64,000 nucleotides of DNA from Antedon mediterranea (taxonomy: Eukaryota > Animalia > Echinodermata): positions 17,217,881 through 17,281,880 of the forward strand of contig NC_092678.1 of assembly GCF_964355755.1 (NCBI RefSeq), written 5' to 3'. The notes beneath the pieces were generated by a model. The model was not told the DNA's origin. It worked only from the letters and a program-made list of their open reading frames with translations, and ran no database searches. Of the stretch, positions 1 to 64,000 are shown one piece after another. The translations under genes and the position numbers were made by a program. The first letter of the stretch is position 1. Every line of letters starts with the position of its first letter.

Positions 1-599
1 AACCGCCGATTGTTTGATCATTTACTCGATATTTTGTTTTGCGTTCAAGTTCAATGCGAACGTACGTCTAGGAGAAGCCCCGAAAAAAGCACACTGGGTG
101 AAGGCAAATGCAATTCTTATTATAGCTCTATCTATAATATTTATCTACAGCAATTTGTTGAGGAAATTAAATATGCCAATGTAAATAGGTGATATTAATA
201 CATTTGAGTACGTATCGGCTGTGGTCTAGAAAAAAATAATCGGATGCCATAATGTGAACTACAGTACATGATACCATAGATATTATAGTGTAAAATATTA
301 ATATTCACTATAATCCTCTATGATACATTATACTTCATAGCCACACATAAATACTGATGATATGTCGGAAGGCTATATACTTTATGCATGCTGCCTGACT
401 GCCAGTGATCTAAACAATTGGTACGCAGTTGTCTGGCGGTGTCCTTTGTACGAATCGTTCGTCCCCCAGCTCGCTGTGAGACGCGTCAATATCATGTTAC
501 ATGCAGGGACCAAACATTTATTTTTCAACGTTAAAATCGGCAATTCATTTGCAACTCTTTACAGACTAATCGCTCGAAGTACGCTCATACAGGGAAGAA

Positions 600-814
600 G
601 GTACTGTATGAGTTATTCCGAACGAGTTTACAAATTTTTTAATTTACGAACAACTTTTTGTACTGTGGGGGCACGTATTTGGACGATTTTCGGAGATGAG
701 GGTGAGGTATTGGGCATGTCGGGGATGGGGGCTCGCAGTCGGTTAAGGGGGTTCCGCTGTAAAGGGGGGGGGGATTCGCCCGAACCATAAAAACCCCCCC
801 TGGCTACGGGCCTG
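600..814. mobile_element. End of a non-autonomous DNA transposon (hAT-like terminus)
   Basis: GC-rich terminus ccccccctggctacgggcctg (reverse complement CAGGCCCGTAGCCAGGGGGG) abutting a truncated HINE-like repeat; other end not located, start approximate. Confidence 0.4.
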
Positions 815-1680
815 TAAGTATATATAGTATACACTATATATCTGAATACGTACTACAACCAGTGCAGAATAGGTGAAAATACCGGGACCCGCTTTGTCAT
901 CCAATTTTTACCATGATGATGTCATCAACATGAAACACGTAGATAGCAATTTTGGAAAGAAATTATCTGAGCAACAACATATCGTGTTGAATAAATTTGG
1001 ATACGTAGAATACGGAAGCGCGCTCTTTTAAATGTCATGAACTATGACGCAAAATATGAAATTACGACTTTTATAATTGAACTGGCCATATGATGACGTC
1101 ACAACATCCGATTCGCATAATTTGTACATGATTTCCAGCTTCCAGAAAACGTTTTAATCATGTGTATCACTTTTTATTCTGAGGAGCTATAATAAATATA
1201 AATTTATTGGAACGCTTTTGAACATGATGAAATCATCACAATTTTAAAAATTGTAAATCATGCGAAAGATAATTGATTGACCTAGACAATATAAAAAAAT
1301 GGTGGGAAATGGAATATGGATAAGTGGAGATGCGTTCTATTAAATGTGAGGAGCTATGACAAAAGAGACAAACATCCTATATTTTATATTCGAGTGGCCA
1401 TACGATGACGTCACAATGTCTAGTTAGCCATATTGATACATGATCCGATATCAACAACTCATCTACTTCCAGAATATGTAAAAAAATAAACTTCACCATG
1501 TAGTTTAGAAACTATGACTGTTTAAAAAAAGGCATAATTATGACGATTTATTTTACTTTTTCAGCAAAAACGAGCGCAAATTGTCCAATTCGACGTGCTC
1601 GTATGACGTGTTTTAAGTCGAAATTGTTTGAAAGCTGGTAAAATTACTAGAAAATGCTAGAAAAACATAAATCACGCGAA
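815..1680 (-). mobile_element. Truncated Helentron/HINE-like repeat
   Basis: Homologous to 5680-6590 and to the reverse complement of the 39-43 kb elements. Confidence 0.6.
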
Positions 1681-1821
1681 CAAAATAACATTTACTAATA
1701 ATGATAATAATAATTATACGAATAGGAAAAAGGGTAAAAAATAAAATAATATGACAATAAGTGTGGTTATATTACAACGAAAATATACTATTTTCAAAAG
1801 TATTATAAACAAGTGAAACAT

Positions 1822-1869
1822 TCGAACACATTTGCTGGTAATGTTGTTATTTGGTTATAGGACAACGAT
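1822..1869 (-). pseudogene. Truncated LRR pseudo-exon (SLSYNQITTLPANVF); 3' third and splice donor deleted
   Basis: ttttcag|A TCG TTG TCC TAT AAC CAA ATA ACA ACA TTA CCA GCA AAT GTG TTC runs directly into the intron flank. Confidence 0.8.
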
Positions 1870-2025
1870 CTGAAAAGCGTGAAAAATGCAATAAATAAGT
1901 TTAGTTTTGGATGAATATTCTTTCTTTGCAAAGGATAAAAAATGAAATTATGTGACGACAATAAGTGTGGTTTTATTACAACGAAAATATACTATTTTCA
2001 AAAGTATTATAAACAAGTGAAACAT

Positions 2026-2073
2026 TCGAACACATTTGCTGGTAATGTTGTTATTTGGTTATTGGCAAACCAC
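2026..2073 (-). pseudogene. Truncated LRR pseudo-exon (WFANNQITTLPANVF); same deletion as 1822-1869
   Basis: ttttcag|G TGG TTT GCC AAT AAC CAA ATA ACA ACA TTA CCA GCA AAT GTG TTC; part of a ~204-bp local tandem duplication. Confidence 0.8.
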
Positions 2074-3889
2074 CTGAAAATTGTGAAAAATTTAATAAAT
2101 AATATATACAGTACCAAGGGATAGGATGATAAAACATTATATATTTTATATATAATTTAGAAAAACAAACAAAACATAACAATAAATATCTTATTGTGCC
2201 AGCAGAGGTCAAGTCCAATTAGGCGTGTCACTCCAGAAGTGAAACCATTACAAGGTATATACAAGGACATACTAATACTTGTTTAATGTTACTTTAGCTC
2301 GTATTATCATTATTTGCATGTTTTAGCTGTTTTTCATTAACTTCTTCTACATGATATATAATTATGTTTTATCTATATTTTACTGTAATCATGTTGTACT
2401 TTGCATATCATATGATGACATAGATCAATATCTACGATACAATACAACCGTTAAATGACGATGATCCATGTGTTCTGCTATATTTTTACGTTTCGTTATG
2501 GCCGCCGATGGTGCTACAGTAACTGAATTAAATAGTCTTGAGTTCGCATAAACAATGCCAAAATAGAAAAACTCAAAAAGAGCAAAAAGAAAGATATTAC
2601 ATTTGAACGTATTACGCATGAAAGAGACATATTTCATTGAAGTATTAATTCCTAAAATAAAATAATTGTTTTTATGAGGAAAAGAGTTAAACTGACGTTT
2701 TCATGAGAGGAAGATATATAATATTTGTTCCTCGTGCAAAATAAGCTTATTACAACACTATTACACTAAAGTATAAATTTACACTTAACTGTGCTTTAAA
2801 ATAAACATAATTAAAAGCATTAAACAGTATAGGCCTAATAGTTCACCCGAAAAAAATTTCAGATTTGTCCAAATTCCTTTAAAAAAATCTGACAAATATA
2901 AACATGAAGAAATAAAAAACAATGTCGTTAATATAAATCAGACTTAAGAATAATGAAATCAATTTTCGATAATCATAAGGACGAGTTCTCGAATGATTCT
3001 CTCATTTGTGCCCATGGAATTGATATTTCCTAAGTTCACCTAACTACGGAGGAATAACGCATTTATATTATGATTACATTAATCATAATGTTTAATGATG
3101 CTGTGTTATCGAATTGTCTATGTTACTGGAGAAATCGGGATACAGTACCGATAATCAGGTGTGTTAGACCAGAATACGTTACTCTGGCTTAAAATGGAGG
3201 TCTTTGCTTTAACCACGTTCTGAAATGTGTCTGTAAGATTATGTTAGGCAAAAAAAAAACACCTTGTATACCATAGCAGCCTGGTGTAGAGACCTATGTA
3301 TTGCCTTCGCTAAATCCTTTCTTAAACTTGTTCCCACTTATACCTTCTAGAGGAATGTTATCCATAGATATAACCCTAATATACTGCTGATTGGATTCGT
3401 CATATTATAATTGTAACACAATGTGTCATAAGAACTGTTCGTTATACCATGGTAGTATGTGGTGCAATTAATTAAAGAATTATATGATTTGTAAATAGTT
3501 TACACAAAGTGCAACACAGTGTGACGTGTTATCTGCTACAATATCTAATGATGACACATTTTTAATAATTATGTAAATTCTCATTTAATAAAACACTTAT
3601 AATAACAAATTACCGTATTAAACGTACAAATCAAAGTATACAAACAATACAGTACCAACGGAAATTACGATAAAAAAGTATCTATTTTTTAATTTCGAAA
3701 TACAAAGAAAAAATAACAACAAAATCTCTATATTGTGCCAACAGAGGCCAACAAGACTTATGTCCAATTAGGCGTGTCACTCTGACAGTGAAACAATTAC
3801 AAGGTATAATTGATATAATACTAATTTAATGTTACTTTATCTCGTATTATCATTATTTGCATGTTTTAGCTGTTTTTCATTAACTGTCT

Positions 3890-4151
3890 TTGCAACCATC
3901 CTCTTCATAAGGATATTATCGGCTCCGTTATCGTTAGAAGTGGTAGGATGAGGACGGTGAATGCGCAGACGGACCGTTACAAGTACTCGTTCTACCCAGC
4001 TGGGATAAGGCATTATAACAAAACATTTGTTAGATAGTCCTCAATATATTTATATTTATTTTAGGCAAGCCAATGTTTATGAGCACTGTAATTTCCATTA
4101 TTATTTTGGACAATAAATGAATCTGTATCTGTATCTGTATCTGTATCTGTA
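3890..4151 (+). mobile_element. 5'-truncated LINE 3' end with (CTGTAT)n tail
   Basis: Reads HPLHKDIIGSVIVRSGRMRTVNAQTDRYKYSFYPAGIRHYN (LINE ORF2 C-terminus-like), then AATAAA and a (ctgtat)n tail; absent from the paralogous site near 46195. Confidence 0.7.
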
Positions 4152-5531
4152 TAATTACAATGTTTTATCTAGATTAACTGTAATCATGTTGTACTTTCCA
4201 TATCATATGATTTCTCGTATTATCATTATTTGCATGTTTTAGCTGTTTTTCATATGATTTCTAGATGTATTTCAATATCTACTATACAATACAACCGTTA
4301 AATGACGATGATCCATGTATTCTGCTATATTTTTATTTTTCATTATGGCCGCCGATGGTGCTACAGTAACTGAATTAAAGAGACAAAACAATGCCAAAAT
4401 AGAAAAACTCAAAAAGAGCAAAAAGAAAGATATTACATTTGAACGTATTAAGCATGAAACAGACATTATTTCATAGAAGTATTAATTCCTAAAACAAAAT
4501 AATTGTTTTTATGTTTAACTCTATGCCTAATAGAGTTAAACTGACGTTTTTATGAGATGAAGATATATACTATTTGTTCCACGTGCACAATAAGCTTATA
4601 AAACTATTGCAGATTATACGTGAATCGGACCGGTGACGAGTCGGTGACAAACCGAACGGATCATCCAGGAGTTCTGAAACGTCTGGCCAAGTGCGCTCTC
4701 TTTGCGCAGTATTATACGGTGGCGTGTCTATTTTTGTTTTCGTATCTAATTTTGGCTTTAAAAACATGTCAGCCCAAAATAATCGCTACCCCTGGATCCG
4801 CCCCGTCGGAATATTGTCGATATAAAATGATGGAGGTTCAGACGTTCTGTGGTAGGCCTACATTTAAATTGTATTATTTGTATTCCCTCTTTAAACTTCA
4901 TCTTAATTTCAATAAAATAATATCAATTAAGTAATATTGTTTACTTAGAAGTGTGCCAGTTATTCAGCACTGAAGAAAACAAAATCAGAAAAATGTAAAC
5001 ACATGTTACCAGATTTTTTTAAAACATTAATAAAGCTAAGTGTGTTAATTAATGACATGTAAAGAACATTTTAGCATGAGGAAGTGAAAATATGGAGGGA
5101 AAGAAAACATAAAGTGTAGACACATATATCACCTCACAAGCAATCTATTGCTGACCCAGTGTGAAGCCAGAAATCAAGAGTTGTTCCTGCTCCCCAATTA
5201 TTGTGGTCTCTTTATTTATAAAACTTGAAAAGCAGAAAAAAGAGGAGGAGGTGTATGTTTGTTTGTTGGCAGACTATAACGCTGGTTTAGATTTTAAGTT
5301 AAGTTTATCTTACGGACGGATAACGCTAATAATGTACGTACCACCACATTAGGTAACCGATGCGCCCTCATTATGACGTTTTTTATAAGAGAAATTTACA
5401 AACCATGTGTTGCGCGTGCGAATAAAGAACAAGTGCAGCTATTCCACCGTACGGAGGGAAAGATAACCAATGCCTCTCATAATAACATTATTTTTCATTT
5501 TAATAATATTTACTAATAATGTTAATAACAA

Positions 5532-6590
5532 CTAGATTTGAACTCGTAACTATGGACGAGTTTGGTTATCCGCAGCGAAAATGCCACGTGTACGTCATAC
5601 TTTAGAATATTGCGCACAGAAAAACGATTATGCCATTGAAAAAATGTTAGTGTGCTCTCTATTATATGTCACGTCTAAGTATATAGAGTATACACTATAT
5701 ATCTGTATACGTACTACATACAGTGCAGAATAGGTGAAAATACCGGGACCCGCATTTTCATCCAATTTTTACCATGATGATGTCTTCAAAATGAAACACG
5801 TAGATAGCAATTTTGGAAGGAAATTATCCGAGCAACAACATATCAACGTGTTGAATAAATTTGGATACGTAGAATACGGAAGCGCGCTCTTTTAAATGTC
5901 ATGAACTATGACGCCAAATATGAAATGACTACTGTTATAATTGAACTGGCCATATGATGACGTCACAACATTCGATTCGCATAATTTGTACATGAATTCA
6001 TATTGTACAATTCAACAGCTTCCAGAAAACGTTTTAATCATGAGTATCACTTTTTATTCTGAGGAGCTATAATAAATTTAAATTTATTGGAATGATGAAA
6101 AAAAGTAACCAAAGTTATTCACGCTTTTGAACATGATGAAGTCATAACAATTTTACAAATGGTAAATCATGCGAAAGATAATTGATTGACTTAGACAATA
6201 TAAACATATGGGGGAAAATGGAATATGGATAAGTGGAGATGCGCTCTATTAAATGTGATGAGCTATGACAAAAGAGACAAAAATCCTATATTTTATATTC
6301 GAGTGGCCATACGATGACGTCACAATGTCTAGTTAGCCATATTGATACATGATCCGATATCAACAACTCATCTACTTCCAGAATATGTAAAAAAAAAACT
6401 TCACCATGTAGTTTAGAAACTATGACTGTTTAAAAAAAGTCATCATTTTGACGATTTTTTTTACTTTTTCATAAAAAACGGGCGCAAATTGTCCAATTCG
6501 ACGTGCTCGTATGACGTGATTTTAATTCGAAATTATTTGAAAGCTGGGAAAATTACTAGAAAAGGCTGGAAAAACATAAATCACGCGAAA
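5532..6590 (-). mobile_element. Helentron/HINE-like non-autonomous element (3' part)
   Basis: ctag terminus, aactcgt..acgagtt hairpin and ggttatccgc subterminal motif; homologous to the 39-43 kb copies. Confidence 0.65.
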
Positions 6591-6733
6591 AAAATAACAT
6601 TTACTAATAATGATAATAATAATTATAGGAATAGGGCAAAGGGTAAAACATAAAATGATGTGACAATAAGTGTGGTTATATTACAACGAAAATATACTAT
6701 TTTCAAAAGTATGATAAACAAGAGCAAACACTC

Positions 6734-6805
6734 AGTTCTGTCAATGATGTCAAAACATCAAACACATTTGCTGTTAATGTAGTTATTTGGTTATTGTACA
6801 AGTAC
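6734..6805 (-). pseudogene. LRR exon (YLYNNQITTLTANVFDVLTSLTEL) with broken donor (GT lost, reads CT|gagtg)
   Basis: 72 bp after ttttcag, open frame; donor lacks 2 bp relative to the gtgagt of paralogs. Confidence 0.85.
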
Positions 6806-7819
6806 CTGAAAACCGTGAAAAAATTCAATAAAGAAGTACAGTATATATACAGTACCAAAGAATAGTACGATAAAAATGATCTATTTATTAATTTAGAAAT
6901 ACTTTCCATATCATATGATTTCTGGATGTAGATGTGTTCTGCTATATTTTTACGTTTGATATAACATGATAGAGGTTCAGACGTTCTGTGGTATATTTAT
7001 TATTGTTTTATTTGTATGTTCCCGGTAAACTTCATCTTAATTTCAAATATAATATTATCAATAAAGTAATATTGTTTACTTAAGCGTGGTTCCCACTAGA
7101 ACGCAACGCAACGTATCGACGCAAACTGCTGTATTGCGTAATCACAAGTGGGAACCGACGACGCTACAATAGACAGGTTCCATTTCTCAAAAAACGGCCT
7201 AGAAAACGAATCAAGAAGCATTTTTGGGTAGAAGCTGGGATCCACTTGATTTAGGATATTTCGACCTCGCTGATTACGAATATGGCGGATCCCAAGCGAA
7301 ATTCGGCCATCTAAGCCCTTAATTTGCATAATTAAAAATGGCGGCCATTTTTTATAATTACCCTATATCTCGAGAACCACTAGTCACAGGTAATTAATTT
7401 TGGTCTCAAAATGTTTTAAATATATGTTTTTATATTCACTTTAATGACACATTTTCTCAAAAAATGGATGCAAGTCTTATTTATGCCATTTTGACCTTTG
7501 ACCTTGATATATATTTATTATAATGAAATGTTTTTACAAAAAATGGCCGATTCTACAACTATTGACCTTTGAACTATTAGTCAAATATAATAATATAATA
7601 ATAATAAAACTTTGAAAATTGTGGTCTTATGAATTTTGTTTTCTTTTTAAATTGTTTAAAACATGTGTGTTTCTATCTAATGGCATATTTTGTACAAGAA
7701 TGGCCGATAGTATGGTTATTGACCTTTAAACTACAGCATAGGCCTACTGTATACTAAATATAATATAATTGCATAACTATGAAATTATTTATACACAATA
7801 ATAATTAGTAAAATTATAA

Positions 7820-8335
7820 AATTCACTGCCATCAAATATGATGTGTTATGATTTATATAGATTAAAAAAAAATTGAACACGCAAGTTACATTTGTTGAAA
7901 TTTGAAATTACCTGCCATCAATATGATGGAGTATGATTATAGATTTTTTTAAATGTGAACATGTCAGCTACATTTGGAAATTACCTGCCATCAATATGAT
8001 GGATTATGATTATAGATTTAAAAAAGAATTTGAACACGTAAGCTACATTTGAAAATTACCTGCCATCAATATGATGGATTATGATTATAGATTTAAAAAA
8101 GAATTTGAACACGTCAGCTACATTTGGAAATTTGGAAATTTGGAAATTACCTGCCATCAATATGATGGATTATGATTGTATAGTACCTGCCATCAATATG
8201 ATGGATTATGATTATAGATTTAAAAAAGAATTTGAACACGTAAGCTACATTTGAAAATTACCTGCCATCAATATTATGGATTATGATTGTATAGATTTAA
8301 AAGAAAATGTGAACACGTAAGCTACATTTGGAATG
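7820..8335. repeat. Minisatellite of ~35-70-bp units with core aattacctgccatcaatatgatggattatgatt inside the Academ arm (mirrored at ~9830-10330)
   Basis: About 8 imperfect tandem copies with internal near-palindrome ccatcaatatgatgg. Confidence 0.85.
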
Positions 8336-8350
8336 AACATGTTAAGGGCA

Positions 8351-9460
8351 TCAGTTAAGATCATTCATGCAAAGGTTTCCGTCATCTTTAGCGTTTTTAC
8401 AGCGGCATAAAGCTGTACATGGTAGTTTTGACTTCTTGCACCTACATCTATTGGTTATGCATCGTGTCTTGTATCCACAATAAATCATCTCTAACAAAGC
8501 AGTAGGAATAGCTTCATTTTTCAGAAGCACTGGTTGAAGTTTACCATTAGATAGCTCCCAACCAAAATCTGTTGGTGATGGCAAATGCTGGATTGGCGAT
8601 ACAGCTTTTTTCCATACGAGTGCTTGGAAGTGTGCTCTTTTTATATGTTGGTGCACTGCATCGCTTGTTGGAGGTAATGCGTCTGGTTTTGTCTGTTTTT
8701 TTTAAAGCCCGGACTTCATTGGTACTTTTAACTTGACCAACACCGTAAACGTAGCAAATGAATCTTTCCGATTTCATAATAACTTGGTCACTGATAGGTT
8801 TTCTCCCAGGTCTTTAATTAGTTCATAATGTTTTTTTAATACTTCCCATGCCGATGCCTTTGAGTGACCACTTAGATATGAGCAGGGAAGAGTTAAATTA
8901 CTGTATGTATGTATTAATGTAATTTAACTCTTCCCTGGATATGAGGTAGTATCGCATCCACTAATGGTGTGGAATGGAATCAGTGCTTTTGCATAACCCT
9001 CGGGCAAGGCTTGAAAAATGTTTTTTATAGATACTTTCTTTTTTGGATGTCCCTGTCATCATCCATTTGGATACCATGCTTTGGTAGTGAGACACTAGAA
9101 TCACTATTACGTCTGTATCATCCCTAGAAGCAACTACAACTGTGTCGTATCGGACATTGGCAGCATGACAAGTCTCGTGTCCGATTCTTCATGATCTGCG
9201 ACCAGAGACAACGTATTATTCGTGTAGACTTTTGATGATTTAACAACTGATTCTTTCATAAATCCACCAGCTGTGACAATTTCTTTGTCTATAGGAGCTT
9301 GACGAATCAACTCCTCTGATAGAAATCGTGCCAGATCTGCTTTATTATCTTGTAATGCCAAAAAGTTTGGCAGCGGTATTTCACCACTTTCTATAATTCG
9401 ACGAATTGGTCTCTGTGTTTTGGTTCATCTTTGTCTGGTGGTGTCCTTTATCGACAGTTT
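8351..9460 (-). pseudogene. Frameshifted C-terminal part of an Academ-type transposase (XPG/PIN-like nuclease plus Cys-rich zinc finger)
   Basis: Motifs NKADLARFL, DHEESDTR, DTDV, FHTISGCDTTS, LPPT..HIKRAHFQALVW, PTDFGW, CxxxRCITNRCRCKKSKLPCTALCRC across several frames. Confidence 0.8.
8883..8937. mobile_element. 55-bp hAT-like mini-element
   Basis: 19-bp perfect TIR cagggaagagttaaattac and 8-bp TSD gatatgag (8875-8882, 8938-8945). Confidence 0.85.
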
Positions 9461-11242
9461 TAAGTTAGGCATGCCATGTTAAAAAAAACCAAAACCGGGC
9501 ATTACCTCCAACAAGCGATGCAGTGCACCAGCATATTAAAAGAGCACACTTCCAAGCACTCGTACTGAAAACAGCATTTGCCATCACCAACAGATTTTGG
9601 TTGGGAGCTATCTAATGGTAAACTTCAACCAGTGCTTCTGAAAAATGAAGCTATTCCTACTGCTTCGTTAGAGATGATTTATTGTGAATGCAAGACACGA
9701 TGCATAACCATATAGATGTAGGTGCAAGAAGTCAAAACTACCATGTACAGCTTTATGCTGCTGTAACCACGCTAAAGATGACGGAAACCTTTGCATGAAT
9801 GATCAAAACTGATGCCCTTAACATGTTCATTCCAAATGTAGCTTACGTGTTCACATTTTCTTTCAAACCTATACAATCATAATCCATCATATTGATGGCA
9901 GGTAATTTCCAAATTTCCAAATGTAACTGACGTGTTCAAATTCTTTTTTAAATCTATAATCATAATCCATCATATTGATGGCAGGTACTATACAATCATA
10001 ATCCATCATATTGATGGCAGGTAATTTCCAAATTCCTGAATGTAGCTGACGTGTTCAAATTCTTTTTTAAATCTACAATCATAATCCATCATATAGATGG
10101 CAGGTAATTTTCAAATGAAGCTTACGTGTTCAAATTCTTTTTTAAATCTATAATCATAATCCATCATATTGATGGCAGGTAATTTCCAAATGTAGCTGAC
10201 ATGTTCACATTTTTAAAAATCTATAATCATACTCCATCTTATTGATGGCAGGTAATTTCAAATTTCAAATTTCAACAAATGTAACTTGCGTGTTCAATTT
10301 TTTTTTTAAATCTATATAAATCATAACACATCATAATAATTTTACTAATTATTATTGTGTATAAAATTTTCATAGTTATGCAATTATATTATATTCAGTA
10401 TACAGTAGGCCTATGCTGTAGTTTAAAGGTCAATAACATACTATCGGCCATTCTTGTACAAAATGTGCCATTAGACTGGATAGAAACACACATGTTTTAA
10501 ACAATTTAAAAAGAAAAAAAAATTCATAAGACCACAATTTTCAAAGTTATATTATTATTATATTATTATATTTGAATAATAGTTCAAAGGTCAATAGTTG
10601 TAGAATCGGCCATTTTTTGTAAAAACATTTCATTATAATAAATATGAATGTATAGTTTCTGAACAATTTGAGCCCTATTTCGTGTCTCTCCGATTATTGG
10701 TTACTGAGATACGATAAATCAAGGTCAAAGGTCAAAATGTCAGAAATAAGACTTGCATTCATTTTTTGAGAAAATGTGTCATTAAAGTGAATATAAACAC
10801 ATATATTTAAAACATTTTGAGACCAAAATTAATTATCTGTGACTAGTGGTTCTCGAGATATAGGGTAATTATAAAAAATGGCCGCCATTTTTAATTATGC
10901 AAATTAAGGGCTTAGATGGCCGAATTTCGCTTGGGATCCGCCATATTCGTAATCAGCGAGGTCGAAATATCCTAAATCAAGTGGATCCCAGCTTCTACCC
11001 AAAAATGCTTCTTACACCATATTTCAGAGGAAATAGAACTTGTCTACAATGCTGCAAAGCCGCAGGTTTGATTTCACGCAGGTTAGGGAAAACACAATTA
11101 TCGGAAGGGCATTTTCTTACGCGGCGTAGGTTGCGTTACGTTGCGTCGCTAGAAGTTAGAAGAGTGCCAGTCATTCAGCACTGAAGAAAACAAAATAAGA
11201 AAAAATGTAAACACATGTTACCAGGTTTTTTTAAAACATTAA

Positions 11243-12821
11243 AGGGGGATTCTGGGTTTAAAATTGCTTTTAAATATCGTTTATTTATTAAATAAAAAAT
11301 ATTATAACAATATAGACATTTCAGAATGAAGAAGTAATAACGAGAAATTAAAAAAATAAAATTTCATATACATTTTAGGGTAAATTCATGAAAAGTCTGT
11401 TTTTTAGCAGCTTAGGGAAGCTCATTAATATTCATGAGATATTCACAAAATCACGTCACCAGTGGATTCCAAACTCGCGACGTCATGTACGTTGTGTTTG
11501 TCAACTAATTTACATCTCTCTCCCCTGTCAAACGACGACCACCATTGTGATCATTGTGAAATACATTTTTTGTAGATTTTCTAAGCTAGGCCTAAAGTGT
11601 AATAATAACAGTAGTAGCATTTATTTATTTGACATTTAATGAAATACAAAATTTAGTACAGATATGGAGTCATAAATTATACTATTTTTATACCTCTATA
11701 GTACAGATCGTATTATCGGCTTCACGTACAACACTACTCTAGGCCTAGCCTAATAATAATATGGGCGAGAGCCATTCTGACTAGGGATTCCATGCCACGA
11801 TGGCTACGTTAAAACAATGGGGCCCATGGGCCTAGCTAGCCTACTAGGCCTACTAGACGATTGGCCCATAAATAAAAAAACCCATCCTATCAACCAAACT
11901 CCTAAACAATCTAAACCTAAAACATTCTACAAAATCGGCTGTAAATATTGAAGCAAAACAAGGTCCGATCGCCGTCCACACGTATGGTGTCCCGATCGTC
12001 TAAGTAGGCCTAAAATAAATAGGTTTAGTTTACTCTCCAAAAAAGCGGATACTCATGCATCAAGCAAGTAGACCAGGTAGTAGGAAGGAGACCTAGCCGA
12101 TCCGGCCCAGTTAAAATTGAGCTAGCTAGTGTAGTAGACCCTATGCGAATTGATACTACCAGGCCTTTTACTATAGGCTGCACTACACAAATATTCCAAC
12201 TCTCTCATTCGAGCTATATTATCTATACCATTCCGGTAGGTCGAGTCGACCTTCAATCAAATACTGTACATCGTTCATGTTGTGATTATAGACGGGGTAT
12301 ACTCGACCCGACCAGTTTGGTATTGTTGTATCTGCTTATCACGTGACGATGCCAGGCATGGGCAGCGGAGAGCACGTGTATCGTCGTCTCGCTCGATCCT
12401 CAGCAGGAATGTACAGTATACGTTACGCTTCATTGATTTTGATTTTTCCCTAAGTCGGTGCGAAAATCGGCAAACGTAAAGTGCAAACATATCTAATTTT
12501 TCACTGTTTTGATGAATTTTCATAAAAAATTGACTTTATAAATGGGAAGACCGACTAAAATTACATCAGATAAGTATAATTTTACAAAAGTAATTGATAT
12601 GGTTTATGATAACGAGTCGTCGGAAGATGGACCATTTCACGAATTTCCTATTTTGTAACCACAGTGTGATTTTGCCGTAGCTGCACTTGTAATCTGGCCT
12701 GATTTCACAGCCTTCGTTCTGCTTCACTGGGCGCTTATATAAATTGAAACTTTTACCGTTCAAGAGACAAACAAATATATTTTACATTTTTTACTATTCA
12801 TTTTAAACCCGGAACCCCCCT
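11243..12821. mobile_element. Kolobok-like non-autonomous DNA transposon
   Basis: TTAA TSD, 21-bp imperfect TIR agggggattctgggtttaaaa / ttttaaacccggaacccccct; empty site aaaacattaataaagc in the paralog near 5025. Confidence 0.8.
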
Positions 12822-13529
12822 TTAATAAAGCAAAGAGTGTTAATTAATGAGATGTAAAGCACATTTTAGCATGAGGAAGTGAAAATATGGAGGGAGAGAA
12901 AACATAAAGTGTAGACACAGATATCACCTCACAAGCAATCTATTGCTGACCCAGTGTGAAGGCCGAAATCAAGAGTTGTTCCTGCTCCCCAATTTATTTA
13001 TAAAACTTGAAAAGCAGAAAAAAGATGAGGAGGTGTATGTTTGTTTGTTGCCAGATGCCTATAACGCTGTTTCAGATTTTAAGTTAAGTTTATCTTACGG
13101 ACGGATAACGCTAATAATGTACGTACCACAACATTAGGTAACCGATACGCCCCCATTATGATAAGTGCGAATAAAGAAAAAGTGCTATTCCACTGTACGG
13201 AGGGATAGCTACCCGATGCCTCTCATAATAATATTATTTTTCATTCAATAACATTTACTAATAATGATAATAATAATTTACTTTAAAACAAACGAATACA
13301 AGTAGGTCTATCACTACACACAATACAACTACAAACAGAAGCTTGTGTTAAAATAAAGGTTTATGGATCAATCATAATCAAACAAAAACGGTCATATTAT
13401 ATTATTTTAGTTTTGGATGAATATTCTGTCTTTGCAAAGAGTAATGAAATGATGTGACAAAAAGTGTGGTTATCTTACAACGAAAATATATTATTTTCAA
13501 AAGTATGATAAACAATAGAAAGCACTCAA

Positions 13530-13601
13530 AGTACTGTCAATGATGTCAAACCATCAAACACGTTTTCTGATATTGTAGTTATTTGGTTATCATACAACCA
13601 C
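13530..13601 (-). pseudogene. LRR exon (WLYDNQITTISENVFDGLTSLTVL) with donor GT>TT mutation
   Basis: 72 bp after ttttcag, open frame; followed by ttgagt rather than gtgagt. Confidence 0.85.
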
Positions 13602-16600
13602 CTGAAAATCGTGAAAAAATGCATTAAATAAGTATATATACAGTACAAAAGGATAGTACGATAAAAAAAATGATTTTTTAAATTTCGAAATACAAACAAA
13701 ATATAACAACACATATCTATATTGTGCCAACAGAGGCCATAGACGGCTTATATCTAATTAGGCGTGTCACTCCAGCAGTGAAACCATTAGGCCTACAAGG
13801 TATATACAAGGACATAATAATATTTGTCTAATGTTACTTTAGCTCGTATTATCATTATTTGCATGTTTTAGCTGTTTTTCTTTAACAGCTTTTACATGAT
13901 ATAACTATGTTTTATCTGGATTTACTGTAATCATGTTGTAATTTCCATATCATATGATTTCTGGATGTAGATTAATATCTACGATACAATACAACCGTTA
14001 AATGACGATGATCCATGTATTCTGCTATATTTTTATTTTTCATTATGGCCGCCGATGTTGCTACAGTAACTGAATTAAATACCGTAATCGCATAAACAAT
14101 GTCAAAATAGAAAAACTCAAAAAGAGCAAAAAGAAAGATATTACATTTGATCGTATTACGCATGAAACAGACATATTTCATTGAAGTATTAATTCCTAAA
14201 ATAAAATAATTGTTTTTATAAGGCATAGCGTTAAACTGACGTTTTCATGAGAGGAAGATATACAATATTTGTTTCTGGTGCACAATAAGCATATTACAAC
14301 ACTATTACACTAAAGCATAAAGTTACACTTAACTGTGCCTTAACACCGTTTAACAGTTCACCTGATACAAAATTCTGATTTGTCCAAATTTCTTTTTAAA
14401 AAATCTGACAAATATAAACATGAAGAAATAAAAAGCATGCAATGTCATTAATATACATCAGACTTATTATAATGACATCAATTTTCGATAATCATAAGGA
14501 CGAGTTCTCGAATGATTCTCTCATTTGTGCCGATGGAATTGATATTTCCTAAGTTCACCTAACTACGGAGGAATAACGCTGTTCATGTACGTACCACACT
14601 ACATTATATAACAGATGCCTCACATAATGACGTTTTCATGAGAGGAAGATATATTACATTTGTTCCGTGTGAACAATAAGCTTATTACAACACTATTGCA
14701 AATCATATATGAAATGAAACAATATGTCATAGTTCACTACTGTAGTAATGGATGGATAACGCAAACGTATACGTACCACCACACTATATAGATAACAAAT
14801 GGCTCTTATAATGACGTTTTCTTAGAGGAAGATATAATAAATATTTGTTCCGCGTGCAAAATAAGCTTATAACACTATTGTAGATTATACGTGAATCGAA
14901 ACAATTATGTCGAGTGTGCCTATTCCTTCTTGTTTTATTGTGGACAACCGCATAGAGAAACTTTAACATTTAACGCCATACGTCTGGATTGTCTGTGATT
15001 TTAAACGATTGTCAATGCTATCTCGATATATGACAATTATTTCAATTTGGTAATACAGAATCTCAAATGTATCACATGTGATTCTTGTATCATTAGGTTA
15101 AGAATAAACATTTAAAATAATTATATAATTTCTCATTTAATAAAACATACCAGTTATACAACAAACTACGTACAGGAGCTCGAGCTTATGTTAAAGTAGT
15201 ACATATTTTTTATCATTTATATTAAGAATACATTAATCATAATGTTTAATGATGCTGTATTATCGAATTTTAATGTTACTGGAGAAATCGAGATACAATA
15301 CCGATAATCAGGTGTGTTAGACCAGAATACGTTACTCTGGCTTAAAATGGAGGTCTTTGCTTTAACCACGTTCTGAAATGTGTCTGTAAGATTATGTTAG
15401 GCAAAAACAACACCTTGTATACCATAGCAGCCTGGTGTAGAGACCTATATATTGCCTACGCTAAATTCTTTCTTAAACTTGTTCCCACTTATACCTTCTA
15501 GAGGAATGTTATCCATAGATATAACCCTAATATACTGCTGATTGGATTCATCATTTTATAATTGTAACACAATGTGTCATAAGAACTGTTCGTTATACCA
15601 TGGTAGTATTTGCTACAGCATGTATAAGCTCTGAAAACTCCAAAATGACCAATCCTGAGTTACAGCTACGACGGTGCTACAGTAACTGAATTAAATAGTC
15701 TTGTTCGCAAACAATGCCAAAAACTTAAAACGAGCAAAAAGAAGATATTACATTTGAACGTATTAGGCCTATACATGAAACAGACATATTCCGTAGAAGT
15801 ATTAATTAATAATTAATTCCTAAAATAAAATAATTGTTTTTTTGAGGCATTGAGTTAAAATTACGTTTTCATGAGAGGAAGAAAATATAATATTTGTTCC
15901 TCGTGCAAAATAAGCTTATTACAACACTGTTGCAGATTATACGTGAATCGGCGACGATTGTACGGAGGCCTGTCTATTTTTGTTTTCGTATCTAATTTTG
16001 GCTTTCAAAAATGGCAGCGCAAAGCAATCGCTATCCCTGGATCCGACCCGTCGTATTATTTTGATATACAATGATAGAGGTTCAGACGTTCTGTAGTATA
16101 TTTAAATTGTATTATTTGTATGTTCCCTTTAAACTTCATCTTAATTTCAAATAGAAAACTATCAATAAAGTAATATTGTTTACTTAGAAGTGTGCCAATT
16201 ATCCAGCATAGAAGAAAACAAAATCGGACAAAATTTAAACACATGTTACCAGGTTTTTTTAAACATTATTAAAGCAAAGTGTGTTAATTATTGAGATGTA
16301 AAGCACATAGGCTGATTTTAGCATGATGAAGTGCAAATATGGAGGGAGGGGAAATATAAAATGTAGACACATATCACCTCACACGCAAGCTATTACTGAC
16401 ACAGTGTGAAGGCCGAAATCAAGAGACTAGTTGTTTGACGGGATGTCCCCAATTATTGTGATCCCTTATTTTAGAACTTGAAAAGCAGAAAAAAGAGGAG
16501 AATGTGTAGGCCTATGTTTGTTTGTTGCCAGATGCCTATAACGCTGGTTCAGATTTTAAGTTAAGTTTATCTTACTGACGGATAACGCTAATAATGTACC

Positions 16601-17010
16601 TACCACCACATTAGGTAACCGATGCGCCCCCATTATGACACGTGCGAATAAAGAAAAATAATTGCTATTCAACCGGACGGAGGGATAGGTAACCGATGCC
16701 TCTCTTAATAACATTATTTTTTATTTAATAACATTTACTAATAATGATAATAATAATTTGCTAAAACAAACGAATACAAGTAGGTCTATCATTACACACA
16801 ATACAACTACATACAGGAGCTTGTGTTAAAATAAAGGTTTAGTGATCAATAAAAATCAAACAAAAACAGGCATATTATATTATTTTAGTTTTGGATGAAT
16901 ATTCTGTCTTTGCAAAAAGTAAAAATGAAATGATGTGACAAAAAGTGTAGTTACATTACAAAGAAAATATACTATTTTCAAAAGTATGATAAACAACAGA
17001 AAGCACTCAC

Positions 17011-17082
17011 AGTTCTGTCAACGATGTCAAACCATCAAACACGTTTTCTGATATTGTAGTTATTCTGTTTCTGTCCAACCAC
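17011..17082 (-). CDS. Intact single-LRR exon (WLDRNRITTISENVFDGLTSLTEL)
   Basis: atttccag|72 bp|gtgagt, phase 2-2, open frame, LRR consensus. Confidence 0.9.
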
Positions 17083-17989
17083 CTGGAAATCGTGAAAAAA
17101 TGCATTAAATAAGTATATATACAGTACCAAAGGATAGTACGATAAAAAACAATTATTTTTTAAATTTGTAAATACAGAAAAATATAACAACAAATATCTT
17201 ATTGTGCAAACAGAGGCCAAAAAAAGCTTATGTCTATTAGGCGTGTCACTCCAGCAGTGAAAACATTACAGGGTAGGCCTATATACAAGGACATAAAAAT
17301 ATTTGTTTAATGTTACTTTAGCTCGTATTATCATTAGTTGCATGTTTTAGCTGTTTTTCTTTAACTGCTTTTACATGATATAAAGATATTACATTTGATC
17401 GTATTACACATGAAACAGACATATTCCGTAGAAGTATTAATTCCTAAAATAAAATAATTGTTTTTATGAGGCATAGCGTTAAACTGACGTTTTCATGAGA
17501 GGAAGATATATAATATTTGTTCCTCGTGCACAATAAGCTTATTACAACACTATTACACTAAAACATAAAGTTACACTTAACTGTGCCTTAACACCGTTTA
17601 ATAGTTCACCCGATACAAAATTCTGATTTGTCAAAATTTCTTTAAAAAAAAATCTGACAAATATAAACATGAAGAAATAAAAAGCAATGTCATAAGGACG
17701 AGTTCTCGAACGATTCTCTCATGCTCATTGCTATTAAACCGGACGGAGGGATAGGTAACCGATGCCTCTCTTAATAACATTATTTTTTATTTAATAACAT
17801 TTACTAGTTTAGTTGGTTTAGTGATCAATAAAAATCAAACAAAAACAGGCATATTATATTATTTTAGTTTTGGATGAATATTCTGTCTTTGCAAAGAGTA
17901 AAAATGAAATGATGTGACAAAAAGTGTGGTTACATTACAAAGAAAATATACTATTTTCAAATGTATGATAAACAATAGAAAGCACTCAC

Positions 17990-18061
17990 AGCCCTGTCAA
18001 TGATGTCAAACCATCAAACACGTTTTCTGATATTGTAGTTATTTTGTTACTGCCCAACCCT
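17990..18061 (-). CDS. Intact single-LRR exon (GLGSNKITTISENVFDGLTSLTGL)
   Basis: ttttcag|72 bp|gtgagt, phase 2-2, LRR consensus. Confidence 0.9.
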
Positions 18062-20365
18062 CTGAAAATTGTGAAAAAATGCATTAAATAAGTATATAAA
18101 TACAGTACCAAAGGATAGTACGATAAAAAAAAATTATTTTTTAAATTTGTAAATACAAAAAAATATAACAACAAATATCTTATTGTGCAAACAGAGGCCA
18201 AAAAAAGCTTATGTCTATTAGGCGTGTCACTCCAGCAGTGAAAACATTACAGGGTAGGCCTATATACAAGGACATAAAAATGTTTGTTTAATGTTACTTT
18301 AGCTCGTATTATCATTAGTTGCATGTTTTAGCTGTTTTTCTTTAACTGCTTTTACATGATATAACTATGTTTTATCTAGATTTACTGTAAATATGTTGTA
18401 ATTTCTTTAATATCTACGATACAATACAACCGTTAAATGACGATGATCCATGTATTCTGCTATGTTTTTATTTTTCATTATGGCCGCCGATATTGCTACA
18501 GTAACTGAATTAAATAGTCTTGAGTTCGCATAAACAATGTCAAAATAGAAAAAATCAAAAAGAGCAAAACGAAAGATATTACATTTGATCGTATTACACA
18601 TGAAACAGACATATTCCGTAGAAGTATTAATTCCTACAATAAAATAATTGTTTTTATGAGGCATAGCGTTAAACTGACGTTTTCATGAGAGGAAGATATA
18701 AAATATTTGTTACTCGTGCACAATAAGCTTATTACAACACTATTACACTAAAGCATAAAGTTACACTTAACTGTGCCTTAACACCGTTTAATAGTTCAAC
18801 CGATACAACATTCTGATTTGTCCAAATTTCTTTTTTAAAAAATCTGACAAATATAAACATGAAGAAATAAAAAGCAATGTCATTAATATACATCAGACTT
18901 AAGAATAATGACATCAATTTTCGATAATCATAAGGACGAGTTCTCGAATGATTCTCTCATTTGTGCCGATGGAATTGATATTTCCTAAGTTTACCTAACT
19001 ACGGAGGAATAGATGCCTCAAATAATAACGTTTTCATGAGAGGAAGATATATAACATTTGTTCCCCGTCAACACTATTTCAAATCCCATGAATCGAAACA
19101 ATATGTCGAGTGTGCCTATTCCTTCTTGTTCTTATTCCTCTTGAGAGGAAGATATATAACATTTGTTCCGCGTGCAAAATAAGCTTATAACACTATTGTA
19201 GATTATACGTGAATCGAAACAATTATGTTGAGTGTGCCTATTCCTTCTTGTGTTACTGTGGACAACCGCATAGAGAAACTTTAACATTAACGCCATGCGT
19301 CTGGATTGTCTGTGATTTTAAACGATTGTCAATGCTATCTCGACATATGACAATTATTTCTATTTGGTAATACAGAATCTCAAATGTATCACATGTGGTT
19401 CTTGTATCATTAGGTTAAGAATAAACATTTATAATAATTATATAATTTCTCATTTAATAAAACATACCAGTTATACAACAAACTACGTACAGGAGCTCGA
19501 GCTTGTGTTAAATTAGTACATATTTTTTATCATTTATATTAAGAATACATTAATCATAATGTTTAATGATGCTGTAATATCGAATGTTAATGTTACTTGA
19601 GAAATCGAGATAGAATACCGATAATCAGGTGTGTTAGACCAGAATACGTTACTCCTGCTTAAAATGGAGGTCTTTGCTTTCACCACGTTCTGAAATGTGC
19701 CTGTAAGATTATGTTAGGCAAAAACAATACCGTGTATACCTAATAGCGGCCTGGTGAGACCTATGTATTGCCTTCGTTAAATCCTTTCTTAAACTTGTTC
19801 CCACTTATACCTTTTAGAGGAATGTTATCCATAGATATAACCCTAATATACTGCTGATTGGATTCCTCATTTCATAATTGTAACACAGTGTGTCATAAGA
19901 ACTGTTCGTTATACCATGGTAGTATGTGGTGCAATTAATTAAAGAATTATATGATTTGTAAATAGTTTACACAAAGTGCAACACAGTGTGACGTATTATC
20001 TGCTACAATATCTAATGATTACACATTTTTAATAATTATGTAATTTCTCATTTAATAAAACACTTTTAATAAAAAATTACCGTATTAAACGTAGAAATCA
20101 ACGTATAAAAACAATAAGTATATACAGTACCAACGGAAATTACGATAATAAAGTATCTATTTTATTAATTTCGGAATACAAAAAAAAAATAACAAAAAAA
20201 TATCTATATTGTGCCAACAGAGGCCAAAAAGACTTATGTCCAATTAGGCGTGTCACTCTGACAGTGAAACAATTACAAGGTATAATTGATATAATACTAA
20301 TGTAATGTTACTTTATCTCGTATTATCATTATTTGCATGTTTTAGCTGTTTTTCATTAACTGTCT

Positions 20366-20627
20366 TTGCAACCATCCTCTTCATAAGGATATTATCGGCT
20401 CCGTTATCGTTAGAAGTGGTAGGATGAGGACGGTGAATGCGCAGACGGACCGTTACAAGTACTCGTTCTACCCAGCTGGGATAAGGCATTATAACAAAAC
20501 ATTTGTTAGATAGTCCTCGTTATATTTATATTTATTTTAGGCAAGCCAATGTTTATGAGCACTGTAATTTCCATTATTATTTTGGACAATAAATGAATCT
20601 GTATCTGTATCTGTATCTGTATCTGTA
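20366..20627 (+). mobile_element. Duplicate of the LINE 3' fragment at 3890-4151
   Basis: Near-identical sequence at offset 16476. Confidence 0.7.
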
Positions 20628-22006
20628 TAATTACAATGTTTTATCTAGATTAACTGTAATCATGTTGTACTTTCCATATCATATGATTTCTCGTATTATC
20701 ATTATTTGCATGTTTTAGCTGTTTTTCATATGATTTCTAGATGTATTTCAATATCTACTATACAATACAACCGTTAAATGACGATGATCCATGTATTCTG
20801 CTATATTTTTATTTTTCATTATGGCCGCCGATGGTGCTACAGTAACTGAATTAAAGAGACAAAACAATGCCAAAATAGAAAAACTCAAAAAGAGCAAAAA
20901 GAAAGATATTACATTTGAACGTATTAAGCATGAAACAGACATATTTCATAGAAGTATTAATTCCTAAAACAAAATAATTGTTTTTATGTTTAACTCTATG
21001 CCTAATAGAGTTAAACTGACGTTTTTATGAGATGAAGATATATACTATTTGTTCCACGTGTACAATAAGCTTATAAAACTATTGCAGATTATACGTGAAT
21101 CGGACCGGTGACGAGTCGGTGACAAACCGAACGGATCATCCAGGAGTTCTGAAACGTCTGGCCAAGTGCGCTCTCTTTGCGCAGTATTATACGGAGGCGT
21201 GTCTATTTTTGTTTTCGTATCTAATTTTGGCTTTAAAAACATGTCAGCCCAAAATAATCGCTACCCCTGGATCCGCCCCGTCGGAATATTGTCGATATAA
21301 AATGATGGAGGTTCAGACGTTCTGTGGTAGGCCTACATTTAAATTGTATTATTTGTATTCCCTCTTTAAACTTCATCTTAATTTCAATAAAATAATATCA
21401 ATTAAGTAATATTGTTTACTTAGAAGTGTGCCAGTTATTCAGCACTGAAGAAAACAAAATCAGAAAAATGTAAACACATGTTACCAGGTTTTTTTAAAAC
21501 ATTAATAAAGCTAAGTGTGTTAATTAATGACATGTAAAGAACATTTTAGCATGAGGAAGTGAAAATATGGAGGGAAAGAAAACATAAAGTGTAGACACAT
21601 ATATCACCTCACAAGCAATCTATTGCTGACCCAGTGTGAAGCCAGAAATCAAGAGTTGTTCCTGCTCCCCAATTATTGTGGTCTCTTTATTTATAAAACT
21701 TGAAAAGCAGAAAAAAGAGGAGGAGGTGTATGTTTGTTTGTTGGCAGTCTATAACGCTGGTTCAGATTTTAAGTTAAGTTTATCTTACGGACGGATAACG
21801 CTAATAATGTACGTACCACCACATTAGGTAACCGATGCGCCCTCATTATGACGTTTTTTATAAGAGAAATTTACAAACCATGTGTTGCGCGTGCGAATAA
21901 AGAACAAGTGCAGCTATTCCACCTTACGGAGGGAAAGATAACCAATGCCTCTCATAATAACATTATTTTTCATTTTAATAATATTTACTAATAATGTTAA
22001 TAACAA

Positions 22007-23066
22007 CTAGATTTGAACTCGTAACTATGGACGAGTTTGGTTATCCGCAGCGAAAATGCCACGTGTACGTCATACTTTAGAATATTGCGCACAGAAAAAC
22101 GATTATGCCATTGAAAAAATGTTAGTGTGCTCTCTATTATATGTCACGTCTAAGTATATAGAGTATACACTATATATCTGTATACGTACTACATACAGTG
22201 CAGAATAGGTGAAAATACCGGGACCCGCATTTTCATCCAATTTTTACCATGATGATGTCTTCAAAATGAAACACGTAGATAGCAATTTTGGAAGGAAATT
22301 ATCCGAGCAACAACATATCAACGTGTTGAATAAATTTGGATACGTAGAATACGGAAGCGCGCTCTTTTAAATGTCATGAACTATGACGCCAAATATGAAA
22401 TGACTACTGTTATAATTGAACTGGCCATATGATGACGTCACAACATTCGATTCGCATAATTTGTACATGAATTCATATTGTACAATTCAACAGCTTCCAG
22501 AAAACGTTTTAATCATGAGTATCACTTTTTATTCTGAGGAGCTATAATAAATTTAAATTTATTGGAATGATGAAAAAAAGTAACCAAAGTTATTCACGCT
22601 TTTGAACATGATGAAGTCATAACAATTTTAAAAATGGTAAATCATGCGAAAGATAATTGATTGACTTAGACAATATAAACATATGGGGGAAAATGGAATA
22701 TGGATAAGTGGAGATGCGCTCTATTAAATGTGATGAGCTATGACAAAAGAGACAAAAATCCTATATTTTATATTCGAGTGGCCATACGATGACGTCACAA
22801 TGTCTAGTTAGCCATATTGATACATGATCCGATATCAACAACTCATCTACTTCCAGAATATGTAAAAAAAAAACTTCACCATGTAGTTTAGAAACTATGA
22901 CTGTTTAAAAAAAGTCATCATTTTGACGATTTTTTTTACTTTTTCATAAAAAACGGGCGCAAATTGTCCAATTCGACGTGCTCGTATGACGTGATTTTAA
23001 TTCGAAATTATTTGAAAGCTGGGAAAATTACTAGAAAAGGCTGGAAAAACATAAATCACGCGAAAA
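22007..23066 (-). mobile_element. Duplicate Helentron/HINE-like element
   Basis: Copy of 5532-6590. Confidence 0.65.
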
Positions 23067-23208
23067 AAATAACATTTACTAATAATGATAATAATAATTA
23101 TAGGAATAGGGCAAAGGGTAAAACATAAAATGATGTGACAATAAGTGTGGTTATATTACAACGAAAATATACTATTTTCAAAAGTATGATAAACAAGAGC
23201 AAACACTC

Positions 23209-23280
23209 AGTTCTGTCAATGATGTCAAAACATCAAACACATTTGCTGTTAATGTAGTTATTTGGTTATTGTACAAGTAC
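23209..23280 (-). pseudogene. LRR exon (YLYNNQITTLTANVFDVLTSLTEL) with broken donor; duplicate of 6734-6805
   Basis: Same exon sequence and same donor lesion. Confidence 0.85.
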
Positions 23281-23644
23281 CTGAAAACCGTGAAAAAATT
23301 CAATAAAGAAGTACAGTATATATACAGTACCAAAGAATAGTACGATAAAAATTATCTATTTATTAATTTAGAAATACTTTCCATATCATATGATTTCTGG
23401 ATGTAGATGTGTTCTGCTATATTTTTACGTTTGATATAACATGATAGAGGTTCAGACGTTCTGTGGTATATTTATTATTGTTTTATTTGTATGTTCCCGG
23501 TAAACTTCATCTTAATTTCAAATATAATATTATCAATAAAGTAATATTGTTTACTTAAGCGTGGTTCCCACTAGAACGCAACGCAACGTATCGACGCAAA
23601 CTGCTGTATTGCGTAATCACAAGTGGGAACCGACGACGCTACAA

Positions 23645-26600
23645 TAGACAGGTTCCATTTCTCAAAAAACGGCCTAGAAAACGGATCAAGAAGCATTTTT
23701 GGGTAGAAGCTGGGATCCACTTGATTTAGGATATTTCGACCTCGCTGATTACGAATATGGCGGATCCCAAGCGAAATTCGGCCATCTAAGCCCTTAATTT
23801 GCATAATTAAAAATGGCGGCCATTTTTTATAATTACCCTATATCTCGAGAACCACTAGTCACAGGTAATTAATTTTGGTCTCAAAATGTTTTAAATATAT
23901 GTTTTTATATTCACTTTAATGACACATTTTCTCAAAAAATGGATGCAAGTCTTATTTATGCCATTTTGACCTTTGACCTTGATATATATTTATTATAATG
24001 AAATGTTTTTACAAAAAATGGCCGATTCTACAACTATTGACCTTTGAACTATTAGTCAAATATAATAATATAATAATAATAAAACTTTGAAAATTGTGGT
24101 CTTATGAATTTTGTTTTCTTTTTAAATTGTTTAAAACATGTGTGTTTCTATCTAATGGCATATTTTGTACAAGAATGGCCGATAGTATGGTTATTGACCT
24201 TTAAACTACAGCATAGGCCTACTGTATACTAAATATAATATAATTGCATAACTATGAAATTATTTATACACAATAATAATTAGTAAAATTATAAAATTCA
24301 CTGCCATCAAATATGATGTGTTATGATTTATATAGATTAAAAAAAAATTGAACACGCAAGTTACATTTGTTGAAATTTGAAATTACCTGCCATCAATATG
24401 ATGGAGTATGATTATAGATTTTTTTAAATGTGAACATGTCAGCTACATTTGGAAATTACCTGCCATCAATATGATGGATTATGATTATAGATTTAAAAAA
24501 GAATTTGAACACGTAAGCTACATTTGAAAATTACCTGCCATCAATATGATGGATTATGATTATAGATTTAAAAAAGAATTTGAACACGTCAGCTACATTT
24601 GGAAATTTGGAAATTTGGAAATTACCTGCCATCAATATGATGGATTATGATTGTATAGTACCTGCCATCAATATGATGGATTATGATTATAGATTTAAAA
24701 AAGAATTTGAACACGTAAGCTACATTTGAAAATTACCTGCCATCAATATTATGGATTATGATTGTATAGATTTAAAAGAAAATGTGAACACGTAAGCTAC
24801 ATTTGGAATGAACATGTTAAGGGCATCAGTTAAGATCATTCATGCAAAGGTTTCCGTCATCTTTAGCGTTTTTACAGCGGCATAAAGCTGTACATGGTAG
24901 TTTTGACTTCTTGCACCTACATCTATTGGTTATGCATCGTGTCTTGTATCCACAATAAATCATCTCTAACAAAGCAGTAGGAATAGCTTCATTTTTCAGA
25001 AGCACTGGTTGAAGTTTACCATTAGATAGCTCCCAACCAAAATCTGTTGGTGATGGCAAATGCTGGATTGGCGATACAGCTTTTTTCCATACGAGTGCTT
25101 GGAAGTGTGCTCTTTTTATATGTTGGTGCACTGCATCGCTTGTTGGAGGTAATGCGTCTGGTTTTGTCTGTTTTTTTTAAAGCCCGGACTTCATTGGTAC
25201 TTTTAACTTGACCAACACCGTAAACGTAGCAAATGAATCTTTCCGATTTCATAATAACTTGGTCACTGATAGGTTTTCTCCCAGGTCTTTAATTAGTTCA
25301 TAATGTTTTTTTAATACTTCCCATGCCGATGCCTTTGAGTGACCACTTAGATATGAGCAGGGAAGAGTTAAATTACTGTATGTATGTATTAATGTAATTG
25401 AACTCTTCCCTGGATATGAGGTAGTATCGCATCCACTAATGGTGTGGAATGGAATCAGTGCTTTTGCATAACACTCGGGCAAGGCTTGAAAAATGTTTTT
25501 TATAGATACTTTCTTTTTTGGATGTCCCTGTCATCATCCATTTGGATACCATGCTTTGGTAGTGAGACACTAGAATCACTATTACGTCTGTATCATCCCT
25601 AGAAGCAACTACAACTGTGTCGTATCGGACATTGGCAGCATGACAAGTCTCGTGTCCGATTCTTCATGATCTGCGACCAGAGACAACGTATTATTCGTGT
25701 AGACTTTTGATGATTTAACAACTGATTCTTTCATAAATCCACCAGCTGTGACAATTTCTTTGTCTATAGGAGCTTGACGAATCAACTCCTCTGATAGAAA
25801 TCGTGCCAGATCTGCTTTATTATCTTGTAATGCCAAAAAGTTTGGCAGCGGTATTTCACCACTTTCTATAATTCGACGAATTGGTCTCTGTGTTTTGGTT
25901 CATCTTTGTCTGGTGGTGTCCTTTATCGACAGTTTTAAGTTAGGCATGCCATGTTAAAAAAAACCAAAACCGGGCATTACCTCCAACAAGCGATGCAGTG
26001 CACCAGCATATTAAAAGAGCACACTTCCAAGCACTCGTACTGAAAACAGCTGTATCGCCAATCCAGCATTTGCCATCACCAACAGATTTTGGTTGGGAGC
26101 TATCTAATGGTAAACTTCAACCAGTGCTTCTGAAAAATGAAGCTATTCCTACTGCTTCGTTAGAGATGATTTATTGTGAATGCAAGACACGATGCATAAC
26201 CATATAGATGTAGGTGCAAGAAGTCAAAACTACCATGTACAGCTTTATGCTGCTGTAACCACGCTAAAGATGACGGAAACCTTTGCATGAATGATCAAAA
26301 CTGATGCCCTTAACATGTTCATTCCAAATGTAGCTTACGTGTTCACATTTTCTTTCAAACCTATACAATCATAATCCATCATATTGATGGCAGGTAATTT
26401 CCAAATTTCCAAATGTAACTGACGTGTTCAAATTCTTTTTTAAATCTATAATCATAATCCATCATATTGATGGCAGGTACTATACAATCATAATCCATCA
26501 TATTGATGGCAGGTAATTTCCAAATTCCTGAATGTAGCTGACGTGTTCAAATTCTTTTTTAAATCTACAATCATAATCCATCATATAGATGGCAGGTAAT

Positions 26601-27539
26601 TTTCAAATGAAGCTTACGTGTTCAAATTCTTTTTTAAATCTATAATCATAATCCATCATATTGATGGCAGGTAATTTCCAAATGTAGCTGACATGTTCAC
26701 ATTTTTAAAAATCTATAATCATACTCCATCTTATTGATGGCAGGTAATTTCAAATTTCAAATTTCAACAAATGTAACTTGCGTGTTCAATTTTTTTTTTA
26801 AATCTATATAAATCATAACACATCATAATAATTTTACTAATTATTATTGTGTATAAAATTTTCATAGTTATGCAATTATATTATATTCAGTATACAGTAG
26901 GCCTATGCTGTAGTTTAAAGGTCAATAACCATACTATCGGCCATTCTTGTACAAAATGTGCCATTAGACTGGATAGAAACACACATGTTTTAAACAATTT
27001 AAAAAGAAAAAAAAATTCATAAGACCACAATTTTCAAAGTTATATTATTATTATATTATTATATTTGAATAATAGTTCAAAGGTCAATAGTTGTAGAATC
27101 GGCCATTTTTTGTAAAAACATTTCATTATAATAAATATGAATGTATAGTTTCTGAACAATTTGAGCCCTATTTCGTGTCTCTCCGATTATTGGTTACTGA
27201 GATACGATAAATCAAGGTCAAAGGTCAAAATGTCAGAAATAAGACTTGCATTCATTTTTTGAGAAAATGTGTCATTAAAGTGAATATAAACACATATATT
27301 TAAAACATTTTGAGACCAAAATTAATTATCTGTGACTAGTGGTTCTCGAGATATAGGGTAATTATAAAAAATGGCCGCCATTTTTAATTATGCAAATTAA
27401 GGGCTTAGATGGCCGAATTTCGCTTGGGATCCGCCATATTCGTAATCAGTGAGGTCGAAATATCCTAAATCAAGTGGATCCCAGCTTCTACCCAAAAATG
27501 CTTCTTACACCATATTTCAGAGGAAATAGAACTTGTCTA
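23645..27539. mobile_element. Duplicate AcademX-like fold-back element (mini-hAT at 25358-25412)
   Basis: Same TAG..CTA ends and CAA duplication; retains 17 bp near 26050 that is missing from the first copy. Confidence 0.8.
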
Positions 27540-27735
27540 CAATGCTGCAAAGCCGCAGGTTTGATTTCACGCAGGTTAGGGAAAACACAATTATCGGAAG
27601 GGCATTTTCTTACGCTGCGTAGGTTGCGTTACGTTGCGTCGCTAGAAGTTAGAAGAGTGCCAGTCATTCAGCACTGAAGAAAACAAAATAAGAAAAAATG
27701 TAAACACATGTTACCAGGTTTTTTTAAAACATTAA

Positions 27736-29314
27736 AGGGGGATTCTGGGTTTAAAATTGCTTTTAAATATCGTTTATTTATTAAATAAAAAATATTATAA
27801 CAATATAGACATTTCAGAATGAAGAAGTAATAACGAGAAATTAAAAAAATAAAATTTCATATACATTTTAGGGTAAATTCATGAAAAGTCTGTTTTTTAG
27901 CAGCTTAGGGAAGCTCATTAATATTCATGAGATATTCACAAAATCACGTCACCAGTGGATTCCAAACTCGCGACGTCATGTACGTTGTGTTTGTCAACTA
28001 ATTTACATCTCTCTCCCCTGTCAAACGACGACCACCATTGTGATCATTGTGAAATACATTTTTTGTAGATTTTCTAAGCTAGGCCTAAAGTGTAATAATA
28101 ACAGTAGTAGCATTTATTTATTTGACATTTAATGAAATACAAAATTTAGTACAGATACGGAGTCATAAATTATACTATTTTTATACCTCTATAGTACAGA
28201 TCGTATTATCGGCTTCACGTACAATACTACTCTAGGCCTAGCCTAATAATAATATGGGCGAGAGCCATTCTGACTAGGGATTCCATGCCACGATGGCTAC
28301 GTTAAAACAATGGGGCCCATGGGCCTAGCTAGCCTACTAGGCCTACTAGACGATTGGCCCATAAATAAAAAAACCCATCCTATCAACCAAACTCCTAAAC
28401 AATCTAAACCTAAAACATTCTACAAAATCGGCTGTAAATATTGAAGCAAAACAAGGTCCGATCGCCGTCCACACGTATGGTGTCCCGATCGTCTAAGTAG
28501 GCCTAAAATAAATAGGTTTAGTTTACTCTCCAAAAAAGCGGATACTCATGCATCAAGCAAGTAGACCAGGTAGTAGGAAGGAGACCTAGCCGATCCGGCC
28601 CAGTTAAAATTGAGCTAGCTAGTGTAGTAGACCCTATGCGAATTGATACTACCAGGCCTTTTACTATAGGCTGCACTACACAAATATTCCAACTCTCTCA
28701 TTCGAGCTATATTATCTATACCATTCCGGTAGGTCGAGTCGACCTTCAATCAAATACTGTACATCGTTCATGTTGTGATTATAGACGGGGTATACTCGAC
28801 CCGACCAGTTTGGTATTGTTGTATCTGCTTATCACGTGACGATGCCAGGCATGGGCAGCGGAGAGCACGTGTATCGTCGTCTCGCTCGATCCTCAGCAGG
28901 AATGTACAGTATACGTTACGCTTCATTGATTTTGATTTTTCCCTAAGTCGGTGCGAAAATCGGCAAACGTAAAGTGCAAACATATCTAATTTTTCACTGT
29001 TTTGATGAATTTTCATAAAAAATTGACTTTATAAATGGGAAGACCGACTAAAATTACATCAGATAAGTATAATTTTACAAAAGTAATTGATATGGTTTAT
29101 GATAACGAGTCGTCGGAAGATGGACCATTTCACGAATTTCCTATTTTGTAACCACAGTGTGATTTTGCCGTAGCTGCACTTGTAATCTGGCCTGATTTCA
29201 CAGCCTTCGTTCTGCTTCACTGGGCGCTTATATAAATTGAAACTTTTACCGTTCAAGAGACAAACAAATATATTTTACATTTTTTACTATTCATTTTAAA
29301 CCCGGAACCCCCCT
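27736..29314. mobile_element. Duplicate Kolobok-like element
   Basis: TTAA TSD and same TIRs, offset 16493. Confidence 0.8.
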
Positions 29315-30022
29315 TTAATAAAGCAAAGAGTGTTAATTAATGAGATGTAAAGCACATTTTAGCATGAGGAAGTGAAAATATGGAGGGAGAGAAAACATAA
29401 AGTGTAGACACAGATATCACCTCACAAGCAATCTATTGCTGACCCAGTGTGAAGGCCGAAATCAAGAGTTGTTCCTGCTCCCCAATTTATTTATAAAACT
29501 TGAAAAGCAGAAAAAAGATGAGGAGGTGTATGTTTGTTTGTTGCCAGATGCCTATAACGCTGTTTCAGATTTTAAGTTAAGTTTATCTTACGGACGGATA
29601 ACGCTAATAATGTACGTACCACAACATTAGGTAACCGATACGCCCCCATTATGATAAGTGCGAATAAAGAAAAAGTGCTATTCCACTGTACGGAGGGATA
29701 GCTACCCGATGCCTCTCATAATAATATTATTTTTCATTCAATAACATTTACTAATAATGATAATAATAATTTACTTTAAAACAAACGAATACAAGTAGGT
29801 CTATCACTACACACAATACAACTACATACAGAAGCTTGTGTTAAAATAAAGGTTTATGGATCAATCATAATCAAACAAAAACGGTCATATTATATTATTT
29901 TAGTTTTGGATGAATATTCTGTCTTTGCAAAGAGTAATGAAATGATGTGACAAAAAGTGTGGTTATCTTACAACGAAAATATATTATTTTCAAAAGTATG
30001 ATAAACAATAGAAAGCACTCAA

Positions 30023-30094
30023 AGTACTGTCAATGATGTCAAACCATCAAACACGTTTTCTGATATTGTAGTTATTTGGTTATCATACAACCAC
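30023..30094 (-). pseudogene. LRR exon (WLYDNQITTISENVFDGLTSLTVL) with donor GT>TT; duplicate of 13530-13601
   Basis: Same exon sequence and lesion. Confidence 0.85.
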
Positions 30095-33000
30095 CTGAAA
30101 ATCGTGAAAAAATGCATTAAATAAGTATATATACAGTACAAAAGGATAGTACGATAAAAAAAATGATTTTTTAAATTTCGAAATACAAACAAAATATAAC
30201 AACACATATCTATATTGTGCCAACAGAGGCCATAGACGGCTTATATCTAATTAGGCGTGTCACTCCAGCAGTGAAACCATTAGGCCTACAAGGTATATAC
30301 AAGGACATAATAATATTTGTCTAATGTTACTTTAGCTCGTATTATCATTATTTGCATGTTTTAGCTGTTTTTCTTTAACAGCTTTTACATGATATAACTA
30401 TGTTTTATCTGGATTTACTGTAATCATGTTGTAATTTCCATATCATATGATTTCTGGATGTAGATTAATATCTACGATACAATACAACCGTTAAATGACG
30501 ATGATCCATGTATTCTGCTATATTTTTATTTTTCATTATGGCCGCCGATGTTGCTACAGTAACTGAATTAAATACCGTAATCGCATAAACAATGTCAAAA
30601 TAGAAAAACTCAAAAAGAGCAAAAAGAAAGATATTACATTTGATCGTATTACGCATGAAACAGACATATTTCATTGAAGTATTAATTCCTAAAATAAAAT
30701 AATTGTTTTTATAAGGCATAGAGTTAAACTGACGTTTTCATGAGAGGAAGATATACAATATTTGTTTCTGGTGCACAATAAGCTTATTACAACACTATTA
30801 CACTGAAGCATAAAGTTACACTTAACTGTGCCTTAACACCGTTTAACAGTTCACCTGATACAAAATTCTGATTTGTCCAAATTTCTTTTTAAAAAATCTG
30901 ACAAATATAAACATGAAGAAATAAAAAGCATGCAATGTCATTAATATACATCAGACTTATTATAATGACATCAATTTTCGATAATCATAAGGACGAGTTC
31001 TCGAATGATTCTCTCATTTGTGCCGATGGAATTGATATTTCCTAAGTTCACCTAACTACGGAGGAATAACGCTGTTCATGTACGTACCACACTACATTAT
31101 ATAACAGATGCCTCACATAATGACGTTTTCATGAGAGGAAGATATATTACATTTGTTCCGTGTGAACAATAAGCTTATTACAACACTATTGCAAATCATA
31201 TATGAAATGAAACAATATGTCATAGTTCACTACTGTAGTAATGGATGGATAACGCAAACGTATACGTACCACCACACTATATAGATAACAAATGGCTCTT
31301 ATAATGACGTTTTCTTAGAGGAAGATATAATAAATATTTGTTCCGCGTGCAAAATAAGCTTATAACACTATTGTAGATTATACGTGAATCGAAACAATTA
31401 TGTCGAGTGTGCCTATTCCTTCTTGTTTTATTGTGGACAACCGCATAGAGAAACTTTAACATTGAACGCCATACGTCTGGATTGTCTGTGATTTTAAACG
31501 ATTGTCAATGCTATCTCGATATATGACAATTATTTCAATTTGGTAATACAGAATCTCAAATGTATCACATGTGGTTCTTGTATCATTAGGTTAAGAATAA
31601 ACATTTAAAATAATTATATAATTTCTCATTTAATAAAACATACCAGTTATACAACAAACTACGTACAGGAGCTCGAGCTTATGTTAAAGTAGTACATATT
31701 TTTTATCATTTATATTAAGAATACATTAATCATAATGTTTAATGATGCTGTATTATCGAATTTTAATGTTACTGGAGAAATCGAGATACAATACCGATAA
31801 TCAGGTGTGTTAGACCAGAATACGTTACTCTGGCTTAAAATGGAGGTCTTTGCTTTAACCACGTTCTGAAATGTGTCTGTAAGATTATGTTAGGCAAAAA
31901 CAACACCTTGTATACCATAGCAGCCTGGTGTAGAGACCTATATATTGCCTACGCTAAATTCTTTCTTAAACTTGTTCCCACTTATACCTTCTAGAGGAAT
32001 GTTATCCATAGATATAACCCTAATATACTGCTGATTGGATTCGTCATTTTATAATTGTAACACAATGTGTCATAAGAACTGTTCGTTATACCATGGTAGT
32101 ATTTGCTACAGCATGTATAAGCTCTGAAAACTCCAAAATGACCAATCCTGAGTTACAGCTACGACGGTGCTACAGTAACTGAATTAAATAGTCTTGTTCG
32201 CAAACAATGCCAAAAACTTAAAACGAGCAAAAAGAAGATATTACATTTGAACGTATTAGGCCTATACATGAAACAGACATATTCCGTAGAAGTATTAATT
32301 AATAATTAATTCCTAAAATAAAATAATTGTTTTTTTGAGGCATTGAGTTAAAATTACGTTTTCATGAGAGGAAGAAAATATAATATTTGTTCCTCGTGCA
32401 AAATAAGCTTATTACAACACTGTTGCAGATTATACGTGAATCGGCGACGATTGTACGGAGGCCTGTCTATTTTTGTTTTCGTATCTAATTTTGGCTTTCA
32501 AAAATGGCAGCGCAAAGCAATCGCTATCCCTGGATCCGACCCGTCGTATTATTTTGATATACAATGATAGAGGTTCAGACGTTCTGTAGTATATTTAAAT
32601 TGTATTATTTGTATGTTCCCTTTAAACTTCATCTTAATTTCAAATAGAAAACTATCAATAAAGTAATATTGTTTACTTAGAAGTGTGCCAATTATCCAGC
32701 ATAGAAGAAAACAAAATCGGACAAAATTTAAACACATGTTACCAGGTTTTTTTAAACATTATTAAAGCAAAGTGTGTTAATTATTGAGATGTAAAGCACA
32801 TAGGCTGATTTTAGCATGATGAAGTGCAAATATGGAGGGAGGGGAAATATAAAATGTAGACACATATCACCTCACACGCAAGCTATTACTGACACAGTGT
32901 GAAGGCCGAAATCAAGAGACTAGTTGTTTGACGGGATGTTCCTGGTCCCCAATTATTGTGATCCCTTATTTTAGAACTTGAAAAGCAGAAAAAAGAGGAG

Positions 33001-33510
33001 AATGTGTAGGCCTATGTTTGTTTGTTGCCAGATGCCTATAACGCTGGTTCAGATTTTAAGTTAAGTTTATCTTACTGACGGATAACGCTAATAATGTACC
33101 TACCACCACATTAGGTAACCGATGCGCCCCCATTATGACACGTGCGAATAAAGAAAAATAATTGCTATTCAACCGGACGGAGGGATAGGTAACCGATGCC
33201 TCTCTTAATAACATTATTTTTTATTTAATAACATTTACTAATAATGATAATAATAATTTGCTAAAACAAACGAATACAAGTAGGTCTATCATTACACACA
33301 ATACAACTACATACAGGAGCTTGTGTTAAAATAAAGGTTTAGTGATCAATAAAAATCAAACAAAAACAGGCATATTATATTATTTTAGTTTTGGATGAAT
33401 ATTCTGTCTTTGCAAAAAGTAAAAATGAAATGATGTGACAAAAAGTGTAGTTACATTACAAAGAAAATATACTATTTTCAAAAGTATGATAAACAACAGA
33501 AAGCACTCAC

Positions 33511-33582
33511 AGTTCTGTCAATGATGTCAAACCATCAAACACGTTTTCTGATATTGTAGTTATTTTGTTACTGCCCAACCCT
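33511..33582 (-). CDS. Intact single-LRR exon (GLGSNKITTISENVFDGLTSLTEL)
   Basis: atttccag|72 bp|gtgagt, phase 2-2, LRR consensus. Confidence 0.9.
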
Positions 33583-35800
33583 CTGGAAATCGTGAAAAAA
33601 TGCATTAAATAAGTATATAAATACAGTACCAAAGGATAGTACGGTAAAAAAAAATTATTTTTTAAATTTGTAAATACAAAAAAATATAACAACAAATATC
33701 TTATTGTGCAAACAGAGGCCAAAAAAAGCTTATGTCTATTAGGCGTGTCACTCCAGCAGTGAAAACATTACAGGGTAGGCCTATATACAAGGACATAAAA
33801 ATGTTTGTTTAATGTTACTTTAGCTCGTATTATCATTAGTTGCATGTTTTAGCTGTTTTTCTTTAACTGCTTTTACATGATATAACTATGTTTTATCTAG
33901 ATTTACTGTAAATATGTTGTAATTTCTTTAATATCTACGATACAATACAACCGTTAAATGACGATGATCCATGTATTCTGCTATGTTTTTATTTTTCATT
34001 ATGGCCGCCGATATTGCTACAGTAACTGAATTAAATAGTCTTGAGTTCGCATAAACAATGTCAAAATAGAAAAAATCAAAAAGAGCAAAACGAAAGATAT
34101 TACATTTGATCGTATTACACATGAAACAGACATATTCCGTAGAAGTATTAATTCCTACAATAAAATAATTGTTTTTATGAGGCATAGCGTTAAACTGACG
34201 TTTTCATGAGAGGAAGATATAAAATATTTGTTCCTCGTGCACAATAAGCTTATTACAACACTATTACACTAAAGCATAAAGTTACACTTAACTGTGCCTT
34301 AACACCGTTTAATAGTTCAACCGATACAACATTCTGATTTGTCCAAATTTCTTTTTAAAAAAATCTGACAAATATAAACATGAAGAAATAAAAAGCAATG
34401 TCATTAATATACATCAGACTTAAGAATAATGACATCAATTTTCGATAATCATAAGGACGAGTTCTCGAATGATTCTCTCATTTGTGCCGATGGAATTGAT
34501 ATTTCCTAAGTTTACCTAACTACGAAGGAATAGATGCCTCAAATAATAACGTTTTCATGAGAGGAAGATATATAACATTTGTTCCCCGTCAACACTATTT
34601 CAAATCCCATGAATCGAAACAATATGTCGAGTGTGTCTATTCCTTCTTGTTCTTATTCCTCTTGAGAGGAAGATATATAACATTTGTTCCGCGTGCAAAA
34701 TAAGCTTATAACACTATTGTAGATTATACGTGAATCGAAACAATTATGTTGAGTGTGCCTATTCCTTCTTGTTTTACTGTGGACAACCGCATAGAGAAAC
34801 TTTAACATTAACGCCATGCGTCTGGATTGTCTGTGATTTTAAACGATTGTCAATGCTATCTCGACATATGACAATTATTTCTATTTAGTAATACAGAATC
34901 TCAAATGTATCACATGTGGTTCTTGTATCATTAGGTTAAGAATAAACATTTATAATAATTATATAATTTCTCATTTAATAAAACATACCAGTTATACAAC
35001 AAACTACGTACAGGAGCTCGAGCTTGTGTTAAATTAGTACATATTTTTTATCATTTATATTATGAATACATTAATCATAATGTTTAATGATGCTGTATTA
35101 TCGAATTTTAATGTTACTGGAAAAATCGAGATAGAATACCGATAATCAGGTGTGTTAGACCAGAATACGTTACTCTGGCTAAAAATGGAGGTCTTTGCTT
35201 TAACCACGTTCTGAAATGTGTCTGTAAGATTATGTTAGGCAAAAACGATACCTTGTATGCCTTAGCAGCCTGGTCTAGAGACCTATGTATTGCCTTCGCT
35301 AAATCCTTTCTTAAACTTGTTCCCACTTATACCTTTTAGAGGAATGTTATCCATAGACATAACCCTAATATAGGCCTACTGCTGATTGGATTCGTCAATT
35401 TATAATTGTAACACAATGTGTCATAAGAACTGTTCGTTATACCATGGTAGTATGTGGTGCAATTAATTAAAGAATTACATGATTTGTAAATATTTTACAC
35501 AAAGTGCAACACAGTGTGACGTATTGTCTGCTACAATATCTAATGATTACACATTTTTAATAATTATGTAATTTCTCATTTAATAAACCACTTATAATAA
35601 CAAATTACCGTATTAAACGTACAAATTAAAGTATAAAAACAATAAGTATATACAGTACCAACGGAAATTACGATAAAAACGTATCTATTTTATTAATTTC
35701 AAAATACAAAGAAAAAGTAACAACAAAATATCTATATTGTGCCAACAGAGGCCAAAAAGGCTTATGTCCAATTAGGCGTGTTACTCTGACAGTGAAACAA

Positions 35801-36007
35801 TTAGTCACGTGGACGCGACTCTATCGTTCACTATGTCGGTCGGTCGGTCTGTCGGTCTGTCTGTCGGTCCGGTATCACAATGCGTTTTATCGCTTTTCTG
35901 TACTTTTTGAACTGTTTTGATGTACAGAAAAGTTTTAAAGTACAATACTTTTTTGAAAGTTCATTTTTTTTTCTGAGAGCACGCGACTTATGGCTGTTGG
36001 CCTTGTT
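35801..36007 (+). mobile_element. Short HINE/DINE-like element with (GTCG/GTCT)n microsatellite
   Basis: 5' hairpin agtcacgtggacgcgact, microsatellite, 3' gcgacttatggctgttggccttgtt; absent from paralogous units. Confidence 0.55.
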
Positions 36008-37302
36008 AATTAACTGTCTTTGCATGATTATAACAATGTTTTATCTAGATTGACTGTAATCATGTTGTACTTTCCATATCATATGATTTCTAGATGTAGA
36101 TCAATATCTACGATACAATCTACGCCGATGGTGTTACAGTCTCTGAATTAAAGAGACAAAACAATGCCAAAATAGAAAAACTCAAAAAGAGCAAAAAGAA
36201 AGATATTGAATTTGAACGTATTACACATGAAACAGACATATTTCATAGAAGTATTAATTCCTAAAACAAAATAATTTTATGAGGCATAGAGTTAAACTGA
36301 CATTTTCATGAGAGGAAGATATAGGCCTATACTATTTGTTCCACGTGCACAATAAGCTTATTACAAAACTATTTCAGATTATACGTGAATCGGTGAAGAG
36401 TCGGTGACAAACCGAACGGATCATCCAAGATTTCTGAAAAGTCTGGACAAGAGTGTTCTCTTTGCGCAGTATTATACGGAGGCGTGTCTATTTTTGTTTT
36501 CGTATCTAATTTTGGCTTTAAAAACATGTCAGCCCTAAGCAATCGCTACCCCTGGATCCGCCCCGTCAGAATATTTTTGATATACAATGATAGAGGTTCA
36601 GACGTTCTGTGGTACATTTAAATTGTATTATTTTTATGTTCCCTTTAAATTTCATCTTAATTTTAAATATAACAATATCAATTAAGTAATATTGTTTACT
36701 TATAAGTTTGCCAGTTATTCAGCACTGAAGAAAACAAAATCGGAAAAAATGTAAACACATGTGACCACGTTTTTTTAACATTATTAAAGCTAAATGTGTT
36801 AATTAATGAGATGTAAAGCACATAGGCTGATTTTAGCACGAGGAAGTGAAAATATGGAAGGAGAGGAAAATATAAAATGTAGAGACACAGATATCACATA
36901 ACAAGCAAGCTATTACTGACCCAATGTGAAGGCAGAAATCAAGACTTGTTTGATGTTCCTGCTCCCAAATTATTGTGGCAAAAATAGAAAAACTAATAGA
37001 AGAGCAAAAAGGAAGATATTACGCCTGAACGTAATATACATGGAACAGACAGATACCATACAAGTGTTCATTTATAAAGGGTCAAACTGTGCCTTGAAAT
37101 AAACATAATTACTGAACCATGGCCGGTTGAATGACAACATTATTTCCATCATGTACAATTTTATACGGAACAAACGAATTTGACAAAAACAAATATGACG
37201 AATATAAACACGAACAAAGGAAAACAATATACATCAGATTTATGAATAACGACGTTAATTTCCGATAATTATAATTAATTAAATCTCAGTTTTATAGAAA
37301 GC

Positions 37303-37932
37303 AAACAAGGCCATATAGATGGCTGCAGTCGCGTGCTCAAGTTAGTGTTTACCAACCGACCGCCCAACCGACCGACCAACCGACCAACCGACCAACCGAC
37401 CGAAATTGCTTAACACAATACAATACAATAAGAGTGTATATTAACATTTAACGCGCAATGTGTGTGCAAAAATCTGCGCACTCATGGCAATTTTTTTAAC
37501 GATTAAAATTGCCTGAACGTACTCTTATATAATCGAAAATCAATTTTGACAATTTTGAAAATGTTAAGCGCGCGTACGCATGCGTTACATGCGCTACGCA
37601 CGTAATTGTTTTGCCATGATGATTTATGCCCTGAAATTTATGAGTACCAACTTTTATTTAATTGTGATTCATGCTTGTAAAGGTATGATGACAAACGTGA
37701 TTTCGTTAATTCGTGCGTAGACCGCGTAATTTTTGATTACGCACCGTGAAAACATAAAAACAAAGATTCCTGGCCATAAGGAATATACTATGAAAACTTG
37801 ACTTAGCTAGATGAAACTGATATCAAGACAAGGCCATATACAAGTTAGTGTTTACCGACCGACCGACCGACCAACCAACCGACCAACCGACCAAGATAGG
37901 GAATTGTAGAGTCGCGTTGCACGCGACTAAAA
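37303..37932 (-). mobile_element. Same HINE/DINE-like family in reverse orientation (composite)
   Basis: aacaaggccatat end present twice, (accg)n tracts, agtcgcgttgcacgcgactaaaaa hairpin end. Confidence 0.55.
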
Positions 37933-39007
37933 ACTTGAAAATAAAATAAAGTGTATACAATATGATATAAACGTAGATCTCGAGTAAACATAGTAAAGTG
38001 CCGATGAAAATAAGATAAGTCCTAAGTTCACCTTACTACGGAGGGATAACAATATGCGTGTACGTACCACCATACTAAATTAGATAACAGGTGCCTCTCA
38101 TATTAAGGTTTTCATAGGAGGAAGATGTAATATTGTTTCGCGTGCGTACAATAAGCTTTTTACAACACTATTGCACAGATTATACGTGAGTTTAATGTCG
38201 AGAATTCGTTCACGTGTAGAGAAACTGAAACATTCTTGAACAATCTTAAAAACTGTTGCGGCATCAAAACTTGACATAAAATTTGATAATTGTAAGGATG
38301 ATTACCCAGAATGTGGTTAAAATCGTATTTTACAAAAATGTAACGTTAAGCAAAAGTTTAGACCTTCGGATTGAGGATAGAAAGCGAAATCAGTGTCTAC
38401 AAAACAATATCGACACGGAAGCGACTGCAGTATTCATCGTATTCAAGCTAAGTACAGTACAACAAATAATCACTACAGGTCAGCAGTTACATTTTACAAT
38501 TGCGAAAAAAACTGATAACAAACAACAATGCAGAACAATATATTTTATTCCATAGCCTATGTAAATACGTGGACGTGATTGGTTGAAACTGCATCACACT
38601 ACCGCTGCGAGGATCGTACATCGTATATATCCTCGAGTACGATGATATTGACTGAGTAATTTTCGCATCCCTTTCATATGAAAATAATTTTTGTGTGGCA
38701 ACACTCGCGTTTGGCGATAAATAAACAAACACTGAGATGACTTTTTATCACGAGACAACGGTTAACCCGCTGCGCCACGCAACTTGCTTAAAGAAATTAA
38801 TCAACTACACTATTTAAACTATGCATACATAACGCCCTAATTTATTATTAGCCCTCTCTAGACGCGATGAAAGACTGACCGTTTGTGATTGGTCAATACT
38901 CACGGTAGTAACCTGGTGGTACGCGCGGCGCGCTGAACATCTGGTGATTCGGCTCGAAGAAGACGAATTATTATTTATTCGGCCTAACTGATAATAATAA
39001 TATTATT

Positions 39008-42000
39008 ATTGGTTATCCGCACTTGGCGGATAACCCCTTGTTATTGTCAGGATCTTTTTTTTTTTTTTTTCTTTTTTTTTTTTTTTCTATATTCTTCTTT
39101 CTTTCCACGAATTTTGTTGCAAGCATATCTCTAATTCTGGCTAACAAATGATTGTATAACTTTGTCATAAGATTTACCTATATCTGTAGATGTGCAAGAA
39201 ACTTTGTTTTTTAGTTATCCGCATTTAGCGGATAACTCCTTGGAACTGTCCTGTGTCTTTTTTTTTTTTTTCATTATTGGTTATCCGCAACTTAGTTGCA
39301 GGATAACCCATGTGATTGTAAATATCTTTTTTTTTCATCATCTTTGTTCTTCTTTCTTTCCCTGATTTTTGTGAGCAGCATATCCCCTATTGCTTGTGAA
39401 TATATCTTTTGTATAACTTTGTCATTATATGGACATTTACCTGAAGTTGTGCACCTCCATATTTTGAATGACGTCAGAGTTGCGCAACGTGACTTACGCG
39501 CGATTTTATGAATTTCAATGATTGATCATAGGATAAAAAATAAAAGTCATTTTGTATTGACATTTGGTGAATATTTAAGTCATATCAAAGGCAAACTTTC
39601 TATGGATTAAAAATGGCATGTTTTACAAGAAGTTACGCGCGCACGCGCATTTGAAGTTTCAAAATGCGCAAAATTAATTTCTAATCAACTTTCTACGCTG
39701 ATCATGACATTTTAAGCATGTCAAAAATTCCCGCGCGCGCGGAAAAATTGACGCGTATGGTGCGCACGGAGTACGAAAATCATGTTTTTTTCTCTTGAAT
39801 TGTCATTTTCTAGCCTTTGCTAGTCATTTTAAAAAAGATTTACATCATTTCAAATTAAAATGACGTCATACGAACACGTTGATTTAGACAATTTGCGTGC
39901 GTTTTAGTTGCAAAAGTGACAAAATATTGTCAAAATTATGCCTACTTTGAATCTATTATAGCTCCTCAGGATCAACCGTTACCCCCAATTTTTTTAATTT
40001 AATATGTAAGCAGATATGTTGTAGATATGAATTCATGCAGAATCTTTACCCCTCGGATGTTATGACGTCATCGTATGGCCACACGAATGTAAAATATTGG
40101 ATTTTTGACTGTTTCGCTATTGCTCATTACATTAAATAGAGCGCATATTGCTTATACGTATTCCATTTCCTCATATATTTTAATACTGTCTAGGTCCATC
40201 AACTATCTTTCGCATGAGTTAAAAATATTTTAATTTTTATGACGTCATCATGTCTAAAAATGTAAATAACGTCGTTCACCTATTTTCATCTTTACAGTAA
40301 GTTTCAATCTGTTATAGCTCGTCAGAATAAAAAGTGATAATCATGATTAAAACGTTTTCTGGAAGCTATTGGATTGTAGATACAAATTCATGTGAATATT
40401 TTGCCAATCAGATGTTGTGACGTCATTATATGGGCAGTTGAATTCAAAAGGTCATATTTTCATCTCTTGCGTAAAAGTTCATTGCGTTTAAACGAGAGCG
40501 CATCTCTCTTTTACGTGCCCAGAATTCCTCAAATTTGTATTAATGTAATTATTTAGATAATTATCTTCTAAAATTGTTATCTTTATATGTCAATTTGATG
40601 ACATCATCGTGTTAATAATTGGATTTAAAAGATGGTCTCGTAATTTCGTCTATACTACACTGTATATAACATATAACAGTGTATTCTATAATATGCTGTA
40701 TGCTACATGGTACAATTCAGCACTGAAAACATGTTTAATTCATGTCATAGGATGGCATAATATTTGTCGAAGTTCATATAGTTTAAAGTATGTGCATGTT
40801 GCCTTTGCGCGGATAACCCGAACTCGTCAAAGTGACGAGTTCAAATCTAGTTCTTCAGTCTTTCTCCCTCACTTTTTGTGCAGAGCGTATCTCTAAAATG
40901 GGTAAACATAACATTTCATAACTTTGTCAACATATGGGCATTTACGTGAAGTTGTGCACCTCCTATTTTTGAATGACGTCATAGTTACGCAACGTGACTT
41001 ACGCGTGATTTTATGATTTTTTTAAATTGATCATAGATTTAAAACCAAGCGTAATTTTGTTTTTACATTTTGTGAAAATTTTAGTCATATCAAGGGCAAA
41101 CTGTTTGTGCACAAAAAATGGCATGTTTTACAAGAAGTTACGCGCGCACGCGCGTTTGAAATTTTAAAATGCGAAAAATTAATTTCTAATCAACTTTCTA
41201 CGCGTTTCATGTCATTTTAAGCATGTAAAAAATTCCCACGCATGCGCAAATTTTTACGTGTGCGGTGCGCACGTAGCATTAAAAACATATATTTTTCGCG
41301 TAATTTATGTTTTTCCAGCCTTTTCTAGTAATTTTACCAACTTTTAAACAATTTCGACTTAAAGTTACGTCATACGAGCACGTCGAATTGGACAATTTGC
41401 GCACGTTTTTGATGAAAAAGTACAACAATTTGTCAAAATTATGCCTTTTTTTAAACAATCGTAATTTCTAAACTACACGGTCAACTTTTTGTGGATAACA
41501 TATTCTGGAAGTTGATGAGTTGTAGATATCGGATCATGTATTAATATGGCTAACCGGACATTTTAACGTCATCGTATGGCCACACGAATATAAAATTGAG
41601 GATTTTTGTATCTTTCGTCATAGCTCATTACATTTAATAGAGCGCATCTCCACTTATACATTTTCCATTTTCACCCCGATTTTGATATTGTCTAGGTCAA
41701 TCAACTATCTTTCGCATGAGTTAAAAATATTTTAATTGTTATGACGTCATCGTGCCTAAAAATTTAAATTACATGTGGCATTAATTTCATCTTTACAGTA
41801 AATTTTAATCTGTTATAGCTCGTAAGAATAAAATGTGATAATCACGATTAAACGTTTTCTGGAAGCGATTGGATTGTAGATACGAAATCATGTAAAAAAA
41901 TTTCCAATCGGATGTTGTGACGTCATCATATGGCCAGTTAAATAAAAAAAGTCGTATTTTAATATTTTGCGTCATAGTTCATCACATTTAAAAGGGTGCG

Positions 42001-43395
42001 CATCTATATTTTACGTATTCAAATTTCTTCTACACGTTAATATGTTGTTCCTAAGATAATTTCCTTCTGAAATTGCTATCGAAGTGTTTCATTTTGATAC
42101 CGTCGCCATGTTAAAAATTTGAATAAATGGCGGGTCCCGTAATTTCACCTATTCTACACTGTATGTAATATGTATACAGATTATACTGTTTGCATGTATA
42201 CTATATGACACAAAATTGACAGAATTCAGCACTAACAGCATATCATATTCTTCAGTTCTTGTCATAATGCCATAATCTTTATCTGTGTGTGAAATATTCC
42301 AACGTATGACGTGCACGTGGCGTTTGTCGTTGTGCGGATAACTAACTCGTCAAAGTGACGAGTTTCATGTCTAGTTTATTTTCGAGTTGCGCAGCGTAAG
42401 TTACGCGCAATTTTATGAATTTCAATGATTGATCATAGATTAAAAACAAAAAGTCATTTTCTATTGAAACTTGGTGAAAATTTAAGTTATATCATGCGCA
42501 AACTTTCTATGGATTAAAAATGGCATGTTTTACATAAAGTTACGAGCGCACGCGCGTTCAAAATTTCAAAATGCGCAAAATTCATTTCTAATCAACTTTC
42601 TACGCGTTTCATGTCATTTTGAACATTTCAAGAATTCCCACGCGTGCGCAATTTTTTTTACGCGCGCGTGCGCACGTAAGGCAAAAACATGTTTTTTTTG
42701 GCTTGATTTTTGTTTTTTCAGCCTTCTCTAGTAATTTTACCAACTTTCAAACAATTTCGACTTAAAATCACGTCATACGAGCACGTAGAATTGAACAATT
42801 TGCGCGCGTTTTTGATGAAAAAGTTCAAAAATTCGTGAAAATTATGCCTTTTTTTAAAAAGTCATAGATTCTAAACTCCGAGGTGACAATTTTTAAAATT
42901 TCAGATTCTGGAAGTAGATGAGTTGTAAATATCAAATCATGCATCAATATGGCTAACCGGACATTGTGACGTCATCGTATGACCACTCGAATATAAAATA
43001 AATGATTTTTGTCTCTTTCCTCGTAGCTCGTCACATTTAATATAGCGCATCTCCACTTATTTGTTTTCCATTTTCCCCCATTTTTTTATGTTGTCTAGCT
43101 CTATCAATTATCTTTCGGACGATTCACCATTTTCAAAATTGTGATGACGTCATCATGTTCAAAAGCGTCAATAACTTTGGTCACTTAATTTCACCTATTC
43201 TGCACTGTATGTAGTACGTGTACAGTATATAGTGTATACCGTATATACTCAGACGTGACGAAAAATAGAGAGCACACTGAAATTGTTTCAATGACTTAAT
43301 CGTTTTTCTGCGCGCAATATTTTAACGTATGACGTGCGCGTGGCCTTTGCGCTGCGGATAACCTAACTCGTCCGTAGTGACGAGTTCAAATCTAG
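39008..43395 (+). mobile_element. Three nested Helentron/HINE-like elements
   Basis: Three 5' ends with gttatccgc..ggataac (about 39008, 39210, 39274) and three 3' ends with gcggataac + aactcgtc..gacgagtt hairpin + CTAG (40850, 42374, 43395). Confidence 0.7.
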
Positions 43396-43591
43396 TTATT
43401 AATGTAGATTTATTGTTGGAAATTCTTCAGTTAATTTAAATGACCTAGGCCTAAGTGAATATTTTATTGCCAAGGAATCATTAATTAGTAATTATCTGTA
43501 TATTGCTCTTCGCAAGGTAACTAGGCAGGCTTATTACATACAGGTGGTCTAGCTATTCCCGACCCAGTAGATATTTTACTTGTTGTTGGCT

Positions 43592-43760
43592 ATATAATAT
43601 AACAGATATCGCCTTTTATATCGGCAAAATATAAGATTTGACATTCCCTCGGGAATGATATTTTGTTCGAGGGAATATATTCCCGAGGGGATGTCATTCC
43701 CGAGGGGATGTTAAATCTTATATTTAACCTCTAACCAGGCGAATATCTGTATTATATATT
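43592..43760. mobile_element. Palindromic MITE-like repeat
   Basis: Imperfect inverted arms acagatatcgcc..aatataagatttgacattccctcggga / tcccgaggggatgttaaatcttatattt..ggcgaatatctgt. Confidence 0.6.
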
Positions 43761-44371
43761 ATGTCGTTAGACACGTGTGGCCAAGGATTACCAATAGTAA
43801 AATGAATCACTGTCCTATCAGATAGGTGGTGATTCCACTAATACAGGGGCTATTTTGTGAACCAGTTCACCGGGGTAACTCCCTACTCGTCTTGAATGGT
43901 GAACTGGATTCTTTAAAGTACACACGGGTTATAACTATGTACACTGGACCTACGGTTTATAGTCCTTATCCGAGAAGACTTGTTCAACCACCAGACCTAG
44001 GAGCGAGTCGGCCTCGAACCATTGTTGATATTGTTGGCTCTTTCGCCATGGTAAACAGCTCCTCTGCATTAACCGCTCAGTTGAATATGGAATATGGGCC
44101 AATAGGTCCAACACAATTTTATTTAACTACAACATCCTTGCTACAAACAATCTCGTTGTACATGTTAATCATAGAATAATGGTTTAAACTTTTATTCGTG
44201 GTTCTTCTTCTGTTCTTCGCAATCAAGAACATGTGACGTATTTCAATTAAAACATAATGGTGACGACTTACGATCGACATTTTTCCGACGAACTGTCACA
44301 CTTCGTAGTCTTGAATAGTTAAACGTCATAATGTGTGAAAACACATCGGTACCGGCTTTGACAAAATCTTC

Positions 44372-44499
44372 AAGCTATGTCTACACTTTCAAACTTTGTA
44401 TGAAGAAAATGTGATGTGCCCATATTGATGTCATATCAGTAGCATAATTGGACACATCACATTTTGGTTGTCAAACTAGTTTGATAGTGTAGACAGAGC
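44372..44499. mobile_element. Small MITE (Harbinger-like TIR)
   Basis: TIR agctatgtctacactttcaaact / agtttgatagtgtagacagagct. Confidence 0.65.
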
Positions 44500-45006
44500 T
44501 ATATAAATAGATAATAACAAGTGACGGTGTATCAAGAAAATAAACGTATACAAGGAGAAAAAAAAATCCAAAAATGTTAGTAACCTTAAGCATACTATTC
44601 TCTCTCCTCCGAAGAAATGTATACTCAATAGTTATTTTGAATATTCTACATGTTACCTTACATAATAAACTGTACGCTCTTTCTCCTGAACTGATATCTA
44701 CCAAATACATCTAAACATTTTACTGTGAACTTTCACAAATTTGTGCTTATAACCATCTGGTTCTGTTTTATCAAAGATATGCTGCGAACATTCTAACAAA
44801 TCTCGCCCTTTCTCCAAGTATTATTCAATGTTAATTTTACTTTTACACAAAATCGATTATACGATTGTTTATTATTTAAAAAGGCAACCAGTGAACGTTA
44901 CTGGTGAGAGAACCACTAACACCGTGGCGTGTCTCGACATCCAGTCCATGGTGTTTAAAGTTAGAATACACTGCTCCAGGAAGACGCTACCTTAATCCAC
45001 GTTTTC

Positions 45007-48000
45007 TGACGTTTTCATGAGATGAAGATATATAATATTTGTTCCTCGTGCAAAATAACCTTATTACAACACTATAACACTAAAGCATAAAGTTACACTT
45101 AACTGTGCTTTAAAATAAACATAATTAAAAGCATTACACAGTATAGGCCTAATAGTTTTTTTTTTAAATCTGACAAATATAAACATGAAGAAATAAAAAA
45201 CAATGTCGTTAATATACATCAGACTTAAGAATAATGACATCAATTTTCGATAATCATAAGGACGAGTTCTCGAATAATTCTCTCATTTGTGCCCATGGAA
45301 TTGATATTTCCTAAGTTCACCTAACTACGGAGGAATAACGCATTTATATTATGACTACGTTAATCATAATGTTTAATGATGCTGTGTTATCGAATTTTCT
45401 ATGTTACTGGAGAAATCGGGATACAGTACCGATAATCAGGTGTGTTAGACCAGAATACGTTACTCCGGCTTAAAATGGAGGCCTTTCCTTTAACCACGTT
45501 CTGAAATGTGTCTGTAAGATTATGTTAGGCAAAAACAACACCTTGTATACCATAGCAGCCTGGTGTAGAGACCTATGTATTGCCTTCGCTAAATCCTTTC
45601 TTAAACTTGTTCCCACTTATACCTTCTAGAGGAATGTTATCCATAGATATAACCCTAATATACTGCTGATTGGATTCGTCATTTTATAATTGTAACACAA
45701 TGTGTCATAAGAACTGTTTGTTATACCATGGTAGTATGTGGTGCCATTAATTAAAGAATTATATGATTTGTAAATATTTTACACAAAGTGCAACACAGTG
45801 TGACGTGACGTATTGTCTGCTACAATATCTAATGATTACACATTTTTAATGATTATGTAGTTTCTCATTTAATAAAACATACCACTTATAATAACAAATT
45901 ACCGTATTAAACGTACAAATCAAAGTATAAAAACAATAAGTATATACATTACCAACGGAAATTACGATAAAAAAGTATCTATTTTATTAATTTCGAAATA
46001 CAAAGAAAAAATAACAACAAATAACAACAAAATATCTATATTGTGCCAACAGAGGCCAAAAAGGCTTATGTCCAATTAGGCGTGTCACTCTGACAGTGAA
46101 ACAATTACAAGGTATAATTGATATAATACTAATTTAATGTTGCTTTATCTCGTATTATCATTTCATGTTTTAGCTGTTTTTCATAAACTGTCTTTGCATG
46201 ATTATAACAATGTTTTATCTAGATTGACTGTAATCATGTTGTACTTTCCATATCATATGATTTCTAGATGTAGATCAATATCTACGATACAATCTACGCC
46301 GATGGTGTTACAGTAACTGAATTAAAGAGACAAAACAATGCCAAAATAGAAAAACTCAAAAAGAGCAAAAAGAAAGATATTACATTTGAACGTATTACAC
46401 ATGAAACAAAATTCCTAAAACAAAATAATTGTTTTTATGAGGCATAGAGTTAAACTGACGTTTTCATGAGAGAAAGATATATACTATTTGTTCCACGTGC
46501 ACAATAAGCTTATAAAACTATTGCAGATTATACGTGAATCGGACCGGTGACGAGTCGGTGACAAACCGAACGGATCATCCAGGAGTTCTGAAACGTCTGG
46601 CCAAGTGCGCTCTCTTTGCGCTGTATTATACGGAGGCGTGTCTATTTTTGTTTTCGTATCTAATTTTGGCTTTAAAAACATGTCAGCCCAAAGCAATCGC
46701 TACCCCTGGATCCGACCCGTCGGAATATTGTTGATATCAAATGATGGAGGTTCAGACGTTCTGTGGTACATTTAAATTGTATTATTTGTATGTTCCCTCT
46801 TTAAACTTCATCTTAATTTCAATATAATAATATCAATAAAGTAATATTGTTTACTTAGAAGTGTGCCAGTTATTCAGCACTGAAGAAAACAAAATCAGAA
46901 AAATGTAAACACATGTTACCAGGTTTTTTTAAAACATTAATAAAGCTAAGTGTGTTAATTAATGAGATGTAAAGCACATTTTAGCATGAGGAAGTGAAAA
47001 TATGGAGGGAAAGAAAACATAAAGTGTAGAAACAGATATCACCTCACAAGCAATCTATTGCTGACCCAGTGTGAAGCCAGAAATCAAGAGTTGTTCCTGC
47101 TCCCCAATTATTGTGGTCCCTTTATTTATAAAACTTGAAAAGCAGAAAAAAGAGGAGGAGGTGTATGTTTGTTTGTTGGCAGACTATAACGCTTGTTCAG
47201 ATTTTAAGTTAAGTTTATCTTACGGACAGATAACGCTAATAATGTACGTACCACAACATTAGGTAACCGATGCGCCCCCATTATGACACGTGTGAATAAA
47301 GAACAAGTGCTATTCCACTGTACGGAAAGATAGCTACCCGATGCCTCTCATAATAATATTATTTTTCATTCAATAACATATACTAATAATGATAATAATA
47401 ATTTACTTTAAAACAAACGAAAGGTTGTAGTCAAGAGGCAGAAAACTGCAGGTGTTGTTTATTGCCTTTAGACATAAACAGGTACCACCGTACGAGAATC
47501 GGGTGTCCAACGGACGAGTACCATGTGTGTATATCGGGAACAAAGCTATTATAAAGTTTACAGATTTTACAGACTATGTCTACGACACATAATCTGTTGT
47601 ATGACAAGAATTAATGAATATGAGTCCGATAATTGTACAGAGCATCAAACAACTACATGTGGATTATTAAACATTTTGACAAACATGGCGTTTCATACGT
47701 ATGGTACGTGTACACACTGTATAGTAAACATCGAAAGGCGACAACAGAAAAAAGACAATAACAGAGACTTGGGACAAGTCTATACAGTATTAACTTACAG
47801 TTTTGAAAGTGATGAAGCAAAAGCAGAAAATGCACCTTGATCTATGGTAGTTATAGCGTTATCATATAAATACCTGCAAAAATTGAAAAAAAAAGACACA
47901 CATGATTTAAAACAATATTAATAATAATACTGTACAACAATACAATAAATAGATAACCACTACATTTGTCTGCTATATTTTACAGTACAGTTATTTGCAT

Positions 48001-49490
48001 TCAGCATTTCAGTGGGCATTTTAGACTTCGTTTGGCACTCGAAACAATGTCAAATGTAAGGCAAGCTAATTTTTGCCACGAGGAGGTGCAAATCTGAGGG
48101 AGCGGAAATATAAAGTGTACAATTCCAAACAGATATCACCTCAACTTTATTTTTAAAACTTGAAAATCAGAAAAAAAGGGGAGAAGGTAGGGTATTATTT
48201 GTGGTTGTTGCCAGATGCCTAAACTCTAGAAAATGATAAATTAAGTTTATCTTACGGACGGATAACGCTAATAATAACAATTATTAATTCATAGTTATGC
48301 TTTATAGCTTTTTGATGTTTTTTTTCGTGCACTTAGAAGAACTTATTTAAAGTGCATTTTAAGTATTGTTTTTCTTCTAGATTATTTCAGTCATCATAGT
48401 TAATGTTTGTTTTATTTGGAGGTTCAGACTTAAACACAAAGTACAAGTGTATATAGTGCACTATGCTGTGTGAAATAAAACTGAAACTGAATGTACGTAC
48501 CACCACATTAGGTAACCGATGCGCCCTCATTATGACGTTTTTTATAAAAGAAAGATACAAACCATGTGTTGCGCGTGCGCGCGAATAAAGAACAAGTGCA
48601 GCTATTCCACCGTACGGAGGGAAAGATAACCAATGCCTCTCATAATAACATTATTTTTCATTTAATAATATTTACTAATAATGATAATAACAACTCGATT
48701 TTAACTCGTCACTATGAACGAGTTAGGTTATCCGCAGCGCAAACGCCACGTGCACGTCATACTTTAGAATATTGCGCACAGAAAAACGATTATGGCATTG
48801 AAAAAATGTTGTGTGCTCTCTATTTTGTATCACGTCTAAGTATATAGAGTATACACTATATCTGTATACGTACTACAGTGCAGAATAGGTGAAAATACCG
48901 GCACCCGCTTTGTCATCCAATTTTTACCATGATGATGTCATCAAAATGAAACACGTAGATAGCAATTTTGGAAGGTAATTATCTGAGCAACAACATATCA
49001 ACGTGTTGAATAAATTTGGATACGTAGAGTACGGAAGCGCGCTCTTTTAAATGTCATGAACTATGACGCAAAATATGAAATTACAACTGTTATAATTGAA
49101 CCGGCCATATGATGACGTCACAACATCCGATTCACATAATTTGTACATAAATTCCTTATTCTGAGGAGCTATAATAAATTTAAATTTATTGGAATGATGA
49201 AAAAAGGTGACCAAAGTTATTCACGCTTTTGAACATGATGCATTCATCACAATTTTACAAATGGTAAATCATGCGAAAGATAATTGATTGACCTAGACAA
49301 TATAAAAATATAGGAGAAAATGGAATATGGATAAGTGGAGATGCGCTCTATTAAATGTGATGAGCTATGACAAAAGAGACAAAAATCCTATACTCTAGTT
49401 AGCCATATTGATACATGATCCGATATCAACAACTTATCTACTTCCAGAATATGTAAAAAAAAACTTCACCATGTAGTTTAGAAACTATTA
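45007..49490. repeat. Diverged mosaic paralog of ~2695-6430 (intron units plus HINE-like copy at 48692-49490)
   Basis: Collinear similarity, e.g. ORFs at 46534 and 47071 match those at 4620 and 5161; interrupted at ~47420-48490. Confidence 0.8.
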
Positions 49491-50101
49491 GTCCGGTGGC
49501 AGGAGGTGGGAATCACCGCCCGAAAGGGGACAAACTTTTATAGACCAGAATTTTCCGTAGATTACGAATATGGTAATCCATCAGGATAGGAAGCGTTTTC
49601 GAAATATAAGGGGTCAAAGTTCAAAATTGACCAATTACAACAATATATTATGTATATGTATTACAACAAATTTATTGAAGCACAATTTTGTCTTTTATTA
49701 CATGTTTATGATTATAAGTCTCTATTCAATCACCTTATGAAAAACAAAATCCCTTTGTGATTAAGGGTCAAATGTCAATATTGACCAATCATACGTACGT
49801 ACCTATAAAACCCAAATAAAAACTAATATTTAATAAAAATTGGATGTTTTCTCATCCTGTTAATCATACGCAATGTAAAAGAGTGAATACATCATTTCAT
49901 CAGTTGACATAAGGTCAATTTCATCAGTTGACATAAGGTCAAAGGTCAACATTTTAATACGCGTATTAGTTAACAAATAAATGCAAAGTTGTCCAAACTA
50001 TGATATTGATGGTTTTACAAGTATCCTAATCAAATTATTTGATCAGTAAAGATATGTTATTCCCTCCGCCAAGGAGGTTATGTTTTCACCCCTGTATGTT
50101 T

Positions 50102-50137
<36 letters not shown>

Positions 50138-50961
50138 TCATGTACGTAAGTTACAAGGTTGACCTAGTGTTAAGCTAAACCACACTGACCTTGAATTTGT
50201 TGACTCTATAACATACTTGGGTCATGTGATTTGTAACTCTCTGAATGATGATAATGATAATATTAAGAAACAGTATCGAGCTCTGTGTATCAAAGCTAAT
50301 GCATTATTCAGGACATTCTACAAATGTTCCGTTGAAGTTAAATGTCAGTTATTTAAAATGTTTTGCGTTAATGTAGGCCAATACTGTATGACTCTATGGA
50401 GTAAATTCCGTGAAGGTACTGTAAACTAATTTAGAGTTTTCTTTAATAACGGGTTGCGTAAGCTACTGAAAATTCTTAGTTATATCATGATGTTTTTTAA
50501 CGAATAACGTTCCCTCATTCTATAATTTGATGGAACGCTATACATTATAGTTTTAAGAGCATAATTCATGACAGTTGCAATAGCCTGATTCAAACCATAG
50601 TTAACGTCCTAGCACAATCCAACCTACTGTACAGTACATCAGCGTTGGTACAAATTGGTATTTTTTAGGATATTGTAAGTTGATTTGTGGAAGTTGCTTA
50701 TTTAATTTCCTGGTTAAATTGTTTCTATTTTTGTTTTTTGTATGAATTGTAATGGATGTACTATCCGAAATAAAGAAAATGAATGAATGAATGAATAGTG
50801 TACCGTCATTTTAAAAGTGATATTATTGGCTTAATACAACGTCATGGTATTTAGAAACAGTTAAACCAACCCTTAAATGCATAATTTCACAATTAACCAG
50901 ATTTACTTACAATTGTAAAGCTTGTTGTTACAAGTAAGGAAAAATGAGAATAAACACTTAC

Positions 50962-51033
50962 AGTGTAACCAATGACGTCAAACCAACAAATTCATTTCCA
51001 GATAATGTAGTAATGTCGTTATAGCTTAAATCC
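50962..51033 (-). CDS. Intact single-LRR exon (DLSYNDITTLSGNEFVGLTSLVTL)
   Basis: attttgaag|72 bp|gtaagt, phase 2-2, LRR consensus. Confidence 0.88.
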
Positions 51034-51199
51034 CTTCAAAATAAAAACATGAATACTTGGTAAAATAACAGTTCACGAGTTGAGGTTTCCTTCTTCGGGG
51101 AAAAATTGTTACAGTTTGGTGTGTATTTCAGCGGACAAAATTGTGACCGTAAAATAATTTATCTGCATTGTACTGTTAGTGTGTATTACGTGTCAGTGA

Positions 51200-51540
51200 A
51201 AATTAAAGATGGTCGACAATGGTGCAAACATTAAAATATTAAAATTAAAATACAAAGTTTATCAATTGAGTACGTAGAACTAAAGATCCGAAGCCTAGTT
51301 GGTTGGAACTTGTTCCGCCAGAGATGGTTCCTGATCAAGTTAAAACTATCAAACACGTCACAGGAAGCGTGGACAAATGTGGAAAACGCGTCAAACGTCG
51401 AAGGAAAAAATTCAAACCTCCATCCATCTGTTATTTTTGGTAATGCGCACTCACTCAAAACAAGTGAAATGGCTGCAAATGTATTCGAATACAGGGACAG
51501 TTGCCTTATGGCGATCACTGAAACTTGGCTAATTTAATCT
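51200..51540 (+). mobile_element. Degenerate 5' fragment of a LINE endonuclease ORF (Rex1/Babar-like); copy at ~63030-63370
   Basis: Basic stretch KRVKRRRKKFKP followed by PSVIFGNAHSLK..EMAA..YRDSCLMAITETWL (APE motifs I-II). Confidence 0.6.
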
Positions 51541-52694
51541 TTTCGGATCATGGATCAAAAACTTGTTCTTGTTATCTGGAAATATTAACATTAAACAGTA
51601 CCAACGGAAATTACGATAATAAAGTATCTATTTTATTAATTTCGAAATACAAAGAAAAAATAACAACAAAATATCTATATTGTGCCAACAGAGGCCAAAA
51701 AGACTTATGTCCAATTAGGCGTGTCACTCTGACAGTGAAACAATTACAAGGTATAATTGATATAATACTAATTTAATGTTACTTTATCTCGTATTATCAT
51801 TATTTGCATGTTTTAGCTGTTTTTCATTAACTGTATTTGCATCATTATAACAATGTTTTATCTAGATTGACTGTAATCATGTTGTACTTTCCATATCATA
51901 TGATTTCTAGATGTAGATCAATATCTACGATACAATACAACCGTTAAATGACGATGATCCATGTATTCTGCTATATTTTTATTTTTCATTATGGCCGCCG
52001 ATGGTGCTACAGTAACTGAATTAAAGAGTCTTGTTCGCAAACAATACCAAAATAGAAAAACTCAAAAAGAGTATAAGAAAGATTACGTTTGGACGTATCA
52101 CACATGAAACAGACAAGTATTCCGTAGAAGTATTAATTCCTAAAATAAAATAATTGTTTTTATGAGGCATAGAGTTAAACTGACGTTTTCATGAGAAGAA
52201 AATATATAATATTTGTTCTACGTGCACAATAAGCTTATTACAACACTATTGCAGATTATACGTACGGTGAATCGATGACGAGTCGGAGACGAACCGAACG
52301 GATCATCCAGGATTTCTGAAAAATCTGGCCAAGTGCGCCCACTTTGCGCAGCATTGTACGAAGGCGTGTGTATATTTGTTTTCGTATCTAATTTTGGCTT
52401 TCAAAAATTGTAGCGCAAAGCAATCGCTACTCCTGGATCCGCCCGCCGGAATATTTTGACATAAAATGATAGAGGTTCAGACGTTCTGTGGTACATTTAA
52501 ATTGTATTATTTGTATGTTCCCTTTAAACTTCATCTTAATTTCAAATATAATAATATCAATAAAGTAATACTGTTTACTTAGAAGTGTGTCAGTTATCCA
52601 GCACTGAAGAAAACAAACTCAGAAAAAATTTAAACACATGTGACCACGTTATTTGAACATTTTAAAGCTAAGTGAGTTAATTAATGAGATGTAA

Positions 52695-55600
52695 ATAATA
52701 ATAATAATAAATGAAAACTTAAAAAGCGCCGGTATCCTCCACCCATGTGGCGCTCATGGCACTTTGTGCATTAACAACGTGCGAGAACATCAGCGAATAG
52801 CGACGTCTTTAGGTTGGTCTTGAAACTGTTTAGACTAGTTGAGCATTTAACTGTTGCTGGTAAGCTGTTCCATACACTTGCGGCCGCAACGTAAAAAGAT
52901 CTCTGACCCCACTGAATTTTCGCTCTACGCTCTTGAAGAAGGTTTTGTGACAATGATCGTAGGCATCTGCGGGATGATTCGTAACGATCCACAAGGTCAG
53001 ATAAATAAGCAGGAGCACTGTCATTTAGGATCTTGAATACAAACAACGCAAGTTTGTACTTAATACGTTGTTGAACAGGCAACCAATGCAAATCCATCAG
53101 GACAGGAGTTATGTGAGCGTTTGATTTTGTATAAGTTACAATTCTAGCTGCCATATTTTGCAAGCGCTGCAAACGTTGTATTTGAGATTTTGGTATGCCA
53201 AACAACAAGGCATTACCAATGTCAATTTTAGAAGTGACAAATGAGTGTACAATCAATTCAGCTGTTTTCTTGTTAAGATTACCGCGAATACGACCAAGGT
53301 TCCTAATCGATATGCATGCTGCTTTGGATACAGTTGTTATTTGTGCTTCCATAGTGAGATTACTATCCAGCATGATTCCCAGATTCCAGACCACCGATGA
53401 GGGAGCGATGTTAGAGTGTCCGATTCTGATATGTGTGATGTTGATTTTGGAGATGTTACATTTAGACCCGACGATAATAAACTCTGTCTTTCCATCATTC
53501 AACTTTAGGTAATTTGATGTCATCCAATTGCGAACATCTTCTATAAACAGGCTTCCATCTTACTGATTGCTGCAGCAACATCCCTTTGCACTGGATTTAC
53601 TGACACATAAATCTGTGTATCATCTGCATAGAAATGGAAATGTAGACTGTGTTTGCGAATAATGTCACCAAGGGGAAGCGTATAAATGGAAAACTGGCCA
53701 GGCCCAATTACTGACCCCTGTGGTACACCATATTCCAGGCAAGCTTCATCTGAGAATGCATCATTGATACAGACTAGCTGACGTCTTCCTGTAAGATATG
53801 ACTGGAACCAGTTAAGAGCAACACCATTTATGCCAATGCGATTTCTCAGACGGGTTATCAGTCTTTGGTGATCAACTGTATCAAACGCTGCTGACAAATC
53901 CAACAACACCAATAGCGTTATTTTCCCATCATTCATTCCTTGTAACAAATCATTCTGTACCTTTAAAAGGGAACTCTCCGTGCTATGACATGCACGGTAT
54001 GCCGACTGGTAATTCTCATTTAAATTATGCTTTTGAAGATATGGAGTAATGCGTGATGTCACTACACGCTCCAGAGTCTTTCCAAGAAAAGAAAGATTCG
54101 ACACCGGGCGGTAATTTCTCAGCGTGTTATGATCCAAGTTTTGCTTTTTTATTAAAGGACGAACGTGAGCAATTTTCAGTTCATCTGGCACTATGCCGGT
54201 ATTAAGAGAATGGTTAATGATTTCCGTTATTATTGGAACGACTGCGTCTATACACTTCTTCAGTATAGAAGTAGGAACTGGATCTAACCTGCATGATTTT
54301 GTTGGTGATTTCATCAGAATGTTGCGGATCTCATCTTGAGATGCTGGTGTAAATGTTGTGAGATGCTGATGAACAGCTGTCACAGGCTCATTAAATGACA
54401 TGTCATCAATCTTGAAGTCGTCTCTGATGATCTTGATCTTGTCTGTGAAAAACTGACAGAACCTGTTCGCAAGATCTAAGTCAGAAAGACTATCTGAGAG
54501 AGGTGATACCTGGCGATGATGAAGGAGTTGGTTAACAATTTTAAAAAGTCCTTTCTGATCTGCTGCATGTTCTTCACACAAGCCAATGTAGTAGTTGGCC
54601 TTTGCCTTTCTTACCATGGAATTTACATTCCTCTTCTGTGCAATGTAAGCTTGACGATCTATTTCCAGATGAGAGATTCTCCATTTCTTTTCAAGCTTAC
54701 GCTTTGTTCTTTTCTCAGCATAGATGTTACTGTTATACCAACTAGTGTTTGGTCGGATCTTTACTGTTCTCTTTTTCGGTGGTGCGTGTTTGTCAAGAAG
54801 TTCACTCAAAGTGGTGACATATAGTCGTACTTTACTTGATAAATCAAGATTTGAGAGCGAAGTTCCGAGATCAGACTGTGTGATATCTTTACATAATGTC
54901 TCAAAATTTATAGCATTCCAATGACGAGTTTCGATGGATTTAGTGATTACGGGTGGCTTCTTGATAAGGAGATTACATGTGATTGCATAGTGATCTGATA
55001 TACCATCAATGACATTAAGGTTTGAGAAAACAGGAGGATCAGATGAACGAGTGATCAGCAAGTCTAATGTATGACCATGTCGGTGTGTAGGTGTAGACAC
55101 ATGCTGTTGAAGACTGCTTGCTACAAGTAGATTCCGAAAATGAATTGCATCTGCATCATTTGGCATATCCACATGGATGTTAAAGTCTCCAACGAATAGT
55201 ATGGGAGCCGGCTTCAATACATAGTGATCGACCAAAGTTGAGAATTCTTCAGTGAAAACATTTAGACTGCAACCCGTTGATTTGCTTTGAGAACGATATA
55301 CTGCTACGAGGAAAACTGAGGATGCATTGCTGACTATTTCCACATTTAGCAGTTCAAATGATTTTGGTAATAATCCCGTGTCATAACATTTAACCGCTAT
55401 GCTTTCCTTGTAAAGAAGTGCAACTCCACCACCTCTTTTAGTACCAGCACGGGGAGCATGTTTGAGAGAGTATCCGTTGGGTGTAATATTTCCTATAACT
55501 GATGTGTCTTCTGGTTTAAGCCACGTTTCCGAAAGGGCAACAACATCCAGATTATGTTCGATAACGAAATCCACAAATTCTGTTGTTTTGTTCCGAACGG

Positions 55601-56510
55601 ATCTTCTATTAATACTGCAAAATTTAATATTGTTTTTAGATAAGAGAGAGTTTGATGATAAGTCCGGAAATGATAGATTGTTTTTAGTGTGTTTGTCACG
55701 CCCAGCTCTTGTACCACGCCTGGTTTTTCTTTTTGGCCTCCTTGGTAATAGGTGACTACTACAGCTACTGGAGTTCAACTTAAAAGATTGTATAATTAAG
55801 CAAGATTCTTCAGGAAGTTCACAACTGTTATTGTTGTTGGTTACACAGCCCTGTAAACCATGAAGAAACTCAGAGCTATAGCTAATTAGCATGACAACAG
55901 CAGATCTTCAAGCATGAGGTGTACAAGGTCATTTACATAACAATATGCACAGTCAGATTGAAAGTACAGGGCTAGCTTCCCACTGATGCTAGTAGACCAT
56001 TGTTCTTGAGCAGTGATGAGTTTGAATTAAAACAATAAAGGCACAAGCAGGGCCTAGCTGAACTTCAGGAAACAACAAGAAAAACAACTGCGATTTACTC
56101 CAAGATACGATTATTTCCACATAAGAAATTTGTGAATATATGGTGCTCAATTTGCTATTCCAGCATCCAGTAAAACTTATTTGATGAAAAAAACCATCTG
56201 CAAACAGATACGAAGTTGTTATGCACAGAGCAATATAGAGCCGCCACATGGGCGCTGCAACCTCCTCTAGTAAAGCACATTGAAGGCCAGTAACGTCGCT
56301 AATAGTTCCACTGGAAATACGCCTTTTCACGATATGGAAGACATCTTCTTCGATGGATGACAAAATAATAATATGAGCAAAGCGTAGCCAATGGTTCTGT
56401 CCACAACAGATTGTGGACAAGCCCATAATAACGACCATATTAATGTCAAAGGCAAAGTTACTAAAACATTCATAACTGATTAACGGCGGACAGTCAAAAT
56501 GAAATTCCAA
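52695..56510 (-). mobile_element. CR1/L2-group LINE, near full-length ORF2 (APE endonuclease + reverse transcriptase) with one frameshift near 53541
   Basis: 783-aa and 250-aa ORFs in different frames: VVALSETWL, GGGVA, VGDFNIH, GHTLDL, SDHYAI, NYRPVSNL, LLDLSAAFDTVDH, GVPQGSVIGP, YADDTQIY, LKLNDGKTE; 3' gagcgc..gcgct stem and (TTA)n tail; 5' boundary approximate. Confidence 0.93.
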
Positions 56511-57807
56511 AAATGTTAGTCACCTTAAGCATACTATTTTGTCCCCTCCGAAGAAATGTATATTCAGTGGTTAGTTTGATTATTCTACATGTTGACTTAC
56601 ATAATAAAACCATCGAAACATGTTAATCTAAACTTTCACAAATGTGTGCTTATAATCATCTCGTTCGGTTTTATCAAAGAAATACTGTCAACATTCTAAC
56701 AAATCTCGCCCTTTCTCCAAGTATTATTCAATGTTAATTTAATTTAACAAAAAAAATTGATTAAACATGTAGATTATTTATTATTTAAAAAGGCAACCAG
56801 TGAACGTTACTGGTGAGAGAACCACTAAAACCGTGGCGTGTCTCGACATCCAGTCCATGGTGTTTAAAGTTAGAATACACTGCTCCAGGAAGACGCTACC
56901 TTAATCCACGTTAGGGCAAATGAGCACTGTCTGTAAGACTCTGTTATGCAGAAATGTATATCAAATGAAAACGAAAAGGAAAGTCTGGAGTTGTGACTAA
57001 CCATCTATTTCAGCCAAACAAAAAATGGAACATACTCTATCGACAAAATAGGGACCAAATCAGAACCCATCAAGATCATATGTATAACTCGACTGCTGAT
57101 AAATGACGAACGTAAGCTATTTACACGCTACCACTGTAAGGAGCTCGAAAGCAGAGATGAATAGATGAATGGATGATAAAATTAATAACTTGCACTACTA
57201 TATCCTAATTGATAATGAAATAAACATGAACTATATTAATGACATTACAATTGTTAACTGAACTGAAGTACATGATGAACAACCACTATTTAGTTTTATA
57301 ATGAACTTCTGTAATATGAACAAATTGAAACTACTTAATTTGTATTTTTACATTACTTTATTGTCAAAAACCAACGTAATAAAATATTAGAATATAGGCC
57401 TACAGCACCGGATATTTATGATAACGTGATCTAATGATTATTTGAATAGACACCACACCTAGGAAATTGAATACAACAATTCTGTAGTCAAAATTAAACT
57501 GGTTTCTTGTGATAGCGTCAACAAGCATTATTGACATGAGTAGTGTACTCCATATTATTGGTATGATGTACTGTAAGTCCCTCCGGATATATTTAAAGTT
57601 ACTGGACTTATTATTAATAGTTTTTCGTTAGTAAATTGACACTTTATACTGCCTTAGTAGGTTCCGATGAACCTTAGAATCAGGAAAAACTTCAAATATC
57701 ATATCTTATATTATGTCTAATTTCATAATTAACATGATTGCCTTGCAATGTAAATCAGCATTCTTTACATTTTTTGGATGCATACAATTATAAGAAGAAA
57801 TACTTAC

Positions 57808-57879
57808 AGTATTTGCAAAGATGTTAAACCACCAAATACATTTGCAGGCAATGATTGTAAGTGGTTTTCGTTTAAATAT
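57808..57879 (-). CDS. Intact single-LRR exon (YLNENHLQSLPANVFGGLTSLQIL)
   Basis: ttgttgaag|72 bp|gtaagt, phase 2-2, LRR consensus; frame not in the ORF track. Confidence 0.88.
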
Positions 57880-58745
57880 CTTCAACAACAAAAAGAAACA
57901 AAAGTTAGTAATTAAACATTCACGAGCTGTTTTGAAGGATGTCGTCTTTGTTTTTGGACACAAAAGTAAATTAAAATATGTTGGCCGTATAGAATAGGTG
58001 TCTGTGGAAATTACTATATGGCCGATAACGTTACGAACGTTTGGTTATTACACAAATGAAAATGTAAATAAAGTGCATGATCGAATAGTTTTAGGGTTCT
58101 AAGATGGAGAAATAGACATCAAACTCGTCTGCTGTCATTCGTCTGAAAGTCAATATAAACGGTCAGGCCGTTATTATAAATGAGAAAAAACGTAGTAAAA
58201 GTGTAGTATTATACTTAAACTTAATTTAAACTTTTCATAAAATGTCGATTGATGTTACGTATGAAGTGATATCCGGGAACATTGCGTCAAGTTTATCGAA
58301 CAATTTGGGTACGAACTTTCAAAAACCGCTTTATCATGCCATTAAGTAATTGTTCATATAAAGAATCGATTTTCCTATATCAATGTAAACGATTCCATGT
58401 GGTTCATGTTCTAAAAAAACTGCTATTGTTAGCCCTGAAAAAAAAGAACCTATTATACTTTTACGGACCATTTTCGCTGAACACGTCGAAGATGTTGGTA
58501 CTTAGCATTAGTTAGTTTTAAGTTGGACAAAAGCAGTTTATTAACTTTAAAAGGAGCATCCCAACCATTGCCTGGTCGGCGATCTTTTGACTAAACGTCC
58601 TAAATATATTTTTGAACAAACAAAGTTAAATCAAATCATCTGAACTCATATTATTAGTTAGTAAATTGAATTTTAGAAACATCTACACATATCATATATC
58701 TGTAAATCTGCAGCATATTTGAAGTATAAAATTATAAGAAAACAC

Positions 58746-58803
58746 AGTATTTGCAAAGATTTTTAACCACATTTGCAGGCAATGATTTTCGTCGTATAAA
58801 TAC
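58746..58803 (-). pseudogene. Decayed paralog of the 57808 LRR exon (58 bp, internal deletions)
   Basis: Retains YLYDEN, tcattgcctgcaaatgt and tctttgcaaatact; flanks homologous to 57700-58070. Confidence 0.75.
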
Positions 58804-60099
58804 CTTGTAAATGTTGTAAATAAACACAGGAGCTGTTTTGAAGGATGTCTTTGTTTTGGAAAAAATAGTTTCACTTGCGTATATGTCAATGATTAACATA
58901 GAGTGGTTGTAAAATAATAAGTGTCAGTGGAAAATAATAGATGCTGATGTTAACATGCTAATAAAAAAAAGAAGAGTAACATTACAAATGTAAGAGTTTA
59001 GCTTTATAATGTATTTGTAATAGGTAGTCTCTGTAGCAAGGGCAAATTCTCACCCGACTAAACATAGCTGAAATAATAGTTGATGTAGACCTAATCTGAC
59101 CTACATGAATTTTAGAATTGAGAATAACCAAACGAATTAAGAACAATTTTTACAGAAAATTGATGGTATAATGATGATTTATTTGCAGTTTAAGAAGTGA
59201 CAGTATTTTCCCTTCTCTTATCTTATCTTATCTAGGTCTACTGCAGAATGTGAACGGAAACATCCGTATACGTTTGACAAAAAGTATAAAAAATTACCTA
59301 TAAAAAGATTGACCAGTTTATAATAATCTCATAGCGCCGTTACACACTCACATAATTATTATTTGTTTGTACAATAATGTAAGCAAATAGACTGGAAGAT
59401 ACTAAAGCATTTTTTAAAAACTATAACACAATACTACTGTTGTAAGGTCTATAACCCACAAGGGCTTTGATGTTACTGTAATGATCAATAACTGTACCAT
59501 TAACATTGGTCAAATCAAGTAAACATGTTCCTACCAAGAATAACCTGTAATACAAAAATGTAAACATAATAATACAATTTTAATATAAATTTTATTGACA
59601 AAAAGAGAGATAGACGTTTCATTACTATCATAGAAACATTTTCAAGATCAAGTGAATCCAAATCAATAATAATTATTTGCACTAAGCACCAAAGTTGGTG
59701 ACATGAAATGCTACTGAGGGATTGAAATTAAATATTAAACGTCTTTTAATTCATAATAATACAACTTAAAACTATCATTTTAATTATTTTGCAAAAAAAC
59801 AAAAAAACACACATATTTTATGTTTTATCCGCTTTGATTAAGAATAAATTGAATAATGTGTTATTGTTCAGAGTCATACCACAAGGCTTCAATTAAAAAA
59901 ATATACTTTAACGTACTAATGTTATAGGATCTAGTATGTCAACAAATTACACCAGGTATGTATGCAATATTTTACTCCAGAAGATGTTAAAATACTCAAG
60001 AATAAACTAGCTAAGTAACTGATGGGGGTGACAGTGTCGTATTAAAACGTCGTCAAAAAGTCGAGAATAATATGACCGGTATCTTATCATTTCTTATTA

Positions 60100-62627
60100 A
60101 CAATAATGTTGAATTAAAGAATTCTGACATTTCCTGCTGTGAACTTATCTAAAATTGCAACTGTTGATATTGGGGCTGTAGATACTGCCTCGTTATATCG
60201 TGAGATAAACAAGATACCATTTGATTTGCAGCTTGTAAAAGGAGATGTTGAGCATGGTTTTACTGAAAGACAACACATCAAGATTAAGCTGAATGAGTGT
60301 TATTGAACAGTCAAAACTTCATTGAACTGCAATAATGCTAGCAACGCCAAGTATTTTCCTAATGCTGTTTAAGTGATGCTTCTCGTCAAGGTACGTATAA
60401 GCAAAAGCCACAAAAAAGCAGACACATGCCTTCCTTGGAATTATGTCCGTTGATACCACCGTGGATGGAAATCAATGCAAAAGTGAGTGCTTTGACTGTT
60501 AAAAGTGATGAATATGCTCCTTTATTGTTGAGCTGTGATGCTAAATATAAAGAGAATATATACTTGGTCCGTCACTCTGGCCTGCTAATGCCATCATTCG
60601 TAAATATTATGAGCCTAGAATTGGTTTGAAAGATAATCAATATGACTCCAGCTTTAACCATACTGGTTAGTCATGGCTGTTCATCAAACTTGTGATGTCC
60701 GAGTAGTTTCATATAACTGTAAGAAATTAAAGTCTAAACAGAAGAAGATTATTGACTTATGCGAGACGTATGATGTTATTTGTTTGCAAGAAACATGGCT
60801 ATGTTATGATGAGCTTCACCTCTTGGAAACGCTGTATATTGATTTTGACTGTTATGGCACGTCGTCTATTGATACCTCCGCATCTCTGGAAGTGTAGCTA
60901 CATTGTTTAGAAAGAGTTTATATAGTTCTGGTAGGCTGTGAGAATCGGGGTTCACGTCTGACACGTTTACCTTCTATAGCACATAACACAACCAGTCGGT
61001 TGGACCATTTAGTTTCCACTCAGAGTTCTCATTCTAGTTTAAGTAATTGTAATTGTAGTTTTGCGTCAGGTAGTTGAGTGATTAGATGTTTTGCCCTACT
61101 AAGTAAAATTGAGAATATTTGCGAAAACATTCGCAAGTAGTTCTCGGGTGAGACTCGAACCCACGACCTCCAGATCACTAGCCTGGCGTTCATACCTCTA
61201 GACCACCGAGCTTGCGCTGATGGCCAGTGGTTAGATTCGAGCTCAAGTAAGCAGCGGGTACTGCACCAACAGGATTGTAATTGTAGTTTTAGCTATTGTA
61301 ATTTTAGCTATATGATTTCATAGGGTCTGATCATTTCTCTATTGCATTTTGTATTAATGATGTTTTATGGGATAAGCCTATAACCCATGATTCAAGATAA
61401 CGACAGACATAACATTGCAACTATTGTTAACTGCAAGTCCGTTAGTAAACAGGATATTGATAAGTACACTTATACCACATGTATTACTTAATAGTCTTTT
61501 AATTAAGTCCTAAGCTTTCAATTGCCATAGTTTCTTTCTGGACGCACCAAAAGCGTTCGATCGAGTCAAATCTTATTTAAAGTTTTAGTTGAAAGAGGTG
61601 TGCCTATCTTTGTAGTTAGGAGCTTACGACACTGGTTTGATAATCAAGAATTTGTTGTTAAATGGGGACATTGTGTCCCTTCACTTTTTTTCTGTTATTA
61701 ACGGTGTGCGCCAAGGGGGTGTAATGTCTCCACTGCTTTACAATGTAGCCTATTATATTGACGATCTTTATGTACAACTTAGAGAGTCCAATCATGGGTG
61801 TACTATTGGTGATAACAAAGTTAATTGTCTCAGTTACGCTGATGACATGCTTCTCATGGCTTCTTTTTCTATTGGAGTACTGAATCTCATTAATGTTTTT
61901 GAACTTTATGCTACGAATCGAGATATTGTGTACGGTACTATACAATCCAAGTGTATGTTTTTATGTGCTCGTGTACGTAAGTTACAAGGTTGACCTAGTG
62001 TTAAGCTAAAACACACTGACCTTGAATTTGTTGACTGTATAACATACTTGGGTCATGTGATTTGTAACTCTCTGAATGATGATAATGATAATATTAAGAA
62101 ACAGTATCGAGCTCTGTGTATCAAAGCTAATGCATTATTCAGGACATTCTACAAATGTTCCGTTGAAGTTAAATGTCAGTTATTTAAAATGTTTTGCGTT
62201 AATGTAGGCCAATACTGTATGACTCTATGGAGTAAATTCCGTGAAGGTACTGTAAACTAATTTAGAGTTTTCTTTAATAACGGGTTGCGTAAGCTACTGA
62301 AAATTCTTAGTTATATCATGATGTTTTTTAACGAATAACGTTCCCTCATTCTATAATTTGATGGAACGCTATACATTATAGTTTTAAGAGCATAATTCAT
62401 GACAGTTGCAATAGCCTGATTCAAACCATAGTTAACGTCCTAGCACAATCCAACCTACTGTACAGTACATCAGCGTTGGTACAAATTGGTATTTTTTAGG
62501 ATATTGTAAGTTGATTTGTGGAAGTTGCTTATTTAATTTCCTGGTTAAATTGTTTCTATTTTTGTTTTTTGTATGAATTGTAATGGATGTACTATCCGAA
62601 ATAAAGAAAATGAATGAATGAATGAAT
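60100..62627 (+). mobile_element. Degraded L2/CR1-group LINE
   Basis: APE (VVSYNC..DVICLQETWL), RT (FLDAPKAFDRV, NGVRQGGVMSP, YADDM), C-terminal LGHVI..FYKCSVEVKCQLF, AATAAA and (GAAT)n tail; start approximate. Confidence 0.85.
61063..61273 (-). mobile_element. tRNA-derived SINE-like insertion within the LINE
   Basis: Minus strand has A-box-like agctcggtggtctaga and B-box ggttcgagtctc; flanked by a 17-bp direct repeat attgtaattgtagtttt. Confidence 0.65.
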
Positions 62628-62792
62628 AGTGTACCGTCATTTTAAAAGTGATATTATTGGCTTAATACAACGTCATGGTATTTAGAAACAGTTAAACCAA
62701 CCCTTAAATGCATAATTTCACAATTAACCAGATTTACTTACAATTGTAAAGCTTGTTGTTACAAGTAAGGAAAAATGAGAATAAACACTTAC

Positions 62793-62864
62793 AGTGTAAC
62801 CAATGACGTCAAACCAACAAATTCATTTCCAGATAATGTAGTAATGTCGTTATAGCTTAAATCC
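62793..62864 (-). CDS. Intact single-LRR exon (DLSYNDITTLSGNEFVGLTSLVTL), same as 50962-51033
   Basis: attttgaag|72 bp|gtaagt. Confidence 0.88.
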
Positions 62865-64000
62865 CTTCAAAATAAAAACATGAATACTTGGTAAAATAAC
62901 AGTTCACGAGTTGAGGTTTCCTTCTTCGGGGAAAAATTGTTACAGTTTGGTGTGTATTTCAGCGGACAAAATTGTGACCGTAAAATAATTTATCTGCATT
63001 GTACTGTTAGTGTGTATTACGTGTCAGTGAAAATTAAAGATGGTCGACAATGGTGCAAACATTAAAATATTAAAATTAAAATACAAAGTTTATCAATTGA
63101 GTACGTAGAACTAAAGATCCGAAGCCTAGTTGGTTGGAACTTGTTCCGCCAGAGATGGTTCCTGATCAAGTTAAAACTATCAAACACGTCACAGGAAGCG
63201 TGGACAAATGTGGAAAACGCGTCAAACGTCGAAGGAAAAAATTCAAACCTCCATCCATCTGTTATTTTTGGTAATGCGCACTCACTCAAAACAAGTGAAA
63301 TGGCTGCAAATGTATTCGAATACAGGGACAGTTGCCTTATGGCGATCACTGAAACTTGGCTAATTTAATCTTTTCGGATCATGGATCAAAAACTTGTTCT
63401 TGTTATCTGGAAATATTAACATTAAACAGTACCAACGGAAATTACGATAATAAAGTATCTATTTTATTAATTTCGAAATACAAAGAAAAAATAACAACAA
63501 AATATCTATATTGTGCCAACAGAGGCCAAAAAGACTTATGTCCAATTAGGCGTGTCACTCTGACAGTGAAACAATTACAAGGTATAATTGATATAATACT
63601 AATTTAATGTTACTTTATCTCGTATTATCATTATTTGCATGTTTTAGCTGTTTTTCATTAACTGTATTTGCATCATTATAACAATGTTTTATCTAGATTG
63701 ACTGTAATCATGTTGTACTTTCCATATCATATGATTTCTAGATGTAGATCAATATCTACGATACAATACAACCGTTAAATGACGATGATCCATGTATTCT
63801 GCTATATTTTTATTTTTCATTATGGCCGCCGATGGTGCTACAGTAACTGAATTAAAGAGTCTTGTTCGCAAACAATACCAAAATAGAAAAACTCAAAAAG
63901 AGTATAAGAAAGATTACGTTTGGACGTATCACACATGAAACAGACAAGTATTCCGTAGAAGTATTAATTCCTAAAATAAAATAATTGTTTTTATGAGGCA

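Follow-up and report, generated by a model that had tools for sequence, protein, structure and literature searches.

Organisation of the exon array

The window, i.e. the whole 64-kb stretch of DNA that was analysed, carries an array of short exons (cassettes) with one LRR each. The window was searched with a profile made from 10 of its own copies, which retrieved 13 clear cassettes and one eroded copy, all on the minus strand; on the plus strand this search detected no cassettes. The lowest-scoring cassette reached 34.4 compared with 18.0 for the next best match, and a generic LRR pattern gave 21 matches in the window versus a mean of 2.0 (maximum 5) in 40 shuffles. The original prediction, which counted 13 cassettes on the minus strand (6 intact, 7 damaged) with a 72-bp phase 2-2 plan, was borne out by the profile and the splice-site check, but an intact 75-bp LRR exon had been overlooked. 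With this 14th copy included, half of the single-LRR mini-exons in the window were dead. The features are listed here; exons are named by their higher coordinate in the following.

62793..62864, minus: intact 72-bp LRR exon, concave motif DLSYND (profile, splice sites); identical to 50962-51033
58746..58803, minus: dead cassette, degraded version of exon 57879 with two 7-nt deletions; donor eroded and its context lost
57808..57879, minus: intact 72-bp LRR exon, motif YLNENH (frame and splice sites)
50962..51033, minus: intact 72-bp LRR exon, motif DLSYND (frame and splice sites)
47799..47873, minus: intact 75-bp (25-aa) LRR exon, motif YLYDNA (frame and splice sites)
33511..33582, minus: intact hybrid LRR exon; like 18061 in its 5' part, like 17082 in its 3' part and intron
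30023..30094, minus: dead cassette, motif WLYDNQ; donor reads TT
23209..23280, minus: dead cassette, motif YLYNNQ; 2 nt missing at the donor
17990..18061, minus: intact 72-bp LRR exon, motif GLGSNK (frame and splice sites)
17011..17082, minus: intact 72-bp LRR exon, motif WLDRNR (frame and splice sites)
13530..13601, minus: dead cassette, identical to 30094; donor reads TT
6734..6805, minus: dead cassette, identical to 23280; 2 nt missing at the donor
2002..2073, minus: dead cassette, motif WFANNQ; 29-nt deletion of 3' part and donor, stop
1798..1869, minus: dead cassette, motif SLSYNQ; same 29-nt deletion as 2073, stop; 204-bp tandem copy with 2073
3060..35803, no strand: tandem pair of ~16.5-kb units (3060-19530 and 19531-35803), about 0.2% apart; a 979-bp indel merges two exons into one
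50120..64000, no strand: duplication at 11.8-kb offset (50120-52169 = 61951-64000), last ~1,960 bp identical; runs off the window edge
3647..63579, minus: six upstream intron flanks without a following 17082-class exon, ending near 63423, 51592, 45943, 35649, 20121 and 3647

The 6 intact 72-bp exons were bordered by AG and GT(A/G)AGT and had an open phase 2-2 frame; when the 75-bp exon was counted as well (n = 7), frame, AG and GT(A/G)AGT were all kept and stops were absent. The 75-bp exon had the best splice scores of all. Exon 62864 matched Pfam LRR_8 with an E value of 2.5e-5, which for this single repeat lies under the curated cut-off. A splice-site scan of the minus strand for exons of 45-450 nt returned 11 candidate rows, and the 9 that scored at least 7 were the LRR exons and one duplicated 51-nt candidate. 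This 51-nt candidate exon was of no recognisable kind. Transposons were dense in the window, among them an L2 retroelement that matches a protein of Antedon mediterranea at 93% identity across 69% of the query, in line with a feather-star host.

Near-identical duplications and a hybrid exon

Beyond their first kb the two 16.5-kb units differed at 31 of 14,491 aligned sites. The stretches 50120-52169 and 61951-64000 differed at 7 of 2,050 sites, all of them within the first 87 bp. Because of these two near-identical duplications three exon pairs were identical (13601 and 30094, 6805 and 23280, 51033 and 62864). All 13 copies of the original tally were thus present but not independent, and removal of the duplicates left 10 distinct cassettes and one hybrid exon.

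In the hybrid exon 33582 the informative sites agreed with 18061 as far as exon position 60; from position 68 on they agreed with 17082, and so did two acceptor sites. The exon sits at the clean 979-bp indel between the two 16.5-kb copies. On these sites, the hybrid exon is the product of a recent crossover inside two exons. Older intron-exon units were 3-30% divergent and nested, with intron blocks in common. From the six units in which an upstream intron flank has no following exon we infer that an exon was lost. Nested duplicated units, dead and exon-less units and the hybrid exon together support the birth-and-death process that had been proposed for the single-LRR exon units; the proposed library of modules proved to be small in the window, given the 10 distinct cassettes and the hybrid.

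Variation on the concave face

Pairwise nonsynonymous difference at the concave codons 0, 2, 3 and 5 was 0.28-0.76 in 20 of 21 pairs and 0 in the pair of parent and hybrid, compared with 0-0.16 at the remaining codons. In a tree-free count over 6 non-redundant close copies all 8 first and second positions of the four concave codons varied. At least 11 changes had occurred there versus 3.3 expected at the rate of the flanking introns, i.e. about three times faster (Poisson P about 6e-4; four of the six copies are dead and recombination breaks the independence of changes). In the same copies the core Leu/Asn/Ile/Phe codons had 1 change in 10 sites. The concave codons were picked after the alignment had been inspected, though they match the standard LRR consensus. 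A regional mutation hot spot as the source of this variation was rejected, because the Leu and Asn codons interleaved with the concave ones were nearly invariant. We concluded that the residues predicted to face a ligand are likely under diversifying selection; the evidence is the counting test with the intron rate as reference.

Additional concave variants were decoded by hand from the public runs X2, X3 and X5. Exon 17082, as judged at its concave codons, was absent among the contigs from runs X1-X3.

Repeat class and neighbouring sequence

The 24-aa repeat agreed with the LRRV-type consensus, for which the one given in PMC4731796 was used, and VLRs and VLR-derived designs filled most of the best 60 of 106 PDB hits, which upheld the earlier assignment to the VLR LRRV class. 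Motif scans of the 64-kb window gave nothing credible for LDLa, LRRNT, LRRCT, EGF, 7TM or TIR, and no transmembrane, GTPase or Ig exons were found in it. The signal-peptide-like stretch with ATG that occurs at 44.95 and 56.86 kb lacks a good donor and was rejected as an exon.

A protein search with candidates of 78-2000 aa gave 47 generic LRR hits among 1,028. None of the 47 was a crinoid protein by name, and the protein search for the 75-bp exon gave 0 of 7 candidates; both blanks carry little weight. The best 150 of 4,399 representative protein hits were unnamed proteins with many repeats. When the 7 exon peptides were compared with 315 proteins the best match had 17 of 23 identical residues, so that no close protein relative was found, again a weak blank.

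Exon junctions in public runs

In two contigs of run X5, which comes from another sample, relatives of the window exons were joined exon to exon at exact boundaries; both junctions were confirmed by eye. In one contig, the period between two joined 17082-class exons was 72 nt exactly (47 back and 25 between). In the other, a 17082-class donor was joined to a 75-bp-class acceptor, and the exon start was near-identical to that of exon 47873 (29 of 30 nt). The junction contigs were shallow (depth 2.3 and 5.2), came from a single run presumed to be RNA that also held intron-spanning contigs, and matched relatives (4-5 differences in 38-39 nt), not the window copies themselves. The junction from the 17082 class to the 75-bp class opposes the window order: there, all nine 17082-class copies lie 3' of the 75-bp exon. 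No exon junctions over 44100-64000 in runs X5, X1 and X2 were present among the 15 of 222 joints listed. For 56900-62900 the listing contained no RNA run, an outcome that bears on expression in neither direction. Read depth hinted at about ten close copies, not hundreds. This one run suggests head-to-tail splicing between relatives of the exons.

The original prediction of a diversifying receptor locus was backed by two findings that it did not contain, the concave-face diversification and the junctions between exon relatives; any receptor class and immune role are putative, since non-LRR exons were not found in the window. The labels "receptor" and "immune" derive from the selection pattern.

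Discussion

The closest parallel to the array is found in the brown-algal ROCO genes, whose type I LRR exons shuffle (Zambounis et al., PMC3341825; Teng et al., PMC11378527). In the parts of these papers used here, as in the window, one LRR is encoded per 72-bp phase-2 exon, dead LRR exons lie in introns, exons recombine with each other (intragenically in ROCO, in the hybrid exon here) and diversifying selection acts on concave sites, the latter being likely in our case as judged from the counting test. By our own reading of the numbering in the papers the four positively selected concave sites of ROCO are homologous to codons 22, 0, 2 and 3 here. An immune role has been proposed for ROCO and a somatic step is unproven (PMC3341825, PMC11378527). 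The ROCO repeats, as described there, belong to the GxxPxxL class and are carried by a cytoplasmic GTPase, and intact exons occur on the opposite strand too, whereas the window repeats are of the typical extracellular class and all copies point one way. Furthermore, no ROC-COR was seen among the window ORFs of at least 90 aa (Pfam on 12 non-LRR ORFs of 37), and the host is an echinoderm.

With VLRA, VLRB and VLRC the array shares the 24-aa LRRV-type repeat, the variable concave face and the presence of live and silent modules (PMC3308329). According to the part of that source used, VLR cassettes number hundreds, occur in both orientations and serve in the soma as copy templates for an incomplete gene without a coding intron, whereas the window exons are of the spliced type and number about ten. 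The LRRNT, LRRCT and stalk of VLRs were not found in the window. Like the window repeats, the amphioxus VLR-like Bf66946 is a typical-LRR protein of an invertebrate deuterostome; it binds bacteria with its concave face, and such candidates have 2-9 repeats (PMC4731796). Its caps and anchor are known, whereas cap and transmembrane exons were not found in the window, and an exon array or selection is not reported for it in the sections drawn on. Frame-preserving one-repeat exons are also present in LGR/gonadotropin receptors, Slit and NLR, with phase 2 in gonadotropin receptors and exon skipping in NLRP3 and Slit (PMC6642158, PMC11378527); dead cassettes or recent diversified duplicates, as found in the window, are not described for them in the portions of these papers cited.

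We consider that the window is probably the middle of a feather-star gene, or of tandem genes, with one LRR per symmetric exon, in which inherited exon multiplication and death is combined with diversifying selection, and that the product is a fast-evolving recognition receptor, most plausibly immune. Part of the array could be an artefact of assembly, if at the 16.5-kb and 11.8-kb repeats two haplotypes were put in tandem or a sequence was falsely duplicated, so that 10-11 cassettes instead of 14 exist; this is possible, if on the whole unlikely. The divergence of 0.2% and near 0% would fit it, as would a lone X1 contig with the GLGSNK exon, whose depth of 68.8 is like that of single non-repeated contigs (61-76) despite two window copies, a depth that is no copy number. 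X1 binned depth at 50.1-52.2 kb and 62-64 kb, on the other hand, was about 1.3-3 times that at 56.7-59.4 kb, and the older, 3-30% divergent and nested units argue that the process is real. If the 16.5-kb copies were alleles, the 979-bp indel would be a polymorphism in cassette number, consistent with the preferred explanation. An artefact changes the cassette count, not the nature of the array. Rather unlikely is a decaying paralogue or scrambled fragment, whose diversified exons would stem from a live gene at another site and which itself would have ceased to yield protein. That 7 of 14 cassettes are dead, that six further units are exon-less and that transposons are dense would agree with decay, as would the spliced order in X5, which is the reverse of the window order, and the intron 5' of the 75-bp exon, which has 72-87% similarity to the intron found after 17082-class exons, although that exon is missing here. 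Against such decay stand 7 intact exons that all keep frame, AG and GT(A/G)AGT without a stop, and a hybrid exon that is both recent and intact.

Many isoforms per animal or cell could be made by skipping of or choice among the symmetric exons, as in brown-algal ROCO or Dscam. All exons are phase 2-2 and any skip stays in frame, alternative splicing is described for ROCO LRR exons with this plan (in the part of PMC11378527 used), and a single 24-aa repeat separates two slit-like isoforms of Mytilus. We nevertheless hold such combinatorial splicing to be improbable: only two junctions were seen, neither of which gives one exon two partners, only 7 intact exons lie in 61 kb, and two same-class exons in series, in a single shallow X5 contig, differ from the mutual exclusion of a Dscam-type cluster. 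An LGR/GRL101-type GPCR or other LRR-membrane ectodomain for chemosensing, gamete or self recognition instead of immunity is quite improbable. The phase-2 single-LRR exons of gonadotropin receptors (in the text used of PMC11378527) point to it, as does an Amphiura LRR-7TM protein among the weak hits (P0046, E 3e-4), above which hemichordate LRR-Ig proteins (P0013, P0024) scored; 7TM, LDLa and Ig exons were, however, not found in the window. Variation on the concave face would be unexpected in a receptor that binds a fixed hormone. Repeat number is stable in LGR/gonadotropin receptors, Slit and NLR. We regard VLR-like somatic assembly, by copying of silent cassettes into an incomplete gene in immune cells, as extremely unlikely. 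It would account for the shared LRRV repeat class, the hypervariable concave face, the distinct concave motifs retained by dead cassettes and the two-site patch at the 33582/17082 acceptor, which resembles a short conversion tract. The cassettes of VLRs, however, are hundreds in either orientation and the only intron of the target gene lies in the 5' UTR (PMC3308329, as far as that source was used), whereas the window cassettes carry splice sites, have one orientation, are joined at exon ends and number about ten.

Under the preferred explanation of inherited exon turnover, exons would multiply and die via tandem duplication and unequal crossing-over in the germline. Since phase 2-2 is kept throughout, a gained, lost or hybrid exon would stay in frame, and unequal crossing-over would therefore alter the length of the solenoid and the order of the binding strands between haplotypes. 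Point mutation and selection would rewrite four or five exposed residues per repeat, and copies that lose their donor would be skipped and then decay within the intron. Diversity would thereby lie mainly between alleles and paralogues. Growth of the array was likely germline, and nothing indicates somatic assembly. It is doubtful that a crinoid receptor of VLR-type repeats reaches a repertoire within the animal through combinatorial splicing of symmetric hypervariable exons together with conversion from silent intronic cassettes; if true, lamprey VLRs would have an exon-based counterpart among the non-chordate deuterostomes.

Recognition diversity in echinoderms is attributed to large germline gene families, i.e. 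TLR, NLR, SRCR and SpTransformer, and crinoids are unmentioned in the part used of the review (PMC13428168). No earlier echinoderm case of such an LRR-exon array was among the papers listed by searches of an open-access library. An array of the VLR repeat class that diversifies one repeat at a time within a gene would parallel the brown-algal ROCO arrays, but in an invertebrate deuterostome. It would also offer a small locus for asking whether inherited exon turnover was the first form of LRR module shuffling, ahead of any somatic mechanism.

Array of single-LRR exons

The window was AT-rich (GC 0.30-0.39) and dense in repeats. Ten window copies served to build a nucleotide profile and a scoring matrix for the protein; searches with both recovered 13 clear LRR cassettes plus one eroded copy, each of them on the minus strand. 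A generic LRR pattern gave 21 matches, against a mean of 2.0 in 40 shuffles. Six cassettes were intact 72-bp exons with an AG acceptor, a GT(A/G)AGT donor and phase 2-2, and seven were dead. Profile, pattern and splice-site checks thus confirmed the six intact and seven damaged 72-bp cassettes of the original prediction, but its list was not complete, as an intact 75-bp LRR exon had been overlooked. We concluded that the LRR exon array is real and of the spliced type.

Features of the window besides the 72-bp cassettes
47873-47799, minus strand: intact 75-bp LRR exon
52.7-56.5 kb, minus strand: near full-length retroelement, which we take to be of L2/CR1 type (Pfam RVT_1 and Exo_endo_phos)
61616-61993, plus strand: small reverse-transcriptase remnant (Pfam RVT_1, E 5e-8)
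7213-11013, copy near 23.7-27.5 kb: fold-back element, presumably a CXC-type transposon, with inverted repeats of 300 bp (98%) and, inside, 1.2 kb (91%)
0.8-1.7, 5.5-6.6, 22.0-23.1 and 48.7-49.5 kb: relatives of the ~1.5-kb repeat at 39.3-43.4 kb

Pfam LRR_8 was matched by five of the six scanned exon peptides (E 0.002 or better), as single repeats below the curated cut-off. The solved structures closest to the repeat profile were VLRs and VLR-based designed proteins, in agreement with the predicted VLR-type class, followed by LRRC15, LRRC4 and LGR4/5. No close protein relative was found in protein searches with the exon sequences, and no cap, membrane, TIR, 7TM, Ig or GTPase exons were found within the 64-kb window. 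At ~44.95 and ~56.86 kb the minus strand carried two copies of a short stretch that begins with ATG in good Kozak context and resembles a signal peptide; the copies differed by one synonymous change in ~130 nt, inside a block of 83% identity, and no good donor was found at either.

The retroelement carried a frame shift near 53.5 kb and had high depth in all three runs compared. Its endonuclease-reverse transcriptase ORF (53.5-55.9 kb) matched an Antedon mediterranea protein at 93% identity across 69% of the query; a brittle star supplied the next named match (63%). Judged from this one mobile element, the host is likely Antedon or a near relative among the feather stars. Within the fold-back element at 7213-11013 lay tandem repeats of 75 bp and remnants of ORFs that have a Cys-rich end, for which no Pfam match was found.

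Growth of the array by duplication

Self-comparison of the window revealed nested duplicated units with both upstream and downstream intron blocks in common. In the 16.5-kb tandem pair, 49 differences were counted over 996 sites in the first kb and 31 over 14,491 sites beyond it; a pair offset by 11.8 kb showed 7 differences in 2,050, confined to the first 87 bp. These two young duplications account for three identical exon pairs, leaving ten distinct cassettes and a hybrid. The young repeats may instead be haplotypes placed in tandem; read depth on them pointed in both directions and is not to be taken as copy number. At 39.3-43.4 kb, an interspersed repeat of ~1.5 kb and high depth was present as three tandem copies, inverted relative to those within cassette units.

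A clean 979-bp indel separates the 16.5-kb copies, so that exons 18061 and 17082 (named by minus-strand start) in one copy correspond to just one intact exon, 33582, in the other. Exon 33582 matched 18061 as far as exon position 60 and, from position 68 on, 17082; it would be the product expected of unequal crossing-over within exons. Six upstream flanks had no exon of the 17082 class (17082 and its close copies) behind them. Nested units, dead cassettes, exon-less flanks and the hybrid exon all uphold the birth-and-death of LRR modules predicted for this locus.

Apparent selection on the concave face

Differences among seven close copies were concentrated in codons 0, 2, 3 and 5, which correspond to x in the motif xLxxNx and point towards the concave face of the canonical LRR fold. 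Pairwise nonsynonymous difference at these codons was 0.28-0.76 in 20 of 21 pairs, compared with 0-0.16 at the remaining codons and 0-0.19 for the intron downstream; Fisher P was below 0.05 in 16 of the 21 pairs, which are non-independent. As a tree-free minimum over six non-redundant copies (33582, 13601 and 6805 excluded as hybrid or duplicates), at least 11 changes fell on the 8 first and second positions, where the flanking-intron rate would give 3.3 (P ~6e-4), with the positions chosen post hoc from the alignment and four of the six copies dead. The same count gave one change at 10 core sites and three at 12 convex sites. Codon 22, likewise concave, had three residues among four full-length copies. 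Judging from these comparisons, the array is apparently under selection at concave positions. The LRR consensus and concave binding site are given in PMC4731796.

Splice junctions in sequencing reads

Four runs from one sample covered 77-83% of the sequence words in 56900-62900. Run X5, the fifth, came from another sample under the same species label, is guessed to be RNA and gave 12 contigs against 16931-17230. In one contig a 47-nt step backwards and 25 intervening letters added up to a period of exactly 72 nt; the contig read as the end of a 17082-class exon followed by the first part of a second such exon, whose motif, NLGSNQ, was new. This joint had depth 0 in runs X1-X3. A second contig left the exon at the donor, and 29 of the next 30 letters, compared by eye, matched the start of the 75-bp exon. 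Both junctions coincided exactly with exon ends. They show splicing among relatives of the window exons, at low depth and in one run that also has intron-spanning contigs.

The second junction, from 17082-class to 75-bp exon, is opposite to the window order. The 17082-class neighbour of the 75-bp exon has probably been lost in this copy, because the intron 5' of the latter is similar to that downstream of 17082-class exons. Among the rows listed, equal-depth rows decoded by hand gave further concave variants in DNA-type runs, DLGNNQ (X2) and YLYSNQ (X3). Over the conserved exon half, summed depth reached roughly 8-15x the depth of individual long contigs, which hints weakly at some ten close copies. 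Hand-decoded variants in X1 and X2 were also seen in the DLSYND exon (50998-51016), one altering the concave residue after Asn.

Comparison with known systems

Exons of one repeat are by themselves ordinary (PMC6642158). The closest known system is the brown-algal ROCO array, described with 72-bp phase-2 LRR exons, recombination, intronic dead exons, alternative splicing and four selected concave sites (PMC3341825, PMC11378527). The window array works alike but is not a member, having another repeat class, one orientation and no GTPase seen in the window. Our search of the open-access literature found no echinoderm case of such an array. Two annotated slit-like isoforms of a small LRR-EGF protein in Mytilus californianus (P0033 and P0042) are distinguished by exactly one 24-aa repeat, a hint that one-repeat exons may likewise be duplicated or skipped in this mussel.

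VLRs have the repeat class and the variable face in common with the window array, but their cassettes, hundreds of copy templates in either orientation (PMC3308329), differ from the spliced-type exons seen here, all of which face one way. A repertoire generated within the individual animal is, in our estimation, improbable. The selection pattern and the analogy to known systems suggest that the product may have an immune role. The array is best explained, with reasonable though not high probability, as germline birth-and-death within a recognition protein.
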